In this document: positions 1 through 44,410 of the stretch, piece after piece
How positions within the stretch are numbered: position 1 is the first letter of the stretch
Layout: every line of letters starts with the position of its first letter
NCBI GenBank assembly: GCA_013290045.1
Contig: JABCYU010000003.1
Span: 1 to 44,410 of the forward strand
Direction: 5' to 3'
DNA: 44,410 bases
Source: Methanobacteriota archaeon
GTDB lineage: Archaea; Thermoplasmatota; Thermoplasmata; Lutacidiplasmatales; UBA184
The notes under the pieces: model-generated
What the model was told of the DNA's origin: nothing
The model's input: the letters and a program-made list of their open reading frames with translations, nothing else
Databases searched by the model: none
Program-made: the position numbers and the translations under genes

Positions 1-1
1 A

Positions 2-736
2 TTGGACCCTCCGACCCACGTGGTGCTTCGGTCCACCGACCCGAGGGCCTCGAACGTCGCGGGATTCGCCCTGGTCGCCTCCCGTTCCGATCGGTTCGCC
101 CTGCTGGAGATCCGCGAGGACGGCTCCGGCCCCCCGGCGGGCGATGTTCCCTGGCGAGACCTCGTCCCCGCGGAGCGTCACATGATCACCACCCTCCAGC
201 CCGCCGGCGGCGCCGACCCGACCGGGAATCCCGTACAGTCGTGGCCAATCGTCCGGGCCGACCGGCCGGACGCCGTGGTCTCGCATCTACCCGAGTTCCT
301 CGCCTCCCCGGAGGCCGCGGGCCAGGCGCTGCGTCAACGTCTCCCTCTGCGGACCCCCATCGCGATCCTGATCGTCAACGGGGGCGTCGTCGCCCGCCGG
401 TTCCCCGACGACCCCGGGGCGACCGCCCGTCTGATGAAGGTCCAGAAGCAGTTCGGCTTCTCGGTCGTCCTCGCGGCGGACGAGACCTTCCGCCGGGACT
501 ACAGCGCCTTCGACTACGTGTTTGACGTCCTACCGGCGCCCGCCGATTGGGGGTCGGCGAGGATCCGTTGCGCCCGGGCGCCCCCGGGAGCCGAGTTACG
601 GGGTGGCGACGAGTTCACGCTCAGCCAAATCGGGGGGTTCGACTCGGTGGTCGACCGAATGGGGCTCATCGGATCGGCCCGTCCCGATGCGCCGGCCACC
701 CCCGCCGCCCCATCCGTGGTCGGGCCCCCGGCTTAG
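2..736 (+). CDS. Hypothetical protein, possibly 5'-truncated by the window edge; degenerate P-loop/RecA-like fold possible
   Basis: 244-aa ORF with protein-like composition and high-GC codon usage; no intact catalytic motif recognised. Confidence 0.6.
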   Translation: MDPPTHVVLRSTDPRASNVAGFALVASRSDRFALLEIREDGSGPPAGDVPWRDLVPAERHMITTLQPAGGADPTGNPVQSWPIVRADRPDAVVSHLPEFLASPEAAGQALRQRLPLRTPIAILIVNGGVVARRFPDDPGATARLMKVQKQFGFSVVLAADETFRRDYSAFDYVFDVLPAPADWGSARIRCARAPPGAELRGGDEFTLSQIGGFDSVVDRMGLIGSARPDAPATPAAPSVVGPPA

Positions 737-1587
737 ATCCTCGTCCTGGCCGTCGCCGCCTACGGGCCGGGAGTCAGGGGCGGTCGCCCGTGGAACGGCC
801 AGCCGGTCTCGGCGTCCCGAGCGCCCCCAGAGGCGCGCCCCTCTCGTCGAGAATCGTCGGGCCACCAGAAGATTATCGAGACGCCCCGATCGGCGCCGGG
901 CTCGCGGAACTCACCCGAGATCGAACCGCTCCTGTTGCCAACGCAGAGCGCCCCCGGTTGGCGCCCGTCCTGGAATGCTCGCCCAAGATTGTTCGTCGCA
1001 GCCCGGGCTCTCTCCCGCCGGTGAACGCTGGCTATCGAGGGGTACCGGGAGCGTTCGCTCCAGCCGGTACGCCCGTAGTGATGCACCCGAATTCCGGCGA
1101 GGCCGAACTCCGGGTCGTCCGCCTGCCTGAGGGAGTCGACATGACATCGGCGGAACCGCCCGGAGTCCTTGATGTGAAGGACCGAGTCGCCTCGCGCCCG
1201 AGCACCGGGCGAGCCGTGATCCGACTCACCTGGACCGTCCGCCGCCGTAGGATGGCACGGATCCGCCGCGCACACGAATTCGGGCGATTTCGTGTCCTCT
1301 GCGGACTGCGATTGACGAGGTTCCCTGGCTCGGGCTCTCGTGAGGACGCGGGGAAGCGTCCCGGAGTCCCTCGATGCCGACTTCTCACTGGGATCGGCGG
1401 CAGGGGCGCAACCTCCCTCGCAGATCCCGACGAGCGGGCTGATCACCGCGGCCGGGATACCCTTCTCGAGGAATTCCTGGAAGGTGGATGGACGGAGGCG
1501 GCCGACTCGATCCATCGAGGCCACCCCATCTCGCGGGGTCAACATCTCCGGACGATTTCGGCGGCAGGAAGTTCTGCGGGGGCCTAC

Positions 1588-2811
1588 CTACGAGTAACTC
1601 GCGGTGAGGTTGCCGGAGGCGCTGATCGTCGCGTTCGTCGACGCCAACCCGGGGCTCCCGACCCAAACGCCCGCGCTCCGCGACCATCCGTGGAAGAGCC
1701 AACCGGAACAGGAAGGCGCACCGATCGAGACCCCCGAGGAGGAGGGAGTCACCCGGATGGTCCCCCCGTTCCGAAAGGCGGTCCCGTTGAACACGACCGG
1801 CCCGCAGCGCGGCGGCCACACGCTCAGCGTCACGTTCGCCGATGGGGCGTAGACGACGTGGAGGCTGATGCTGTAGAGGAGCGATAGGCAGTAGTCGCGG
1901 ACGTGGTCGAGGAGGGTCGAGGGCGCCAGCGATGATTGGTAGGGAAGGATCAGGACCGAGACCCCGGCCGATGTGGCGTTCCCTGGCCCAGTGATCGTTT
2001 CGTCGTTCCGGATCTCGCGCCCCGTGGAGGCGTACTCCAGCACGCTACGAAAGTTCGTGTTCGAGGTCGCTCCGCTCAGGAAGGCGGTGAACTTCGATCC
2101 GATCTCGGGGGAGGTGCTGGAGGTCGACACGAGCCCGACGTACGGGGCCGGATAGAATGGGCCGGATTGGGTCCCGTTGGTGGCGACGCGGCTCCACGGG
2201 CTCGATATCGTAGTCCCGTTGGTCGCGAACGTGACCGCCCAATCCCATCGGAAGACGATCGTGGCCGTCTGATACGATGCGTTCGCCATGATCGCCACCA
2301 GTTGGCTCGTCATCGTGGCCGGGGTCTTGGCAAACGAGGTGACCCCACCCGCCACCTTGGTCTTGCTCGCAAGGGAACTACTGGACCACGCGGTCCCGTT
2401 CAGCCAGAGAGCCCGGGGCGGAAGGAACGCCTCGAAGGTCGATCCGCTCGTCAGGGGGAACATGGCGGTGAAGCTCGGGACGGTCAGCCGGAGGCTGGCC
2501 GCTCGGTGGCTGACGTTGTGGATCGCGAACTCGTAGCTCACCGTCAGCGAATCGCGGGCGGAGAGCGGGAACCCGGGAGGGGCGAGGGGAACGTCCCGGG
2601 AGGACCCTGTATCGGTGGCGTGGAACGGGCAGGTGGACGGGTACTGCCGGTCGGGGACCAGCCGGGCCGGGCCCAGGGGAGAGGATCGAGCCCCGTCGCC
2701 CGAGAACAAAGTCGTCGGGAAAACGACGAGGAGGGTGAGCCCAGCGAGAAGGAGCACCTGACGGATCGAACCCGGCCGAGAGAGGCGGGCATTTCCGCCT
2801 TTTCCGTCCAC
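1588..2811 (-). CDS. Secreted/surface Ser/Thr-rich protein with beta-sandwich-like repeats
   Basis: N-terminal hydrophobic signal (VLLLAGLTLLVVFP), many N-x-S/T sequons, C-terminal 'F.GWS..GV.V.SP..ST..T..ASG.LTA.Y' repeat-like domain typical of archaeal surface proteins. Confidence 0.7.
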   Translation of the reverse strand: MDGKGGNARLSRPGSIRQVLLLAGLTLLVVFPTTLFSGDGARSSPLGPARLVPDRQYPSTCPFHATDTGSSRDVPLAPPGFPLSARDSLTVSYEFAIHNVSHRAASLRLTVPSFTAMFPLTSGSTFEAFLPPRALWLNGTAWSSSSLASKTKVAGGVTSFAKTPATMTSQLVAIMANASYQTATIVFRWDWAVTFATNGTTISSPWSRVATNGTQSGPFYPAPYVGLVSTSSTSPEIGSKFTAFLSGATSNTNFRSVLEYASTGREIRNDETITGPGNATSAGVSVLILPYQSSLAPSTLLDHVRDYCLSLLYSISLHVVYAPSANVTLSVWPPRCGPVVFNGTAFRNGGTIRVTPSSSGVSIGAPSCSGWLFHGWSRSAGVWVGSPGLASTNATISASGNLTASYS

Positions 2812-3286
2812 GCCGGAGTCACGTCACCTGGAGGTCATCTGACCGCAGGATAGAGGGTTCCATTCCGGGTATCGTGGCGCGACGGCACAAACGGTTGGGG
2901 CGTGGGCGGCTCCGGTCGCCATCGGATGTCCGGACCGGGGGCGATTGCCGAGACCGATCCCGAACTGGGTACCGGCTGTCGGATTGGTTCGGGGGGAGTT
3001 CCCAGCGGGCCGGGGGGGGGTGACCGGCCCCGCGGCAGAGACCTCTCACGGACACGATCTCGACATGACACCGGTGACCAGGGGATTCGTTGGATTTCGT
3101 GATCCCGCCTCAAGCCCGGCCGAGACAATCCACGGCGGCCCGAACGATCAGGGTTTGTCTCGAGCGTTCGTCGCAGCGGTCTTCGTGCGTCGGAACTTTC
3201 CTCAGAATCACCCGTTGACAACCTCCCGGAGGACCTGCGTTGTGTCCCCTCCACCGGGGCGTTCGAATCTGACGTGGCTTCCGATC

Positions 3287-3676
3287 TCAGGGAGGTTGCG
3301 CACCGTTGCCCGGAGGTAGATGGTCGAAGAACAGATAGACCGACGCAATGCGACCGTTCCGGACGATGATGAAATCTGTTCCCGCGTAGGCGGGTGGCTC
3401 GCCCGGAACGCCTGAAACCCATTGGACTCGCCCGGCATCGCCCAACTCCTCGGGAGGGAAGAGGGGCCGATATTCGAAATCCGGGTGGGTTGATCGTATC
3501 TCACCCGCGATGCGATCGATCTCTTCTCGGCCACGAAACATCCCCCCTTGTGGATCATGGAAGACTGCGTCCTCATGGAAGATCTCGTCGAGCGCCGCGC
3601 GGCGACGTACCGGGTCATTCTCGCCAAAGACGTCGCTCAGATTGCGAAGCAGGAGGGTCGATATGATGCCGGACAC
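3287..3676 (-). CDS. SnoaL-like / NTF2 family protein
   Basis: 'RNL.DVFGE.D..RRRAA..E.F.ED.VF.DP.G...GREEI' and 'G.DFIIVRNGRIA.VY.F' match the SnoaL-like family. Confidence 0.9.
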   Translation of the reverse strand: MSGIISTLLLRNLSDVFGENDPVRRRAALDEIFHEDAVFHDPQGGMFRGREEIDRIAGEIRSTHPDFEYRPLFPPEELGDAGRVQWVSGVPGEPPAYAGTDFIIVRNGRIASVYLFFDHLPPGNGAQPP

Positions 3677-3951
3677 GGTATTCTCCCATTCTGACTATGG
3701 GCCGTGAGCCGCCCGCGCATCCCTGAGTTCACGACCTCCCGGCAGGCCCGCCGGGGGCTCTCCGACCCAGTCACTCCACTCGGGCGTTGTGGATACGCGC
3801 TGGTAGGTCGCAGCAGCGTCCCCCGACAGCGCGAGCGATTGACAACCTTCCCTCTTCCTCGAGTGAACTGAAAGGCGTCTGAAGCTTGCGTCCCCGGCCC
3901 GAGTGCGCATCGGTGGGGGAGCTGAACCCAAGCCGTCGACCTGCGTCGCCG

Positions 3952-4698
3952 TCACGGAGGTCGGGACTCTTCTGGATGGGCCGTGGTCCGGTGGCCCTGC
4001 TCGGGGACGAGGCCGTCTCGGAATCGGATGGAGGCGTGACTCCCGTTGCAGAACGGCATGTTGTCGGACGCGCCGCAACGGCAGAGGGTGACGCGGTTCC
4101 TCCTCTCGTAGGCCTTTCCGTCCTGGGATTCGATGCGCACCCCGCCTCGGACCCAGATAGGGCCACTGCAGTGCAGGGCCGTGTCCTCGACAAGCCCGAT
4201 CGACGGCGGAAGCGGCGACTCGATCATCTCCCCCGTCTTCTTGTCATGGAGCACGAGCCGGCCGGCCGGGCAGTGGTTCGCCTCCCGGACGACCAGCTCG
4301 GCGATCTGCGGGTCGTCCGTCCGCCGGATCAGGCTCCAAATCTTGCCCCCCGGGTCGCAGAATCGGGCAAACGCGCAGTACTGCTCGGCATCGTCGAGCA
4401 CCATGGTCGGCCCTACCTCCTGCACCGACTGGCGAGCCAGAGGCCGACGGGAGGCGGTTTCCTCCCCCTCGAACCCGACCGCCAGGTGCGAGTTGTCGCA
4501 GAAGGGCTTGTTCTTCGACTGGCCGCAGCGACAGAGAAAATATTCGTTCGCGGTCTCGAACGATCGACCTTCGGTCCAGTCCCACGACTCTCTTGCAGAG
4601 TTCGGGGTGATCATCTGCAGGGCAAGCGGTACTTTCCCGAGGACTCGGTAAGGCCCCCGCTTCATCACGACGATCTTCGGCTCCTGTTCGTCTCCCAT
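3952..4698 (-). CDS. CDGSH iron-sulfur domain protein (two CDGSH domains plus central ferredoxin-like domain)
   Basis: LCRCGQSKNKPFCDNSH and LCRCGASDNMPFCNGSH motifs; central CAFARFC...CPAGRL. Confidence 0.93.
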   Translation of the reverse strand: MGDEQEPKIVVMKRGPYRVLGKVPLALQMITPNSARESWDWTEGRSFETANEYFLCRCGQSKNKPFCDNSHLAVGFEGEETASRRPLARQSVQEVGPTMVLDDAEQYCAFARFCDPGGKIWSLIRRTDDPQIAELVVREANHCPAGRLVLHDKKTGEMIESPLPPSIGLVEDTALHCSGPIWVRGGVRIESQDGKAYERRNRVTLCRCGASDNMPFCNGSHASIRFRDGLVPEQGHRTTAHPEESRPP

Positions 4699-5377
4699 GG
4701 TCCGTCGCTGACCTCCGAGGTGGCCCGTACTCGAGTTTACGCCCGCCGGCTTATGAAGGGAAAGGGAGCACCAGGTAACCTACGGGTGGATCGGCCGCCC
4801 TCGCGGCCTGCAAAGGCCCGGGCGAGAGGTCTGCCGGGAATCTATCCACCAATGCTCCCGACAAGATCTCCGAGCCGCGCGGCGAGGACCTCGCTTGAGG
4901 CTGCCCCGGCGGGGATCCGGACCCCTCCCCCCGATGCGCTGCGCAACCAGGCTGCGGCGGAAACTGCGTGCTCATTCAGACTTGAGCCGATGACTTCCAA
5001 GATGGGGCGATTCGGATCTTTCGGCTGGCGACCTCCATCTGGGGCTCGTCCGCTCCAAGGTACGAAAACGGCCGGTTGCAGTTCGATGGGCTCAAACGTG
5101 CACCGGTTGGGGTTGAGCCGCACGGCTAGGGCAGCTCATGTTGCCCTTGCGGGGGGGTAGGATCGCCCCTCGTTTTCAGAGGAGACCCTGCCGCCGGTGG
5201 GAGGCCCCCCGGGCCCCGTCCATCCGTTTTCCCCATCCGGGTTCGGGAGCCGGGTTCCTACGCCGCCGGGAGGGGGCACGATCCCCCTCGGGGCGCGCCC
5301 GCCTCCAACCAGGCGCCGACTGTTCCAACCGTTCGGGGGGGTTCGGCATCCTGGTGAGGTGCCCCTTCGCGCCATAT

Positions 5378-5779
5378 CTATTCATCAAATTCGGAACGCA
5401 CGAGGTCGACGAGGCGTCGGGCGTGCGTGGCCAGTTCTCGGGCGTCTCTCATTTCGACCTCACGGTCTTCGTACTCGACTTCGTTCTTCCGATCGAGGAG
5501 CTGCTGGAGATGTCGGGCCACGTCGTCACTCCGGGGCGAGGAGCACCGCCTCACCAAGCCGATGGCCTCGTGGTGATCGGTTCCTTTTGAGCGCAGTCCG
5601 TGGAAAAAGATCACGAAGGCGTCAGCGGCCGCGATTCCCCCATGTATGGCACTCCCTGCTGCCGCGTCGGGGTTCGAACTCCCAAGTGCCCAGTCGACCG
5701 CCTTGAGCAACTCGGTCGCCCGGTTCAGGTACACCTTCGCCTTCGCGCGGGGCACCCGTGCGGTACGCGAGTCGGACAT
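5378..5779 (-). CDS. HEPN domain protein (toxin partner of MNT)
   Basis: Helical HEPN-type pattern (AIH..IAAADA; DH.EA; K..VEY), 3 bp downstream of an MNT gene. Confidence 0.8.
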   Translation of the reverse strand: MSDSRTARVPRAKAKVYLNRATELLKAVDWALGSSNPDAAAGSAIHGGIAAADAFVIFFHGLRSKGTDHHEAIGLVRRCSSPRSDDVARHLQQLLDRKNEVEYEDREVEMRDARELATHARRLVDLVRSEFDE

Positions 5780-5782
5780 GAG

Positions 5783-6370
5783 CTAGTCCGTCACCGGGAT
5801 CCCGTCTCGCTCGATCGTCTCGAGAAGGGCGGGATTGAAGCGGCGCGATAGGTGGGCACGGGTCAGCACGAGGTTGGACAGGCTGTTCCCAAATCTCTCG
5901 GCGAATCGTTGGCTGGCCCTGGCGAGAGCCTCGGCGACGACCTCGCGAGCTGCCTCGGTACGGACCTGAACGAACAGGTCGATATCGCTGAACGGCTGTT
6001 CCTCGCCGCGGGCCACCGATCCAAACACGAGGGCGCGGTCGACCGGTAGACCTTCCAGCGCCTTCTGAATATCCCGTTTCAAGAGCCGAGGGAGGCTCGC
6101 TTCATCCTCGAAAAGGCGCTGGAGCGGCGCCACAAGGACATGACCGGCGGAGATGCGCCAGACATGCGCCCTCCCTGCCACCTCGTGGGCGGCCAGACCC
6201 TCGTTCGCGAGGGACACGAGCGCTTGGTTGGTCTGAGAGGGGGATGCGCCGATGAGCCCGGCCACTTCCCTACCCGTCAGGCCGCGAGACCCCGACCGGC
6301 AGAGGAGGCGAAGGACGTCTACCCGGATGGGGCTCCCGAGAATCTTCGTCAGGGGCGAACGGAAGCGCAT
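5783..6370 (-). CDS. wHTH-minimal nucleotidyltransferase (MNT) antitoxin
   Basis: N-terminal HTH (LTGREVAGLIG.S); VFGSVARGE...SDIDL nucleotidyltransferase motif. Confidence 0.9.
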   Translation of the reverse strand: MRFRSPLTKILGSPIRVDVLRLLCRSGSRGLTGREVAGLIGASPSQTNQALVSLANEGLAAHEVAGRAHVWRISAGHVLVAPLQRLFEDEASLPRLLKRDIQKALEGLPVDRALVFGSVARGEEQPFSDIDLFVQVRTEAAREVVAEALARASQRFAERFGNSLSNLVLTRAHLSRRFNPALLETIERDGIPVTD

Positions 6371-6386
6371 GCTCGATTATTCCAAC

Positions 6387-6410
6387 ATATGTATGGTAAA
6401 TCATACATAT
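6387..6410. promoter_or_regulatory. Perfect palindrome ATATGTATG-N6-CATACATAT overlapping a TATA-like box; putative autoregulatory operator of the HTH-MNT/HEPN operon
   Basis: 9-bp perfect inverted repeat 17-40 bp upstream of the ATG at 6370. Confidence 0.7.
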
Positions 6411-7256
6411 AAGGCCCGCGGGGTAGCGACCCCCGTCGATTCGATCGTTATGGGGGAGGGTGGCAGGGTCGGCCGACTGCAGCCCGGTCCGATCAGCTCC
6501 TCGACGGGGGCTCTCGGCCAGCCGGCTCACTCGGGTCCCCATGGTGGGGACTGGTTGCTGCCCAACCAGTAGCTCATCAGCCGGTCCGCCGAGTGCAGGG
6601 ATCCACTCGGACTTTGCGTCCGGCTGACGCGGGTGGGTCGCTGGAATGGTCCCGCCCCGTCGACGAACGGTTTCGCGGCCGATATCGGGAACCCGCAGTG
6701 TTCCCACCGCCTGGTCCCGTCTCGGGAACGACACCCGGTACGGTTCTTGGGCTCTGAGGTCAAAGAAGGAGAGGATACTCTGGTCCAGGATTCCCGCTGC
6801 CCCCCTGGCGGTGGCGACGCTCATGGCGCTCAGGGCCTGCCTTCGGGGACTTCACCAGACGAAGAACTCGCGCCGAGCGTGAGGCTCGATCCCGGCGCCC
6901 GATTACTGGCTGCAGTGCCCCACCATCCTACTCTATTCTCTCCCCGTTCTCGTTCTCGGCGCACCTCATACCCGAGGCGGTCCGCGAGGCGGACCGTCGG
7001 TGGTTCCGACTCGGGCCGATCCCCTCGGACTCCTTCCACCTCAACCCGATCGAGACCCAGTTCCGCTCTATCCGACAGATCGCTCTCACTGGGTCAGACT
7101 ATCGGGATTTGCGATCGTTCGGCGGAGCGATCCAGAGTCCGATGAGATAACTGAACACGAGGCCCCCAGTCCCCGCTCATGATGTCAAACGGTGTCTGTG
7201 GGTGCGGCAGTAGCGCGCCGATTCCGTCTTGAAGCGGAGCGGGTCTCCACCGTGGC

Positions 7257-7862
7257 ATGGCGCGCTCCAAGGGTGGCTCGGTCCGGGTCCGTTGTGGGTG
7301 GAGTTCGCTGGACGACCAGGCGATGCGACGGTACCACGACACCGAGTGGGGGGTCCCAGTCCATGATGATTCCCGGCACTTTGAGTTCCTTGTGCTCGAG
7401 GGGGCTCAGGCAGGGCTGAGCTGGTCAACGATCCTTCACAAGCGTGAAGGGTACCGCCGGGCGTTCGATGGGTTCGACCCCGCGAAGGTAGCTCGCTTCA
7501 CCTCGGCAAAGGTGCGGCGACTCAGGACTGATGGTGGTATCGTGCGGAACCGGCTGAAGATCGGTTCAGCCGTGACCAACGCCCGGGCATTCCTCGCGGT
7601 CCAGAAGGAGTTCGGCAGCTTCGACACCTTCGCGTGGTCCTTCGTGGGCGGCAAGCCCCGGCAGAATCACTGGAGGAGCTCGCAGGCGCTGCCTGCCACG
7701 TCCGTCGAGTCGGACCAGTTCAGCAAGGCGCTCTATTCGAGAGGGTTCCGGTTCGTCGGGTCAACGATCATCTACGCTCACATGCAGGCGGTCGGCATGG
7801 TCAACGACCACTCGATCGACTGCTTCAGGTACCGACAGGTGGAGGACCTCGCCCCCGACTGA
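7257..7862 (+). CDS. tag: DNA-3-methyladenine glycosylase I
   Basis: RCGW...YHDTEWGVP..DD...FEFLVLEGAQAGLSW; IVRNRLKI; GFRFVGSTIIYAHMQAVGMVNDH...C. Confidence 0.96.
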   Translation: MARSKGGSVRVRCGWSSLDDQAMRRYHDTEWGVPVHDDSRHFEFLVLEGAQAGLSWSTILHKREGYRRAFDGFDPAKVARFTSAKVRRLRTDGGIVRNRLKIGSAVTNARAFLAVQKEFGSFDTFAWSFVGGKPRQNHWRSSQALPATSVESDQFSKALYSRGFRFVGSTIIYAHMQAVGMVNDHSIDCFRYRQVEDLAPD

Positions 7863-7900
7863 GATCGGACGAAGACAGACCTGCCCCGATTCGTTGCCGG

Positions 7901-8542
7901 CTAGCGTCGTTCCATGAGTATCGACCAGAAGAGAGGGCTCAGGTCAGATCGGAGATTCAGGCGGAACTCCTTGAGCTCGAGCACACGAAAGGTCGTCTCG
8001 AGTTCTCGGCGGATCTCGGTTTCGCTGACGGTTGGGGGCCCGTTGGGGTTCTGATCCCGCGAACTTCCGGTAAGGGAGAGCCATCGGCTCTTGGGACGGG
8101 TCAGAAGCTGAAGGGCCGAAACAAACCCGGACAGATCTCGTTGCCGTATACCGTGATAGACCCCCGAATCGAAAACGGACTCGAAAGGACCGCCGAGCTC
8201 GAGCTTGGTGAAGTCCCCCGTGAGGAAACGGACAGACACGCCGGCCTCCTTGGCTCGGTCGATTCCCCTCTGCACGGCGAGGCCAACCAGGTCGACAGCC
8301 GTCACCTGGTAGCCCCGCTTCGCGAGTTCCACGGCATTGGTTCCCGTCCCAGAGCCGATCTCGAGAAGCGACCGCCCCGGAAGGCCGCCGGCCTCGACCA
8401 CCCGAACAAGTTCGGGGTTCGGCACGCCGGTATCCCACGGGGTCTCCCCCGAAACATACCGCTGTGTTATGGCACCGAGATAATCTTCCGGCGGGAGCTC
8501 GGTGATTCTCCCCGAGGGGCGGGGGTCTGGTTCAGGCGGCAT
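7901..8542 (-). CDS. Class I SAM-dependent methyltransferase (TPMT-like)
   Basis: TPWDTG.P.PEL; LEIGSGTGTNA motif I; FDSGVYH. Confidence 0.9.
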   Translation of the reverse strand: MPPEPDPRPSGRITELPPEDYLGAITQRYVSGETPWDTGVPNPELVRVVEAGGLPGRSLLEIGSGTGTNAVELAKRGYQVTAVDLVGLAVQRGIDRAKEAGVSVRFLTGDFTKLELGGPFESVFDSGVYHGIRQRDLSGFVSALQLLTRPKSRWLSLTGSSRDQNPNGPPTVSETEIRRELETTFRVLELKEFRLNLRSDLSPLFWSILMERR

Positions 8543-8679
8543 CGGCGCCGCTCATCTCCAGGGGCTATTCAGCCGCTCCGCTCGCGCCGGCCCCGGCCGT
8601 CGCGAGGGTCCCCTACCCTGGGGTTCGGCCCGTCCACCCCACCTGACTCGGCCTAGAGGGGACGGGCACGGGACATCGA

Positions 8680-8699
8680 GTTGCAAGGAACCTTTCACT
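8680..8699. repeat. Palindromic core site GTTGCAA-GGAACC-TTTCACT
   Basis: Intergenic variant of GGTGCAA-N6-TTGCACC. Confidence 0.55.
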
Positions 8700-9038
8700 C
8701 CGCTCCCGCTGCGAAACCGGCATGGGCTAGCGAACCGCCCCAAGGTGCCCCGTCGAGGCTTCTCGAACGTCAAGATGACGATGGCCAACGACGAGGGGAC
8801 CGACAACCAGGCCGTCCCGAGCTCGCTCATCCTCCCGGGGAGCCCGTTCTCGGTCGCCTGGAAGTCGTACGGACCGTGAGACGTCCGAACTTGAATTCCC
8901 AACCACTTCTCTCATTTCTTTCTCCGGTCATCGGGCGCAACCCGAGGGGGACCTCTCGACCGTGGCGCGGATCGGACGGGGTGAGCCGTCCACCGTCTCC
9001 TTCAGTTAGAGCCGGGTCCTGTCTCGCTGTCGGAGGGG

Positions 9039-9058
9039 GTTGCCACGAGGGTTGCACC
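9039..9058. repeat. Palindromic core site GTTGCCA-CGAGGG-TTGCACC
   Basis: Intergenic; flanks extend the symmetry (ggaggg...ccctcc). Confidence 0.65.
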
Positions 9059-9194
9059 TCCCTCCTCGCCGGATCCACGTCGATGCATCGGGGATTGGCT
9101 GCCCCATGTGGAGAGATCGAGGGCCTGTGGTACGGGCGTGAACAACCAACGATTATCCCAGACGACCAGGTCCCGCCGCCCGGAAGTCGGTCAG

Positions 9195-10535
9195 ATGACC
9201 GGAGATCGGATTCGGATGACAGGAGGGGCAACCGCCGGCGCGCTCGCCGTGCTTGCGGTGGCCATGTTCCTGATCGTCCCCAGCGTCGGAGCCACGGCAC
9301 CGCCGAAAATGCCCGCCTTGACCCCCCAGCCACCCCCTCGCCCGCTGCTCAGCGCCTCCGAGCAGATGCCCGCATTCCTCAATGGATCGATCGTGAACAC
9401 GATCTACCTCCAGGGGAATTTCGTGGGTACGGTCAATGGTACCAACGCCACATTCGGGATGGAGCCGATGGTCGGTCTCCCCGCCATCGGGGTCACCCCC
9501 AACGTCTACCCGACCGCTCGGGCGAACATCCACCCGTTCATCGCGCTAGTGCCGTGGTGGGGCCCCGCCAAGAAACCCTACGACCCCGCCTACCACCCGG
9601 GAGCCTATGGGATCCGGGAGATGTGCGCGCCCGCGACCCGGGCGGTCTGCTGGGACCACCCCTCGACCATCATCGTGCCAGGGCTCGGCAACGTCCCGTT
9701 GCCCGGTCACGACCACTTGATCACGACGGCCGCGGGATTCCATGACACGTGGTGGAACCTCGAGATCGTCCTGGTCCTGAACCAGACGTACTGGCCGAAC
9801 CTGAACGGAGTCGGGACCCACGCGATCACGTCGGCCGCCGCCCTGGCAGCGGCCCAGACGGCCAAGGCGGCGAGCGGGGCCCTCGGAACGAACGATTTCC
9901 TGAACTTCGCGGTCGCCACGGTCCAGGGGGGCTACACCCCTACTCCCGTCGCGGGTACCCCGGCGCTCCTGAAGCAGGAGCTCATGCCGGCGTTCCTCGG
10001 AGGAAAGGTCGTCAACACCCTCTACGAGAACGGTTTCTTCACGAGCAGCAACGCCTCGAGAAGCCCGATGTTCGGGATGGAACCACTGCTCAGTGAGCCC
10101 GGGATCGGCGCCCCCGATATCCACGACCCGATCGCGAACCACTTTGAGCCCCCGTTCATCGTGCTGGTCCCATGGTGGGGACCGTCGAGCGCGCCCTACG
10201 ATCCCGCGTACCATCCCGCCGCCTACGGGATCAAGCTGATGTGCGCCCCGGAGTCGATCTCGGTCTGCTACGACCACCCGACGACGATCAACGTCTCGGG
10301 GCTCGGCGTGGTTCCGTTGCCGGGCCACGACCACCTGATCACGACGTCGGCCCACTTCACGGACACCTGGTGGAGCCTCATCGTGGTGCTCGTGACCAAC
10401 AGCAGCGTCTTTCCGGACCTGAACGGGTCCCATGGGATCACGTCCCTGGCGGCGCTGACGGCCGCCCAGGCCGCGGGACAGGCGTCGGCGGACCTCGCGA
10501 CGAACACCTACCTGAACTTCGAGGTGAATCCTTAG
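9195..10535 (+). CDS. Secreted protein of two tandem ~205-aa repeats with Cys/His motifs (putative metal-binding)
   Basis: Signal peptide; MPAFL.G, PWWGP...PYDPAYHP.AYGI..MCAP....VC[WY]DHP and PLPGHDHLITT each occur twice; start could be 9108, 9195 or 9216. Confidence 0.85.
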   Translation: MTGDRIRMTGGATAGALAVLAVAMFLIVPSVGATAPPKMPALTPQPPPRPLLSASEQMPAFLNGSIVNTIYLQGNFVGTVNGTNATFGMEPMVGLPAIGVTPNVYPTARANIHPFIALVPWWGPAKKPYDPAYHPGAYGIREMCAPATRAVCWDHPSTIIVPGLGNVPLPGHDHLITTAAGFHDTWWNLEIVLVLNQTYWPNLNGVGTHAITSAAALAAAQTAKAASGALGTNDFLNFAVATVQGGYTPTPVAGTPALLKQELMPAFLGGKVVNTLYENGFFTSSNASRSPMFGMEPLLSEPGIGAPDIHDPIANHFEPPFIVLVPWWGPSSAPYDPAYHPAAYGIKLMCAPESISVCYDHPTTINVSGLGVVPLPGHDHLITTSAHFTDTWWSLIVVLVTNSSVFPDLNGSHGITSLAALTAAQAAGQASADLATNTYLNFEVNP

Positions 10536-10709
10536 GTAGGATTGGCCCTCCTCCCAGCGCCCGAGGGGGAGCCTGACGGCTCCCCCTCCAACTGTTTCTG
10601 TGTGGACTCCTCGCCCTTGGGGCGTTCCAACGAGCCCGATATGGGCCCGTGCTGTTGTGGCGCGTTGGGAATACATCCCCTCAAATCCGACCACCGCCCA
10701 TCGACGGAC

Positions 10710-11759
10710 GTGGAACTCAGTAGCTTCTCTCTCCTCGACACCTACCCCGGTCAAGGGGGTGGTCGCCGGCAGCCCTTTCAGGAGTTCCTCGACCTCGTGC
10801 AAGTCTCGGAGCGATGCGGACTTGCGGGGATCTGGGTAGCCGAACACCACTTCCAGTCTGGCGGCGTTTGCCCATCGCCACCCGTCCTCCTCGCCGCGGC
10901 CGCCCAACGGACGCATCGCCTCCGTCTGGGATCGATGGTCGGCGTGCTCCCCCTCCACGACCCCGTCCATTTCGCTGAGGAGTACTCGCTCGTCGACCAG
11001 TTGTCCGGCGGGCGGCTCCGGTTGGGGGTCGGGAGCGGATACGTGCCACGCGAGTTCGCCGGATTTGGTATCGACGCTGGACGCAAGCGGGAGATCTTCG
11101 ACGCCTCCCTGTCGGTCGTGCTGGCGGCCATGTCGGGGAAGTTCGTTCGGGGCCCTCGCGCCACGAGCCAACGGGTGCGTATCAACGTGCGACCCGTCCA
11201 GCGACCTCACCCCCCCGTCTGGATCGCCGCCCAGAGGGCCGAAGCGGTGCCGTTCGTGGCGGCCCGGGGATTCTCCGTGGCCCTGGTCCCTTACGCGAGC
11301 GCGCCGGACCTCCCAGGCCTCGCCCGCGTCGTGCGCGCCTTTCGTAGGGCGTCGCCCCCGGGTTCCAACGCCCAGGTGGGGGTCGCCGTCCACTTTGGCG
11401 CGGGCATCGACCCGAGGCGGGGCCGCACCGCGCTCCAGCGCTACCTCGACTCGCGGATGACCGCTCGAGGCAGCTTCCTTCGGGACGCCACCCCCGTCCC
11501 ACCCCATCCGGTGAGCGCCGAACGGCTCGAGGAGCAGGGATTCGCCCTGTTCGGGAGTCGTGGCGCGATCGAGGCCGGACTCGAACCGTTCCGCCGAATG
11601 GGAGTGGACGAGATCTTGGGGCACTTCGATTTCGGGGGGCTCCGCACGATCGAGGTGCACGGGTCGGTCCAAAAGCTAGCCGAGGTCATGGGCTCGGCGA
11701 GGATCGCGCTGGAGTCGGCCCCCCGGGGGCCCGAGCTCGGCGCGGTCTCTTCCGCCTAG
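10710..11759 (+). CDS. LLM-class flavin-dependent oxidoreductase (luciferase-like)
   Basis: WVAEHHF; PSPPVLLAA.A.RT.RLRLG; DQLSGGRL.LGVGSGY...EF..FG; RPVQRPHPP.W; GTG start at 10710 inferred. Confidence 0.92.
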   Translation: MELSSFSLLDTYPGQGGGRRQPFQEFLDLVQVSERCGLAGIWVAEHHFQSGGVCPSPPVLLAAAAQRTHRLRLGSMVGVLPLHDPVHFAEEYSLVDQLSGGRLRLGVGSGYVPREFAGFGIDAGRKREIFDASLSVVLAAMSGKFVRGPRATSQRVRINVRPVQRPHPPVWIAAQRAEAVPFVAARGFSVALVPYASAPDLPGLARVVRAFRRASPPGSNAQVGVAVHFGAGIDPRRGRTALQRYLDSRMTARGSFLRDATPVPPHPVSAERLEEQGFALFGSRGAIEAGLEPFRRMGVDEILGHFDFGGLRTIEVHGSVQKLAEVMGSARIALESAPRGPELGAVSSA

Positions 11760-11769
11760 TTGTGGCATC

Positions 11770-12384
11770 GTGAGACAGCCGGAAACGATGCGGTGGGCGC
11801 CCCTCCGCCGCGTGATGGTCGAGACCTACGGATCGTTAGTCCGTCGTGGACGCCCCGCTACGCGATCTCGATCGGACGAAGCGCTCTCGTTGCTTCGCCT
11901 CTCCATGGGAGTCATCTGGGGCGGGAACCTACTGTTCATTCTGCTCCCGGCCAACCAGTTCTTCCCCACCTTCGCCGCGACGGCGACGGGGATGGCTCGA
12001 ACCACCCTCGGGGGGCCCGGATTGGCCAGCTTCGTCTCGTCGAACGCCGTCCTGTTCTCCGCGGCGATTGCGCTGGCCACCGGTTACCTCGCCCTCGCGT
12101 TCTTACTCGGGGTCACGACACGGGTCGCGTGCGTCGTGGGGAGTGCCTTCTCTCTCGGCCTCTTGATCGCCCAATGGGGTGCGACGTTCTCGATACCGGG
12201 CGGCACGGATGTAGGCCCCCACCCGATCTATCTGGTAGCGTACCTCGCCCTCGCGTGGTCCGACAGCGCCCGATTCTACTCCCTCCCTGCGCTCCTGGCG
12301 CGATGGAGATTGTGGTCAGGGCGAATCGGTCTACGAGGGCTCCCCTCGTCCCACCTCGCTCGGGACGGGCTCCCCAAGCCTTAG
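11770..12384 (+). CDS. DoxX / TQO small subunit DoxD-like membrane protein
   Basis: LLRL.MG.IW first helix, 'L.LG..TR.A...G' motif, C-terminal TD.G..IY; about 4 TM segments; start may be 11788 or 11815. Confidence 0.7.
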   Translation: MRQPETMRWAPLRRVMVETYGSLVRRGRPATRSRSDEALSLLRLSMGVIWGGNLLFILLPANQFFPTFAATATGMARTTLGGPGLASFVSSNAVLFSAAIALATGYLALAFLLGVTTRVACVVGSAFSLGLLIAQWGATFSIPGGTDVGPHPIYLVAYLALAWSDSARFYSLPALLARWRLWSGRIGLRGLPSSHLARDGLPKP

Positions 12385-12417
12385 GGACCCCTCTGGCATG
12401 GCCCGGAACGAACCCCC

Positions 12418-13236
12418 GTGACGCCTGAGCGTCTGACCTTCGAATGGGGCGAGATGATCTCGGCCCTCGGCCGATTCGGGCTGTCCGAGAAGGAGGCCGA
12501 TCTCTACCTGACCCTGATCCGCCGTGGCCAGGCGACCGCTCGCGAACTGACCCGGGAGCGACGACTCGATCGGGTGCTGGGCTACCGTCTGCTGGAGGGC
12601 CTCCACGACCGGGGGGTCCTCCAGATCACCGCCCAGCGGCCCCGACTATTCGTCCCCATCAGCCCAGGACTCCTCTTCGAGCGGGTCCTTCAGGCGCGGA
12701 GGGCCGCCCTCGCCGCGGACGAGCAGCTGGCGACTGGACTCGCCGACCAGCTTCCCCGTATGGTCTCGGATGATCGCTCGGGCCCCAAATTCCAGGTGCT
12801 CACCGGGGGAGCAATGTTGTACCCGACGCTCACCGAGATGGTGACCCGCGCGCAAACGAGCGTGGACACGATGATCACGCGACGCGCCCTCCACCAATCC
12901 CTCCGATTCGGGCTTCAACGTCGCATCGGGGCGTTCCTCGATTCTGGAGGGAGGTTTCGGTTGCTGGTCGAGCAGGACCCACGGCTCCAACCTCTGCTAC
13001 GAAGACTCGTCCGGTCGACCAGGTCCCGCCCCCTCGCCCAGATTCGCCAATCCGCCCCCCAGCCGACCCGGATGACGATCGTGGACGGCCGGGAGATCCT
13101 CCTCTACCTCGTCCCGGAGGTTCAGGAGCAGGGCGAGGAGGTAGCGATCTGGACGGACACTCCCGAATTCGTTCGCGGCCATCTGACCTACTTCAATCAC
13201 GCTTGGAAGCGCTCGAAACCGATCGGACCCGAATAG
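12418..13236 (+). CDS. TrmB-family transcriptional regulator
   Basis: FGLS.KEA..YL.L...G..TA.EL wHTH; C-terminal 'IVDGREILL...A.WTD' effector domain. Confidence 0.9.
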   Translation: MTPERLTFEWGEMISALGRFGLSEKEADLYLTLIRRGQATARELTRERRLDRVLGYRLLEGLHDRGVLQITAQRPRLFVPISPGLLFERVLQARRAALAADEQLATGLADQLPRMVSDDRSGPKFQVLTGGAMLYPTLTEMVTRAQTSVDTMITRRALHQSLRFGLQRRIGAFLDSGGRFRLLVEQDPRLQPLLRRLVRSTRSRPLAQIRQSAPQPTRMTIVDGREILLYLVPEVQEQGEEVAIWTDTPEFVRGHLTYFNHAWKRSKPIGPE

Positions 13237-13314
13237 CGCCATCCCTGACCTCGACGCGCCGCCCAGCGATCGACATCCTCGAAGGAAGACGTCGCGGCAC
13301 GCGGGCCACGAGAT

Positions 13315-13442
13315 GGCGAATTTCTCAGCCCCTGTCGGACGCACAGTTTTCCTCGCGTGAATCGGGGTCGGCGCGGGCTCCGGGGGGCACCTTTTCCCTC
13401 TCGGAGAGCGCGCCCCTCCAAACCCGCAACCGGGATTGCACC
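13315..13442 (+). repeat. ~120-bp dispersed repeat ending in core site CCCGCAA-CCGGGA-TTGCACC (13423-13442)
   Basis: Aligns by eye with 17807-17890 (+) and 42815-42939 (-); lies between convergent genes. Confidence 0.75.
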
Positions 13443-13583
13443 TTCTGAGAAGCAACTCGGACCCCTCTCGCGGGGAACCTGGACGATCGCAAGGGACAAA
13501 ACTCCTCGACTTCGGTCGCGCGAACCGCCATCGGAAATGGTTGGAGCCGGCCCGGTTCCGCCGGGCCGGCATGTGGGACCGAA

Positions 13584-14723
13584 CTACAGGTGCACCATCC
13601 AGGTGTCGCTCCCGAAGCTGTTCCAGCCGCCAGTCATGGCCTCGTTCCCACTGAAGGTAAAGTCGGCCTGGAGCGCCGCGTCGAACACCAGTCGGGAGTC
13701 CCACCGGCCCGGCAGGGTCCCCACTCGGCTCGTAATGTCGCTCCACTTCCCGTTGTGGAACATCCACGTCTGGTCCACCACTTGGCACGACGCCGTGTAT
13801 CCGCCGGTCATCACGACCGCCTGGGCGAGCGGGTCATACCCGATCGCACCCGACCCCATGTAGGCGGTGGGAATCTTTGACGAATTCGCCCCGAGATTTG
13901 TGAACACCCCGGCGTGGTACGCCCAGGTCGCGCCCGTCCCGGTACAGGTCCAAGTTGAGTTGCCAAACAACAGGACGTACCCATCGTGGATATCGTCCGC
14001 GGCCCAGAACACTCCGCTAGGTAAACCGCCCGACACCGATGAGGTGAGGTTGGTCCACGTCCCATTTGCGAAGCTGTAGACGACTTTCATCGGGATCGCA
14101 CCGGCGACCGTTGAACGGAGGAACACGTAGTGATCCAGACTGTCGTAGACCATCTGGGTCCCGGGCGACATCGCCGGGGGAGAGGCGGACGGGCTCAACC
14201 GATGCCATCCCTTCGCGTCGAACAACCACGTGTCGCTGAACGCACAGCTGGCACCGCAGTACGAGATGTACCCGTTCTGGCCGCCGAACAACAGGACGCC
14301 GTGGAGCGCCGGGTCATAGACGAGTCCAGGTGCCCACCGAGCCGACGGGGAATGGGCGGGTGATCCGTTTCTGCTCGTGCCGGCGCTGATCTGGTGCCAG
14401 TGACCGCTGGCCCACTCCCATGTGTCTCCAAGCGCGCCGCCACCGGCGTTCTGGCCACCGAACACCACGACAGCCCCGATATCCGGGTCGTACGCCATTC
14501 CGAACGCCTGCCGCGCCGTCGGTGGCCCACGGCTCGTATTCGAGATGCTGGTCCAATGTCCGAACACCGTGTTCGCATGCACCGCCGCTCCGGCGGCAGG
14601 AGCCAACATCGAGAGCAGCAGCACCAAGCTACCCCCCACCGCGACGCTCGCACCCATCGCCGTCCTTGCCCCTGATCGGCCCGTCGTGTCCCCCCATGTA
14701 CCGCGGTGCAGCCCGCCTCTCAT
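13584..14723 (-). CDS. Secreted kelch/galactose-oxidase-like beta-propeller protein
   Basis: Signal peptide; repeated 'P.AR....AYD.....VLFGG.....DTW....W' blades. Confidence 0.88.
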   Translation of the reverse strand: MRGGLHRGTWGDTTGRSGARTAMGASVAVGGSLVLLLSMLAPAAGAAVHANTVFGHWTSISNTSRGPPTARQAFGMAYDPDIGAVVVFGGQNAGGGALGDTWEWASGHWHQISAGTSRNGSPAHSPSARWAPGLVYDPALHGVLLFGGQNGYISYCGASCAFSDTWLFDAKGWHRLSPSASPPAMSPGTQMVYDSLDHYVFLRSTVAGAIPMKVVYSFANGTWTNLTSSVSGGLPSGVFWAADDIHDGYVLLFGNSTWTCTGTGATWAYHAGVFTNLGANSSKIPTAYMGSGAIGYDPLAQAVVMTGGYTASCQVVDQTWMFHNGKWSDITSRVGTLPGRWDSRLVFDAALQADFTFSGNEAMTGGWNSFGSDTWMVHL

Positions 14724-15064
14724 GTTCTTCCCCCACGTTCGTTGTTTTGGAATACGCTTGCTCGGTTCTCCGCGACCTTGATTCGGGAAACAGAGCCATA
14801 GAACCTCCCCGATGCTGTCGGGGAGTCGGACGAGAACTGGAACCGCGGTCGTAGGTAACGTAGGCCGGGCTCCGGAGGTCGACGCGGCATGAAGGTCCCC
14901 CGAGCGTCGGTCCTCGGACCACCAGATAAAGCTCGTCCGTGGTTAGTGCATCGCACCCGCGCCCGCGCGGCCGTTGGCGACCTCTCGGCGTTCATCGACC
15001 CTTGCTCGGCACTTCAGCGTCACCCGCAGGTCGGTTTTTCCGTTACGGGGGGAATCATGGGTAA

Positions 15065-15084
15065 GGCGCAATCGAAATTGCACC
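15065..15084. repeat. Palindromic core site GGCGCAA-TCGAAA-TTGCACC, with a weaker neighbour GTTGCGA-ATTGAT-TCGTAAC at 15116-15135
   Basis: Intergenic, near-perfect consensus match. Confidence 0.75.
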
Positions 15085-15155
15085 GGATAGGGCGCTGCCC
15101 GGCGCCGGTCCATCCGTTGCGAATTGATTCGTAACGAAGCCGCCTGTGACCACTC

Positions 15156-15935
15156 CTAGCTGGAGCCCAGCGGGGATGTCCAAACGATATCGTCGAACCG
15201 TCTCCGGTATCCGAGACCAAGGTATACGGGGAGCCCCATCGGGCTCGCCTGAAGGCAGGACGCCCGGCAACCAGCCGCCAGGGCATCGGTGAGCGACCCC
15301 ACGGTCAACGATCGGGCGAGACCCCGTCGTCGGTGGGACGGCAAGGTGGCAACGGCGTAGATCCCGCCGAAAAACTCGTCGGGGAGGAGCATCGAACAGG
15401 CCACTGGGGTCTCCCGCTCCCAGGCGAGGTAGCATCGCATGGGCCGAAGACGATGGAAGGGCACGTCGAACAGTTCTGCGGGCGGAGTAAACTCCGATCC
15501 TCGGGCGAGGACGTCTGCGAATTGTTTCGACTCCTCGGTTGTGGCCACTGGGCTCACTACGTGCTGGCTGGTCAACGCAGGGACCCCGACCAGGGGAATC
15601 GGGACGGTCAGTGCCGGTCGTCTCTCCACCTGGGTAAGACCCGCCCCCGTCGCAGGGCCACTCAAGCTCGGCGCCAGGGACTCGTCGCTTTCGAGCCGCC
15701 AATGCTGCGGGCGTTCTCGAAAGAACTCCGCGGCCCGTTCCACGGTCCGCTCAGGGTCCCCCGGAGGGGACGTGACGAACGCCACGTTCAGTTCGGTCAG
15801 GGTGCTGCCGGAGTCGATCAGTAGGAGCTCGGCGTCCTCCCGGCTGCGGCCGTGGGGAAACCCCTCTGCGAACCGTCGATAGGCCGCGCGGATGTTCCGG
15901 ACCGCATCGGCCGATGGGTGGTCCGTCGGGGTCAA
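15156..15935 (-). CDS. GNAT family N-acetyltransferase
   Basis: GIYAVATLPSHRRRGLARSL (motif A); LQASPMGLPVY..LGY. Confidence 0.92.
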   Translation of the reverse strand: MTPTDHPSADAVRNIRAAYRRFAEGFPHGRSREDAELLLIDSGSTLTELNVAFVTSPPGDPERTVERAAEFFRERPQHWRLESDESLAPSLSGPATGAGLTQVERRPALTVPIPLVGVPALTSQHVVSPVATTEESKQFADVLARGSEFTPPAELFDVPFHRLRPMRCYLAWERETPVACSMLLPDEFFGGIYAVATLPSHRRRGLARSLTVGSLTDALAAGCRASCLQASPMGLPVYLGLGYRRRFDDIVWTSPLGSS

Positions 15936-16136
15936 GGCGTCGTCCCGTAGTCGGCTCGCACCTGGGTCCCGCGTGCCCGGAGGTCAGGTCCCTCACGTAG
16001 AAAGGGTGTCGCAAGGTGACGCTGGTCGACCCGACCGCCTGGGGGGCGGAACCGCCGCTTTGGGGCCGAGTCGGGTCTACCCGACGTCACCGAGGCCTTT
16101 ACGCTCCGACCGCTGTTCGGGGGCCGGGTCCCCCGG

Positions 16137-17681
16137 ATGAGCCTCTCCCTGGACATCCCGGAAGAGCTCGAGGATTTCCTGCTCCGCCCGGGCCCGGCAA
16201 GCCTCCTGATCCGAGGGGAGTCGGGAACGGGAAAGTCCCTGCTCGCGCTGTCGCTGCTCCACCTGTTCGAGGGACGTCGGGTCCTGGTGACCGCCCGCGC
16301 AGCGGATCCCGACGTCATGGCCCGACATTCCGGGGTGAGCTCGCGATATGGAGCCGTCCAGGTGATCACTCCGAACGACCTCAACGGCCTCGTCGCGAGC
16401 GAGACCATCACTTCCGACGTACGGGTCGACCGGGGCTCCCCCCCGCCTCCTCCCCCTCCGGGGTTCCTCGACGTGGCTTTGCGGGCGCTCCGCTCGGCGC
16501 CCCCCACCCTCGTTGTATTCGACTCGTGGGAGGGCCTTGCGAACGACCCGGGGGGACCCTCGGTAGGCGACCCCGGAGGGGGCCCCGCCCGCCTCGAGCT
16601 CGAACGCAAACTCTTCTCCGCTTGGATCAAGTCCTCGGCCCACCTGGTCGTCGTCTCTTCGGACACCGTTCGGAGCCAACTCGACTACCTTGCCGATGCC
16701 TCCTGTCTGCTCGAGCTTTCGGAACTCGACGAGCGTCCGTTGCGACTGCTGAAGTTCTCGAAGTTACGCGGACGAGCGGGCCGATCGATGGAGTATCCGT
16801 TTACCGTCTCGGAGGGCCACTTCCGATGCTTCTCGATCGCCCCGCACGGATACCCCCTGGAAAGTCGCCGAACCGACCCGGACCCGGACCCGACCTCACC
16901 GGCGATGTGGCCGGGCTCGCGGGAGTTCGCCACGGTGTTCGGGCGGCTGCCCCCGGGGGGTCTCACGCTGATCGAAGCGGACCGTGCCGTGCCCCTCGAT
17001 GTCGTTCGGATGCTGACGGTTCCGATGATGGCCTCCGCGATCACCTCCCACGCGGCGGTCATCATCGCTCCCCCGCCGAGCCTCACGCCGGAGGAGCTGT
17101 GGAAACCATACTCCGATTCGATCTCGCCCTCCGCATTTGCGGAACAGGTGTTCGCCGTGGTCACCTCGAGGCCGAAGGACCCCGGGTCCCCCTGGATGGG
17201 CGCCATCCATGCATCGGATGGGGCCCGCCCCACAGGGTTCCAGTTCGTCGCTCCTCGGGAAGCCAGCTCCACCGAGGCCTCCCGTCGCGGCGGCCCCGAA
17301 GAGTTCGCTGCCCAACTTCCGGAGCTCGAGTCGTTCGTCGTCCGGTCTCGGCAGAATCACATGCGGTCCCTTTCGATCGGGTTCGCCGAGGGAAACCTCG
17401 CCATCGGGCGGGCCACGGGGTTCCCGATGGACCCGGAGTCCTACGCCTCCACGCTGAGGGCCTATCTGGTGGGCGATAGGGCGCATGGGGTGGCGATCGG
17501 GCGGCCCGGGGAACCGCTGTTCGATACGATCCGCAGCTATGCGGGCCTTCACCTCAACCTGCGGGCCTACAAGGGTCGCTACATCCTCCACGCGACGCGG
17601 CCCTGGTCTCCGTCGTATGTCCTCGCGATCGCCGAGGAAACTCGCGCCGCGGGTCCCTACCACCTGGTGCCATTGACCTGA
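16137..17681 (+). CDS. GvpD-like / RAD55-KaiC family P-loop protein with degenerate second domain
   Basis: SLLIRGESGTGKS Walker A; LVVFDSW Walker B; LDYLAD; KLRG...YPFT...G.F. Confidence 0.85.
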   Translation: MSLSLDIPEELEDFLLRPGPASLLIRGESGTGKSLLALSLLHLFEGRRVLVTARAADPDVMARHSGVSSRYGAVQVITPNDLNGLVASETITSDVRVDRGSPPPPPPPGFLDVALRALRSAPPTLVVFDSWEGLANDPGGPSVGDPGGGPARLELERKLFSAWIKSSAHLVVVSSDTVRSQLDYLADASCLLELSELDERPLRLLKFSKLRGRAGRSMEYPFTVSEGHFRCFSIAPHGYPLESRRTDPDPDPTSPAMWPGSREFATVFGRLPPGGLTLIEADRAVPLDVVRMLTVPMMASAITSHAAVIIAPPPSLTPEELWKPYSDSISPSAFAEQVFAVVTSRPKDPGSPWMGAIHASDGARPTGFQFVAPREASSTEASRRGGPEEFAAQLPELESFVVRSRQNHMRSLSIGFAEGNLAIGRATGFPMDPESYASTLRAYLVGDRAHGVAIGRPGEPLFDTIRSYAGLHLNLRAYKGRYILHATRPWSPSYVLAIAEETRAAGPYHLVPLT

Positions 17682-17806
17682 CCCGTTGGGGGTGGGGGCC
17701 CCCCGGCGGCCGGCAACGTTTCCGACCTTGCTGTCGCGAGGCCGATTCTCCGAGTCCGCTTCAGAGGCGTCCGGTAGGTCGGTACGTGATTGCAGGGACC
17801 CCGTTC

Positions 17807-17890
17807 TGATTCGGGGCCGGGAGGGGCTACGGTGGGGGATGTTCTTCGGGAAGAGGCGCGCCCCTCTGAACACGCAACTGAGTTTGCACG
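17807..17890 (+). repeat. Dispersed repeat copy ending in core site CACGCAA-CTGAGT-TTGCACG (17871-17890), upstream of the integrase
   Basis: Shares TG..TCGGGG.C, GGGCT, GCGCGCCCCTC and the core site with 13315-13442. Confidence 0.75.
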
Positions 17891-18032
17891 GGCCTGCTGA
17901 CCATCCTGGGACGACCTGCTCTACCGTCCCGTTCGCTACCGGTCGGTCTCGGGGAGCACGTCGGTTCGGTCAGTAGCCATCGTTCAGCGGAGGGAGCGAG
18001 TCCAAGACCGCAGGTCTCCACGGCACCCCTCG

Positions 18033-19052
18033 ATGTCGCAGTCCAGGACCCCGAGGGGGGCGAGGACTCAACGCCACCAGGGGCATCCCCGCTCGCTGCT
18101 GGGCGGGGGGTCGTCGAGCGCGAGCGGTTCCTTCCCGACCGGAGGTCATTCCGGGGTTGAGTTTGGGTTGGACAGGGCCCCGCCCCGAACCGAAGAATGG
18201 ACGTCGGAAGTCACCCGATTTCTGGCTGCCAAGGACAAGGAGAGTCCGGTCGGAGAGAACTGGAAGAGGCGGATGCGATGGGAGCTCTCCCGAGTTCCCG
18301 ACCTCCTCCAGAGGCTCAGCCCGGCGACGACGCCCTCGAGGGCGGCCGATCTGAATTCAGATCACGTCCTTGCTCTCCGGACGGGGATGGGTTGGGAGAA
18401 GGCCACTCTCGCTCTCCACTTCGCGGCCCTACGGCAGTTCCTCGCGTGGGCCGGGAATCCCATCGCGACCCGGAAGAGCGTTTGGAGGTTGCCGTCTGGA
18501 CAGTCGAGCCGGCGGAGGTGGTTAACGAAAGACCAGTTCGAACGGTTGCTCTCCGCCGCAGTTGGTCCCGCAAAGGCTCTCGTAGCACTGGAAGGGCTGA
18601 ACGGCCTGCGACGCGTAGAGGTCCTGCGCCTGCGGAAGAAGGACGTACTGCTGGAAGAAGGCTGTCTCCGTGTTCTGGGCAAGGGGAGGGACGGCGGGAA
18701 GTGGCGGACGATTCCGATGCATCCAGAGGTTCAGTCCTTCCTGTCCGACTTCGTCATCAAGCTGGATCCGGAAGCCAGACTCTTTCCGGTAAGTCAATCT
18801 GGCGCAGACGGGATGCTCCGCCGGGCGGTCGATGCGGCCGGCTTTGGGGGAGAGGGGGTCCGAATCTCCCATCATGACCTCCGGCGAACATTCGGCAGAA
18901 TGGCTCATCAGTCGGGAATGGATCTCATCCAACTGAAGAATCTCTTCGGCCACAGTTCGGTGGAGATGACGGTCCACTACATCGGGATCGACGCAGACGA
19001 GATGCGCTCTGGCCTAAACCGAATCAGGCTCGGAACGAGGCCAGGTGAATAG
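18033..19052 (+). CDS. Tyrosine recombinase/integrase (Xer-like)
   Basis: Complete catalytic set: GLRRVE (R), GKGR (K), HDLRR (HxxR), LFGHSS (H), TVHYIG (Y); the true start may be downstream. Confidence 0.95.
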   Translation: MSQSRTPRGARTQRHQGHPRSLLGGGSSSASGSFPTGGHSGVEFGLDRAPPRTEEWTSEVTRFLAAKDKESPVGENWKRRMRWELSRVPDLLQRLSPATTPSRAADLNSDHVLALRTGMGWEKATLALHFAALRQFLAWAGNPIATRKSVWRLPSGQSSRRRWLTKDQFERLLSAAVGPAKALVALEGLNGLRRVEVLRLRKKDVLLEEGCLRVLGKGRDGGKWRTIPMHPEVQSFLSDFVIKLDPEARLFPVSQSGADGMLRRAVDAAGFGGEGVRISHHDLRRTFGRMAHQSGMDLIQLKNLFGHSSVEMTVHYIGIDADEMRSGLNRIRLGTRPGE

Positions 19053-19319
19053 GGGTGACCATGGGAGATGGGTCCGTCTCCGACCGGGCCAGGAGTCGTG
19101 AAGCCTGCCACGGGCTCCTAGAAATCGTTCGTCACTTCCGAATCCACCGGATCCGGGAATCAGGTGCCCGCTGAACTTCGAGTTATCCAAGAGTGTCAAG
19201 ACTGGGTTGTGCGACGAAGAAGGCCGACGCCCAGGGCGGTGGGACGGGTTGGGGTGTCTACTGAACCGATGGCCAGGAAGTTCGTGGTGCGGGACGGTTC
19301 ACGCACCCAGACGCCCGGT

Positions 19320-19664
19320 TCAAGGTCGTTGGGGGCGGGTGCCCAAGAGTCGGAGCGCACGTCGGAGACCTGGATAGGTGGTCGCATCCCTGCGAACGAT
19401 TCGGATAAAGGCTACAACATCTCCTTCAACGACAGCATATATGGCCCGGTAGCCAGGATCGTTCGCTGCCGGTCGAATGTCAATACGGGAGAGTATGTGT
19501 GGTCCCTCAAGGGATTTGGTCTCGTATCCCCGAAGCAGGTCGGTGGGGGGAACCAGCGGGTGGGTTTCGAGTTCGTCAAGAGCCCACTCCAAGATGCGCC
19601 TCGCAGCGGGGGGCAAACTATCTCGCTGAAGGCCAGACCTTCCGAGGAAGAGGATACGGCTCAC
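19320..19664 (-). CDS. RelE/ParE-family toxin
   Basis: RelE-like size and pattern (L..HP...TK.LEG...SRI...GYRAIY.V...I.RR..TY), downstream of a small antitoxin. Confidence 0.75.
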   Translation of the reverse strand: MSRILFLGRSGLQRDSLPPAARRILEWALDELETHPLVPPTDLLRGYETKSLEGPHILSRIDIRPAANDPGYRAIYAVVEGDVVAFIRIVRRDATTYPGLRRALRLLGTRPQRP

Positions 19665-19672
19665 TTGCGGCT

Positions 19673-19906
19673 CTATCTACTCGATCGAGACCGTCGGCTG
19701 ACTCTACGAGGAACTCCTTTGACCCTTCCTTTCCGGAAATCCTCGAGGACCCGATGAGCGTGCTTTGCATCCTCTCGGTCCATCTCCCGCTCGAGAAGAT
19801 CGAGCAGGAATGCGTCCCAGTTCTGGGCCCCCGTCTTGAACTCCTGAAGAACTCGGAGAGTCGACGTGTGGACCGGCACGCTCGTAATCGGGTCGACGGC
19901 CGACAT
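19673..19906 (-). CDS. Putative antitoxin (RHH-like; T.VPV...T...L...KT...WD.FL..L)
   Basis: 77 aa; paralogous to 42526-42762; upstream palindrome ATCATT-N5-AATGAT at 19922-19938. Confidence 0.75.
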   Translation of the reverse strand: MSAVDPITSVPVHTSTLRVLQEFKTGAQNWDAFLLDLLEREMDREDAKHAHRVLEDFRKGRVKGVPRRVSRRSRSSR

Positions 19907-20186
19907 GGCATGGCTCAGGACATCATTGTATTAATGATTTTCACCAATATCGAGATCGCGTCCTTCCGACCTCTCGGCCCTATGCCACGAAAGCCCGCAC
20001 GCCCTCAGCTTGCCGCATCCCAGGAACGGTCACTGCTCAAGGTTGTTCTCCGGCGAGGGGCGGCACGCCCATAACTCGGCAAAAGTCTCCGACGCCCTCG
20101 AGAACTCTTGCTTCGATGCCATCCGACGGGCGTCGTTCAGGCATTGCTCCGAGGTGGCAAGCCTGGATTCAACCTATTCGCTTGCG

Positions 20187-20206
20187 TGTGCAACTCTCGC
20201 TGCACC
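20187..20206. repeat. Palindromic core site TGTGCAA-CTCTCG-CTGCACC
   Basis: Intergenic consensus variant. Confidence 0.7.
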
Positions 20207-20280
20207 TCTCCCCACTCCCAGGGGCCCCGTCGTCGGAGAGTTCAGTCGGAGTTGCGCCTAGGTGCCGCCTGCGCCCGACA

Positions 20281-20300
20281 GGTGCAATGGGGGTTGCACC
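20281..20300. repeat. Perfect palindromic core site GGTGCAA-TGGGGG-TTGCACC
   Basis: Exact 7-bp inverted arms around a 6-bp spacer. Confidence 0.8.
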
Positions 20301-20361
20301 GCACGCGAGAGGTCCGTCCGAACCGGCGTCTTTAAGGGATGCCACGTAATACGCGTAACAG

Positions 20362-20568
20362 ATGGCCCTCGAGGTCCTCTACAGTCGACATGCAAGGCAA
20401 AGGATGGTGTTGCGGGGCATTTCGAGCGATGAGGTCGAGATTGCCATTCGGACGGGTGCGAAGTCCCGACAAGGCCCCAGAGTCGTCGCGGCGCATAGCT
20501 ACTTCGAAGTAGTCTATTTGGTAAGGGGGCGCAAGATTATCGTGATCACGGTGAAACCAAGATGGTAG
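20362..20568 (+). CDS. DUF4258-like (RelE-fold) toxin
   Basis: YSRHARQRM..RGIS..EV..AI..G; VITV; TTTAAG box at 20331-20336. Confidence 0.8.
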   Translation: MALEVLYSRHARQRMVLRGISSDEVEIAIRTGAKSRQGPRVVAAHSYFEVVYLVRGRKIIVITVKPRW

Positions 20569-20906
20569 CGAAGGCAGAGAAGTGCCCGGTCTGTGGGAAG
20601 GGTAGGCTGAAGCCGGCAATGGTCCATGAGGAGATGTTCGGGGTGGAGCTCGGGAACTACCCTGGGGAGGTGTGCTCCAATTGCGGGGAGACATTCCTCA
20701 CGACCGAAAGTATGCGGGCCATTGAAGTGCGCGCCAGGGAGTTGGGCCTCTGGGGTCTCGCCTCCAAGGTCAAGGTCGCAAGATCGGGCAATTCGCTCGT
20801 AGTTCGAATCCCGGCTCCCCTAGCCCAGTACTTGAGATTGAAGAAGGGCCAGGAAGTCATGGTCAGCCCTGAGAAGGAAAACCGGCTCGTGCTAGAACTC
20901 GCCTGA
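20562..20906 (+). CDS. YgiT/MqsA-type Zn finger plus AbrB/MazE domain antitoxin
   Basis: CPVCG...VCSNCGETF; KV.RSGNSLVVRIP..LA..L.LK.G.EV; overlaps the toxin gene. Confidence 0.85.
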   Translation: MVAKAEKCPVCGKGRLKPAMVHEEMFGVELGNYPGEVCSNCGETFLTTESMRAIEVRARELGLWGLASKVKVARSGNSLVVRIPAPLAQYLRLKKGQEVMVSPEKENRLVLELA

Positions 20907-20926
20907 GCCAACCCATCGGGGAGGTG

Positions 20927-20946
20927 GGTGCAAGGACAATTGCAAC
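20927..20946. repeat. Palindromic core site GGTGCAA-GGACAA-TTGCAAC
   Basis: 20 bp after the TA stop codon. Confidence 0.8.
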
Positions 20947-21339
20947 CCTCGGCGCAAGAGAAGCGGAATGTCCCTGCCTCCGCAGCGCAAGGTACCAGAA
21001 TTCGTGCAACGCTTGTTGGGCGGTTTGGAGAACTCATCTCGCGAGCTCCTGAAGGCACTTATCGAGACTCGGATCGCACCCGATCGCCGCGAGAAAGACT
21101 AGTCTCCCGGCGGCCCTTGCCCGCACAGTCATTGCGGTCACCCTCTTCAAGCGCTAGTCCTTTCGATCGCATGGGGTCGGTGAAGGGGAGTCAAGAGGAA
21201 GGGACCGAAACCATGCCAGCCCACCGTGTCACCTGCGTAGCTTCGAGATGGTGCCGGACCCTTTCGACTCCTAACGGACTAGAGTTCCATCCCAAGTCTC
21301 GGACCGCTTATCAGCCGCCAGCCTCTACGGTGACCCCCC

Positions 21340-21963
21340 ATGGAGCACCACGCCAGCGCAATTGAGATCCTCGAACGCGCACGCCAAACGTTGGCAGTTG
21401 CTGAGAAGGGCGTACAGGACCTCAGGGGAAAGGACCCGAGCCGGTGGTTACCCGGACTTCTGAACGTCGCCGTTTTCGGGCGAGCAGTAACCAATATTCT
21501 CCAGAATCTTAGGTCCGTAGACCAAAAGTTTGACCCATGGTATGCTCCGAAGGTACTCGAGATGCGGGCGGACAAGCTGCTCCGGTTCTTCTACGAGCTC
21601 CGAACTGAGGTGCTCAAGACGGCTAGACGCGTTCCTACCGCGCACAGAACCCATATCAAGCACCTTGAGCTCCCAAAAGACCTCGCGAGGATGGGACCGA
21701 AGCCTCCCGGAACGACCGGTTTCTTCATCGGAGATTCGGCGGGCGGCTCCGGATGGTTGGTGAGGCTGCCCAATGGAACGCAAGTGCCGTATTACGTGGA
21801 TCTCCCGGATGACATCGGGGTGGTCGACATGACTATTAGAGGCGCCCCCTTGCTGCATCTGGGACAACCTGTTTTGGATGATTCGGCCGCGTCGCTCTCC
21901 TCTTTGTATGTGAACTACCTCCGGAATCTCCTTGACGATGCAGACAAGGTGTTCGGGCATTGA
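21340..21963 (+). CDS. Hypothetical protein, possibly HEPN-like helical domain
   Basis: 207 aa; 'FGRAVT..LQ...F..WY...FF.ELR..VLK' pattern; no canonical RxxxxH. Confidence 0.7.
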   Translation: MEHHASAIEILERARQTLAVAEKGVQDLRGKDPSRWLPGLLNVAVFGRAVTNILQNLRSVDQKFDPWYAPKVLEMRADKLLRFFYELRTEVLKTARRVPTAHRTHIKHLELPKDLARMGPKPPGTTGFFIGDSAGGSGWLVRLPNGTQVPYYVDLPDDIGVVDMTIRGAPLLHLGQPVLDDSAASLSSLYVNYLRNLLDDADKVFGH

Positions 21964-22217
21964 TCCCTGACTCCGCATTCTTGATGGAGACGTTCAGTAC
22001 GACTCGGGATTGCCATGACCCTACCAACGACAGGACTACGAGCCACGAAGGGAACCAAGCCTGCCATGAAGACAGGATCAAGAGGAGTCGGAGTGTTTGG
22101 GTTTACCCCGAGCCTAAAGCGATCTCCATTCGAGCCTTACCCAGTGCATCGCCACTCAGCCAAGTCGCGGACTGCATGGAACGAATGCGCCCGACCTTGC
22201 CCGTCGCGGACTGAGCC

Positions 22218-22781
22218 ATGAAATCCCGTGCCAGCGGAACAATCGCGGTCGCGAGTCGACAAGTGGAACTGTTCGCCCGAGAGTGGAGCCTCCAGCCGCA
22301 TAGATGGTGGTACGAGAGAGATGTAGCGGCTGAGATTTCACGGAGAATCTCGGACGCGCTCGGGCCGCGGCGGAGTAAGGTTCCATTTGATGACTTGGAA
22401 ACCTATTCCGAACCTCATTGCAGTTGTGGTCATGCTGGACGCGTAAGGATCGATCACCCGATTTATGGATGGGACAAGGTACGATACCCGAAGCGACCCG
22501 ACATCGTGATTCACCCAGACGACCCCGAAGATCCTTACCCCTGGGTCTGTGAAATCAAGGTTGGATCAACGCCTCGAAAGGACTTGAACGGGGTAAGCGA
22601 TGAGGAGAAGGTCCTACGTCTTCTGGGTGGTCCCCGCCCCGTCGTCCTAGCGGGGACAGTCCTGGATATGCGGATTCCAACCCCACCCCGACTTAGGGGG
22701 TCGGTGTCCCGTTCGTTCTCCCTCGGGGGTCGTCTAACAAAGTACTTTGTAGAAGCAAGGCAGCCAAACCCAAATGTCTAG
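22218..22781 (+). CDS. Putative PD-(D/E)XK nuclease
   Basis: YERD helix, RPDIVI and CEIK motifs. Confidence 0.6.
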   Translation: MKSRASGTIAVASRQVELFAREWSLQPHRWWYERDVAAEISRRISDALGPRRSKVPFDDLETYSEPHCSCGHAGRVRIDHPIYGWDKVRYPKRPDIVIHPDDPEDPYPWVCEIKVGSTPRKDLNGVSDEEKVLRLLGGPRPVVLAGTVLDMRIPTPPRLRGSVSRSFSLGGRLTKYFVEARQPNPNV

Positions 22782-22862
22782 CTGGAGTTTCCTTAAAGAT
22801 TCCCTGGCCAGCAACCGAGCCATCAGGCACCTGCAGCTTGTTGGTCGGCGTCTCTCTTTGAA

Positions 22863-22925
22863 TGTGCATCGGAGGTTGCGCACACCATGCTTCGACCGAC
22901 GTCCACTTGCAACGCCACTTGCAGC
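22863..22925. repeat. Tandem core sites TGTGCAT-CGGAGG-TTGCGCA (22863-22882) and CTTGCAA-CGCCAC-TTGCAGC (22906-22925)
   Basis: Intergenic consensus variants 43 bp apart. Confidence 0.7.
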
Positions 22926-23292
22926 TTCCCCAGACCGAATTGGGGTCGGCGAGCTGGGTTCTGGGAGGGGGAACTCCATGAAAATTCAAACCCTCGGCCC
23001 GGTGACCCGGCGGTGTTGCCCGGCGTGATCGTTCCGGAATTCGTCGTACACGCGCCGCTTCGCACGATCTGACCCGGCTTGAAGCCGATGCCTGGACCGC
23101 CGGCGGCTGTTAAACCTCTCGCGTCGAGGTAAGTCGCCGCCTGCGCCCCCATCGCCCTTGGCAACGAACGGGTTTCTCGCTCTGCCGGACAAGGCTCGTT
23201 GTCTTTGTTGATTGTCCCTCGGGAACCCTGCGTGGGCGTCACATCTTGGATCGTCGGCAAAGTCTAAGACTGAACTGAGACTGCCGGTCCCG

Positions 23293-24003
23293 ATGCGAGT
23301 TGAAGAGTTCTTCCGGGCACTGATTCCGCAAACAGCCCCGATCAACATGGGGTTCTACAATTGCTCGAAGGACCCGAGCGTCCCGAAAACGGCGGCATTG
23401 CTAAGGGAATCCGATCTCGACTGCCTTGTTCTCTGTGGTGGTAGGATGGCGGAAATGTACCCCAGGGTCATGGAGGGCCTTGGCAGCCGACCACGGTTCC
23501 CGGTCTTCACCTTTCTCTCAGACATCGACTCAGTCGTCGCGGGTAGCGACGGCATTTTGTTCGGCTACGTTCTCAATCAGTACCCGCAGGTAATCACCCC
23601 CATACACGCGGCGGCGGCTCTTAGTGTCCGGGACAAAGGGGTGAGTCATGTTGGCGTAGCATGCTTGGAGGTCGAGCCATGCCGGGCGACTCTGGGGGGC
23701 TGGCCCCGATCACAACACGTGATTTCTATGCGGGACATCGACGAAGCGGTCCGACTCTCCTCGGTGGCCCGCCTCGCAAGGAACCTTCTGATGGTCATCG
23801 ACCCGGGGGTGGATTCTGTGGCCGAACCCTCGCTAGTCAAGGCGATTTCTTCGATAGCCCGCTTGCCGTTGATCGTCACCGGCGGCAGACGACTCGGGAG
23901 TCAACAATCTGAGGACCTCGTTGGCGCAGGCGCGCGGGGGATAGCTCGCTATTTCGAGAATTCGGAGGACATCCGTGAATATGTCGAAGGGCGGGTCAGA
24001 TGA
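23293..24003 (+). CDS. Divergent geranylgeranylglyceryl-phosphate synthase (GGGPS/PcrB)-like TIM barrel
   Basis: Colinear with group II GGGPS (M.VEE, D...LCGG, PV..F, D.ILF..VLN, LEVEP, PLIVTGG, V.AGA, ENS..IRE.VEG), but canonical DPDK, YLEAGSG and VTGT motifs are altered. Confidence 0.75.
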   Translation: MRVEEFFRALIPQTAPINMGFYNCSKDPSVPKTAALLRESDLDCLVLCGGRMAEMYPRVMEGLGSRPRFPVFTFLSDIDSVVAGSDGILFGYVLNQYPQVITPIHAAAALSVRDKGVSHVGVACLEVEPCRATLGGWPRSQHVISMRDIDEAVRLSSVARLARNLLMVIDPGVDSVAEPSLVKAISSIARLPLIVTGGRRLGSQQSEDLVGAGARGIARYFENSEDIREYVEGRVR

Positions 24004-24862
24004 ACCTACCGACAATGAAGGCGATGAGCGCAATCAGCATCCCGTACTTCATTAGCGACTCGGGGCGTCGCGGAGTTCCCTGGAAGAGTACGATGACTGA
24101 GTAGAGAAAAATCGCGTCCGCGACAGCGACGATTTCGAGATAGGTGATGCTAACGATTCCGGACAGAAAGAAAGGGATCGGACTTAGCAAGACGGCACCC
24201 AAGACCATCGACGCAGAAATCCCTCGAGCAAAGGGAAGGCCGTATGTCCGCGGAATCGTCTTGCGGTCGACATCTCCCTCGACGTCGCTTATATCCTTCG
24301 CGACCTCGCGTCCTAGTATCGAGAGGAATGAAAGCGTGGAGAAGAAAAGAACCGGAGTAAGATTGCCAACGATCGAACCACCGAATAAGAACAGAAGACC
24401 GGTCTGGCCGGCGATTACAACATTGCCGACAGACTTCAGTTTCTTCGCGGCAAACTCGTAGCACATCTGAATTGCTATGGCCAGGATTACGATCGCGAGT
24501 GCAACGCGAGGTAGGAAGATCGCGCCAGCGATGGCGATTGCAAATAGGGAGATCGCAATCGCGAGCGCGACTCGCGGACTCAGTGCCCCTCTGGGAAGGG
24601 TTCTATCCGGTCGATTGATTCGGTCAACCTCTATGTCCAGGTAGTCATTCAGCGTATTCCCTGCGCCAACGCTGCAGAAGACAACCAGGAAGCATAGGCA
24701 GACGTCGAGTAGGATGCTCGTGGTAACCTTCCTGCCCGCCGCTACGATTAAGCCCGCTACTCCCCCGAGCCCGGCTAACCCCGCGGTGCTCAGTCGAACG
24801 AGAGCCGTGCCAGCGTGCAGCTTCGAACCGAAAGAGGGGCGCTTCTCATCAATACCCGTCAT
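23996..24862 (-). CDS. UbiA-family prenyltransferase, DGGGP-synthase-like
   Basis: GNTLNDYLDIEVDRINRPDRTLPRG and REVAKDISDVEGD Asp-rich motifs; about 8-9 TM segments. Confidence 0.93.
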   Translation of the reverse strand: MTGIDEKRPSFGSKLHAGTALVRLSTAGLAGLGGVAGLIVAAGRKVTTSILLDVCLCFLVVFCSVGAGNTLNDYLDIEVDRINRPDRTLPRGALSPRVALAIAISLFAIAIAGAIFLPRVALAIVILAIAIQMCYEFAAKKLKSVGNVVIAGQTGLLFLFGGSIVGNLTPVLFFSTLSFLSILGREVAKDISDVEGDVDRKTIPRTYGLPFARGISASMVLGAVLLSPIPFFLSGIVSITYLEIVAVADAIFLYSVIVLFQGTPRRPESLMKYGMLIALIAFIVGRFI

Positions 24863-24867
24863 ACGAA

Positions 24868-25755
24868 CTAAAATTCGTACACTTCGGGGCCTGTGGGACT
24901 GAACAGTACCACTCGCTTCGTGGGGTTGCGCCGAAGTCTCCGTCGAGTGAATTCCAAGGCCACCTCCCGAGCGGAGCGGATGCGCACTTTGGCATCTCCC
25001 TTGTAGTCCATGGAGTAGTGAGTCCCCTCGTTGGCGACCTTGCTCCGCAGTGCCAAAGTCACGAGCCAGACCAGTTGTTCGTCTGTCCAGTTCTGGCTGG
25101 AAGAACCGTTCTGGACGTAGACGAACGTGTTATCGTCGAGTTTGTCGAAAAGCCACATGTCACCATTTACGTAACCCTTAGTGTGTCGGACGATGACGTT
25201 GGCTTGTGGAAGCGCATGTTTGGTGGGATGATATGCGTCCCAGCGTGTCGAGTAGTTCATCAAGAAAAATACCGTCAACTTGGAGGCCCTAGGAACCGAA
25301 GTCAAGGTTTCGAGGCTTCGAAGTTCTCGCTGCAGGTCGAGTGCCCGAGAGCCCTTCGGGTCTAGACTTTCTTCGTGATTACCGATGAATCTCAGAGCGA
25401 CGCCGTGGTCGGTCGCATAAGAGCCGTAGATTCCCAGGAGCTTCGTCAATCCTTGGTATATGTCATGGTAGTTGGACCGGAGCTTGTGTCTAGTGTGGAT
25501 GACGTTCACGTAAAGATTTCTGACCCCAAGCTGTCGAAGAATCTCAATCAACCTGACACAGAAGATACCTCCGTCGACGTAGGCATCGGCCCCTTTGAGC
25601 AGAGATGATGTTCGGGTCCCGTCAGTCATCTCGTAGATGACTAGCTCTTGAACCCGGGCCATAGGATCATCGATCCTGAGGCGGGACGCGGCCTCAAGGA
25701 ACTGCCGGCGTGTGGCCGACTCTACCGGTAGGGCAACCGATTCCTTGCCTGGCAT
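24868..25755 (-). CDS. Divergent cis-prenyltransferase (UppS-fold) protein
   Basis: DGTRT (cf. DGNRR), LGVRNLYV, VALRFIG, FLMNYSTR (cf. LNYGGR), LPQANVIVRH (cf. PDLLIRT); ATG at 25755 preferred to 26193; ends 5 bp before the UbiA start. Confidence 0.75.
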   Translation of the reverse strand: MPGKESVALPVESATRRQFLEAASRLRIDDPMARVQELVIYEMTDGTRTSSLLKGADAYVDGGIFCVRLIEILRQLGVRNLYVNVIHTRHKLRSNYHDIYQGLTKLLGIYGSYATDHGVALRFIGNHEESLDPKGSRALDLQRELRSLETLTSVPRASKLTVFFLMNYSTRWDAYHPTKHALPQANVIVRHTKGYVNGDMWLFDKLDDNTFVYVQNGSSSQNWTDEQLVWLVTLALRSKVANEGTHYSMDYKGDAKVRIRSAREVALEFTRRRLRRNPTKRVVLFSPTGPEVYEF

Positions 25756-26303
25756 CCCGTTCCTGCCTCGGAGCGTTCCTTGTATATGGCCTCGCCAGTC
25801 GGAAGTCTGCCTTCCGCCCCGGGGTATCACGGTAAGTCGCGAGGAAATGCTTCTCCTCTCTAAGCTCTCGCGCCGACCGAGTTTTAGCCCCCGTTCCCTT
25901 GCCGAGGGAGCTAGTCCGCGGTGTCCGCAAGATCGCGCACAAGACCTGAATCCGACCACGCCCTCATCAGCGGAAACTCTCGATTCCAGGACGCGCGTCG
26001 TGTCATGGAGTTCCTCGAATACTCCGCTCGCCGGGCCGTTCGAGTTCTCGGGCCCTGGCGGTGTCGGACTCAATCTCAAATACCAGGAGCATGTTCCGGC
26101 TTCGCATCCAACCCGATTTCCGGAGAGCCAACGGCAGGTCAGAGAAGCATTGAACTTCGTAGCGACTGCGGACGAGTTGACCGCACCCAGCATCCGGTAT
26201 ACATCGATTTGATTCTACCCCTATCCGACCGCTGTTCTGGTGGGTACCTGGGAGACCAGAGTACGACGGTGCCGGGGCCGGTAGCTCTGAGGAAGAGGGA
26301 AAA

Positions 26304-27242
26304 GTGAACCCGGCCGCGGGAGTATCGTCGAAACCGCTCCGAGGGATCCTGAAGGCATTACTGGTGAGGAGCTGGACGACTCCGATCAAGGACCCGGAGG
26401 GGCTCGGCATCGCGAAGGTAGCCGACGGCATTACGCTCGCTGTGGTGGGGATTTCCGCGGCGCTCCTTGGTAGCTTCGAGTACACCCAAGCTCCCCACTA
26501 CCCTGTCTGGTTCCTCCATTGGGCTTTGTTCGAGCCGCAGAGTGCGGGGTGGTACGCCGCAATCGCCATCCTCGGGACCCTGACACTCGCCATTTTCTAC
26601 AAGGCATGGAAGTACTATTCAGGGGCGCCAAATCAGGGCTCCAAGGATGGAATCTTCAAAACCGAGATTCTTCAGGCGAATGCGCTGGAAGTGATCATCG
26701 ACGCCGTCATCGCCGCCCTAGGGGGTCTTCTAATCTCTCTGGCCATCTTCGTCCTTCCAGTAGCGTGGTTCGTCTGCTTCGCCGTATACTCATTCTTTGT
26801 TCTCCTGAGATCGGTGGTCACTCTGATTCGCCCCCGACTCGCTCGTCACCATTATCGCAATGAGATCGACACTGATGTTCTTCAGCGTGTGTGGATTGAT
26901 AGTGTAACACGCGGGGTGTATCCGCCTCGGCGACCTGGAGATACCAAACCACCCATAGAGATTCGCTACATCTTCTCGGGGTGGGTCGTTTCGCATGCCA
27001 TTTGGGCGGGGTATGGGGCCGCCGCTGCTGCCGTCCTCTGGTTTGTCCGAATACCCGAACTGTGGTCAATCGCGACCCTCTACGTGTTACTGGTGGTGCT
27101 AATCGCGGGCCAGTTTGGTCTCTCGGAAACCTCGACGCGGTGGGGAATGAAGCTATGCCACAGCGACTCGTGGAATTCCAGATTTGGACTCGAAACTTCG
27201 GATTCGGTCGCGACCATCGCGTTCCAAGAAGGTATTGGTTGA
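26304..27242 (+). CDS. Multi-pass membrane protein of unknown function
   Basis: 312 aa with about 6 hydrophobic helices. Confidence 0.75.
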   Translation: MNPAAGVSSKPLRGILKALLVRSWTTPIKDPEGLGIAKVADGITLAVVGISAALLGSFEYTQAPHYPVWFLHWALFEPQSAGWYAAIAILGTLTLAIFYKAWKYYSGAPNQGSKDGIFKTEILQANALEVIIDAVIAALGGLLISLAIFVLPVAWFVCFAVYSFFVLLRSVVTLIRPRLARHHYRNEIDTDVLQRVWIDSVTRGVYPPRRPGDTKPPIEIRYIFSGWVVSHAIWAGYGAAAAAVLWFVRIPELWSIATLYVLLVVLIAGQFGLSETSTRWGMKLCHSDSWNSRFGLETSDSVATIAFQEGIG

Positions 27243-27579
27243 TCTAATCTCGCCTGTGTTTTGGGCCGCAGCAGATGTTCCCAGCATCATGCCTCGAGGT
27301 AGACCATCAACCTTTGACAACCCGATGATTTTGCATCTAGTGGTTACACTCCACCAGGTATCCCGCCAGACCTTTGGCAAGGTGATGCTGCTAGTCGAGG
27401 CCCCGAAGCAGTACGACCCCTCAGGCGGGGTTCGAGGGATACCGCGTGGATTTGCGGGCACACCATTGTCAGACATTCCCGCTGCCCTTTCCTCCCTCTT
27501 GCCTCGAACCCACTGGAGGGACTCAGCTCTCGCGATGAGGCATGTGGGACTAGGAGTCGACGGCGTGGAGGGGAATCCC

Positions 27580-27599
27580 GGTGCAGTCGTCCTTGCACA
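27580..27599. repeat. Palindromic core site GGTGCAG-TCGTCC-TTGCACA
   Basis: Intergenic consensus variant. Confidence 0.7.
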
Positions 27600-27740
27600 T
27601 TCGAGCGGAGCGTGAACCCGCCGAGGCTTCATCTTCGCCCTCGAGATTCGACCGTTCGTTCGAATCTCATCAGGCGCGCGGCGAGCTCCCACGATTGCAG
27701 CACCGAACGGAGTCGGTCATCGATCATCGGGGCTGAGGAG

Positions 27741-27760
27741 GGCGCAATCACGCTTGCAAA
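27741..27760. repeat. Palindromic core site GGCGCAA-TCACGC-TTGCAAA
   Basis: Intergenic consensus variant. Confidence 0.7.
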
Positions 27761-27883
27761 CACGATGGCCCTCTTTGCCTCGATTGCCTTCGACCCGTTC
27801 TGGAGAACGCAAGCACCCTTCGGAGACCTAAAGCCTGCCGGCGATTGCTCCGGTAATCGGGTCGACACCCCGCCTACCGTAGA

Positions 27884-28807
27884 ATGGATACGACAGCGCT
27901 AGACAGCTCGAAATCTAGGCTACGCTCGCTTCGCCTCGAAGCCGAGTCGATACTCGCGTTGCTTGCCGGTCAACCGAGCTCCTCCGACACCAGAACCACG
28001 GCCTCCGACCTCGTCGCGTCAGAGTTGGGCGGGGCCTTCACTGATTATCTGTTCGGCACGCGACGCCTGGGCAGAATTGTGGGGAGGAAGTTTTCCCAAC
28101 AGAGTCGGAGGAACCAACGGGCCCAGTTGGAGAGCTCCGCCAGCTCCAGGATATCGAGTGTTCTCGCACAACTCGAGAATGAGGTTATCGCCGTCAAGGG
28201 CGAAATCGACGCTCGCACCTTCCGATCGGTTCGTTCGGCGATAGGCAGGGCGAGGACTCTTTCCAAGGCGAGCTCGGCCGCGCGTGCATGCCTACGAATC
28301 GTTGGCCACTTGGAACAGGCTAAGCCGCAGGCGAGAAGGGCGCCGAAACCGCCGTTTAAGAGATCCGAACGTGTCAGCTCGCTGGGCCGCTTTGATCTCA
28401 GGGCGTTCGAGCAGGAATTGAGGCAGTTTATCGCTGGTCAATTGTCGGCGAGACTTCCGGATTGGTGGGAGAAAAGGATTCCTCAACTAGCAAGGGAACA
28501 GGCGGAGCGTAGGATGCGACAACGCGACAGGACTTGGCCTTGGTCCAAGAACAATGATCACGCGCCCATTCACTTCGTTGACTTCAAGGACTACGCTGGG
28601 ATCATCACCGAAGACAGGAATTGGGAGGAGATATTCAAGCCATACTTTGGGGACAAGGAGGTGATTCGCGTCAAACTTCGAGAGCTCGAACCTATTCGCA
28701 TCGACCTCGCGCATGCAAGGGACTTGTCACGAACCGACGAAGTCAAGTTACGCCTTTACGTCGGCGAGATAACTCAGATGATCCGGGGAGGTGCCCCGCC
28801 GAGCTAG
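27884..28807 (+). CDS. Swt1-like HEPN domain protein (putative RNase)
   Basis: FEQELRQFI...WW..RIP...DF.DY..II...NW..IF...F...L.ELEPIRIDLAH (RxxxxH). Confidence 0.85.
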   Translation: MDTTALDSSKSRLRSLRLEAESILALLAGQPSSSDTRTTASDLVASELGGAFTDYLFGTRRLGRIVGRKFSQQSRRNQRAQLESSASSRISSVLAQLENEVIAVKGEIDARTFRSVRSAIGRARTLSKASSAARACLRIVGHLEQAKPQARRAPKPPFKRSERVSSLGRFDLRAFEQELRQFIAGQLSARLPDWWEKRIPQLAREQAERRMRQRDRTWPWSKNNDHAPIHFVDFKDYAGIITEDRNWEEIFKPYFGDKEVIRVKLRELEPIRIDLAHARDLSRTDEVKLRLYVGEITQMIRGGAPPS

Positions 28808-28834
28808 CCTTTCGACCGCGTCCGAGGGCGGCGA

Positions 28835-28896
28835 GTTGTAATCGGGCTTGCATCGGCCCTATCGGTCAGTCCCCAATGTGCAACCAGACTTGCACC
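28835..28896. repeat. Tandem core sites GTTGTAA-TCGGGC-TTGCATC (28835-28854) and TGTGCAA-CCAGAC-TTGCACC (28877-28896)
   Basis: Between convergent genes, 42 bp apart. Confidence 0.75.
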
Positions 28897-29223
28897 CACC
28901 TGGATCCTTACGGGCCCTTCGGGTGGTGGTAAGAGGTCGCCTTGCACTTTCGCCTCGACCAACCCCCCCCGGGCCCCGCCCAAGGGTCGCAGGAGAACAG
29001 AGTACTGGGGCCGGGAAGGTCTCGCCTGTTGGCTCGAGCCCGACTCCACTGAAACCCCAGAGATCGGGTCAGGAACAGGCGCGAGCAGACGAGCCGGAAC
29101 CGAGGGCCGACCTGAATCGTGGGTGGCCGGGGCGGCTAAACCGGACGAGTTCAAGTCCGCCTGAACCTTCTGACGAGGGGCATCGAGATGACGACGGTTC
29201 CCAGCTGGCTGCTGCCGTGGGAG

Positions 29224-29649
29224 CTAAACCGGGCATCTCATGTCGAATCTCCGGCAGAGGTCGCGAAGCCCTCCCGCCCACATCTCCGCCTTCTGCGCAG
29301 CGGCTGACTTGAAGTCGGCGTCTATTGGGACCCGATCTATCAAATGCGTGTTCCTTGCCCGCTCCTTCCCATCGAGCCGCTGGTGTCGCCTCACGCTACT
29401 TTCTAGCATCGGGACCAGAGCTTCCGCCTGACGTTGATCGAGGTTGAAAACGTCGTCGTACCTGGCAAAGCCACGCGTGGAAACGTTCGGGAAGTATTCG
29501 GCGGTGAAGTCCGAGTCATCATGGCAGTAGTACTGTAGGGCTTGGCGAATGACTCCCGCGGTGATCGGAGTGAGCAGACGGCCCCTGGGGGTCGGATCCA
29601 TGGGTTCAGATGCAGGCGCAGGCCCGACGGACGGCTTCCCAGCGCTCAT
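29224..29649 (-). CDS. Hypothetical protein translationally coupled to the upstream RHH protein
   Basis: ATGA overlap at 29646-29649; protein-like composition. Confidence 0.65.
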   Translation of the reverse strand: MSAGKPSVGPAPASEPMDPTPRGRLLTPITAGVIRQALQYYCHDDSDFTAEYFPNVSTRGFARYDDVFNLDQRQAEALVPMLESSVRRHQRLDGKERARNTHLIDRVPIDADFKSAAAQKAEMWAGGLRDLCRRFDMRCPV

Positions 29650-30194
29650 TTCCTTTGACCTCCGCGGCCAGTCGTAACTTGGCCGGCCTTGGTTCGCCGC
29701 GATTCCTGTTCAGTCAATGCCTCGACGAACTTCTTGGCGAGGACGAGCGACTCGACCTCCTCGCGACGACGGGATTTTTCCGCTTCTATCGCTGTGAAGA
29801 AGTTCTTCAGGATCTGGTTCGGCCTCAGGAAGCTCACTGATGCGGCCTTGACCGAAACGTTGTACACGGTGTCATCGTCATCGGACCGGGTAGGATCTTC
29901 GCAAAGGAGGCCATCTACGCCGTAGGAGACGGGAACTGATTCTTGGATCGCCCCGTCCCAAAATGTTCCAACAACGACCTCGCAGTGAAACTTCTGAATG
30001 AGGGGATCCATGCTCGTGAGTAGTTCCTCGTACTGCGACCGTGTCGCTCCCCTCTCCAGGCGCTCTGGATCGAAGGTGTAGCCCTTCAGAATGCGTTCAG
30101 TCAGCTCCGAGATGTTCAGGCCAAGCTTCTTGGCCGCCTCTACGGTGTCGCCATCAACGGTCAGCGTCAGCTTCTGCTTAAGTTCGGGAGGCAT
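29646..30194 (-). CDS. CcdA/DUF6364-like RHH domain protein with long C-terminal extension
   Basis: KQKLTLTVD.D.VE.AK.LGLNISEL.E; ATG at 30194 preferred. Confidence 0.75.
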   Translation of the reverse strand: MPPELKQKLTLTVDGDTVEAAKKLGLNISELTERILKGYTFDPERLERGATRSQYEELLTSMDPLIQKFHCEVVVGTFWDGAIQESVPVSYGVDGLLCEDPTRSDDDDTVYNVSVKAASVSFLRPNQILKNFFTAIEAEKSRRREEVESLVLAKKFVEALTEQESRRTKAGQVTTGRGGQRK

Positions 30195-30244
30195 ACGTGG
30201 GGTAGCACGTGCCAGGATATAATGTACACGTGTTCGCACACGTG
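30194..30244. promoter_or_regulatory. Two pairs of (C/T)ACGTG boxes flanking a TATA-like TTATAT; putative RHH operator
   Basis: Boxes at 30194, 30206, 30227 and 30239 (12-bp spacing within each pair). Confidence 0.55.
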
Positions 30245-30444
30245 CCTCACACAAACCAGCCCCCGCGTGGGAGCCAGTCCCATCCGACCTGCGCGAGTCC
30301 GGTCGCAGACCACCCTTCGAGCATCGTCAGGTCGATGGAAGGGCACCTGCAGCTCGGACCGGGCAGGTTGTGGGGGTAGCAACCAAGTAAGGAACGGGGG
30401 CAAAGTTTTCCGTGGCACCCTGGATTACCCTCGAAGCCGTTCGG

Positions 30445-31410
30445 CTACGCCCAAGCTCTATCGAATTCGGCCAAGCGCCACTTGAGGGCCTCCTGGGCGG
30501 GGAAATCTTCGGACCGGCGCGGGAGATTCGCCAATGTCTTCCCCTCCCAGTCCAGGACATGATTGGCAGCAGCGGAGCTCCTGAATTCGGGGTCGTCCGC
30601 GATCCGGACGCGAAGATCCTCATCAGGCGTCCACCCAAACTCGTCGAACAATGCGTGGTGGTTCTGGCAAAGGAGCAATCCGTTTCGGACGTCGGCGATG
30701 GTCCCCCGATCCTTGATCGGAATGATGTGGGCCGCCTCCAGTCCGACGCTTCTTCCCCGTACTCGGTAACCCAGCGTGCAAAGGCTGCACTTGCCTCGGT
30801 AGAGTTCCCGGATGACCGTTGTAAACCGGCGATCTCGCTGGATGCGGAGAGACTCGACCAGACTCGGTGACTCGACCTCGAAACGTTGGAAGACTGGGGT
30901 CACCTGCTCGGGAACCGGCAAGGCCGTCCAGTCCAGAGCCTCCCCGCGGAGGACGAAGTGGGTCCCGTCGAATCCTTCGACGTAAGCGAGTCCCATTACC
31001 TTGTACGTCGAGTTCCCAGTTGGGTCACTGACCTGGCGGAAGACGCCCACGGGGGTCTTGTCGGCCTGGCACTGAAGCAGTCCTCGGTTGGTGTGGAGCT
31101 CTTCGATAGACTTCCCCTCTCGCTCCTCGGGGGAATACCGGTAAGTCCAACTGCCGTCGGGATGCCAATACAGGTCCTCGTCGGAGTAAGGTCCCTTCAG
31201 GGTCTGTCGTACCCAGAGGGCGTGAGGGGATCCAGCAGGCTTGTAGATCCCGACTTGAGTCTTGAAGCCTGGAATCCTCGATCGAAGTTCCGCGCTCGTG
31301 AAAGACTGACCGAAGCTTTCTCGAATCTGAAGGAGTGCTTCACGAAGGCGGAGGTCCACGACTCTGTCGAGAGGGTCGCTCACCTTGATGGTGAGCCGCC
31401 GATCCCACAT
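30445..31410 (-). CDS. SRA/PUA-like plus HNH endonuclease (putative modification-dependent, type IV restriction)
   Basis: N-terminal GIYKP...L.VRQT..GPY.D...Y.Y...N.GL..C...PVGVF..Y.V.GL..V; C-terminal CSLC...LEAAHIIP...NGLLLCQNHHALFD. Confidence 0.85.
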   Translation of the reverse strand: MWDRRLTIKVSDPLDRVVDLRLREALLQIRESFGQSFTSAELRSRIPGFKTQVGIYKPAGSPHALWVRQTLKGPYSDEDLYWHPDGSWTYRYSPEEREGKSIEELHTNRGLLQCQADKTPVGVFRQVSDPTGNSTYKVMGLAYVEGFDGTHFVLRGEALDWTALPVPEQVTPVFQRFEVESPSLVESLRIQRDRRFTTVIRELYRGKCSLCTLGYRVRGRSVGLEAAHIIPIKDRGTIADVRNGLLLCQNHHALFDEFGWTPDEDLRVRIADDPEFRSSAAANHVLDWEGKTLANLPRRSEDFPAQEALKWRLAEFDRAWA

Positions 31411-31443
31411 CCAAGTTTCGGGCTAGCTCGGCTGCCCGTGAGA

Positions 31444-31463
31444 GGCGCATCGGAGGTTGCACC
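31444..31463. repeat. Palindromic core site GGCGCAT-CGGAGG-TTGCACC
   Basis: Sits in a 64-bp intergenic gap; central 14 bp identical to 22866-22879. Confidence 0.75.
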
Positions 31464-31474
31464 CCCCGTCGAAT

Positions 31475-32203
31475 CTAGGGGACTATACGGCCGAGCAGGG
31501 CTTTCCGGCGAGTCGCGGCGCTTGCAACATAATGTGTTTCGAAGGCAGAGACTACCCCGTACCCAAGGCCAAGGGCAAGTCCGTCGATTGCACCGAACGC
31601 CCGGAACGCCACCAACGCAGAGATGACTGCGCACAAGCCGAGGATAGGCCCCACAGCAAACGCGGTCGTGTTTAGGAATCTGTGTCCTAGAACTTGCTTA
31701 CGGCTGCCCTCGACCCCATCGGGTTCGCGCAGCATTCCCCACTTCCGCTCGTAGTTCAGAAGCTCGTTGCTCGAAAGTAGATTGTTGATCTTCTCCTCAT
31801 CGTCGTGAGCGGCTGCCCCTTGGGTGGTGTTGGTGTCGAAGAGGTGGGCAACTAGGTGAAACAGCGTCAAGACCAGGAGGGGAAGCAGAAGAACCAATTC
31901 GGATGTCCCAGTAAGGATGGAGTAGCCAAGCAGGAGAAAGATCCCGGACAGGAAGATCTGAACGTAGGTCGAGTAGAGCACCTGGTTTGAGAGAATTTCA
32001 GATCGACGTTGCCGGTATGACTCCAGTACTGCCTCAACCTTGAGGCGAGTCACTTCGTGATCGTACGAAGGCGACTCCGGAAGAGCTTCCCAAGGAGTGC
32101 CTTCAGTGGCTCTGGACGCGCCTTCGGGGTTCGTTTCATCCAGGATGGTGGCAGTTGCTAGAGGCCGAATGAGCGCCGAGGCCGTACTGGCGCCTCCCTT
32201 CAC
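31475..32203 (-). CDS. Four-TM membrane protein ('E.Y...R.EI' type)
   Basis: LESYRQRRSEI followed by two TM segments, EEKIN linker, then two TM segments; start uncertain. Confidence 0.65.
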   Translation of the reverse strand: MKGGASTASALIRPLATATILDETNPEGASRATEGTPWEALPESPSYDHEVTRLKVEAVLESYRQRRSEILSNQVLYSTYVQIFLSGIFLLLGYSILTGTSELVLLLPLLVLTLFHLVAHLFDTNTTQGAAAHDDEEKINNLLSSNELLNYERKWGMLREPDGVEGSRKQVLGHRFLNTTAFAVGPILGLCAVISALVAFRAFGAIDGLALGLGYGVVSAFETHYVASAATRRKALLGRIVP

Positions 32204-32502
32204 GACCCTCTCCCCGCTGCCGCTCCGGCGGTCTGACCCGACGGGACGGGCCTGTTCGACCAGACGCGGCCCCAGAAGAAGTTACCCATAGCCCCCCTGT
32301 TCTCGAGAATGTCGTCGGAGAATGACCGGGCCCTGTCGGACGCCGGGCGACAAGGACGCGGGCGTCTCGACGGGCACTCAGTCGCCGAGTTTAGAGGGGA
32401 ACTGAGGTTGTACACGACGCTCTCTCGGAGAACGAGGATCCGACCGTTTCGATCCCTCTCCGAGCCGGTATATACTTGGCGCTAACTAGGCCCCATGCGT
32501 CA

Positions 32503-33381
32503 ATGAAGACTTGGGGAGACTTAGCGCCTGACCGCCGTCAGGCAGAGGCGGGTTCATTCCTGAAATGGGCTGGGGGAAAGGCCCAGGTCTATCTTTCCCT
32601 TCGGAAGTTCATTCCTGAGCTCCGGGAGGGAACCTACTATGAGCCGTTTCTCGGTGGCGGAGCGGTCTACTTCGCCCTAAGCCCAGAACGAGCTGTGTTG
32701 TCGGACATCAATCGCGAGCTCATTGTGGCCTATCAAGTGGTAAGAGACGATGTCGAGGGATTGATTGGGGCGTTAGCCGCCCTGCCATCACACCCGACCT
32801 CGGCAGAGTTCTACGAGACGAGGTCGACCTTTAACGAGCTCAAATCGAGGTCGGGGGCTCGATCGCCAGGAGCGAAGAGAGAGCTGGCGGCTCGCTTCAT
32901 CTGGCTGAACCACACCTGCTTCAACGGTCTCTACCGGGTGAACTCCAAAGGGGAGTTCAACGTTCCGATGGGCTCGTACCGAAACCCGAGAATCTACTCG
33001 CCGGGGAACCTTCGCGCGGTGAGCCGCTTGCTTTCCGGAACCCACGCAAGGATTCTCTGCCTCGACTTCGAGACCAGCCTCGCCCGGGCTGGGGACGGGG
33101 ACCTGGCGTACCTCGATCCGCCCTACCAGCCGGTCTCTGCAACCGCCAGCTTCACCTCCTACACTAGATCAGGATTCGGCCCCGAACAACAGCAACGCCT
33201 CGCGGCGGCGGTCCGTGCAGCGGTGGCCCGGGGCTGCAGAATCGTGCTGAGCAACTCGTCGACGAGTTTCGTAAAAGGGCTCTACATCGGAATGCGAATG
33301 GAGACGGTTCGGGCTCCCCGGGCGATCAACTCGGTCGGCTCGAAACGGGCCGCGGTTGAAGAGTTGGTCGTTGTCGCATAG
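32503..33381 (+). CDS. dam: Dam/DpnM-family DNA adenine methyltransferase
   Basis: FLKWAGGK; YYEPFLGGGAV; LNHTCFNGLYRVNSKGEFNVPMG; YLDPPY; TATATA box at about 32469. Confidence 0.96.
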   Translation: MKTWGDLAPDRRQAEAGSFLKWAGGKAQVYLSLRKFIPELREGTYYEPFLGGGAVYFALSPERAVLSDINRELIVAYQVVRDDVEGLIGALAALPSHPTSAEFYETRSTFNELKSRSGARSPGAKRELAARFIWLNHTCFNGLYRVNSKGEFNVPMGSYRNPRIYSPGNLRAVSRLLSGTHARILCLDFETSLARAGDGDLAYLDPPYQPVSATASFTSYTRSGFGPEQQQRLAAAVRAAVARGCRIVLSNSSTSFVKGLYIGMRMETVRAPRAINSVGSKRAAVEELVVVA

Positions 33382-33419
33382 GCGCAATCCGATTCGGCCA
33401 CGCCCCTCGTCCTCGGACC

Positions 33420-34406
33420 TCACCACCACTTCGAGCTCTCCCGAAACACTGACGCCGACTCTCCATGGGCTGGCTTCCGGAATACGTACAGGTGTTCATG
33501 AGCGAGGAGGAGGAAGTCGTACTTCGATCCTGACCAACTCTCGCGTGTGGACTTCATCTTCCACTGGACTTTAGTGATGTCTTCCCTGAGGACAAACCCC
33601 GCCTCCAGAAACGACTGCATGACCCGGACCGAGATGGGAACGAAGTGCCGATGCCTTCGAGTGTCCCCCATCAAGATGGCGCAGTGCCGCCCCGGTCGGA
33701 CGACCCGAAAGAATTCGCCCGCAGTCGCACGCATTTGGTCGACGAACTCCGACACGCTTCTGATGCGCGAGAGGTCCCCGGCAATCCGGTCACCCGAGTA
33801 GGCGACAATGCTGGCATACGGGGGGTGGGTGGCCAATAGATCAACCGAGTCGGAATGGATCTCGTCGAGATCCCGCGCGTCCCCGACGTACGTCCTGATC
33901 TCCGGTTCGACGTGATCGGGGTCCAGCGAACCCAAGGCGAAGTTCAGCCGATCTCGGGTAACCATGATGGCATCGCGATTAATGTCCACCCCGATACCAC
34001 GTCGATGTAGCAGCCTGCACTCGGTCAGGGTCGTCCCGCTACCGACCATCGGATCGAGGACCAGCTCCCCCGGGGCGCTGTACCGCAAGAGCAGGTTCCT
34101 CGGGATGTACGGCGACCAGTTTCCCCGGTAGTTTCCCGAATGGGTTGCCCAGTCTCCTCGGTCAGGGAAGGACCAGACGGTGGTCCGCTCCGGCTTGTAC
34201 TCGGCAGGGGGGCCAATGGAGTCAATTGTGTACGGGCCTCGGAGACCCAACTCGACGCTCTCTATACCGACCGACCCGTGGGTCGCTCTGAATCGCACGT
34301 AGTCGGCCTGGGTCACCTCCAGCATAGGCTGGGGGGCCGTCTCAAGCACGGCAGAGGACATTGCCCTCCGCTTCCTCGGCCGTGGCTTGGTCTTTCCAAG
34401 GGTCAT
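33420..34406 (-). CDS. N4/N6 amino DNA methyltransferase (second MTase of the RM locus)
   Basis: WATH.G.YRGNWSPYIPRNLLLRYS; VLDPMVGSGTT motif I; THPPY motif IV; start 34406 or 34361. Confidence 0.9.
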   Translation of the reverse strand: MTLGKTKPRPRKRRAMSSAVLETAPQPMLEVTQADYVRFRATHGSVGIESVELGLRGPYTIDSIGPPAEYKPERTTVWSFPDRGDWATHSGNYRGNWSPYIPRNLLLRYSAPGELVLDPMVGSGTTLTECRLLHRRGIGVDINRDAIMVTRDRLNFALGSLDPDHVEPEIRTYVGDARDLDEIHSDSVDLLATHPPYASIVAYSGDRIAGDLSRIRSVSEFVDQMRATAGEFFRVVRPGRHCAILMGDTRRHRHFVPISVRVMQSFLEAGFVLREDITKVQWKMKSTRESWSGSKYDFLLLAHEHLYVFRKPAHGESASVFRESSKWW

Positions 34407-34491
34407 GAACGATGAGAGCTGGTCAGCCTGAGAGGAGGGTATAGCCTGAACGGGTGACTCGGGGAACCACCATCCGAGGTCCGTCCTAGTA

Positions 34492-34511
34492 GGTGCAATC
34501 AGCATTTCAAC
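34492..34511. repeat. Palindromic core site GGTGCAA-TCAGCA-TTTCAAC
   Basis: Between the divergent MTase and REase genes. Confidence 0.6.
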
Positions 34512-34533
34512 CACGGCCGGCTCGATCCTAAGG

Positions 34534-35676
34534 ATGTCTTCGGCGGGACAGCGGCTGACCGAGTTCTTCGCGACTCTTGACGTCGCTGGCGATGAGCCGA
34601 TAGGAAAGCCTGCGGGAGCGCTTCCCGAAACCCTTAGGCCAGCCTTCCCCGACGCGAAAGAATTCTACGACCTGCTTGGCCAAGTGCAAGCCGTTGGCAG
34701 TAGAGCACACGACGTGCCAAGTCAAAAGCACATCCTCGCTCTAATCCTAGAAAACGACCCGCGATTGTTCTTGGTCCTGTCCCATCTGCATAGACAGATT
34801 CGATTCACCAACGTAGAGATAGCTCGAACCTTGTTCGACCCGAAACGGCTCGATGACCCCGACTACTACACTGGAGCACTCACCCGCGACCCCGAGTTTC
34901 GGAGGGCGTACTCGAAGGCCCGAAAGTGGCGAGAACTCGAGCTTTCGGGGGTGAACTCGCGGACCGGAACCCTAGCGGCGGGCAAGAAGGCCATCAGCGG
35001 CTACATGGGCTCTGAAGAAAGGTGTTGGGAGCTATGGCTCTCACGGATTCGATCTGACCCAGAGACAAGGGAAAGGGTCATCGACTACCTATTCGACCAT
35101 GAAGATCTAGGGGAGCTGATACAGGAGGGTGCCATAGAACAAGCCCTTCGCAGGAGCCTACGTACTACGAATGTCGAGAAGGTGAAGTCCCTCCGCGGAA
35201 CATTTGGAGCTGGGAAGATACGACGAATCCTCCAGGAGGGAGGATTCACCTCGACCGACCACGAGGGGGAGCAGAGCGACATCTCGGACCTGCCTCAACT
35301 CGCGAAGAGAAATGCGCTGGTGGGACCCCTGTTCGCCAGCGAGGTGAACTGGGAGAAAGAGAAGCGCTTCGACTTCGCCCTCTTCAACCAGCGTGAGGTG
35401 CGGTTCGTGGTGGAGACCACGTACTACTCCACTTCCATGTCGAAAATCGGCGAGGTGATCAAGCACTTCGAAGATTTGCGGGCGAAGTGCGCGGACAGCT
35501 TCCATCTCTTCTTCCTCACCGACGGGATCGGTTGGTTCGGCAAGGTGAAGGACATTCGTAGGATGCTGGGCTTTGGAGCCGAGGCGGCAGATGGCACCGG
35601 TCAGTTCCCATATCTGCTAACATACCATCAATTCACCGACCTGTTGCCGGAAATCACCAAGGCTCTCAACGGCTAA
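34534..35676 (+). CDS. DpnII-family type II restriction endonuclease
   Basis: KRFDFAL...VETTYYS.S.SK..E...F.FLTDG.GW matches the DpnII C-terminal signature; adjacent to Dam-like MTases. Confidence 0.85.
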   Translation: MSSAGQRLTEFFATLDVAGDEPIGKPAGALPETLRPAFPDAKEFYDLLGQVQAVGSRAHDVPSQKHILALILENDPRLFLVLSHLHRQIRFTNVEIARTLFDPKRLDDPDYYTGALTRDPEFRRAYSKARKWRELELSGVNSRTGTLAAGKKAISGYMGSEERCWELWLSRIRSDPETRERVIDYLFDHEDLGELIQEGAIEQALRRSLRTTNVEKVKSLRGTFGAGKIRRILQEGGFTSTDHEGEQSDISDLPQLAKRNALVGPLFASEVNWEKEKRFDFALFNQREVRFVVETTYYSTSMSKIGEVIKHFEDLRAKCADSFHLFFLTDGIGWFGKVKDIRRMLGFGAEAADGTGQFPYLLTYHQFTDLLPEITKALNG

Positions 35677-35787
35677 TGGATCAACCATGAAGTGGTCCCG
35701 CGTAAGGCTGGGGAGGTAACTTACATCGAAATGCGGTACATGACTTCATAAAGCGGCCCGGGTTGGAGGAAACGCCCTTCGGAGCAA

Positions 35788-37368
35788 ATGCCGTCAGGTG
35801 AGTGGATACTCGATACGTCCCCGACGAAGCGGGTCTACTACTCCATAATTGCCGATTATGGGCTGAACCTCGCGATTTGCGAACTCGTGGATAACGTGGT
35901 CGACTCTTGGACCCGACGAGGGCGACCGGGAAAGGCGCGTGTCACGATCGATATCGATCTCGACCAACAGACCATCAAGATTGCAGACAATGCGGGGGGT
36001 GTTCCTCGGAATGAATTGCAATACATCGTCGGACCGGGTCATACAGGCAACGATCCCGCGGATCCCTCGATCGGCATATTCGGGGTCGGGACCAAGCGAG
36101 CAGTCGTTGCGCTCGCCGAAGATACTCAAATCAGGACGCGCTTTGAGGAAAAGCCGACCTACAAGATCCGCCTTGACCAAGCGTGGCTTGAACTCCAGTC
36201 CTGGGACCTGCCCTACGAGGTAGCCGGAGACATCGACCCGAATAGCACCGTTATCGAGCTGAGCAGGTTAAGGAAACCCATAACCACAGAGGAGCTAGCA
36301 GGACTCAAGGCCCATCTCGGGGCGACTTACGCCCGATTCATAGATTCGTCGAAGTTGGGGATTCAGTTTCAGGGCGAAACAATCGAGTCCATCCATTTTG
36401 AAGCTTGGGCCTTCCCCCCGGAGTATCGACCTAGACGATACAGAGGTACCATCGACGCAGGCGTCGATGGTCAGGTCAGAGTCGACATGACCGGAGGCCT
36501 AACTCAAGAATCTAGTCCGGGCACCGGGGAGTATGGTTTGTACGTCTACTGCAACGGCCGCTTGGTAGGCCGCGCGCTCAAGGGCGCGGATGTGGGCTTT
36601 ACGAAGGGGCTTGTGGGCATGCCACATCCCGACATATCTCTTACGAGATTAATCGTCTTGTTGGACGGTCCGGCTAAACTCATGCCTTGGAACAGCAGCA
36701 AGTCCGGAATTAACACCCAGAGCGGAATCTTCCAATTGCTTCAGGGTTGGACGATCCCGATTCTCAAGTCTTTCGCTTCGGTATCGCGGGGGTTGTCGAA
36801 AGTCGATGGTTCTTGGCGCGAAAACGTGTTCAAGTTTGACCACGGTTCTCCCGAGGAGCGTCCGCTTGGCAATTCGCCTCAGGTCGCACGACTTCATCTT
36901 CCACCGATCCCCAAGTCGAAACCGAGATTGGCCGAACGCCTTGCAAAACTAAACGAACCGGTAACCACAGCCAAACCCTGGACACGAGGCCTGTTTGAGG
37001 GCGTGGCCGCCGCGCGGCTGATCGCATCTGGCCGCTACGAACAAGGGAACAGGATTGCACTGATTGTGCTGGATTCGACCCTGGAGATAGGGTTCAAGGA
37101 GTTCCTGGTCAACCGGGGGGGTGGAGGATATTCAGATACGCGCTTGCAGGCCATATTTTCCAATCGCAGGCTTGTTGACGACGAGATTCACAAGGTCGCA
37201 AAGTTCCCAAGGAAGGAGCTGGCTCAGATTCGCTTCTATTACAACCTAAGATGCGATCTCATCCATCGAAAGGCTTCTATTTCAATATCGGACAATCAGA
37301 TCGCCGATTACGCCGACATCGTGGAGAAGGCACTCAGGAGGTTGTTCGGGTTGAAATTCTCCGAGTGA
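35788..37368 (+). CDS. GHKL (MORC/Hsp90-like) ATPase fused to a C-terminal HEPN domain
   Basis: ICELVDNVVDS, IADNAGG, IGIFGVGTKRA, STVIEL; S5-like YVYCNGRLV; C-terminal LIVLD..LE...K.FL...YNLRCDLIH (RxxxxH). Confidence 0.88.
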   Translation: MPSGEWILDTSPTKRVYYSIIADYGLNLAICELVDNVVDSWTRRGRPGKARVTIDIDLDQQTIKIADNAGGVPRNELQYIVGPGHTGNDPADPSIGIFGVGTKRAVVALAEDTQIRTRFEEKPTYKIRLDQAWLELQSWDLPYEVAGDIDPNSTVIELSRLRKPITTEELAGLKAHLGATYARFIDSSKLGIQFQGETIESIHFEAWAFPPEYRPRRYRGTIDAGVDGQVRVDMTGGLTQESSPGTGEYGLYVYCNGRLVGRALKGADVGFTKGLVGMPHPDISLTRLIVLLDGPAKLMPWNSSKSGINTQSGIFQLLQGWTIPILKSFASVSRGLSKVDGSWRENVFKFDHGSPEERPLGNSPQVARLHLPPIPKSKPRLAERLAKLNEPVTTAKPWTRGLFEGVAAARLIASGRYEQGNRIALIVLDSTLEIGFKEFLVNRGGGGYSDTRLQAIFSNRRLVDDEIHKVAKFPRKELAQIRFYYNLRCDLIHRKASISISDNQIADYADIVEKALRRLFGLKFSE

Positions 37369-37447
37369 TGAGGCACCCGCGAGGGAACCGGATGAATTCT
37401 CCTTGGAACCAGGATCTCCGACCCAGGTAAGAAAGACTCGACTCAGA

Positions 37448-37467
37448 GGTGCAAAGCGGATTGCAAC
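37448..37467. repeat. Palindromic core site GGTGCAA-AGCGGA-TTGCAAC
   Basis: 80 bp after the GHKL-HEPN stop codon. Confidence 0.8.
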
Positions 37468-37770
37468 TCCATGGCGAAGAACGACGCGTCCCGATAGGGT
37501 ACGCCCGACCTCCGCTCTGAGCCCGGGTCCCAGTGGTGCTCCGATCATCGCGGGGGAGGCTCCTCGGAGTCCCGGTCACGCACTGAGAGGAGACGGGCGA
37601 AAGGGAACCGTTGCCCCCACCCTCAACGGGTGCGTTTTCTATGAGGCCCCCGAGGTCCACATCAGACACTTCCGTTCAACCACGACGGATAGGTCTTAAT
37701 CAGTGGTAAGCCTGACACGAAGTCGGCCCCTTATCCGTGGTCGGACGATCGCTAACGTCGAGGGTTCATC

Positions 37771-38343
37771 TTGGGAAACGCCATTGATCTTCACGACGTG
37801 CCGAAGCAGGCATGGGCTGGAGCGGGAAAGCAGGGAAGATTTGGATTCTACAGCGCCGTAGTTCTGTCAATTTTGCTGTCGGCTATCGGCGTCTGGGGGT
37901 TTCTGGCGATTGCACAACGAGAGTGGCCCGACGGTCAATTTTGGACGGACCTCCCGGAGTTGATTGGGATTGGCGTCTTCCTCTACGGGTTCGTCGGAGT
38001 GTTGACCTGGGTGTCATTCACCAGGCAGGGAAAACCTGCGATCGGTCTGGACTTGGACGGAGGTGGCATCCAAATCCGGTATTCTTGGTTTGGCCCTCTC
38101 CTGCTCAGATGGGATGACCCCACTTTCCGGCTAAGATTTCAAAAAGTTAGGAGGTGGTTGAACCCTGAACAGAGTGTGGACTATCGAGTCGCCTACTTCA
38201 GATGGAAGCCACCACTCTTCCTGCGCGAGACCGAGTTCCAAACGCTCATAGACGCAGCAAGCTCTGCGGGAATGAAGGTCGAGACGGTGAATCCCACCCA
38301 GTGGCCAATCAACGAGGTTGTGTCGATTCGAGGGCGCGCATAG
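37771..38343 (+). CDS. Two-TM membrane protein with soluble C-terminal domain
   Basis: Two hydrophobic helices followed by a beta-rich domain. Confidence 0.7.
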   Translation: MGNAIDLHDVPKQAWAGAGKQGRFGFYSAVVLSILLSAIGVWGFLAIAQREWPDGQFWTDLPELIGIGVFLYGFVGVLTWVSFTRQGKPAIGLDLDGGGIQIRYSWFGPLLLRWDDPTFRLRFQKVRRWLNPEQSVDYRVAYFRWKPPLFLRETEFQTLIDAASSAGMKVETVNPTQWPINEVVSIRGRA

Positions 38344-38676
38344 GCTCGCGATAGCTCGAATTCCAAGGCGCTTCCGGGCACCGGTCCCTGCCCTGAACAG
38401 GGAACCATGCGGGACCCCCTCTAGTCTCTCGTGCCCCGCTCCTTTGAGGGGCGTCGGGGTTGAGTAGGCCCCCCTCGGGGCGGGATTGAACGGTCCGCAG
38501 GCCCGATTGGGGGAAACCGGTCGCCGGGGGAAAGGCTCGCGATGCCCCAGGGAAGCCATCTCGCGCGCAAGGTGTCCGATGAAGTCAGTCCAATGACGGT
38601 GACGGGCTACTGACCGAAAGTCCCCCTGCACGGCTCGAGGGCGTCGCTGATCACGACGTGACAAGGCCTCGGGATG

Positions 38677-38696
38677 GGTGAAAAGTGTATTGCACT
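38677..38696. repeat. Palindromic core site GGTGAAA-AGTGTA-TTGCACT
   Basis: Between convergent genes; shares GTGTATTGCA with the 42157 site. Confidence 0.65.
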
Positions 38697-38898
38697 TGAC
38701 TAGAGAGATGCGGAAATTGGGAGCCTGTCCGCATGACCAACCCGCCAGGCTCGGTCACCAGGCCTTTACGACTGTGCCACCGGCGCCGGCCGAACACCTG
38801 GTCAGTTTCGCTGGGTAATCGAGGGACCCCGTGGGAACACATGACCCCACCCGTAACGGGTGGGTTTCCGGACAGGGGAGACCTTCGTGATCGAAGCC

Positions 38899-39654
38899 CT
38901 AGGGGGTCGGGCGGACAAAGGACTTCACAGATCGCGATGATCGTGACCCAAACGCCCAAGCAACCATCAAGGGAAACTCGCTTCGCCAGAGCGGGTCGCC
39001 GTGTGACGCGTTCCGCTCCCTAAGGACGACGTCCGCACCCGCGCTGCGGAGTGCGCTCGCCCATCGGATCGCATTCTGGAGAAAGAACGGTTCCTTCGTG
39101 CCGGCGACGAGGTAGACGCGTGGGAGCGGTTTCGACAGCTCTGCACTCGGTTTGTAACCCCCGCCCGGCGAGCCGGAAAAGACCACACCGTACACGGCCG
39201 GATGGCGTACCCCGAGAGCGAGGGCGAGCTCCCCGCCAGCCGATACACCGAACACGGCGGTTCGCTCCGGGGGGAGCGCTACTGCGAAGCGCAGGGCTAC
39301 CCATCGACGGACGGTCGCTACGAAGAACTCTTCGTGGCGCGCGAAGCGTTCCGAGTAAAAGGCCGGTGAGTACTCATGGAGGCGAGGCGTCGCTTCGCTC
39401 AGCCCGTGGACGCCCACGATCATCGTGGAAGGAACGCCCTCCCCCGTGAGTCCATCACCCCAGCTCGAAATCCTCTGTCCATCGCCGGCAAAAACGATGA
39501 ACTCGGGCGGATACGGCGGTATGTAGGCCGTGACTTCCCGGCCGCCGTCGTAATCGAAGGTTTCGGTAATCAGCTTCCCCGCTGTCCGATCAGGGCTTGC
39601 CGTCCGCTTCGGAAGATTGGGACCCTTCGCCCTTACCGGCGCTTCATCACTCAT
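38899..39654 (-). CDS. Alpha/beta hydrolase (putative esterase)
   Basis: AVFGVSAGG nucleophile elbow; R..EYSP; YLVAG..E; terminal His in ASHG...W..EFP; ATG at 39654 preferred. Confidence 0.88.
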   Translation of the reverse strand: MSDEAPVRAKGPNLPKRTASPDRTAGKLITETFDYDGGREVTAYIPPYPPEFIVFAGDGQRISSWGDGLTGEGVPSTMIVGVHGLSEATPRLHEYSPAFYSERFARHEEFFVATVRRWVALRFAVALPPERTAVFGVSAGGELALALGVRHPAVYGVVFSGSPGGGYKPSAELSKPLPRVYLVAGTKEPFFLQNAIRWASALRSAGADVVLRERNASHGDPLWRSEFPLMVAWAFGSRSSRSVKSFVRPTP

Positions 39655-40034
39655 CGTCGGACGTCGACCCCTCGATGTCAGCGGGGGACCCTTGCCCGAA
39701 GACGTACTTCGCCTATTTGCCCAAGACGGCAACTTGGAGCGCGCGGGGATGAATGTCGTGGCATGCAGCGACACTTCTCAAGGCAGGTCTCTGCTCGCCG
39801 AACTAGGCCCTCACCTTGGATTCGAAGACTGTCGAAGTGTCGGTCACGACTTTCGAGGATCGGGGGGCGCTGCCGGTGATGGTTGTTCCGTCGATCAAGG
39901 GGTCCCACCGACCGGTGCACTGGTATCGAGAACTGGGCGATCTAACATCGGAGCGGTCGTGAACTACGTTGCAGTGTACACGAGCGAATCCCTGGCCCCG
40001 GAACCGCGCTCTCGGTGAGGCTGCACAAAAGGTG

Positions 40035-40394
40035 TTAGTCCTCGGTGTCCGGGTAGTTCGCACGCTTCAACTTGGCGACGATGGAGGGCAGATCGTCGTG
40101 TATGAACCGCCACACCCGTTCAGCCTTCATTTCAGGGTATTCGTGGACCAGGTCGTTCCGCAGCTGGTCGATATCTTCCCACGGAACCATGGGGTTCGCC
40201 TTGCGGAAAGATTGACCTATCTTTGTCCCGGTCTCGGTGAAATGCAGCGCCCGAAGCTCCGCCGCATCCCGGAATTCCGGGGTGCGAATGTCGAAGAACC
40301 GGTCCTTCCCGCCAGACACGTACCGTCCGGCGGCCGTGGCCTCGCGCAGCATCCGGTCGATTAGGAGTCGAGTCCTCTCCTCGGTGGCCTTCAA
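40035..40394 (-). CDS. HepT-like RNase (DUF86, HEPN toxin)
   Basis: P.VPW..I..LRNDLVHEY...VW..I..DLP. Confidence 0.9.
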   Translation of the reverse strand: MKATEERTRLLIDRMLREATAAGRYVSGGKDRFFDIRTPEFRDAAELRALHFTETGTKIGQSFRKANPMVPWEDIDQLRNDLVHEYPEMKAERVWRFIHDDLPSIVAKLKRANYPDTED

Positions 40395-40828
40395 AGTGTT
40401 ACCGCCTCAGCCTCGACCTGGGGGCGCATGGCCCAGGGAAGATCGGAAAGTTCCACCACGTCGACGGGGCGCCCGAGAACCTTGCGAAGCTCGATCTTCA
40501 GGTGGGCGACATCCAGAAGTGACATTCGGGGTAGCGCGTCCACAAGGAGATCCACGTCGCTTGCCGCGGTCGCCTCTTGCCGACGGACTGAACCGAAGAC
40601 ACGGACCTGTTTGACCCCGTAACTCTTCAACAGCGTCAGGACCTCCGTCCGCTTCGGACCCAAGACTTCCTTGATTCCAAGGCCGCTGCCTAGTTCGGTC
40701 GGGCGTATCACCGGAGTATTCCAGAGTCTCGACTTGCACCGAGGGCACATCCGAACCGGAGTCCGTCTCGGGGTCCAGGTGTAGACGCACCGGTAGCAGT
40801 GCATCTCGGGGAGACTCGAGTTGAGCAT
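40391..40828 (-). CDS. MntA-like nucleotidyltransferase antitoxin with N-terminal Zn ribbon
   Basis: CYRC...CPRC; VFGSVRR.E....SDVDLLV; LGR.VDVV; 4-bp overlap with the HEPN gene. Confidence 0.9.
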   Translation of the reverse strand: MLNSSLPEMHCYRCVYTWTPRRTPVRMCPRCKSRLWNTPVIRPTELGSGLGIKEVLGPKRTEVLTLLKSYGVKQVRVFGSVRRQEATAASDVDLLVDALPRMSLLDVAHLKIELRKVLGRPVDVVELSDLPWAMRPQVEAEAVTL

Positions 40829-40936
40829 CGGCGGGGAAGGGAGAGTTGAATCGGTAGATTAAACTTACTCATGCGTAACACGAGGCTGAGTAATGTCGGA
40901 TGCGTTCGTCTGGCCGCGACTGGCCCAGGCGCACGC

Positions 40937-42105
40937 TAGTGTCATTTCTAGGGCGGTAGAGTAGGTTCTGCCGGACCGCAAAGGCTAGTGCCGGGGAGTG
41001 CTCCCTCCCCGGGCATGGTGCTCCGGGTTCGAGAGATCTCCAATGAGGAAGGCAACCGGCTCCGGACCGCGATCCGACACTCGAAAGACCTCATCGAGAT
41101 GAAACGGGCCCAGGTGATCCTGGGCTCAGCTCAGCGGTTCACCGTCCAGAAGATCGCTATCTTCTCGGGAATGTCCGACGGCTACATTCGGATCCTGATT
41201 CACGCGTTCAACGAGGAGGGGCTCGCGATGCTCAAGCCCCGATGGAATCCAGGACATCGCACCAAGTTTTCGAAGGAGACTCGGGCACGGCTGGTGGCGC
41301 TGGCCACCGGCCGACCTCGGGACCTGGGGCTCCCCTTCGGTCAGTGGAGCCTACGACGCCTTCGGGACGCCGCGGTGGCGAGGGGCATCGTGGACTCGAT
41401 CTCCCTCGAGTGGCTGAGGGTCATCTGTGACGAGGCGGACGTCACGCACCAATCGATCCGGACATGGAAGGAGAGCAAGGACCCGAAGTTCGAGGAGAAG
41501 AGGGCGCGGATCGACCGCCTCACGGCGAAGCGGCACAACCCCCCAGTCGTCCTCAGTATGGATGAGATCGGCCCGATCTCCCTCAAGCCCCACGGCGGCA
41601 AGGGGTGGTTCAAGAAGGGGCTGCCGGGACGGATCCCAGCGACCTACAAGAAACAGAGCGGGACACGTTACGAGTACACCTGTCTGAACGTGTTCCATCA
41701 GACGTTGAGCGTCAAGCAAGAGGAACACAAGGGCGGAGCGATCTGGCTACGATTCATGAAGTACCAACGCTCGAAATACTCTCCCGACCAGAGGGTCTAC
41801 ATCATCCAGGACGGACTCAGCGCCCACTGGACTCCTGAGGTGAGAGCGTGGGCGAGGGTCCACAAGGTATCCCTCGTCTCCACGGCCACCGACGCCAGTT
41901 GGATGAACCCGGTGGAGTGCCACGCCGGACCACTCCAGGTGGCGGCGATGGCCGGGAGTGATTGGTGGAGTTGGGGCGAGGTGGACGAGGCGTTCCGGAG
42001 GGCGGCTCAACTCATCACGCGAGAGCACAAGGCATCAGGGAAGGAGTTCAGGAGCACCCAACACAAGGTCAGCAAACATCGTCGGCCGCTCTGGACGCGA
42101 CACTA
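40937..42105 (+). mobile_element. IS630-family insertion sequence (complete copy)
   Basis: Imperfect terminal IRs (CTAGTGTCATTTCTAGGGCGG vs CTAGTGTCGCGTCCAGAGCGG, 16/21); CTAG target with TA duplication; left end identical to 44284-44410. Confidence 0.92.
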
Positions 42106-42106
42106 G
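41015..42106 (+). CDS. IS630-family DDE transposase
   Basis: HTH domains, WSLRRL, SMDEIGP (D), IQDGLSAH (D), WMNPVE (E); stop codon uses the right end/target TAG. Confidence 0.95.
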   Translation: MVLRVREISNEEGNRLRTAIRHSKDLIEMKRAQVILGSAQRFTVQKIAIFSGMSDGYIRILIHAFNEEGLAMLKPRWNPGHRTKFSKETRARLVALATGRPRDLGLPFGQWSLRRLRDAAVARGIVDSISLEWLRVICDEADVTHQSIRTWKESKDPKFEEKRARIDRLTAKRHNPPVVLSMDEIGPISLKPHGGKGWFKKGLPGRIPATYKKQSGTRYEYTCLNVFHQTLSVKQEEHKGGAIWLRFMKYQRSKYSPDQRVYIIQDGLSAHWTPEVRAWARVHKVSLVSTATDASWMNPVECHAGPLQVAAMAGSDWWSWGEVDEAFRRAAQLITREHKASGKEFRSTQHKVSKHRRPLWTRH

Positions 42107-42156
42107 GTGCTGACTGCCGCCCTCCGGGGAGTAGAGAATCTAGCGCACCCAACTCG

Positions 42157-42176
42157 GGTGCAAGGTGTATTGCAAC
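42157..42176. repeat. Palindromic core site GGTGCAA-GGTGTA-TTGCAAC
   Basis: 27 bp past the RelE stop, between convergent genes. Confidence 0.8.
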
Positions 42177-42202
42177 TTTCGCGAGGGAGGTGCGTGGGTT
42201 GC

Positions 42203-42523
42203 CTACTCGCTCGCCTGCGCGTTGCCGGAGTAGAGTCGAGCTCGGTCCCGCAGCTTGAGATAGAAATCGGCCCTTGGGCCGAAACCCAGGAGTCGAATGA
42301 CACCACCCTCGACACGAAAGTACGCTCTCCTCTGAGGGTGGCGAAGTTTGAGCTTCCACAGGCCGTCCGCCCCAGAGAGTTCCTCGACAACGAAGCCTGG
42401 CCCCCCTCTAAACGGATGTTCGACCATTTGCCGGAGAGCGTCCTCGAAATCGTACCGATCCTGTCGTGAGAGGGCTAGGTACTCTTCGCGTGCTCTTGGG
42501 TGGAAGGATAGCGCGTAAGGCAC
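42203..42523 (-). CDS. RelE/ParE-family toxin
   Basis: Y.L.FHP.A..E...L...L..HPF...L.G..GLWKL....RAYF.V...GPR.DFY. Confidence 0.85.
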   Translation of the reverse strand: MPYALSFHPRAREEYLALSRQDRYDFEDALRQMVEHPFRGGPGFVVEELSGADGLWKLKLRHPQRRAYFRVEGGVIRLLGFGPRADFYLKLRDRARLYSGNAQASE

Positions 42524-42525
42524 GG

Positions 42526-42762
42526 TCAGCGCCGAGGTCTACGCATCGAACGGCTCTGGTGAAAGACGTCGTCGCCTGCGATATCTTTGGAGGCCGAGGT
42601 TCGAGACCGACGCTCGAGTTCTTCCACCCAGGATCGGGGCACATAGTCGCTTGCCAGCTCGAGGAGGAAGTCGTCCCAAGTCTGGTCCGCTGTCTTCAGA
42701 GTTCGCAGGCGCTTGACGACCTCGGCGTGCACTGGAATGGTTGTGAGGGTGTTCGAGGCCAT
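42526..42762 (-). CDS. Putative antitoxin (paralog of 19673-19906)
   Basis: TTIPVH.EV..RL..LKT..QTWDDFLLEL; ATG at 42762 preferred. Confidence 0.78.
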   Translation of the reverse strand: MASNTLTTIPVHAEVVKRLRTLKTADQTWDDFLLELASDYVPRSWVEELERRSRTSASKDIAGDDVFHQSRSMRRPRR

Positions 42763-42814
42763 GGTAGTGATGGTCAATGACGCTCATGGTTAAGAATCTT
42801 GCCGACCGCCGCGA

Positions 42815-42939
42815 GCTGGAAGGTGTCTTGCGTGAATGGAGGGGCGCGCTGGTCACCGAGGAAAACCCCCCTCCAGAGCCCTTCCTGACCCCGATGCAGG
42901 GCCGAGAAAACCGATTCGCCCTTCAGACGGGAGTTCGCC
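42815..42939 (-). repeat. Reverse copy of the ~120-bp dispersed repeat, ending in core site 42815-42834 (GCTGGAA-GGTGTC-TTGCGTG)
   Basis: Reverse complement aligns with 13315-13442 (GTTTTC.TCG, TG.ATCGGGGTC, GGGCTC, AGCGCGCCCCTCCA, C.CGCAA). Confidence 0.75.
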
Positions 42940-43369
42940 CCCAGCTCCGAGCGGCGAATTCGGCCGAGTTCCGCCCGCCTGCCGAGTGGGCCGGTTCCTG
43001 GCGACCGAGATCGAATGAGATGCCCCCCAATGAGGTTGGCTGCACGTCGATGTTCCCCTACCCAACTTCGACCCCGGCTCAGTACCCGTATAGGCGATGT
43101 CGCCGGATGGGAACGTTAATCGGCCGGTCCGAGTCGCCCCCCCATGAAACAGATCAGACCCGGTCGCCTCCTCCCCTCCGGCCCCGGACCAACCCAGCGA
43201 CGTGGTCCCCACGACGGTGCAGGGACCTCGGTGGCGCTCCCTTTCCCACCTCGAATCCCGGAACAACGATCTATCATTAGGAGGCTCTCGGGCAGGGCTC
43301 GGACCGATATCCCAGACTGAAAGTGCGCTCACCCCGCATTTTACGCACCTCGGCGTGAGGTTATCCCCT

Positions 43370-44161
43370 TTGGCGGATGACCACCCCGGGCCGATTGGGC
43401 AGACTGGGATTTCCGCGGCACAAGAGGCCGCCGTCGTCCGATGGGGCGGTTTGTCCGGAATCCTGGGCGGAATCATCTTCGTCGCGTCGATCATCTATCA
43501 GGTGGCGTTCATCGGAACCGGGACGACGGCCTCCGGGGCGGGTCCAATCATGCGATTTCCCGGGTTGCAAACCCAGATCGCCGCGGGACAGACGCTGTTC
43601 CTGATCGGAACGATCCTGATGGTTCCCCTCGTCGTGTCGATATACCGGACACTCCGGACCTCGAGTCTGGCCCCGGCCCTGTTCGGATTCGGCCTGAGCT
43701 TTCTCGGACTCGCCGTCCTCGCCGTCGAGAGCGAGCCGAACGTCGCCATGGCCCAAATTTCCGCCCAGTACCACGCCGTCGGAGCCACGGCGGCCCAGCA
43801 AGATGCCGCCGTCGTCGCATGGCAGGCCACGCAGGGGATATTCAACGAGTTCGACACCTGCGCCTACATCTTCCTCTCCGTCGGTTTCATCCTTTTTGGC
43901 GTGGGGATGCTCCGGGCCGCAGGGTACGGCCGAGCCATCGGAGCTGTGACCACTACGATCGGGGTCGTCGGGATCTTCGGAGTGGCCTTGTTCCCGGTCA
44001 CCTCGGCGATGTTCGCGATTCCTGCCGCGCTCACGTTCGTCGTGTTCCCGTTGCTGCTGGGGCGGACCGTCTACCGGATCGCACCGACGGTCGAGCCGAT
44101 GTCGACAGCGACGGACGCGCCGCACGAACTTCGCAATGCGCCCCGGGTGGAACCTCAATGA
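43370..44161 (+). CDS. DUF4386-like multi-pass membrane protein
   Basis: RWGGLSGILGGI; about 6 TM segments; start uncertain (ORF is open from 43202). Confidence 0.75.
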   Translation: MADDHPGPIGQTGISAAQEAAVVRWGGLSGILGGIIFVASIIYQVAFIGTGTTASGAGPIMRFPGLQTQIAAGQTLFLIGTILMVPLVVSIYRTLRTSSLAPALFGFGLSFLGLAVLAVESEPNVAMAQISAQYHAVGATAAQQDAAVVAWQATQGIFNEFDTCAYIFLSVGFILFGVGMLRAAGYGRAIGAVTTTIGVVGIFGVALFPVTSAMFAIPAALTFVVFPLLLGRTVYRIAPTVEPMSTATDAPHELRNAPRVEPQ

Positions 44162-44286
44162 TGGAGGCGACGAGGACTCGGCTCTCGACGCTCTGGGCAT
44201 TCGCGACGCTGAACTACATCTACGCCGACGTGGTCACGCTGTACGATAAGGCCGGGACCCTCCATTTCAGCCAAGGGTTCCTCCTA
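44158..44286 (+). pseudogene. DUF6326-like membrane protein gene interrupted by IS630
   Basis: RLSTLWAFATLNYIYADV...QGFLL, then IS630 sequence begins at a CTAG; ATGA-coupled to the upstream gene. Confidence 0.75.
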
Positions 44287-44410
44287 GTGTCATTTCTAGG
44301 GCGGTAGAGTAGGTTCTGCCGGACCGCAAAGGCTAGTGCCGGGGAGTGCTCCCTCCCCGGGCATGGTGCTCCGGGTTCGAGAGATCTCCAATGAGGAAGG
44401 CAACCGGCTC
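44285..44410 (+). mobile_element. Second IS630 copy (left end and transposase start, truncated by the window)
   Basis: 127 bp identical to 40936-41062. Confidence 0.93.

Follow-up and report, generated by a model that had tools for sequence, protein, structure and literature searches.

Why should short, similar palindromes recur between the genes of one archaeal genome region, and do they mark the edges of exchangeable gene modules? A sequence-only reading of the 44,410-nucleotide stretch analyzed here (the window) had listed 21 palindromes of the form GGTGCAA-N6-TTGCACC and taken them for recombination sites. Our analysis suggests that the region probably belongs to a gene-shuffling system driven by a recombinase, like bacterial integrons or the dif modules of Acinetobacter.

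A palindromic motif clusters between the genes of the window

Allowing two mismatches at most, the 20-mer GGTGCAANNNNNNTTGCACC occurs 12 times in the window, against a mean of 0.05 in shuffled sequences, none of 100 of which reached 12, and the core TGCAA-N6-TTGCA (at most one mismatch) has 17 (shuffles: mean 0.36, maximum 3). When the remaining 2.18 Mb of the same genome, scaled to 44.4 kb, is used as background for GGTGCAA-N6-TTGCACC, 0.14 matches with 0-2 mismatches are expected (12 found), 0.87 with three (5 found), 9.6 with four (19 found), and 68 with five (62 found); 17 of the 22 core matches of the 2.2-Mb genome are on the window's contig. The sequence-only observation is borne out by this enrichment over both shuffled controls and the rest of the genome. 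Seventeen of the 21 listed palindromes match at three mismatches or fewer, where about one would be expected at the rest-of-genome rate; those at 17871 and 22863 are plausible, individually inseparable from background in a four-mismatch class that is as a whole only ~2-fold above it, and those at 15116 and 42815 are at background level and unsupported.

8680..8699, site, 3 mismatches (GTTGCAA-N6-TTTCACT)
9039..9058, site, 2 mismatches
13423..13442, site, 3 mismatches; TrmB-like/kelch convergent gap
15065..15084, site, 1 mismatch
15116, background-level site, 5 mismatches
17871..17890, possible degenerate site, 4 mismatches (core 1); 143 bp upstream of the integrase start
20187..20206, site, 2 mismatches
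20281..20300, site, perfect match
20927..20946, site, 1 mismatch
22863..22882, possible degenerate site, 4 mismatches; has GCAT-cggagg-TTGC in common with site 31444
22906..22925, site, 3 mismatches, core perfect
27580..27599, site, 2 mismatches; spacer TCGTCC
27741..27760, site, 3 mismatches
28835..28854, site, 3 mismatches; next site 42 bp on
28877..28896, site, 1 mismatch; convergent gap
31444..31463, site, 2 mismatches
34492..34511, site, 2 mismatches; divergent gap, N6_N4 methylase/DpnII-like endonuclease
37448..37467, site, 1 mismatch
38677..38696, site, 2 mismatches; convergent gap
42157..42176, site, 1 mismatch; convergent gap
42815, background-level site, 5 mismatches

The sites had been described as intergenic, and none of the best 12 lies inside a Pfam-supported gene body: six fall outside all candidates of a crude longest-ORF caller, and the other six lie in weak small ORFs with no Pfam match or only 3-50 nt into a longest ORF. 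Our gene map agrees with the placement of sites 13423, 28835/28877, 38677, and 42157 between convergent genes, and in it the kelch, DUF4258/AbrB, UbiA-cluster, Swt1-HEPN, and REase+GHKL units are each closely flanked by sites. The main features are as follows.

18033..19052, + strand, Xer-like tyrosine recombinase, 339 aa (Pfam PF00589, E=2e-17)
19673-19906 and 19320-19664, - strand, two small ORFs, possible toxin-antitoxin pair (ParE match E=0.024, under cut-off)
20362..20906, + strand, toxin-antitoxin module, DUF4258 and AbrB/MazE-like; fills the site-to-site interval
22926..27579, four-gene module, includes a UbiA prenyltransferase (23996-24862, - strand)
27884..28807, + strand, Swt1-like HEPN protein, single-gene module (PADLOC candidate PDC-M34B)
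34534..37368, + strand, module of DpnII-like restriction endonuclease and GHKL ATPase
40931..42110, + strand, IS630-like insertion sequence within the last full module

A second IS630-like copy runs from 44284 to the contig end. Homologues of the 20362..20906 module, at 65-70% nucleotide identity, occur in the 13 genus loci retrieved, and many genomes of the genus keep the segment 19740-19915 with 72-85% nucleotide identity. Domain searches did not confirm two earlier assignments, the HEPN domain of the GHKL protein and the RelE identity of 42203-42523. Site 34492 splits the restriction endonuclease from its methylases, which is awkward for a frequently used crossover.

Arrays of the sites recur on chromosomes across the genus

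The system reaches beyond the window's island to chromosomes across the genus, a group of soil Thermoplasmata: on contigs of 0.7-2.3 Mb, related genomes have arrays that span 60-105 kb and count 24-33 sites at no more than two mismatches. The array of G010 (C1, 679,896-749,949) contains 29 sites at up to three mismatches and its 24-kb and 26-kb flanks none; that of G007 (C2, 617-676 kb) is preceded by 56.7 kb without a site; and G003 has arrays at 13 to 118 kb of C1 and 189-261 kb of C3. Accessory genes in the arrays include toxin-antitoxin pairs, restriction-modification systems, HEPN nucleases, cyclases, regulators, and prenyltransferases, and site pairs 26-110 bp apart form empty or very short modules. 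Some species have a sequence variant, GGTTCAA-N6-TTGAACC (G140, 28 sites; G154, 15; G111 and G161, 10 each).

In a logo of 106 sites, the palindrome runs 3 bp past the searched arms on both sides, and because these outer positions, which were unused in selection, carry 0.2-0.7 bits, the full site has a 10-6-10 layout (gTG-GGTGCAA-N6-TTGCACC-CAc, 26 bp), near the 11-6-11 of dif (excerpts of PMC11840125). Of the 106 array sites, 71 lie wholly between genes and 10 do so in part, in spans 82-88% covered by ORFs. Sites are spread evenly over gap types (++ 34/94, -- 28/93, +- 23/73, -+ 21/74) and keep no set distance from where genes start or stop; the sites are therefore not promoter operators, as had been argued from the convergent gaps. 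Spacers vary widely, and pairs with identical spacers are not enriched within arrays (two direct and one inverted; 1.9 of each expected under the null), so classical exchange between resident sites should be rare.

Homology between genomes breaks at the sites

Comparison of synteny breaks with site positions agrees with the proposal that the sites are module boundaries: of the 121 points at which nucleotide homology blocks between genomes end, 25 are no more than 5 bp from a site (1.5 for random positions, maximum 7 in 1000), and 96 lie away from sites. Homology ends number 55 in site-bearing gaps, and for 22 of these the site is 5 bp away or less. A 2.1-kb cyclase-TPR gene spans exactly from site to site in G003 and L028, with differing neighbors, and between L025 and L026 an identity of 96.6% begins exactly at a site, beyond which the DNA is unrelated. 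The left flank of site L028:6772 recurs at G003:81013 and the right flank at L031:4659; the spacers of the three sites, in this order, are ggggca, ggggcg, and ggcgcg.

A soil metagenome run of another study (X2) holds a strain 95-99% identical to the window, matching 18031-20010, 20279-20944, and 27628-28720 and leaving 20945-27627 uncovered. The contigs of this strain diverge from the window at 20279 (site start 20281) and past 20944 (site end 20946), and a loose contig end before 27628 has the spacer TCGTCC, as in site 27580. Assembled contigs of the likely source run contain no excision, inversion, circle junctions, or joints at sites; recombination at the sites, of which no direct event was observed, is suggested by the homology breakpoints.

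A Xer-like integrase co-occurs with the arrays

The window's integrase has XerA_Arch as its best NCBIfam match (80 bits, cut-off 220) and P. abyssi XerA (4a8e, E=1.8e-10) as its closest solved structure, its closest solved relatives being XerA, XerH, and IntI4. The catalytic R, K, HxxR, H, and Y are kept in an alignment of 26 orthologues, and by this conservation the enzyme is predicted to be catalytically intact. Among 149 other genomes, which all come from one genus and are not independent samples, motif (at least three matches) and integrase (E<=1e-40) occur together in 36, the motif alone in 11, the integrase alone in 30, and neither in 72 (odds ratio 7.9, unchanged without three genomes flagged unpublished). 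One of the 11 motif-rich genomes (of 47) that lack the integrase at this threshold, G107, has 34 sites; in G010, the only homologue has 36% identity and lies 38 kb from the array.

In G007, G011, and G137 the integrase lies where core and array meet, and in G003 and the window it lies within the array. No site at a conserved distance from it was found in the arrays compared, and we therefore see no attI-like primary site. The integrases of G111 and G140, the sole variant-motif genomes having one, group in a 100/100 clade that excludes 24 others; the co-variation of motif and integrase comes from just these two genomes, which may be no more than sister species.

What acts on the sites?

An improbable alternative is that the host dimer resolvase XerA acts on the sites, in the way XerCD does on the pdif sites of Acinetobacter, and the array integrase is a passenger or serves only in island integration. 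The window's genome has a bona fide XerA on another contig (G000:C16:13008-13787, 240 bits, cut-off 220), and XerA would account for the motif-rich genomes without the integrase; the 6-bp spacer and the AA/TT inner arm ends are also dif-like, although known archaeal dif sites read TAA-N6-TTA where the present sites read CAA-N6-TTG (both from excerpts of PMC11840125). It fits poorly that array-less genomes, which should still need dif, carry no motif copy, that the single matches in G002 and G005 fall within a conserved gene, that no common dif-like palindrome is found near xerA in four genomes, that the arrays lie 125-800 kb from orc1 rather than antipodal to it, and that they co-occur with the integrase. 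We give the same low weight to binding sites of a dimeric protein, such as an island-wide repressor or silencer, an insulator, or a chromosome-structuring factor of the MatP/matS or XerD/XDS type, a reading in which, again improbably, the boundary coincidence would merely reflect position between transcription units. Palindromic arms conserved in sequence, strictly intergenic sites, clustering in low-GC, horizontally acquired DNA, and the dif-like form of bacterial XerD-binding sites that act on SMC (excerpts of PMC11840125) all suit such a protein. It would not predict that 22 of 55 ends fall within 5 bp of a site, a 30-bp target being ~8% of the mean gap, and only ~30% of array gaps have a site, several divergent promoter gaps having none, with neither a preferred gap type nor a fixed start distance.

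That the palindromes work as RNA or single-strand hairpins (bidirectional terminators, processing signals, or targets of an HUH transposase of the IS200/IS605 or REP-RAYT type) we regard as very improbable. The 10-bp stem with its 6-nt loop could fold on both strands; however, the stem is kept by sequence and not by compensatory change, the logo has no T-run 3' of it, divergent promoter gaps hold sites as often as convergent ones, no Rfam family matches, and a Y1 transposase (PF01797) is absent from all five array-bearing genomes searched. REPs are likewise extragenic but are dispersed over the whole genome, whereas 17 of the 22 matches here are on one contig.

We consider it reasonably probable that the sites are tyrosine-recombinase core sites that delimit exchangeable modules, most closely resembling the Acinetobacter dif modules. 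The 26-bp palindrome would be a Xer-type core with two inverted arms for binding and a 6-bp crossover spacer for cleavage, placed between units of mostly one to five genes in chromosomal arrays of 35 to >100 kb. Site-specific recombination at the palindromes would add, remove, and swap modules, probably through circular or cointegrate intermediates that pair with a resident site of similar spacer; with modules gained, lost, or replaced at the sites, the array would therefore be a platform for gene storage and shuffling. The favored candidate recombinase is the array-linked integrase (18033-19052 and orthologues), with host XerA as the alternative.

Comparison with known systems

In the literature searched, we found no description of such palindrome-bounded module arrays in archaea. 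The system is not an attC integron. This part of the sequence-only reading stands, with the correction that integrons are known from archaea: excerpts of PMC9668308 describe them with canonical IntI and attC, both absent from the present arrays. Sedentary chromosomal integrons and CALIN, including the archaeal ones (Ghaly et al., 2022), are alike in being large chromosomal arrays of accessory, toxin-antitoxin, and defence genes, in a repeated recombination site whose copies resemble one another within a genome and lineage, and in a tyrosine recombinase at or in the array, which some arrays lack. They differ in that the integrase here is not IntI (37 bits, cut-off 265, TIGR02249), in attC sites of 57-141 bp with R''-L''/L'-R' in place of simple 26-bp palindromes, and in attI, of which no counterpart was found; the modules here have one to five genes with their own promoters in either orientation (gaps ++ 94, -- 93, -+ 74, +- 73).

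Xer/dif and the IMEX elements that integrate at dif have inverted arms, a 6-bp spacer, and AA...TT inner positions in common with our sites; the array recombinase's closest relatives are XerA, XerH, and XerD, and repeated rounds of integration at a regenerated site would build arrays. Yet dif is one site per genome instead of tens, and the present motif is missing from array-less genus genomes, does not keep the conserved archaeal TAA-N6-TTA, and forms arrays that are not opposite orc1. Shufflons (Rci/sfx) and other multiple-inversion systems likewise combine one tyrosine recombinase with many short clustered sites; shufflon sites, however, sit inside coding segments, which they only invert, whereas ours are intergenic and module content varies between genomes.

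The analogy to Acinetobacter pdif, drawn at the outset, is the closest among the systems compared. Those modules are on Rep_3 plasmids and the present arrays are archaeal, chromosomal (contigs up to 2.3 Mb), and far larger (24-33 sites at up to two mismatches, 60-105 kb). The pdif site has distinct XerC and XerD halves (11-6-11), whereas a single palindromic recognition sequence (10-6-10) is found here, and C and D modules accordingly do not alternate; a dedicated, co-occurring Xer-like integrase is present only in the archaeal system, which is known from sequence alone. In both, short inverted arms around a 6-bp spacer flank small gene modules, toxin-antitoxin modules are common, and some modules are empty or very short; in Acinetobacter (excerpts of PMC13141974) as in the present arrays, one module can be met with in several surroundings, the breaks falling at the sites, and junction sites have identical or near-identical spacers.

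Results

The palindromic sites are concentrated in the window

The sequence-only reading had listed 21 intergenic palindromes of the form GGTGCAA-N6-TTGCACC in the window and proposed that they delimit gene modules shuffled in a pdif-like manner. When the 20-mer GGTGCAANNNNNNTTGCACC was searched for with at most 2 mismatches, 12 matches were found in the window, compared with a mean of 0.05 in dinucleotide-preserving shuffles, of which 0/100 reached 12; the core TGCAA-N6-TTGCA, with at most 1 mismatch, gave 17 matches against 0.36 expected. The remaining 2.18 Mb of this genome (G000), scaled to 44.4 kb, provided a second yardstick. At this rest-of-genome rate, the window holds 12 sites with 0–2 mismatches where 0.14 are expected, 5 with 3 mismatches (0.87 expected), 19 with 4 mismatches (9.6 expected) and 62 with 5 mismatches (68 expected). 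On the strength of these mismatch-class counts, 17 of the 21 listed sites are solid and those at 17871 and 22863 (4 mismatches each) are plausible, while those at 15116 and 42815 (5 mismatches) are indistinguishable from the background. The genome scan proposed at the outset found the motif to be concentrated locally: the 183 contigs hold 22 core matches, of which 17 lie on the window contig, a distribution that excludes a genome-wide operator or REP-like element. A REP/RAYT or IS200-IS605 hairpin element was rejected on the same distribution and on the absence of the Y1 (HUH) transposase PF01797 from 5/5 array-bearing genomes searched, and no Rfam family matches the site as a known RNA.

The GC content of the window drops from ~0.66 to 0.56–0.60 beyond ~18 kb. 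Elsewhere in the genome, contig C73 carries at 5640–9838 a kelch paralogue, 76% identical to the kelch gene of the window, followed by sites at 8642, 8765 and 9819 (at most 3 mismatches), and is probably a further piece of an array.

Anatomy and placement of the sites

In a logo built from 106 sites, the palindrome runs 3 bases past the searched arms at either end (g-T-G GGTGCAA ... TTGCACC C-A-c), the arms are reverse complements of one another, and the 6-bp spacer varies among sites. The 3 added positions per side carry 0.2–0.7 bits and were not used in the selection, and the flanks further out carry no information; the site is thus 10-6-10, or 26 bp.

Genes were called with a crude GC-frame caller plus Pfam, with starts being longest-ORF estimates. 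By these calls, 71/106 sites lie fully and 10/106 partly outside ORF candidates, in arrays of which ORFs cover 82–88% each; sites called as inside fall either in small, weak ORFs or in the 5' end of a longest ORF. The median spacing between sites is 2.1 kb, and the inter-site intervals contain 1–5 genes in 78 of 101 cases, none in 9 and 6–15 in 14, in either orientation. Sites occupy ~30% of gaps overall, and all gap types are filled: tandem (34/94 for ++ and 28/93 for --), convergent (23/73) and divergent (21/74). That convergent gaps are filled as often as divergent ones, together with the scatter of distances to the nearest estimated start (-113 to 1434 nt) and the nearest stop (-4 to 1247 nt), bears out the earlier view that the sites are hard to explain as promoter operators; with no fixed start distance and no T-run, we rejected both a promoter operator and a terminator.

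Pooling the sites of the window and of the arrays in the related genomes G003, G007 and G010, we noted a weak polarity of the spacer (47 sites have G at position 2 but lack the symmetric C, and 22 show the opposite) and, among pairs with similar spacers, 48 in direct orientation versus 14 inverted; this polarity may reflect a preferred site orientation within arrays. Sites are often found in close pairs, 26–110 bp apart and with no gene between them, in the window (15065/15116, 22863/22906 and 28835/28877) as well as in genomes G007 and G145 and the fetched loci L028 and L031; such pairs recall the empty modules seen in Acinetobacter plasmids, or else accessory binding sites.

Arrays in the genus

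Across 150 genomes of the genus, 0–38 sites are found per genome at ≤1 mismatch, compared with 0–3 for a reversed control pattern, and 63 of the genomes have none; all relatives are metagenome-assembled genomes, of which fragmented ones under-report arrays. Long runs of sites are found on the following contigs.

Site arrays in related genomes
G010, contig C1, 679,896–749,949: 29 sites (≤3 mismatches); the preceding 24 kb and following 26 kb have none
G003, contig C1, 13,114–118,197: site run
G003, contig C3, 188,779–260,614: site run
G007, contig C2, 616,659–675,591: site run, none in the 56.7 kb before

Array-bearing contigs are 0.7–2.3 Mb in length, so that the arrays are chromosomal, and orc1 is also found on them. 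The array flanks are partly syntenic among G003, G007 and G010, which suggests, as far as sequence comparison goes, that these are related loci with turned-over content. Beyond the genus, matches in seven loci (L001–L007) were set aside as chance, all of them falling inside long ORFs of lower-GC genomes; viral carriers were likewise rejected, since each IMG/VR stretch among the matches listed (118 with an exact match) has one site, as by chance.

Some species carry a variant site, GGTTCAA-N6-TTGAACC (28 sites in G140, 15 in G154, 10 each in G111 and G161, and 8 in G136), and hybrids between the TGCAA and TTCAA types also occur. In genome G043, the sites at C4:308591 and C9:306155, which belong to different arrays, are identical over 25 nt including the spacer and immediate flanks, but the DNA to either side of this stretch is unrelated. 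The match may be a relic of exchange between the arrays or a coincidence; that the two contigs are haplotypes was ruled out, there being no homology between them besides the shared 25-nt site.

Module cargo

Modules of the window
kelch protein
GNAT + AAA ATPase
integrase + small ORFs
DUF4258/AbrB toxin-antitoxin pair
UbiA cluster
Swt1-HEPN protein
CcdA-like + HNH
two DNA methylases
DpnII-like endonuclease + GHKL ATPase
esterase + HepT/MNT + IS
DUF7557 pair

Because modules shared by G003 encode a cyclase-TPR protein and an ArsR/AHSA1/RibD_C operon, the array cargo is accessory genes in general, beyond defence. The DUF4258/AbrB toxin-antitoxin module is found at 65–70% nucleotide identity in 13/13 fetched loci of the genus and ends ~0–170 bp from a site (≤3 mismatches) in 10 of the 13, with no such site in L022, L023 and L034.

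Several further features of the window were noted. The stretch 32476–35676 resembles a DpnII-type restriction-modification cassette (D12-class Dam methylase, N6_N4 methylase and DpnII-like endonuclease), and the site at 34492 splits the methylases from the endonuclease, placing R and M in different modules, which is odd for a frequently used crossover. In many genomes of the genus, the stretch 19740–19915 keeps 72–85% nucleotide identity, much more than the remainder of the island does. An ORF of 77 aa without a family (19673–19906, minus strand) overlaps this stretch, and next to it comes an ORF of 114 aa whose ParE match (E=0.024) is sub-threshold; the two ORFs may form a widespread toxin-antitoxin pair adjoining the integrase. 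The ORF at 9108–10535 (475 aa, without a Pfam family) contains an internal 380-bp duplication (9533–9913 and 10151–10525, 70% identity).

An IS630-like element (HTH + DDE_3 transposase) lies within the array at 40931–42110, its right end 46 bp from the site at 42157, and an identical 127-bp copy of its start closes the window contig (44284–44410 = 40936–41062). More IS630-like copies are present on contigs C64 (79% identical), C8 and C58 of the same genome. The assembly break at the contig end was probably caused by this repeat and, because the contig ends inside a second copy of the element, the window array may continue elsewhere.

The integrase and host XerA

The tyrosine recombinase encoded at 18033–19052 (339 aa, Phage_integrase domain), hereafter the integrase, has 26 orthologues in which the catalytic R, K, HxxR, H and Y are kept. 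Archaeal XerA is its best-scoring family, at 80 bits and below the cut-off of 220; the integron-integrase models TIGR02249 and NF011946 give 37.4 bits (cut-off 265) and 25 bits (cut-off 435), and the closest solved relatives are P. abyssi XerA, XerH, IntI4 and T. acidophilum XerA. In G007, G011 and G137 the integrase sits at the core-array border; in G003 and in the window it has array sequence on both sides. We found neither an attI-like site at a fixed distance from it nor, within the window, a tRNA that might serve as an att target.

Integrase and sites occur together. With integrase presence called at E≤1e-40, the 149 other genomes of the genus divide into 36 with at least 3 motif matches and the integrase, 11 with the motif only, 30 with the integrase only and 72 with neither (odds ratio 7.9; Fisher's test 1e-7, a p-value that is overstated since related genomes are not independent); leaving out G019, G147 and G148, the genomes flagged as unpublished, gives 36/11/29/70 and the same result. 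G111 and G140 are the two variant-site genomes with an orthologue, and their integrases group together as a 100/100 clade, set off by a long branch from the 24 others. From the tree and the sites, this suggests a matched specificity of integrase clade and site variant, though with n=2 it may only mirror species relationships. We consider it reasonably probable that the sites are recombination sites worked by this linked integrase.

A host enzyme offers another explanation. A bona fide XerA is separately encoded on contig C16 (13008–13787) of the window's genome, genomes of the genus carry archaeal XerA and Orc1/Cdc6, and the 10-6-10 site is close to the 11-6-11 dif layout described in the available part of PMC11840125. 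That the sites are recombination sites worked by XerA nonetheless appears improbable to us. Nor are the sites the chromosomal dif, which would be expected once in each genome with XerA, against the 0–38 sites found and the 63/150 genomes with none; in addition, array-less genomes are without the motif, the archaeal TAA-N6-TTA is not kept, and the arrays do not lie opposite orc1. G002 and G005, which have no arrays, each contain one identical match; as it falls within a conserved gene, it was put down to chance rather than taken for a dif. A search for a host dif near xerA (an 11-(6–8)-11 palindrome within 8 kb, in G000, G003, G007 and G010) returned only unrelated GC-rich palindromes, and a role at the terminus was rejected, since in 4 genomes the arrays were found 125–800 kb away from the best orc1/cdc6 gene and not consistently opposite it.

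Homology often breaks off at the sites

Arrays of different genomes were compared by all-against-all BLASTN, a comparison between different species in which recombination can be neither dated nor given a direction. Homology blocks end ≤5 bp from a site in 25/121 cases, compared with 1.5 expected under random placement (maximum 7 in 1000), in line with the proposed role of the sites as exchange boundaries. Sorted by place, 127 ends fall in gene cores (28), site-less gaps (44), elsewhere in site-bearing gaps (33) and ≤5 bp from a site (22); the majority of ends are thus not at sites. Site-bearing gaps make up 164/680 gaps, and the 30-bp target is ~8% of the mean gap, so that the 22 ends at sites represent a coincidence beyond mere intergenic position.

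Individual cases show the pattern directly. A 2.1-kb block with 87% identity runs from site to site in G003 (60188–62343) and L028 (2941–5058), with unrelated neighbours, and L025 and L026 are 96.6% identical from the first base of a site on, the DNA before it being unrelated. The site at L028:6772 has its left flank in common with G003:81013 and its right flank with L031:4659; the three spacers (ggggca, ggggcg and ggcgcg, respectively), which differ by 1 base, fit the pattern that would be expected of exchange between sites with near-identical spacers, judging from the sequences. In other shared-flank pairs, from different species, the spacers are unlike (3/6 and 1/6 identical). The close relatives G145 and G003 share an 11.4-kb collinear stretch that includes the integrase, followed by module replacements, of which some have breakpoints at sites (e.g., 20113/90413) and others elsewhere. 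Identical spacers flanking inserted DNA, a signature of integration, are not enriched within arrays.

Two public metagenome runs hold the region: X1, the probable source, and X2, from another study, with a strain 95–99% identical. Contigs of X2 cover 18031–20010, 20279–20944 and 27628–28720 of the window, and not 20945–27627 (parts left uncovered are not thereby absent). They depart from the window at 20279 (site 20281–20300) and after 20944 (site 20927–20946), so that the near-identical strain has the same toxin-antitoxin module between the same two sites, with different DNA beyond; a loose end before 27628 carries the spacer TCGTCC, that of the site at 27580. Among the assembled contigs of X1, in which rare variants could be missed, no joints at sites were found. 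One X1 contig of low depth (2.9x) connects position 21577 with 30284 through 12 other letters, and neither end falls at a site; it may represent another organism or a rare rearrangement. When metagenome contigs were searched with the integrase, 9 loci were found, of which the best was 69% identical; none was a strain-level relative.

Discussion

From what is known of Xer, Cre and integrase enzymes, two recombinase monomers would dock on the inverted 10-bp arms of a site, and strand exchange would proceed over the 6-bp spacer. A module might leave its replicon or array as a circle, or via a cointegrate, and recombine with a resident site of matching or near-matching spacer, a logic that has been put forward, and in part demonstrated, for the dif modules of Acinetobacter (available part of PMC13141974). 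With variable spacers, most pairs of resident sites would be incompatible, which would account both for the stability of arrays with tens of sites and for the lack of enrichment of identical-spacer pairs. The present comparison establishes the motif with its architecture and clustering, its place at module boundaries, its coincidence with breakpoints and its co-occurrence with the integrase, from which the binding, the cleavage, the intermediates and the enzyme responsible are inferred.

We tentatively raise the possibility, without leaning toward it, that soil Thermoplasmata possess a gene-capture platform of independent evolutionary origin, the third after integrons and dif modules, with a dedicated Xer-derived integrase, 26-bp palindromic sites, spacers as address codes and, between species, co-diversification of site and integrase (TGCAA and TTCAA types). 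On such a reading, up to ~1/10 of a chromosome (~105 kb + 72 kb of 1.8 Mb in G003) would consist of arrays of self-expressed modules, and the spacer codes would limit which sites pair. If so, archaea would keep exchangeable accessory genes (defence, toxin-antitoxin, signalling and metabolism) in a chromosomal store run by a recombinase, one mechanistically nearer to Xer/dif than to integrons, and the modular turnover of archaeal genomic islands would have a concrete mechanism. One 26-bp motif would then serve as a sequence marker for flexible gene pools in uncultured soil archaea, and the arrays would be a natural source of short, orthogonal recombination sites along with a compact recombinase. 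The shuffling of modules by Xer-type enzymes has so far been documented mainly in Acinetobacter plasmids, and whether it is a general strategy could then be tested.

The arrays were also compared with integrons. IntI has a specific additional domain, and the window integrase fails both IntI model cut-offs. attC sites are 57–141 bp long, with an R''-L''...L'-R' arrangement, a GTTRRRY core and a structure-based definition (available part of PMC9668308), whereas conservation in the present sites is confined to the 26-bp palindrome, with an arm, TTGCACC, that, judged on the logo, misfits GTTRRRY. Integron cassettes are mostly single, co-oriented, promoterless and read from Pc, whereas array genes are of mixed orientation and mostly 1–5 per interval; attI, an integron feature, has no counterpart that we could find in the arrays. 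Without IntI, an attC-like extended structure, co-oriented cassettes or attI, an integron is ruled out, and the distinction from attC integrons drawn in the sequence-only reading stands. According to the available part of PMC9668308, in the main text of which the string "Thermoplasmat" was not found, the integrons so far reported from archaea carry a canonical IntI and attC, and our incomplete coverage of the literature turned up no description of array systems like these in archaea.

The dif modules of Acinetobacter are closer, since in both systems modules are bounded by Xer-type sites with two arms and a 6-bp spacer. The Acinetobacter sites have distinct XerC and XerD half-sites, are oriented and bound alternating C and D modules, whereas the two arms of an array site are reverse complements of one another; the former are plasmid-borne and use the host XerC/XerD, whereas the latter lie on orc1-carrying contigs of 0.7–2.3 Mb in an archaeon with XerA, not XerCD. 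In Acinetobacter, the same module is found in varied contexts, with crossovers at identical or near-identical spacers. Arrays of gene modules bounded by recombinase sites are a kind of system already known, and we regard the archaeal arrays as a further form of it.

Follow-up and report, generated by a model that had tools for sequence, protein, structure and literature searches.

Gene and site content of the contig

The window analyzed here is the whole 44,410-nt stretch taken from contig C3 of the 2.23-Mb genome (G000) of a soil-dwelling Thermoplasmata archaeon. Past 18 kb, its G+C content changes from approximately 0.67 to approximately 0.58, and the lower-GC part forms an accessory island coding for HEPN, HNH, HATPase and MNT proteins, Dam-type and N6/N4 methylases and a DpnII-like nuclease, together with an IS630-like element. 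Of the 14 exact GCAA-N6-TTGC palindromic cores of the genome, 10 were located within this 44-kb contig. With up to one mismatch allowed, 30 matches were found in the window compared with 9.2 ± 3.1 in shuffled sequences, and none of 100 shuffles reached 30. Some of these cores stand alone as simple sites, while others terminate a longer repeat unit of approximately 120 nt. The features are listed below (no strand is given for the simple sites and the island).

5223..5333, plus strand: possible eroded copy of the unit, marginal (13.6 bits, E 0.029 with filters off; E 0.037 in another search)
13326..13446, plus strand: unit copy 1, accessory part and core (covariance model 13342-13446, 85.1 bits; conserved 5' extension of ~16 nt)
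13426-13439, plus strand: core of copy 1, GCAACCGGGATTGC, exact GCAA-N6-TTGC
15065..15084: simple site GGCGCAA-TCGAAA-TTGCACC, between Kelch and GNAT genes
17793..17894, plus strand: unit copy 2 (covariance model, 78.2 bits; 5' part diverged)
17874-17887, plus strand: core of copy 2, GCAACTGAGTTTGC, exact GCAA-N6-TTGC
18000..42800: lower-GC accessory island between copies 2 and 3, with seven simple sites inside
18033..19052, plus strand: Xer-like tyrosine recombinase gene, longest ORF (Pfam PF00589, 2e-17)
20281..20300: simple site GGTGCAA-TGGGGG-TTGCACC, left border of a 660-bp cassette
20927..20946: simple site GGTGCAA-GGACAA-TTGCAAC, right border of the 660-bp cassette
22906..22925: simple site cttGCAA-CGCCAC-TTGCAgc, with weaker outer arms
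27741..27760: simple site ggcGCAA-TCACGC-TTGCAaa, upstream of the HEPN gene and overlapped by a 1-mismatch site at 27756
28877..28896: simple site TGTGCAA-CCAGAC-TTGCACC, with a 1-mismatch site at 28838
37448..37467: simple site GGTGCAA-AGCGGA-TTGCAAC, 3' of the HATPase gene
42157..42176: simple site GGTGCAA-GGTGTA-TTGCAAC, 50 bp beyond the right end of the IS630-like element
42811..42930, minus strand: unit copy 3 (covariance model 42811-42914, 82.2 bits; conserved 5' extension to ~42930)
42818-42831, minus strand: core of copy 3, GCAAGACACCTTCC, one mismatch to GCAA-N6-TTGC

Unit copy 1 lies between two convergent genes, a TrmB-like gene (12418-13236, plus strand) and a Kelch gene (13584-14723, minus strand). 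Copy 2 is located 112 bp 3' of the stop codon of a gene coding for 514 aa; it immediately precedes the recombinase gene, and the lower-GC island has its edge here. Both placements agree with the preliminary description of this DNA, in which the repeat was called non-coding. Copy 3 is inverted relative to copies 1 and 2 (inverted repeat I1, 17806-17877 and 42828-42899, 72%). The cassette at 20281-20946, with one simple site per end, carries a Zn-ribbon/AbrB-like gene (20562-20906).

Copies of the long repeat unit

An nhmmer profile was built from 38 unit copies of other genomes, with the rows from this genome excluded. It retrieved four copies of the unit, three of them in the window, at 13346-13443 (E 2.1e-13), 17800-17889 (E 2.1e-10) and 42912-42817 (E 4.3e-9), and the fourth at 14377-14460 of contig C33 (E 6.7e-9). 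No fifth copy was found in the 2.23-Mb genome at E < 1, and the best match of the same profile in the mononucleotide-shuffled genome had an E value of 0.96. The three copies previously noted in the window were thus recovered in place by both the covariance model and nhmmer, and the genome-wide search separated genuine copies (E 2e-13 to 7e-9) from the shuffled control. The repeat had also been called dispersed, a term that calls for qualification, as the genome has only four copies and three share one contig. Of two further copies thought to be eroded, the one at about 5215-5330 corresponds to a marginal match only (13.6 bits, E 0.029-0.037) that nhmmer missed at E < 1, and nothing was detected at 770-866 at E ≤ 5.

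The three-way alignment of the window copies had a mean column identity of 65% and contained the shared blocks reported earlier, namely TCGGGG.C-N5-GGGCT, a G-run, TTYY and GCGCGCCCCTC-N4-C.CGCAA-N6-TT.CA. All three copies end in the core, as had been proposed, two with the exact motif and one with a single mismatch.

Anatomy of the short and long forms

A logo of 42 exact sites gave the short-site consensus gTGGGTGCAA-N6-TTGCACCCAc, with 10-bp inverted arms that are conserved and a 6-bp spacer that is free to vary. The inner arms ended in CAA...TTG in 42/42 sites. The long form (~120 nt) terminates in GCAA-N6-TTGCACCC. Its right arm matches the consensus and a spacer of 6 bp is retained, but the left arm is weak, with ACACGCAA replacing GGGTGCAA. 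We aligned 39 distinct unit copies, in which blocks were conserved at ≥80%, and found approximately 100 nt of conserved DNA directly 5' of the degenerate left arm ACACGCAA. This conserved part comprises three direct CCTC..G.GAA boxes, a variable hairpin, a T-run and GCGCGCTACTCTAAAC. Spacers differed among nearly all sites, and all long-form copies had unlike 6-bp spacers, the spacer and right arm varying from copy to copy. Across genomes, homology between unit copies started sharply at -12 to -16 and stopped at the core, with unrelated flanks. Judging from these alignments, the 120-nt repeat is a long, asymmetric form of the short palindromic site family. The earlier remark that it would give some sites directionality is sound in this respect, since only the simple sites are symmetric.

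Distribution in related genomes

The two forms make up a site family of defined anatomy that is clustered and intergenic, and some homology breaks between genomes fall exactly on its sites. The palindrome is patchy within the genus, with 26-28 copies in some genomes and 0-2 in many. In genomes G003, G010 and G040, for instance, we counted 26-28 TGCAA-N6-TTGCA sites versus 0-1 for the reversed control. Palindrome clusters corresponded to islands of 45-65 kb with a cassette-like content, including SnoaL (four genes), glyoxalase (five genes), GNAT, PIN/VapB, SDR, MBL and others. All 42 sites were outside called genes, between neighbors in tandem as well as between convergent (10) and divergent (7) ones; 21 of 45 flanking 3' ends were within 63 bp of the site, and the nearest start codon was never closer than 61 bp.

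The 120-nt unit was present in 26 of 150 genomes of the genus, with up to nine copies per genome. In the genomes checked, long-form copies were mostly inside palindrome clusters (3/3 in G162, 3/3 in G204 and 3/9 in G194 within simple-site clusters, plus G003). Pairs of long-form copies 0.9-1.1 kb apart flanked unrelated single genes in four genomes. Relative to the long form, the upstream gene was co-oriented in 16 cases and divergent in 17, while the corresponding numbers for the downstream gene were 13 and 23.

Homology breaks and module turnover

In the comparison of G003 with G151, 3 of 12 HSP ends were located on a palindrome, one of which was a long-form core. G008a and G162a have the unit and 503 bp of flanking DNA 5' of it in common, and divergence begins at the core. 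For the related soil strain X2, the match to the window begins only at 20279, at the left cassette site (one short contig), and extends up to 20944, at the right cassette site, after which the sequences differ (one short contig, 14 loose letters). No joints at sites were seen in the X2 comparison, and the island stretches 21.3-27.3 kb and 29.3-32 kb were without X2 contigs. Homologs of the cassette gene had a site on one side in two of the nine other genomes examined and a variant TCAA/TTGA site in a third. A two-gene module (GNAT and 514 aa) had different flanks in three lineages with no palindrome; therefore, turnover here does not require the sites.

The Xer-like recombinase

The true start of the recombinase gene is probably near 18180, because its orthologs align only from approximately residue 50. 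The best solved relative of the protein was XerA of P. abyssi (4a8e, 1.8e-10). The island-encoded protein scored 80.3 bits against NCBIfam XerA_Arch (cutoff 220), and the true XerA of this archaeon is encoded by a separate gene on contig C16 (239.5 bits). Orthologs with at least 48% identity were found in 32 of 100 genomes of the genus. A Xer-like recombinase gene lies within or beside site arrays in G000, G003, G151 and G201, and one ortholog locus (L118) has four sites in the 10 kb upstream. Among the ortholog loci compared, a palindrome was found upstream of the gene only in G000 and G085, and the unit was absent upstream of the orthologs at 21 loci in other genomes. Many ortholog-bearing genomes have few exact sites, and G010 and G040, with ~30 sites each, have recombinase homologs only 36-43% identical. 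The link between recombinase and sites is loose in these comparisons.

Comparison with known recombination systems

A chromosome has only one dif site, which lies in the terminus region, whereas here 10 exact cores were found in one 44-kb contig and up to ~30 clustered sites in a genome. Bacterial and archaeal dif sites are described as inverted arms and a spacer in an 11-6-11 format (PMC2958812; PMC8371274), and TAA-Nn-TTA is given as the most conserved feature of the reported archaeal dif, that of T. kodakarensis included (PMC11840125). As in archaeal XerA/dif, the sites described here are inverted repeats with a 6-bp spacer and the nearest solved relative of the recombinase is the P. abyssi XerA, but the inner arms are CAA/TTG instead of TAA/TTA.

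The cer (ColE1) and psi (pSC101) sites consist of a Xer-format core with ~100-180 bp of accessory DNA on one side only, beside the weaker arm, which makes them directional. Likewise, the conserved ~100 nt of the 39 aligned copies is on one side of the core and next to the weaker arm. In contrast to cer and psi, the long form is an archaeal, chromosomal element that occurs several times per genome, with spacers that differ; PepA, ArgR and ArcA are not implicated, and there is no context of plasmid multimer resolution.

In Acinetobacter, pdif sites with variable 6-bp spacers are described as delimiting toxin-antitoxin/resistance-type modules, and these dif modules are reported in different contexts in related genomes (PMC6449649; PMC12907356; PMC13141974). 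The islands studied here similarly contain many dif-like sites with cassette-like genes between them, and the window cassette has a site at each end. However, pdif sites have asymmetric arms (XerC/XerD) in alternating orientation, while the islands show asymmetry in the long form only, their short sites having the symmetry to be expected with a single archaeal Xer. Moreover, pdif sites are on plasmids, whereas these are in archaeal chromosomal islands of 45-65 kb, often with a dedicated Xer-like paralog nearby.

Archaeal integrons have been described as short accessory genes separated by recombination sites (Ghaly et al., 2022; PMC9668308). Arrays of short accessory genes with recombination-type sites just after stop codons were also seen here, but the sites are 26-bp perfect palindromes rather than attC imperfect hairpins of 57-141 bp with R''/L''...L'/R' boxes. 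The genes are in both orientations (10 convergent and 7 divergent placements) rather than in co-oriented cassettes. At attI, additional repeats bound by the integrase adjoin a simple site whose left box is degenerate. This layout resembles that of the long form, although the latter has no constant position beside the recombinase gene. The recombinase lacks the IntI signature and scored 37.4 bits against NCBIfam integrase_gron (integron integrase; cutoff 265), the match spanning residues 164-241 only.

Alternative explanations

The palindrome could instead bind a dimeric transcription factor or a nucleoid protein, in which case the unit would be a regulatory module with one operator and the island clusters would be co-regulated or silenced accessory genes. 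Conserved arms with a free spacer are as for dimeric binders, the long-form core can pair only 4 bp and is thus read as sequence rather than as a hairpin, and a TATA-like CTTTAAG follows the left site of the window cassette at a distance of ~30 bp. The 20-mer at ≤2 mismatches also exceeded its reversed control in five genomes of other families (8-22 versus 0-3), an excess that could mean a conserved DNA-binding protein and not the island recombinase; class-wide counts at ≤1 mismatch, however, were near a rough chance estimate of ~0.3 per genome. The sites between convergent genes (10 of 42) and those close to 3' ends (21 of 45 within 63 bp) are not in promoter places, and neither neighboring gene has a constant orientation relative to the long form. 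A regulator gene shared by the arrays was not detected; of 100 genomes, 7 have the only widespread DNA-binding cassette protein tested (20562-20906), and G003, G010 and G151 gave no match to it. We consider this regulatory explanation unlikely.

Another alternative, already raised in the preliminary description, is a small non-autonomous element. The ~105 nt of conserved DNA would then go into the left arm of palindromic sites, always at one position, and the 3' core would be a target remnant. In bacteria, dif or attC sites are targets of this sort for IS1202- and IS1111-type elements. Target-specific IS adjoining pdif/dif have been described (PMC10132070). A mobile element would account equally well for the sharp ends of the unit and its unrelated flanks. 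The spacer and right arm vary between copies as different targets would, the unit's own end (AAACAC) takes the place of the left arm, and the copy number ranges from 0 to 9 per genome. In the G003 array, an IS110-family transposase is located 1.2 kb from a unit copy. On the other hand, the ends of the unit (CCTCTCGG... and ...CTAAACAC) are not inverted copies and form no terminal inverted repeats, no target duplication was seen by eye in ~20 copies, and no empty site was found. Neither was an autonomous parent with the same ends, model R2 matching only ~100-nt units, and the ends of the IS630-like element of the window are unrelated to those of the unit. In addition, copies within one genome are only ~70% identical, so no recent burst has occurred. 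An insertion of this kind seems to us quite improbable.

The weakest of the earlier alternatives, and in our opinion a very unlikely one, is a small structured RNA gene or 3' UTR element ending in a terminator or processing hairpin: the RNA evidence is weak and amounts to one hairpin in the variable region with moderate covariation in a model-fitted alignment (14 of 17 pairs with a change on both sides; a covariation score of 0.237 versus 0.121 in shuffles, reached by 0/500, and ≤0.10 when slid; 23 G-U versus 13 A-C cells in helix 1), while only 66% of the helix 1 cells in that alignment are paired, folding energy on the unit's strand was no better than in shuffles (z -0.92, +1.33, +0.61 and +0.52), no Rfam match was obtained at the gathering threshold or E ≤ 1, the terminal palindrome of the long form pairs only 4 bp, and neither a promoter-like box at a fixed upstream distance nor a fixed relation to neighboring genes was found.

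A candidate directional recombination site

Our best explanation, which we favor tentatively, is that the long form may be a directional, accessory-arm recombination site of the cer/psi or attI type, operating in a dif-module-like cassette system. The att-like site with accessory boxes suggested earlier gives the best fit to anatomy and context because a Xer/dif core geometry is combined with a weak arm beside the conserved ~100 nt, because this conserved part contains three direct CCTC..G.GAA boxes, and because the unit occurs among simple sites, beside a Xer-like recombinase gene and with breaks on its core. Less easily accommodated are the spacers, which all differ, and the 21 ortholog loci without the unit. 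Classical tyrosine recombinases require matching spacers, and the unlike 6-bp spacers observed here argue against simple pairwise recombination.

Under this recombination-site explanation, Xer/dif-type sites would punctuate accessory-gene islands, the short form standing between gene modules. A tyrosine recombinase, either the island Xer-like paralog or the host XerA encoded on contig C16, would bind the core, and the conserved arm would bind extra recombinase or an accessory protein. Such binding could make the site directional and control the choice of partner, as do the cer/psi accessory sequences and the attI DR boxes, and the long form would then serve as a docking or resolution site of the cassette system.

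It is also possible, although we hold it doubtful, that soil Thermoplasmata have a previously undescribed gene-shuffling platform, in which chromosomal arrays of symmetric Xer-type sites would delimit accessory cassettes and the ~120-nt asymmetric long site would dock or resolve them directionally, run by a new Xer-like clade or by XerA. If true, archaea would have in this platform a counterpart to integrons and dif modules, one in which spacers need not match.

A dispersed repeat ending in a palindromic core

The ~120-nt repeat, hereafter the long form, is real, and it belongs to a larger site system that is apparently undescribed. Its three copies in the window (13326-13446 and 17793-17894 on the plus strand, 42811-42930 on the minus strand) share the sequence blocks listed in the preliminary description, with a mean column identity of 65% in the alignment. 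A profile seeded on these copies also found a fourth one on contig C33 of the source genome, the next match reaching only E ~2.7. A genome-wide search with a profile of 38 copies, all from other genomes, gave the same four places (E = 2.1e-13, 2.1e-10, 4.3e-9 and 6.7e-9) and no fifth match at E < 1 in the source genome. The best E-value in a shuffled genome was 0.96, against ≤6.7e-9 for the real copies. Of two more eroded copies proposed earlier, the one at 5215-5330 was marginal (5223-5333, E = 0.03), and the one at 770-866 was not found.

The consensus was derived from 39 distinct copies in 26 genomes. From 5' to 3', it consists of CCTCTCGGnCGAA, then CCACTTTCCCCTGACGTGAAAC, a hairpin of variable sequence, GGGGG-TTTTTCCTCGGCGGAA and GCGCGCTACTCTAAACACGCAA-N6-TTGCACCC; in our reading of the alignment, it also carries three direct CCTC..G.GAA boxes. 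Across genomes, homology begins sharply 12-16 nt ahead of the first model position and ends at the core (GCAA-N6-TTGC), either before the spacer or directly past the right arm, with unrelated flanks. Compared with the palindrome consensus, the left arm alone deviates (ACACGCAA), on the side adjoining the conserved 100 nt. In cer and psi, as in attI, accessory DNA lies on one side, beside a weak arm, and the long form resembles them in this. The best-supported reading, which we put forward tentatively, is that the long form works as a directional recombination site.

Genomic setting

The source genome (2.23 Mb, 183 contigs, 68% GC, 89.5% completeness) includes the window as an entire contig (C3, 44,410 bp), and the sequencing runs containing window DNA were soil metagenomes. 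Between 18 and 43 kb the GC content falls to 0.56-0.63, compared with 0.65-0.69 elsewhere in the window. This stretch encodes HEPN, HNH, two DNA methylases, a DpnII-like nuclease, a HATPase protein and an MNT protein, and holds an IS630-like element; a defence-type cluster spans 27884-37368.

Features of the window
5783-6370, MNT-type nucleotidyltransferase
27884-28807, Swt1-like HEPN protein, defence-type cluster
30445-31410, HNH protein, defence-type cluster
32476-33381, Dam-type methylase, defence-type cluster
33420-34514 (-), N6/N4 methylase, defence-type cluster
34534-35676, DpnII-like nuclease, defence-type cluster
35788-37368, HATPase protein, defence-type cluster
40391-40828, MNT-type nucleotidyltransferase
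40937-42107, IS630-like element with HTH_32/DDE_3 transposase (40988-42106) and ends CTAGTGTC.../...GACACTAG

The ends of the IS630-like element are unrelated to the palindrome arms, which eliminated them as the source of the palindrome. A further copy, 100% identical, runs from 44285 off the contig end (44285-44410), which is the probable reason for the assembly break there. Other observations concern single genes. The Kelch-repeat gene at 13576-14666 has a 76% identical paralog in the source genome (C73:5640-6727), the last 145 bp being 82% identical. ORF 9108-10535 contains a 229-nt direct repeat (9533-9761 and 10151-10379, 74% identity), which points to a repeated-domain protein. In a small minus-strand gene, the opening ~60 codons (19740-19935, MSAVDPITSVPVHTSTLRVLQEFKTGAQNWDAF...) have 77-85% DNA identity in six other genus genomes, where conservation does not extend to the surroundings; this piece may encode a conserved N-terminal domain belonging to a variable cassette protein.

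Palindromic sites and their distribution

The palindrome forms a site family in its own right. The core occurs 14 times in the source genome, 10 of them within the window contig; other spacer lengths of GCAA/TTGC have 0-15 copies across the genome. Allowing at most one mismatch, the window holds 30 matches against 9.2 +/- 3.1 expected. The logo of 42 exact sites, including sites from relatives, is gTGGGTGCAA-N6-TTGCACCCAc (the simple site), with a free spacer except that A is rare at its first position and T never occurs at its last. The arms co-vary in some genomes: genome G205 has TCAA/TTGA, while GTCAA/TTGAC or GTCAC/GTGAC is seen in G079, G196 and G057 copies.

Across the 100 genus genomes surveyed, the exact core was patchy, with 30, 31, 33 and 32 copies in G003, G010, G040 and G151 (1-11 for the reversed control) and 0-2 in many genomes; three of the surveyed genomes are marked as unpublished and support none of the claims made here. 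The 16-mer TGCAA-N6-TTGCA was present in 26-28 copies in G003, G010 and G040, against 0-1 for the control, and was clustered (17 sites at G010:C1:692-750 kb, 18 at G003:C1:52-117 kb). The long form was found in 26 of 150 genus genomes, with a maximum of nine copies per genome, and copies lay within clusters of simple sites in G162 (3/3), G204 (3/3), G194 (3/9) and also G003.

A class-wide, single-copy dif reading of a 20-mer was abandoned, its counts at ≤1 mismatch being near our own rough chance estimate. Separately, the 20-mer GGTCCAA-GGAC(T/C)C-TTGCACC is near-identical, spacer included, at G272:C61, G404:C50, G299:C40, G036:C3:360886 and G252:C7:82804, in genomes that belong to different families, with one copy deviating in the spacer and another by two letters. 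It may represent a conserved site present once per genome, for example a true dif candidate, or else belong to a conserved gene.

Gene calling was home-made (GC3 plus codon score), missed genes in the lower-GC island and is unreliable for gene distances above ~300 bp. By these calls, all 42 exact sites lay outside genes (25 in tandem, 10 in convergent and 7 in divergent intergenic regions), 21 of 45 flanking gene 3' ends were ≤63 bp from a site (minimum 4), and the nearest start codon to any site was at least 61 bp away. The long form had no fixed orientation relative to neighbouring genes. That it acts as an operator is an unlikely reading.

The G003 cluster encodes SnoaL (four) and glyoxalase (five) proteins, GNAT, PIN/VapB, DUF1330, SDRs, epimerases, MBL, TetR/ArsR/AsnC regulators, a cyclase-TPR protein, IS630 and IS110. 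In G008 (twice), G090, G076 and G003, adenylate/guanylate cyclase-TPR proteins of ~650 aa also stand beside a simple site or a long-form copy (loci L033, L034, L035, L037 and L046); they are a multi-copy family, apparently moving as a cassette. In four genomes, direct pairs of long forms 0.9-1.1 kb apart surround single genes; the ORFs between the four pairs are unrelated, so a gene specific to paired copies was discarded.

The Xer-like recombinase

The ORF at 18033-19052 (+) encodes a tyrosine-recombinase catalytic domain, with P. abyssi XerA as the best solved relative (1.8e-10). Against NCBIfam, its product scored 80 bits for XerA_Arch (cutoff 220) and 37 for integron integrase (cutoff 265). 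The genuine XerA of the source genome is on contig C16 (239.5 bits), and three more paralogs are present. Orthologs (at least 48% identity) were found in 32 of 100 genus genomes and lay inside or beside site arrays in G003, G151 and G201; one ortholog locus had four sites in the 10 kb upstream of the recombinase. Over the 100 genomes, ortholog presence and site counts did not track tightly, and the link between recombinase and sites is loose.

The regions upstream of 21 orthologs were not conserved and lacked the long form, so the idea that it is an attI-like site in a fixed position ahead of the recombinase was rejected. R1, a model of the long form, gave only weak, off-position matches at ortholog loci (best E = 0.0062, L048, not 5' of the gene). 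Neither the window nor any of 20 recombinase loci contained a tRNA, leaving no tRNA/tmRNA integration target. Many ortholog genes (L050-L069) lie <2 kb from a contig start, and many have a short CCGTTCA(T/C)CGTTCG-like motif ~150-250 nt upstream, possibly their promoter or a site of their own.

Possible exchange at the sites

G003 and G151 have modules in common as a patchwork of 77-89% identity, and of the 12 HSP ends, 3 coincide with a palindrome, in one case a long-form core. G008 and G162 have in common the long form and the 503 bp 5' of it, and diverge at the core. For a related strain (DNA run X2, 95-99% identity), one contig matches from 20279 only and another up to 20944 only; these breaks, with one contig each, are the two sites bordering a 660-bp cassette that carries a Zn-ribbon/AbrB-like gene. 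No joints at sites were reported for X2. Its contigs are absent over 21.3-27.3 and 29.3-32 kb, only a hint of variable content. Homologs of the cassette gene have a site on one side, at a similar distance, in two of nine genomes (G064, and G033 with a long-form core), and a third, G205, has variant TCAA/TTGA sites. As counter-evidence, a two-gene module has changed its surroundings in three lineages, and no palindrome lies close to it. The cassette protein itself was dropped as a site binder, since close orthologs (65-72% identity) occur in just 7 of 100 genomes and none was found in G003, G010 or G151.

Some site pairs share one spacer sequence. In G201, the paired sites at C7:29926 and 36763 are inverted, 6.8 kb apart, an arrangement that could allow inversion of the intervening segment. 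In G162, one 16-mer, spacer included, occurs on two contigs (C4:308593, C9:306157).

Searches for an empty site (G025 against G007, the TrmB region against 150 genomes) found no orthologous locus; a mini-element that targets the sites is an improbable explanation of the long form. A non-coding RNA is very unlikely: the variable hairpin has moderate covariation on the model-fitted alignment, but Rfam gave no match even at E ≤ 1 (and none at the gathering threshold in the window), folding on the long form's strand was no better than in shuffles, and the long-form core pairs 4 bp at most. Among the RNA-library contigs listed (X3, X4), which cannot show absence, none covers copies 1 and 2, and this weighs neither for nor against an RNA.

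Relation to known systems and significance

Few archaea carry canonical integrons (75 of 6718 genomes; PMC9668308), and dif modules are known chiefly from Acinetobacter plasmids, chromosomal ones having been reported recently (PMC12907356). The core described here has the dif format (PMC2958812, PMC8371274, PMC11840125), but the sites are multi-copy and lack TAA/TTA inner ends. The array resembles Acinetobacter dif modules and, more loosely, integrons (PMC9668308), although it falls outside the definitions of IntI and attC. A non-exhaustive search of the literature on dif-like/cassette systems, integrons and pdif turned up no account of archaeal arrays of this kind.

Little is understood of the ways in which archaea build up and rearrange their flexible gene pools. 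In an abundant soil lineage, islands of 45-65 kb carry a site family of Xer geometry at their module borders, with a long, putatively directional variant, and this offers a concrete, testable candidate mechanism. The palindrome, together with R2, a second model of the long form, provides a sequence tag by which metagenomes can be screened for islands of this kind. Recombination between sites with unlike spacers, if it occurs, would also be relevant to the question of how dif modules move.

Follow-up and report, generated by a model that had tools for sequence, protein, structure and literature searches.

In the portion of a review of archaeal tyrosine recombinases that was available to us, XerA is grouped with the integrases of pNOB8, SNJ2 and Met26-2, class II integrases are described as following the lambda integration paradigm, and neither 'arm-type' nor 'arm-binding' occurs (PMC8371274). 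Int is described, in an excerpt of a further source, as binding core sites as well as accessory arm sites (PMC9791396). According to the accessible sections of PMC10214605, tyrosine-recombinase transposons with inverted repeats use IntA/Tfp/IntB/Srap, GinA-D, RitA-C or TnpA-C; SEs carry imperfect inverted repeats of 13-19 bp and RITs terminal inverted repeats of 34 bp, and among the five groups in its table, archaeal hosts are given only for ICEs/IMEs. Restriction-modification genes have been reported to be often linked to integrase and transposase homologues (PMC2853133, in part).

Here, we describe a foreign block of approximately 21 kb in an uncultured soil archaeon, which carries defence genes and one integrase at its head. 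It lies in a window of 44,410 nucleotides (the whole stretch of DNA analysed; contig JABCYU010000003.1 of assembly GCA_013290045.1). Like class II (pNOB8-type/XerA-related) archaeal elements, the island has an integrase gene that is intact in the integrated state and located at the edge of the foreign DNA, and the best family match of this integrase is archaeal XerA-like. Unlike those elements, it has no demonstrable flanking direct repeat or restored target gene, and its cargo consists only of defence and addiction genes. Its DpnII-type set, HNH nuclease and HEPN protein, encoded next to an integrase and IS copies, are what it has in common with defence islands, and nothing notable separates it from this ordinary pattern. 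The original prediction, made from the sequence alone, was of an integrase-headed foreign block of approximately 20.8 kb with inverted homologous termini. A block of this kind and of about this size is indeed present. We read positions 17813 to approximately 38.4-38.8 kb as a horizontally acquired island, mosaic in make-up, of defence and addiction genes; its border blocks are best explained by recognition by a DNA-binding protein, and we hold this combined reading with about even confidence. Apart from one minor detail that is unexplained, we see it as an ordinary genomic island.

Composition and gene content of the island

The GC and tetranucleotide profile that had been proposed as a check marks the block as low in GC and compositionally foreign. 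Between approximately 18.0 and 38.5 kb, the GC content drops from 0.66-0.69 to 0.54-0.62, and the island as a whole (GC 0.587, versus 0.684 for the genome) is distinct from its host. Measured against the remainder of the genome, its tetranucleotide distance is 0.418, compared to a mean of 0.111 (sd 0.062, maximum 0.357) for 60 random 20.5-kb chunks.

No replication, transfer or virion genes were recognised in the island (Table 1). The two addiction pairs are the island parts found most commonly elsewhere in the genus; the ParE_toxin match is weak (15.7 bits, below its cut-off), the DUF4258 match reaches 34.6 bits, and the partner of the latter protein matches both YgiT_finger and MazE/AbrB. 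Homologues of the HNH nuclease (60% identical) are encoded in islands of the relatives G007 and G062. The DpnII-type set is represented by matches to PF02086, PF01555 and PF04556 and by the PADLOC models MTase_II (twice) and REase_II. The HATPase_c_3 and predicted membrane protein genes are the last with island composition. DNA-level relatives within the genus exist only for the addiction modules, the HNH gene and the two methylases, and because these relatives are located at unrelated places, the make-up of the island is considered mosaic.

Table 1. Features of the island, its borders and its flanks, with positions in the window.
Feature	Position	Strand	Details
KaiC/RecA-like ATPase gene, left flank	16137..17681	+	Pfam AAA_16 and KaiC matches weak
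Remnant of RibD_C/DHFR-like gene 'X', last 16 codons and stop (54 nt)	17759..17812	-	homology ends at 17812
Left border non-coding region, upstream of integrase	17813..18167		homologues align only from ~18180 on
14-mer TTCGGTCAGTAGCC, left copy	17965..17978	+	exact match
13-mer CCCCGAGGGGGGC, 4 nt, ACTCAAC, left copy	18049..18072	+	exact match
ACTCAACCCCG in opposite orientation (= CGGGGTTGAGT on +)	18152..18162	-	6 nt before probable integrase start
Single Xer-like tyrosine integrase, 294 aa from TTG 18168 (inferred start)	18168..19052	+	PF00589, 64 bits
Two small addiction-type gene pairs	19320..20906		ParE-like and small partner (-); DUF4258 and YgiT-zinc-finger/AbrB antitoxin (+)
GGGP-synthase-like gene, UbiA prenyltransferase, 441-aa unknown	23212..26193		NF003198 weak; PF01040 120 bits
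HEPN (Swt1-like) protein	27884..28807	+	PF18731; PADLOC PDC-M34B 63 bits
HNH nuclease, modified-DNA-dependent restriction type	30445..31410	-	PF13391; NF045808 71 bits, below cut-off 180
DpnII-type restriction-modification set	32476..35676		D12 (Dam-like) methylase (+), N4/N6 methylase (-), DpnII-like endonuclease (+)
HATPase_c_3 protein (526 aa) and 190-aa predicted membrane protein	35788..38343	+	GC3 0.64 for both
Right border, 555-nt non-coding stretch between two convergent genes	38344..38898		GC and GC3 step
13-mer CCCCGAGGGGGGC (38468-38480), 2 nt, ACTCAACCCCG, right copy	38455..38480	-	exact match
14-mer TTCGGTCAGTAGCC, right copy	38605..38618	-	exact match
Perfect 9-bp hairpin	38846..38864		just downstream of esterase stop; belongs to right-flank gene
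Esterase, right flank, itself an accessory gene	38899..39774	-	PF00756
IS630-family copy and first 127 nt of second identical copy at contig end	40936..44410		DDE_3 and HTH matches

Integrase

The integrase gene reads inwards from the left island edge, with its start 355 nt from the left breakpoint. It provides the only PF00589 match on the contig (six in the genome, with a much better match of 134.5 bits on contig C16), and no second recombinase was found on the contig. The best NCBIfam match of the protein is XerA_Arch (NF040815) with 80.9 bits; as this is below the equivalog cut-off of 220, a function as XerA chromosome-dimer resolvase was rejected. Only the catalytic domain was recognised in both the 294-aa and the 339-aa readings of the protein, although the absence of a Pfam match to an arm-binding domain is not proof. 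Integrase homologues in the genus share 48-62% identity, and the closest relatives are found in the genus (62%) and in metagenome contigs (61%, six loci); none were identified in viral contigs. The integrase probably installed the island.

Left breakpoint and target site

By sequence homology, the left edge is pinned to 17812/17813, where the remnant of gene X stops. The remnant (translated as NQNGVPAITYRPTGRL, followed by the stop) shares 84-89% identity with the 3' end of a 187-aa gene that is intact in four relatives (G007, G129, G101 and G041), with 46-48 of 54-55 nt matching. A left end at 17871 had been predicted, which is near this limit, but the true limit lies 58 nt further left. Tyrosine integrases of this class usually integrate into, or beside, the 3' end of a gene, and here 16 codons separate the left edge from the stop of a DHFR-like gene; the window contains no tRNA. 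The rest of gene X is absent from the assembly, and the event may therefore not have been a simple insertion.

Direct repeats between the left border (17682-18167) and positions 37000-44410 do not exceed 13 nt, a size at which such repeats are no more frequent than background. Several candidate attachment repeats were rejected. Both AGGGACCCCGT (17794 and 38822) and CGGGGTTGAGT (18152 and 38455, both as read on the + strand) are 11 nt long and at background level; furthermore, the homology to gene X extends 8 nt past the left copy of AGGGACCCCGT, and the gene body does not follow the right copy. A gapped match of the gene X remnant at 38444-38520 in direct orientation is weak (score 34, equalled by 44 of 3000 random regions). 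In G007, the integrase homologue is encoded 1.6 kb from a tRNA-Cys gene at the edge of a low-GC tract of approximately 20 kb, the far end of which contains a truncated tRNA-like piece with a common 15-nt T-arm string; as a generic tRNA motif, this string was not accepted as an att repeat.

An empty site was not found, and no relative keeps both flanks. Gene X is present in 22 of 149 genomes, and both flanking genes are rare accessory genes. The ATPase gene of the left flank is host-like in composition (GC3 0.81) and shares, together with a GNAT gene, 78% DNA identity with contig C22 of G104. Beyond this shared flank, G104 continues with a gene whose counterpart in this genome is located on contig C11. 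In G022, the esterase lies beside a gene whose counterpart is located on contig C33, and this C33 counterpart adjoins the counterpart of the neighbour of gene X in G007. The comparisons with G104 and G022 show rearrangement but no clean ancestral order.

Sequencing runs were also inspected. A contig of the probable source run bridges positions 16999-32307; it was assembled independently, from a sample that is not independent. With 96-98% identity, contigs from a run of a second study cover the flank together with the part next to the integrase, and they then continue into unlike sequence at 20944 and 27628. Reads covered 20 kb only, and a joint across the 21-kb island is beyond that span. In run X2, a contig shows nine differences over 18031-18294, and positions 17361-18030, 20969-27600 and 28973-36299 are without cover, which in itself proves nothing; runs X3 and X4 yielded only scraps.

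Right border

On the right, the strongly foreign block ends somewhere within 38344-38846, where the right crossover would also be placed. The predicted right end (38696) falls within the same 555-nt non-coding stretch, and an ORF overlapping it (38131-38664, - strand) has a non-coding-like GC pattern (0.68/0.55/0.60). Among 149 other genomes of the genus, only three have the esterase gene of the right flank, and the IS630-family copies form an exact 127-nt direct repeat (40936-41062 and 44284-44410). The DNA to the right of 38.9 kb is also atypical, with a tetranucleotide distance of 0.281 compared to a 5.5-kb null of 0.151 (sd 0.031, maximum 0.254), and thus the right 'end' may be a joint between two acquired pieces.

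Neither border matches an Rfam family (none at gathering scores in the whole window, and none at E up to 1 in either border). Structured RNA at the borders was also rejected, as both fold no better than shuffled sequences (z = -0.78 on the left and +0.17 on the right).

Sequence blocks shared by the two borders

Reading and script both recovered the 14-mer, the 13-mer and ACTCAAC where the original prediction had placed them, and the blocks are inverted and colinear, with conserved order and, as predicted, different start-to-start spacing (84 nt on the left versus 138 nt on the right). Both borders have a single copy of each block, and the sole further occurrence is that of ACTCAAC(CCCG) on the left, in inverted orientation at 18152, where positions 18152-18162 form a 10-nt inverted pair with 18066-18075. 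The occurrence of CGGGGTTGAGT at 38455, which had been listed as a recurring motif of its own, is the reverse complement of the ACTCAACCCCG directly after the right-hand 13-mer. The blocks are subterminal, starting 152 and 236 nt inside the left breakpoint. In the 2.23-Mb assembly searched (GC 68.4%), the 14-mer has just these two copies, and the 13-mer has a third copy on contig C104.

Beyond these blocks, the alignments indicate that the two ends are not homologous inverted repeats. An end alignment with MAFFT left the shared blocks out of register, and local alignment returned the bare blocks only. The proposed 'core site' pair is identical at 11 of 20 positions, and 2202 of 250312 20-mer pairs between the border regions are as good or better. 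Two further candidates were discarded: CGGGCCTGCTGACC at 17889 versus CGGGCCTGCGGACC at 38505-38492 is out of order and at chance level by a composition estimate, and the exact inverted 13-mer CGACGCCCTCGAG (18328 versus 38634) has seven genome copies and is out of order.

Upstream of 29 integrase homologues in relatives and of five paralogues in the genome, the motifs are absent throughout; hence, they are not a family architecture. A comparable cluster is likewise missing from all seven relatives searched over approximately 35-40 kb on each side of their integrase. Two observations had been named in advance as jointly speaking against the prediction: synteny across the ends in relatives, which is not kept at the left point, and a lack of association between the motifs and integrase homologues, which is what we find.

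Possible origin and function of the blocks

The likeliest role of the blocks, in our tentative view, is that a DNA-binding protein recognises them on the two arms of the attachment site. Lambda-type arm sites have opposite orientation on the P and P' arms, and the island resembles a lambda-type attP in having short sites on both arms, away from the crossover. It differs from it in that the integrase has only 294 aa with a catalytic domain alone, and in that the blocks occur once per arm and are unlike each other, whereas well-studied systems have repeated arm sites. The binder would be an accessory or regulatory factor rather than an arm-binding domain of the integrase itself, because no such domain is detectable. 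Sites bound in this way could bring the two ends together for excision, or could be co-regulated with the integrase promoter. In its most specific form, this proposal combines a single short Xer-like integrase without an arm-binding domain with mirror-image blocks on both arms that are read by a separate island or host factor, an arrangement that we consider unlikely as a whole.

Coincidence, in which the island is as described and the blocks are functionless chance matches in GC-rich non-coding DNA, appears doubtful to us. Exact matches of 13-14 nt are common in a genome of 68% GC and call for caution: the whole window contains 34 inverted and 51 direct exact matches of at least 13 nt (85 in total), among which the shared blocks form the sole colinear cluster, and the right border has other such matches with unrelated places at 5283, 5827, 10335, 18328 and 20090. 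Two colinear exact matches of at least 13 nt were obtained in 31 of 150000 random pairs of equal-sized regions of the genome. At this rate (2.1e-4 per region pair) and with several thousand region pairs, about one cluster is expected per window, and the pair is therefore unusual only through its position at both island borders. With a looser local-alignment statistic, 70 of 1500 pairs reached the observed top-two score. Base composition makes both the 13-mer and the 11-mer easy to obtain (1.8 genome copies expected versus three seen for the former, 1.5 expected for the latter), G101 shows a similar colinear 12-mer pair that does not extend, and the blocks are conserved in no relative. Against chance, however, the two regions are not arbitrary, being both of the non-coding borders of the island, and the low rate of random pairs applies to a pair named beforehand. 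Moreover, the 14-mer is compositionally costly (0.01 copies expected), the 7-nt extension after the 13-mer adds improbability, and the composite pattern of 13-mer, N2-4 and ACTCAAC has no match in the genome contigs or viral contigs searched.

An origin as a relic is improbable. Here, a second related element or an inverted partial duplication, whose integrase was deleted, would have left its integrase-proximal arm behind as the right border, as the original prediction had also suggested. The same block order on the opposite strand, the location of the left blocks in the integrase leader, and the accretion of IS copies and several acquired modules in the region would fit such a history, but neither the intervals between the blocks nor the sequences beyond them retain any similarity. 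After the right-hand blocks, no integrase-like sequence is seen (a tblastx search with 38300-38950 returned scattered low scores, read as noise), and no copy of the gene X remnant is found outside them, its best match being the weak one described above. Neutral decay would also not be expected to leave perfect 13-14-mers amid unrelated sequence.

Very improbable, finally, is a tyrosine-recombinase transposon with arm-type sites at its ends, in which inverted (sub)terminal sites delimit a self-contained 20.8-kb unit moving in one piece: although it shares the inverted block order at both borders and an integrase at one edge with SEs, GInts, RIT elements and Tn554, those use two to four dedicated proteins, at least two of them tyrosine recombinases, and have repeats at the very termini, whereas the island has one recombinase gene on the contig, no recognised arm-binding domain, blocks well inside the left breakpoint, a 'core' pair that is noise, no second copy of the unit or its ends in the genome, and a content that differs from the nearest strain, as judged by the loose ends at 20944 and 27628.

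Under coincidence, the value of the locus would be descriptive, as one more mosaic defence island, with its left breakpoint cleanly mapped, in an uncultured soil archaeon. If recognition by a separate factor on both arms is correct, the archaeal intasome would be organised by a symmetric pair of accessory sites and not by the recombinase, and with one block abutting the integrase start, the blocks could couple integrase expression to the state of the ends. As real binding sites, they would thus provide a first handle on end assembly by small archaeal integrases that lack an arm-binding domain.

Composition and gene content of the island

The contig C3 (44,410 bp) is one of 183 contigs in a 2.23-Mb genome bin that is 89.5% complete and has a GC content of 68.4%. 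The runs holding this DNA are labelled as soil metagenomes, and an archaeal host agrees with the XerA-like best match of the integrase, a TrmB regulator and the GGGP-synthase-like and UbiA genes. The original prediction placed an integrase element at 17871-38696, and the compositional profile bears out a foreign tract in this region. GC content drops from 0.66-0.69 outside to 0.54-0.62 within ~18.0-38.5 kb, gene GC3 decreases from 0.76-0.86 to 0.59-0.74, and the tetranucleotide distance of the island to the rest of the genome (0.418) exceeds the maximum of 60 random 20.5-kb chunks (mean 0.111, sd 0.062, max 0.357).

Genes and gene sets of the island
Feature	Position	Remarks
Tyrosine integrase	18168-19052	Catalytic domain only; top NCBIfam match XerA_Arch, 80.9 bits against a cut-off of 220
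Weak ParE-like pair	19320-19906	
DUF4258 and YgiT/AbrB pair	20362-20906	
GGGP-synthase-like gene, UbiA, 441-aa protein of unknown function	23212-26193	
HEPN protein	27884-28807	
HNH nuclease	30445-31410	Modified-DNA-dependent type
DpnII-type set	32476-35676	Two methylases and endonuclease
HATPase_c_3 protein	35788-37368	
Predicted membrane protein	37771-38343	

DNA-level relatives of the island within the genus are restricted to the addiction modules, the HNH gene and the two methylases, and are found at unrelated places. In another species of the genus, the HNH, Dam and second methylase genes occur together with 57-70% protein identity (window 30445-34514; G062:C32:219865-222810), and the searched stretch of that contig yielded no homologue of the endonuclease or the ATPase. 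As the DpnII-like endonuclease does not accompany them there, this suggests that the modification-dependent nuclease moves together with the methylases. Small DNA-binding proteins of the island comprise the AbrB/YgiT antitoxin (20562-20906) and a CcdA-like protein (29646-30254). At 96-98% identity, contigs from a metagenome run of a second study cover the left flank, the integrase and the segments 18031-18294, 19466-20944 and 28290-28720, and run on into unlike sequence at 20944 and 27628. These two loose ends flank the cluster of the GGGP-synthase-like gene, the UbiA prenyltransferase gene and the gene for the family-less 441-aa protein, which resembles a spare, divergent prenylation cassette of the ether-lipid type carried by mobile DNA within the defence island.

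Left edge

A search of the genus with left-flank DNA identified a 54-nt match (17759-17812) in four genomes (46-48 of 54-55 nt), where it forms the last 16 codons and stop codon of an intact minus-strand gene for a 187-aa RibD_C/DHFR-like protein (gene X). The remnant in the window translates as NQNGVPAITYRPTGRL followed by a stop codon, with a further stop 7 codons upstream, and the body of the gene is absent from the assembly, which contains only a 22%-identical paralogue on contig C23. Because homology to gene X ends at 17812, sequence comparison places the left breakpoint at 17812/17813, 58 nt to the left of the predicted end at 17871. A 15,309-nt contig from the probable source run, which is not an independent sample, covers 16999-32307, so that the left junction does not arise solely from an error of this assembly. 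The left flank also contains a Kelch-repeat gene (13584-14723) with a 76%-identical DNA paralogue elsewhere in the genome (G000:C73:5640-6727).

Right edge and right flank

The last gene of island composition ends at 38343, and the opposite-strand esterase gene, which ends at 38899, is associated with a perfect 9-bp hairpin at 38846-38864. The right limit therefore lies within 38344-38846, an interval that includes the proposed right end at 38696. The DNA right of the island, which contains the accessory esterase, a HepT/MNT pair and an IS630 copy, is itself atypical, with a tetranucleotide distance of 0.281 compared with 0.151 (sd 0.031, max 0.254) for the 5.5-kb null. The esterase is present in only three of 149 other genomes. 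Since the contig ends before host-like DNA returns, the right "end" may be a joint between two acquired pieces. The contig stops 127 nt into a further copy, identical to the IS630-family element at 40988-42106, creating an exact 127-nt direct repeat (40936-41062 and 44284-44410) on which the assembly probably broke. The two direct IS copies bracket 3.3 kb encoding a 120-aa protein of unknown function and a DUF4386 membrane protein.

Both members of the HepT-MNT toxin-antitoxin pair (40035-40828) have Pfam matches. A second nucleotidyltransferase gene (MNT type, 5783-6370) adjoins a 133-aa gene without significant Pfam match (together 5378-6370). One site thus falls in the host-like left part and the other in the right flank; for the second, several genomes of the genus contain DNA relatives at 66-70%.

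Attachment and empty sites

Direct repeats between the left border and 37000-44410 did not exceed 13 nt, and those of 10-13 nt occurred at background level. The gene-X remnant yields a weak gapped direct alignment with 38444-38520 (score 34), which was equalled by 44 of 3000 random regions. None of the relatives keeps both flanks. In G104, the GNAT and KaiC-like genes are shared at 78%, followed by a gene whose counterpart here is on contig C11. Gene X is present in 22 of 149 other genomes, and on C3 the island is bordered by the gene-X remnant and the esterase, whereas the counterparts of a gene-X neighbour (G007:C2:651134-652632) and an esterase neighbour (G022:C9:320467-321821) adjoin each other on C33 (7943-9157). 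It looks as if two loci had swapped partners. The island region has been rearranged.

Shared blocks at the two borders

All predicted motif strings were found at their positions. The assembly contains the 14-mer TTCGGTCAGTAGCC only at 17965 (+) and 38605-38618 (-), and the 13-mer CCCCGAGGGGGGC at 18049 (+), at 38468-38480 (-) and at a single site on contig C104. A spacer of 4 nt at the left border and 2 nt at the right separates the 13-mer from a following ACTCAAC. Of three motifs proposed to be colinear, these two short blocks do recur in the same order, albeit at unequal spacing (84 nt left, 138 nt right), but the "core site" pair is identical at only 11/20 positions, which 2202 of 250312 20-mer pairs between the borders equal or better. 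The 11-mer CGGGGTTGAGT at 38455, noted in the original prediction as recurring, is the reverse complement of the ACTCAACCCCG that abuts the right-hand 13-mer, and thus represents the same block rather than an extra motif; on the left, a second copy of the 11-mer lies at 18152 in inverted orientation, 6 nt ahead of the probable integrase start. MAFFT left the shared blocks out of register and local alignment recovered the bare blocks only. At the sequence level, the borders share short blocks in the same order, but the termini are not homologous as had been proposed. Neither a significant RNA fold nor an Rfam match was identified in the two borders.

That the blocks are chance matches appears rather unlikely to us. 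Expected and observed copies in the genome are 0.01 and two for the 14-mer, 1.8 and three for the 13-mer, and 1.5 and two for the 11-mer. When regions of 486 and 555 nt were paired at random within this genome, one or more exact inverted matches of at least 13 nt turned up in 4175 of 150000 pairs, and two colinear ones in only 31; a chain statistic (matches of at least 10 nt) and a local-alignment statistic gave 144/20000 and 70/1500, respectively. Among the maximal exact matches of at least 13 nt in the window (34 inverted, 51 direct), the block pair is the sole colinear cluster. As several thousand region pairs are possible, about one such cluster is expected per window, and the pair is notable solely because both regions are borders of a foreign block. 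The composite of 13-mer, 2-4 nt and ACTCAAC had no match in the genome or viral collections.

An exact 16-nt direct repeat, AGAGGCGCGCCCCTCT, at 829-844 and 17852-17867 is itself a small hairpin and longer than either block. Its second copy sits between the gene-X remnant and the proposed core site, and the repeat probably reflects the commonness of GC-rich exact matches here.

Integrase relatives and mechanism

Integrase homologues were identified in 80 of 149 other genus genomes at E up to 1e-20, with best identities of 48-62%; this tally includes the unpublished genome G110, and the genus searches, including those with left-flank DNA and integrase, take in the unpublished G019, G088 and G110, with no claim depending on these alone. 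One proposed check was whether the blocks precede paralogous integrases. The 14-mer, 13-mer and 11-mer were absent from all 29 upstream regions of homologues, which show no conservation with one another (a lone GTTGAGT is present in one), and no block, mismatches allowed, lies beside the five other integrase genes of this genome. In seven relatives (~35-40 kb each side), no two inverted matches of at least 13 nt link an integrase leader to a distant site; G101 contains a colinear 12-mer pair without extension. Metagenome contigs provided no closer relative (six loci, at most 61%) and viral contigs none.

In G007, a ~20-kb low-GC tract that also carries a 60%-identical HNH gene has an integrase homologue at its edge, 1.6 kb from tRNA-Cys, and looks like an ordinary tRNA-side island. 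A 15-nt repeat at its far end was rejected as att-type evidence, the string being a generic tRNA T-arm. A truncated tRNA-like piece at this far end (G007:C2:632833-632972), with an anticodon-arm-like hairpin and a T-arm broken off after TTCGATTCC, may be the scar of another integration.

A review of archaeal tyrosine recombinases groups XerA with the pNOB8, SNJ2 and Met26-2 integrases and describes class II archaeal integrases as following the lambda paradigm (PMC8371274). Lambda-type arm sites require an arm-binding domain, and none was detected in the island integrase. Should the blocks be functional, they would most economically be explained as sites bound on both arms by a separate DNA-binding protein. 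A tyrosine-recombinase transposon fares worst: PMC10214605 lists SEs, GInts, RITs and Tn554 as those with terminal inverted repeats, encoding two to four dedicated proteins, whereas the island lacks such a protein set and terminal repeats, the contig has a single PF00589 match and the blocks are not at the termini.

The original observation is partly confirmed and its interpretation partly supported. The border blocks provide a modest, unproven hint of shared sites. With its intact integrase gene, an edge at a gene 3' end and foreign composition, the island is of the classical integrase-led kind, an ordinary defence island of mosaic make-up whose left breakpoint is well mapped.

Follow-up and report, generated by a model that had tools for sequence, protein, structure and literature searches.

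Three adjacent genes that code for proteins with different prenyltransferase folds, together with a gene for a membrane protein, are found in a low-GC island of a thermoplasmatal soil archaeon, which raises the question of what such a gene set could do in an organism that already has its own ether lipid pathway. The window analyzed here is the whole stretch of 44,410 nucleotides (contig JABCYU010000003.1, positions 1 to 44,410). Its relevant features are as follows:

18033–19052, plus strand: tyrosine recombinase (integrase) at the GC break (PF00589, 64 bits)
19000–38000, no strand: low-GC island that holds the cassette, delineated from the composition profile and Pfam and PADLOC matches
22906–22913, plus strand: left “core site” of the first-pass annotation, CTTGCAAC; an 8-mer only, without wider likeness to the right site
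23293–24003, plus strand: gene A, divergent protein with the PcrB/GGGPS fold, 236 aa; longest open reading frame, 23212–24003
23996–24862, minus strand: gene B, DGGGPS-type UbiA prenyltransferase, 288 aa
24868–25755, minus strand: gene C, protein with the cis-prenyltransferase fold from an unnamed archaeal family, 295 aa; proposed GGGPS analogue
26304–27242, plus strand: gene D, multi-pass membrane protein, 312 aa, start uncertain; diverges from C
27592–27599, plus strand: right “core site,” CTTGCACA; an 8-mer

Genes A to D span positions 23293 to 27242, and all four reading frames are intact. The first-pass annotation was correct with respect to the arrangement of these genes, with a 5-bp gap between C and B (24863–24867) and convergent A and B genes that overlap by 8 bp (23996–24003), as well as with respect to the folds, including the “degenerate GGGPS” for A and the “Rv3378c-like odd cis-PT” for C. 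The likely start of A at position 23293 gives the length of the protein on record (236 aa). The longest open reading frame of C covers positions 24868 to 26193 on the minus strand; because the coding signal (low GC2, high GC3) begins near residue 150 and the homologues are ∼295 aa long, the gene was taken as 24868–25755.

Downstream of the integrase gene, the GC content falls from 0.63–0.71 to 0.56–0.62 (from about 65% to about 58%), and the island also holds TA-like, HEPN, HNH, and type II restriction-modification (R-M) genes; no att repeats of the island were identified. Separate housekeeping genes are present in the same genome: the host encodes GGGPS and DGGGPS in an operon of its own on contig C42, and its UppS and G1PDH genes are located on C134 and C40, respectively. 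There are two DGGGPS matches in the genome that contains the window (G000) and one in each of the 15 same-genus genomes searched, while C was found in none of 24 genomes of the same genus and none of 6 other genomes of the same order. The canonical set of the host, the absence of C from its 24 congeners, the fall in GC content, and the position of B in its tree (see below) all bear out the earlier suggestion that this lipid gene set is accessory and was laterally acquired. The idea that the cassette is bounded by core sites fared less well. The two 8-mers do exist, and the motif CTTGCAMM, with 10 occurrences in the window where 2.7 would be expected, is absent between them; an extra CTTGCA hexamer is located at position 22918. 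However, evidence for recombination sites was not found: within ±80 nt, the left and right sites have in common only one further 8-mer, and no direct repeats flanking the cassette were found. Integron-type recombination sites were rejected as a candidate, as the sole likeness is in the 8-mers and there is no structure shared at both ends.

The product of gene B is recognized by the UbiA model PF01040 (120 bits, cut-off of 34), and its top two matches are the DGGGPS models NF009523 (212.6 bits) and NF009521 (211.7 bits), both over the full length. These scores are below the NCBI equivalog cut-offs (269 and 296), as are those of the DGGGPS of all 25 relatives; the DGGGPS proteins of the host genus itself score 171 to 188 bits, which B equals or exceeds. 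DGGGPS enzymes of the UbiA superfamily carry two Asp-rich motifs, NDxxDxxxD and DxxxD, and both are found in the B translation, as NDYLDIEVD and DISDVEGD. However, B is only 40% identical to the host enzyme encoded on contig C42. In the phylogenetic tree suggested as a check, the host DGGGPS belongs to the clade of its genus (support of 100), and B falls outside that clade, on a long branch (1.31) inside a clade of DGGGPS genes that partner C-like genes (SH-aLRT, 89 to 94).

The product of gene C has no match in Pfam (PF01255 included) or NCBIfam at a threshold of E ≤ 0.1 and none among PDB sequences. Its AlphaFold model (pLDDT of 91) has the UppS-type α/β fold: among the 197 PDB matches from Foldseek (E ≤ 0.001), each of the 50 chains listed is a cis-prenyltransferase. 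In VIA-align, the model is superimposed on DHDDS and UppS with Z scores of 20 to 21 and rmsd of 2.2 to 2.6 Å over 195 to 215 residues (for Bacillus subtilis UppS, Z of 20.2 and 2.3 Å over 203 residues) and on MM_0014 and MA1831 with Z scores of 18.5 and 18.1, respectively. An hhalign comparison of C with canonical UppS gives a probability of 55% over 52 columns, and a precomputed PF01255 match is carried by 1 of the 97 C homologues (P0024). The kinship of C to the cis-prenyltransferases is seen in the structure only. The best Foldseek match, nearly full length (E of 4e-8, about 295 columns), is Rv3378c, the tuberculosinyl transferase/tuberculosinol synthase, an atypical member whose prenyl acceptor is water or a molecule other than IPP and which, like C, lies outside the typical sequence models. 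However, the two proteins are about 13% identical, with a TM score of only 0.52 to 0.56 and rmsd of 7 to 8 Å, and their organisms, gene contexts, and proposed acceptors (G1P for C) are unrelated, the C family being archaeal and linked to G1PDH and DGGGPS. Similarly, MM_0014 of Methanosarcina mazei (7cav/7cc3) and MA1831 (7vqd) combine an archaeal cis-prenyltransferase fold with noncanonical reactions but are ordinary PF01255-type proteins of about 220 aa, whereas the C family is separate, longer, and far more divergent. The fold of C is unrelated to that of GGGPS/PcrB, whose step is proposed for it.

The C family comprises 97 proteins (E ≤ 0.001) from 93 loci, nearly all of ∼295 aa and annotated as archaeal “hypothetical proteins,” with a mean column identity of 45%. 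Residues D45, G46, R48, H90, R93, N95, H191, K193, R263, and E264 are invariant. In cis-prenyltransferases, the catalytic Asp lies in the N-terminal D-G-N-x-R loop, and the canonical motifs are known as DGNRR and RTSGE. The core fold is common to C and UppS/DHDDS (PF01255), and these motifs may have counterparts in the R-H-T-K-G of C and in its D-G-x-R near the first strand, where the invariant D45, G46, and R48 form part of MTDGTRTS, at the expected place after strand 1 in the model but left unaligned by hhalign. In contrast, the RXG motif, described as the C-terminal motif of homodimeric cis-prenyltransferases (PMC8131916), is absent from the C family, which ends in G-P-E-x-Y-E-F. C itself keeps 52 of the 54 strongly conserved positions and is changed at two otherwise invariant ones (K249M and E255A). 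The family tree follows taxonomy, requiring 7 label changes where the minimum is 6, which fits a vertically kept core gene; C is paired with P0002 on a long stem (0.94).

Gene neighborhoods of the C family point in the direction of ether lipid synthesis. A DGGGPS-type UbiA gene lies within 3.5 kb of the C-like gene in 29 of the 55 genome loci and within 81 bp in 20, and G1PDH (NF002022, 406 bits) is nearby in 14, directly upstream and co-directional in 10 of these; the C-like gene comes just after G1PDH in DPANN archaea and in some other loci. Of the 38 metagenome loci, 16 include UbiA and 9 include G1PDH; in one of them (L109), G1PDH, the C-like gene, and UbiA follow one another in this order on one strand. 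Of 5 genomes checked, 4 (G005, G007, G035, and G038) have the partner UbiA as their top-ranking DGGGPS candidate, as does G238; the fifth genome (G045) has weak DGGGPS candidates only (87 bits). By linkage, the family behaves as expected for a GGGPS, its neighbors being G1PDH and DGGGPS. As for the co-occurrence of the three prenyltransferase genes, no second instance of the complete set was found, but two of the three do recur together: C with B frequently and A-like with C-like genes in 3 MAGs.

The phyletic distribution of the family is largely, albeit not strictly, complementary to that of the canonical GGGPS. Of the 51 other genomes that carry a C-like gene (mostly MAGs, with related genomes not being independent samples in this or the following counts), a full-length PF01884 protein is encoded in 2, UppS in 48, and G1PDH in 48. 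The 8 weak PcrB matches checked proved to be TrpC, HisA/F, or PyrF, and a profile that included A-like sequences yielded only C-terminal partial matches in 5 well-assembled genomes. As a control, a strong GGGPS match (best E of 4.6e-25 or lower) was found in 147 of 151 Halobacteriota, and a C-like gene in 2 of the 151, one of them broken; GGGPS was also found in 186 of 201 Thermoplasmatota. The GGGPS-less carriers include Methanoperedens, GoM-Arc1, Altiarchaeales, Bathyarchaeia, some Thermoplasmatota, Aenigmarchaeota, and other DPANN. Methanoperedens is described as making archaeol, hydroxyarchaeol, and GDGTs (PMC6581649), so a GGGPS-type activity is needed there. Furthermore, since 48 of the 51 carriers encode UppS, the C family is not what supplies UppS in them. 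Complementarity is imperfect: C-like and PcrB-type genes are found together in G002, G050, and G000, and a divergent C-like subfamily (26 to 28% identity) occurs beside canonical GGGPS in 4 Thermoplasmatota genomes, without lipid-gene neighbors. Neither enzyme was found in 13 of the 201 Thermoplasmatota, including all 4 members of family f49, so absence of PF01884 alone does not point to C; part of this double absence may reflect MAG incompleteness.

Gene A has no Pfam match, PF01884 included, and its product scores 31.4 bits against NF003198 (cut-off of 247) and 12.6 bits against TIGR01768 (cut-off of 113). Only 5 relatives were recovered at E ≤ 0.001 in a scan of 1.84 billion representatives; the best of them, P0099 (26% identity, E of 8e-19), itself passes PF01884 with 72.7 bits. 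The model of A (pLDDT of 86.9), whose input alignment took in canonical GGGPS sequences, is a GGGPS-type TIM barrel that matches 5ndy and 4mm1 at TM of 0.8, and the top 27 listed Foldseek matches are all GGGPS or PcrB (TM, 0.7 to 0.82). In the GGGPS/PcrB family (PF01884; 4mm1, 6nke, and 2f6u), the YxEAGSGA, GGGI, and GT loops bind G1P. A shares the barrel of this family but fails its model and lacks these loops, with YLEAGSGA replaced by VIDPGV--DS, GGGI by GGRR, and GT by -AR-. The changes are derived ones common to A and to P0099/P0104: a 2-aa deletion in the EAGSGA loop, Y→V/I, E→D, GGGI→GGRR/GGRK, and the loss of GT. It is P0099/P0104 that represent the A-like genes adjoining C-like genes in 3 MAGs, adjacency being judged from consecutive accession numbers. 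The product of D has no family match and no homologue in a word-indexed search of a large protein set; its distant relatives adjoin C-like genes in locus L038 (6918–7799) and in G238 (L162, 5519–6394), where the C-like, UbiA, and D-like genes form one operon.

Taken with the synteny and phyletic pattern, the fold of C makes it somewhat probable that the C family is a nonhomologous replacement for GGGPS built on the cis-prenyltransferase fold. In this scheme, GGPP would occupy the allylic-donor site of C, and sn-glycerol-1-phosphate would take the place usually filled by IPP; we infer that C then moves the geranylgeranyl group onto the hydroxyl of the glycerol (O-prenylation), yielding GGGP, after which the DGGGPS-type B would attach the second chain. 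The family would thus serve many archaea in place of the missing PcrB-type GGGPS, and C and B of the window would be a copy, acquired laterally, of a two-enzyme module making both archaeal ether bonds. This module would have come on the integrase-associated island with the putative accessory proteins A, a remodelled PcrB fold, and D. The cis-prenyltransferase MM_0014 is reported to O-prenylate glycerol and small alcohols in vitro (PMC8131916); Okada et al. in the same paper consider this reaction probably nonphysiological, and M. mazei has a canonical GGGPS. Given that the canonical pathway of the host is intact, the module is likely either redundant or a modifier of the lipid output. The side pathway to a nonstandard metabolite envisaged by the first-pass annotation does not sit well with these data, in which C and B elsewhere are the core ether lipid pair of many archaea without canonical GGGPS, so that ordinary formation of GGGP and DGGGP via a different first enzyme is the likeliest option. 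Still, the island copy may have drifted to another substrate, considering the redundancy of the module, the long branches of B and C, and the K249M and E255A changes.

It is rather unlikely that the C family is a specialized enzyme that makes or modifies some other isoprenoid, with GGGPS activity coming from an unrecognized source. Its product would feed UbiA or decorate lipids and might be a prenyl diphosphate of irregular or short type, a head group carrying a prenyl chain, or, as with Rv3378c, a prenol formed by hydrolysis; the cassette would make the nonstandard lipid proposed earlier. Indeed, the nearest structures are those of atypical enzymes (Rv3378c, lavandulyl-type synthases, MM_0014, and MA1831), C has two substitutions at otherwise invariant positions, the divergent subfamily coexists with GGGPS, and the 13 genomes with neither enzyme type suggest that another GGGPS substitute may exist; a different product would also explain retention of the cassette in a host with the canonical pathway. 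What such a specialization leaves unexplained is the lack of PF01884 in 49 of the 51 carriers, with UppS and G1PDH in 48, the location of the gene, flanked by G1PDH and DGGGPS, in DPANN loci and L109, and the finding that the partner UbiA of G238 and of all but one of the 5 genomes checked is the main DGGGPS candidate and not an extra paralogue.

Two further explanations concern the cassette itself. Genes A to D could be decaying, now functionless cargo of an integrated element, in which B and C are relics of core genes of the donor and A is a degenerate GGGPS. The long branches of B and of the C/P0002 pair, the lost loops and near absence of relatives of A, the failure to find D homologues in the large protein search, and the full canonical set of the host are compatible with decay; nevertheless, it appears improbable in view of the intact reading frames, the 52 of 54 conserved positions kept in C, and both Asp-rich motifs in B. 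Moreover, the oddities of A are common to P0099/P0104, which adjoin the C-like gene, as do the D-like genes of G238 and L038, and such shared, conserved oddities argue for selection on the cassette genes. Two soil RNA libraries also contain contigs that match parts of the region at 100% identity, which is weak evidence against decay because of possible DNA carry-over. The suggestion that the cassette remodels membrane lipids or a receptor as an anti-virus device within a defense island is very doubtful. It derives from the neighbors, namely, the HEPN protein (PDC-M34B, 63 bits), the HNH protein, two type II methyltransferases, a DpnII-like endonuclease, and TA-like genes, but islands commonly mix unrelated cargo, none of A to D has a PADLOC match (E ≤ 0.001), and elsewhere, at the 93 other loci, the surroundings of the C-like gene are housekeeping genes of lipid synthesis and other core genes (G1PDH, DGGGPS, UppS, ribosomal-protein-like, and Ndk-like), not defense genes.

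If the C family does replace GGGPS, an unnamed enzyme family would carry out the first lipid-building step in many archaea that lack the usual enzyme.

The window is contig C3 of a 2.23-Mb archaeal MAG (183 contigs, 89.5% complete) that probably belongs to Thermoplasmatota, and its composition profile shows a GC content of 0.63 to 0.71 across the first 18 kb and of 0.56 to 0.62 between ∼19 and 38 kb. Genes of the low-GC stretch, including the four genes of the cassette (A to D), and of its surroundings are as follows:

18033-19052, tyrosine recombinase gene at the GC break (PF00589, 64 bits)
within the low-GC stretch, MazE/AbrB-like gene and CcdA-like gene
within the low-GC stretch, Swt1-type HEPN gene (PADLOC model PDC-M34B, 63 bits)
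within the low-GC stretch, HNH gene
23293-24003 (+), gene A, PcrB/GGGPS-fold protein
23996-24862 (-), gene B, DGGGPS-type UbiA protein
24868-25755 (-), gene C, cis-prenyltransferase-fold protein
26304-27242 (+), gene D, membrane protein
32476-35676, type II restriction-modification cluster (Dam-like D12 methyltransferase, N6/N4 methyltransferase, and DpnII-like endonuclease)
35788-37368, GHKL (HATPase_c_3) ATPase gene following the restriction-modification cluster, with no match in PADLOC
40988-42106, DDE_3/HTH transposase gene near the contig end

Genes C and B run in the same direction, 5 bp apart, whereas A and B are convergent and overlap by 8 bp, and D diverges from C; this geometry is as described in the first-pass annotation. 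All four genes lie inside the low-GC stretch. The true start of C is at position 25755, giving a protein of 295 aa, since the coding signal begins there and the homologues share this length. None of the four products matched the defense models in PADLOC.

The same annotation had the cassette bounded by “core sites”; its coordinates, 22906 to 27599, run from the 8-mer CTTGCAAC to the 8-mer CTTGCACA. The two sites are alike in the 8-mer alone, and no repeats flank the cassette. The pattern CTTGCAMM is enriched in the window (10 matches versus 2.7 expected). The integron-type core motif GTTRRRY was also considered and rejected, as its matches form a patternless scatter. A composite motif, TGCAA-N4-5-CTTGCAC(C), occurs in three copies, at 20928-20944 (-), 28879-28895 (+), and 42158-42174 (-); its expectation was 0 in 100 shuffles, with the pattern having been defined after the copies were seen. 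The copies at 20928 and 28879 both contain CTTGCACCCACCT and form an inverted pair that encloses the ORFs from 21340 to 28807, the cassette and the HEPN gene included. An imperfect inverted repeat (72 nt, 72% complementary; 17806-17877 and 42828-42899) flanks the low-GC island. A 127-nt exact direct repeat has its first copy (40936-41062) overlapping the start of the transposase gene and its second (44284-44410) ending the contig; these are probably two IS copies, which would account for the assembly break there. No tRNA genes or Rfam families were found within the window, and no att sites or island ends could be defined.

The assignment of A, B, and C to three different prenyltransferase folds proved correct. 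Protein B matches the UbiA family (PF01040, 120 bits), with the DGGGPS equivalogs NF009523 and NF009521 as its top models (212 bits), and retains both Asp-rich motifs. Protein A has no match in Pfam and scores 31 bits with NF003198, but its model (pLDDT 87) superimposes on GGGPS structures with a TM score of ∼0.8. The sequence of C has no match in Pfam, NCBIfam, or PDB and is barely visible to canonical UppS profiles (hhalign probability of 55% over 52 columns). Its AlphaFold model, built from a 37-sequence alignment (pLDDT 91, pTM 0.91), retrieved only cis-prenyltransferases among the Foldseek matches listed, the best being Rv3378c (E value of 4e-8). In VIA-align, it gave Z scores of 20 to 21 to DHDDS and UppS (rmsd of 2.3 Å over 203 residues for Bacillus subtilis UppS), 18.5 to MM_0014, and 18.1 to MA1831.

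This is a genuine cassette that is accessory in the host and was acquired laterally. The host encodes its own housekeeping enzymes on other contigs, namely, GGGPS (167 bits) and DGGGPS on C42, UppS on C134 (271 bits), and G1PDH on C40 (467 bits). The first two genes overlap by 4 bp and therefore look like an operon; the pair occupies 1456-2223 (-) and 2220-3233 (-) of C42. In two genomes of the same genus where both genes were located (G201 and G211), they lie 78 to 79 bp apart on one strand. Gene C is found in none of 24 genomes of the host genus, none of 6 others of the same order, and 1 of 10 others of the same class, and DGGGPS is matched twice in the host, compared with a single match in all 15 congeneric genomes searched. 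In the UbiA tree, the C42 enzyme falls within the genus clade (SH-aLRT of 100), while B lies outside it, on a long branch (1.31) inside a clade of DGGGPS that adjoin C-like genes, a placement with moderate support (SH-aLRT of 89 to 94). In the family tree, C groups only with P0002, its sole near relative (69% identity), on a long branch set apart from the rest. Of 54 positions with ≥90% conservation across the 35 other members of the alignment, C retains 52; its substitutions K249M and E255A affect otherwise invariant positions that are also altered in P0002 (K249M and E255T). The island copy is predicted to be probably active, perhaps with a changed specificity. Two soil metatranscriptome libraries, each from a separate study, contain short contigs that match parts of positions 21000-29500 at 100% identity, so the same island sequence exists in other soil samples; these pieces (16 in one library and 3 in the other) are scattered, include intergenic DNA, and may stem from DNA carry-over rather than transcription.

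The most interesting part of the cassette is C. Its family comprises 97 proteins at E≤0.001 in the protein search, with all named members labeled “hypothetical,” from Methanoperedens, Syntropharchaeia, Hydrothermarchaeales, Altiarchaeales, Thermoplasmatota, Micrarchaeota, and Aenigmarchaeota. The alignment has a mean column identity of 45% and 26 invariant positions. The family tree tracks taxonomy (7 label changes, where at least 6 are needed), which is the pattern of a vertically inherited core gene, and in other genomes the C-like gene sits amid housekeeping genes.

Scans located the C-like gene at 55 loci in genomes representing species and at 38 metagenome loci, and all ORFs within 3.5 kb of the C-like gene were clustered for the genome loci. 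A DGGGPS-type UbiA gene is encoded at 29 of these 55 loci, in 20 cases no more than 81 bp away, mostly convergently and sometimes co-directionally. G1P dehydrogenase (NF002022, 406 bits) is found at 14 of the 55, with 10 of the 14 directly upstream on the same strand. The metagenome loci, many of them short, include 16 with UbiA and 9 with G1PDH; in a 568-kb contig (L109), the order G1PDH, C-like gene, UbiA is found on a single strand. In five genomes, all UbiA genes were listed, and in four of these no other UbiA is a better DGGGPS candidate than the partner, which in the Methanoperedens genome G005 is the only DGGGPS-like UbiA; that adjoining the C-like gene of G238 is of the DGGGPS type (180 bits), and G045 has only weak candidates (87 bits). 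Given these neighbors, and with the partner being the main DGGGPS candidate, the C-like gene fills the slot expected for GGGPS. In Methanoperedenaceae, a conserved membrane protein of ∼246 aa with no match in NCBIfam is encoded divergently, 57 to 147 bp upstream of the C-like gene, at 13 loci (L009, L011-L013, L020, L022-L025, L027, L030, L031, and L038). At 10 of these, and at one Aenigmarchaeota locus, an NAD-dependent epimerase/dehydratase-like gene lies ∼0.8 kb upstream.

Canonical, PcrB-type GGGPS (PF01884) was searched for across whole genomes. Full-length matches were found in only 2 of 50 carriers of the C family, G002 (127.8 bits) and G050 (90.5 bits), and there was none in the 51st carrier, G238 (same class as the host, 93% complete). 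Eight of the weak partial matches, when excised, turned out to be TrpC (2), HisA/F (5), and PyrF (1), and in five carriers with good assemblies, a profile that included A-like sequences matched nothing beyond C-terminal phosphate-loop fragments. Canonical UppS and G1PDH are each present in 48 of the 51 carriers, so the family is not a UppS replacement and the remainder of the pathway is present. As a control, 147 of 151 Halobacteriota genomes gave a strong GGGPS match (best E value of 4.6e-25 or lower), and the C-like gene was found in two, G005, which lacks GGGPS, and G107, where it is broken. The G107 gene (C11, 71569-72341) is split in two frames with an in-frame TGA, in a genome with canonical GGGPS, and looks like a decaying copy. 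Among 201 Thermoplasmatota genomes, 186 had GGGPS and six had a C-like match: the host, G379 (450 bits, no GGGPS), and four with weak matches (G355, G387, G429, and G370; 135 to 154 bits, 26 to 28% identity to C). These four have canonical GGGPS, and their C-like genes lack UbiA or G1PDH neighbors; they look like a separate, divergent subfamily, presumably with a different function. “Candidatus Methanoperedens” makes archaeol, hydroxyarchaeol, and GDGTs (PMC6581649), so GGGPS activity must exist in that genus.

The C family, unnamed and without a Pfam model, can thus be proposed as a previously unrecognized, candidate non-homologous GGGPS that is widespread in Archaea and moves between lineages as a module with DGGGPS, sometimes together with a remodeled PcrB-fold protein and a dedicated membrane protein, as on the island here, a proposal judged to have an even chance of being correct. 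With similarly balanced confidence, it would cover ANME-2d, alkane oxidizers, Altiarchaeota, Bathyarchaeia, some Thermoplasmatota, and many DPANN. In the proposed mechanism, GGPP would bind at the allylic-donor site via the invariant D45-G46-x-R48 loop and Mg2+, and G1P would occupy the usual IPP position, where conserved basic residues (R190/H191/K193 and R263) would grip its phosphate; C1 of GGPP would then be attacked by the hydroxyl of the glycerol, and B would add the second chain. MM_0014 shows that an enzyme of this fold is able to bring a hydroxyl of glycerol to the prenyl donor (PMC8131916), and the C family resembles it in lacking the RXG motif. However, in the same paper, Okada et al. 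judged O-prenylation by MM_0014 to be probably non-physiological and stated that no cPT-family enzyme was known to catalyze this reaction.

The phyletic pattern also has exceptions that count against the proposal. The host, G002, and G050 carry both enzyme types. Neither type is present in 13 of the 201 genomes from Thermoplasmatota, and all four members of family f49 are among these 13. Part of this double absence will be MAG incompleteness; the f49 cluster suggests a further solution to making GGGP or a GGGPS too divergent for detection. All these counts include related genomes and are therefore not independent samples. Fourteen Thermoplasmatota genomes that are 80 to 98% complete (G253, G256, G288, G291, G300, G311, G317, G326, G335, G358, G362, G374, G378, and G398) have no C-like gene; 13 of them have no PF01884 match at all, and G300 has a partial one. 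This gap may reflect a third route to GGGP or, again, a GGGPS beyond detection.

Relatives of both A and D recur beside C-like genes, which makes these two genes look like accessory components that the module only rarely includes. A has five detectable relatives among 1.84 billion representatives. The nearest, P0099 and P0104, depart from the family in the same ways: their EAGSGA loop is 2 aa shorter, Y is replaced by V/I and E by D, GGGI has become GGR(R/K), and GT is lost. In three Methanosarcinales MAGs, the P0099 accession directly precedes that of a C-family protein (P0004 cluster), and the longest contigs recorded for the two proteins of a pair agree in length (NCBI, 8374 nt; JGI, 14608 nt); the recurrence of a remodeled PcrB-fold gene beside a C-like gene is thus read from consecutive accessions and equal contig sizes. 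A metagenome scan with P0104 for P0099/P0104 beside P0004/P0109 confirmed 0 of 156 pattern matches, and tblastn with A and P0099-P0104 detected no A-like gene at the 55 genome and 38 metagenome loci. D retrieved only itself in the word-indexed large protein search, reached a best score of 0.85, under the lead threshold, in the protein atlas, and had no match in Pfam, NCBIfam, or PADLOC. Clear distant relatives of D are encoded after the C-like and UbiA genes of G238, in one operon, and beside the C-like gene at locus L038.

No publication linking GGGPS to a cis-prenyltransferase(-fold) enzyme was found in a search that covered literature outside subscription journals and supplementary files. 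Openly accessible texts yielded none that pair GGGP synthase with Methanoperedens, note the absence of GGGPS there, or combine GGGP with Rv3378c, and titles and abstracts contained nothing relevant on a missing GGGPS or an analogous enzyme. GGGP synthase is not mentioned in two Methanoperedens lipid papers (one of them PMC6581649), nor is an alternative GGGPS in the reviews and surveys PMC9385802 and PMC6431249, as far as keywords go. An earlier description of the C family as GGGPS, beyond the literature searched, is possible.

Three markers of lipid synthesis are regarded as universal in archaea, and GGGPS is among them; “lipid divide” phylogenies draw on it, as do assessments of whether DPANN and other uncultured archaea can build their own membranes. 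If the proposed function is correct, the C family would mean that the first committed step in archaeal membrane-lipid synthesis was invented twice, independently, and the cis-prenyltransferase fold would gain a physiological role in O-prenylation. The module would also provide a compact two-gene part for ether-lipid engineering. For DPANN, Altiarchaeota, Bathyarchaeia, and ANME-2d, surveys that report no GGGPS would give a wrong picture of lipid autonomy, and the history told by GGGPS trees would be incomplete. As the island copy shows, the module is transferable, which bears on the spread of membrane chemistry.
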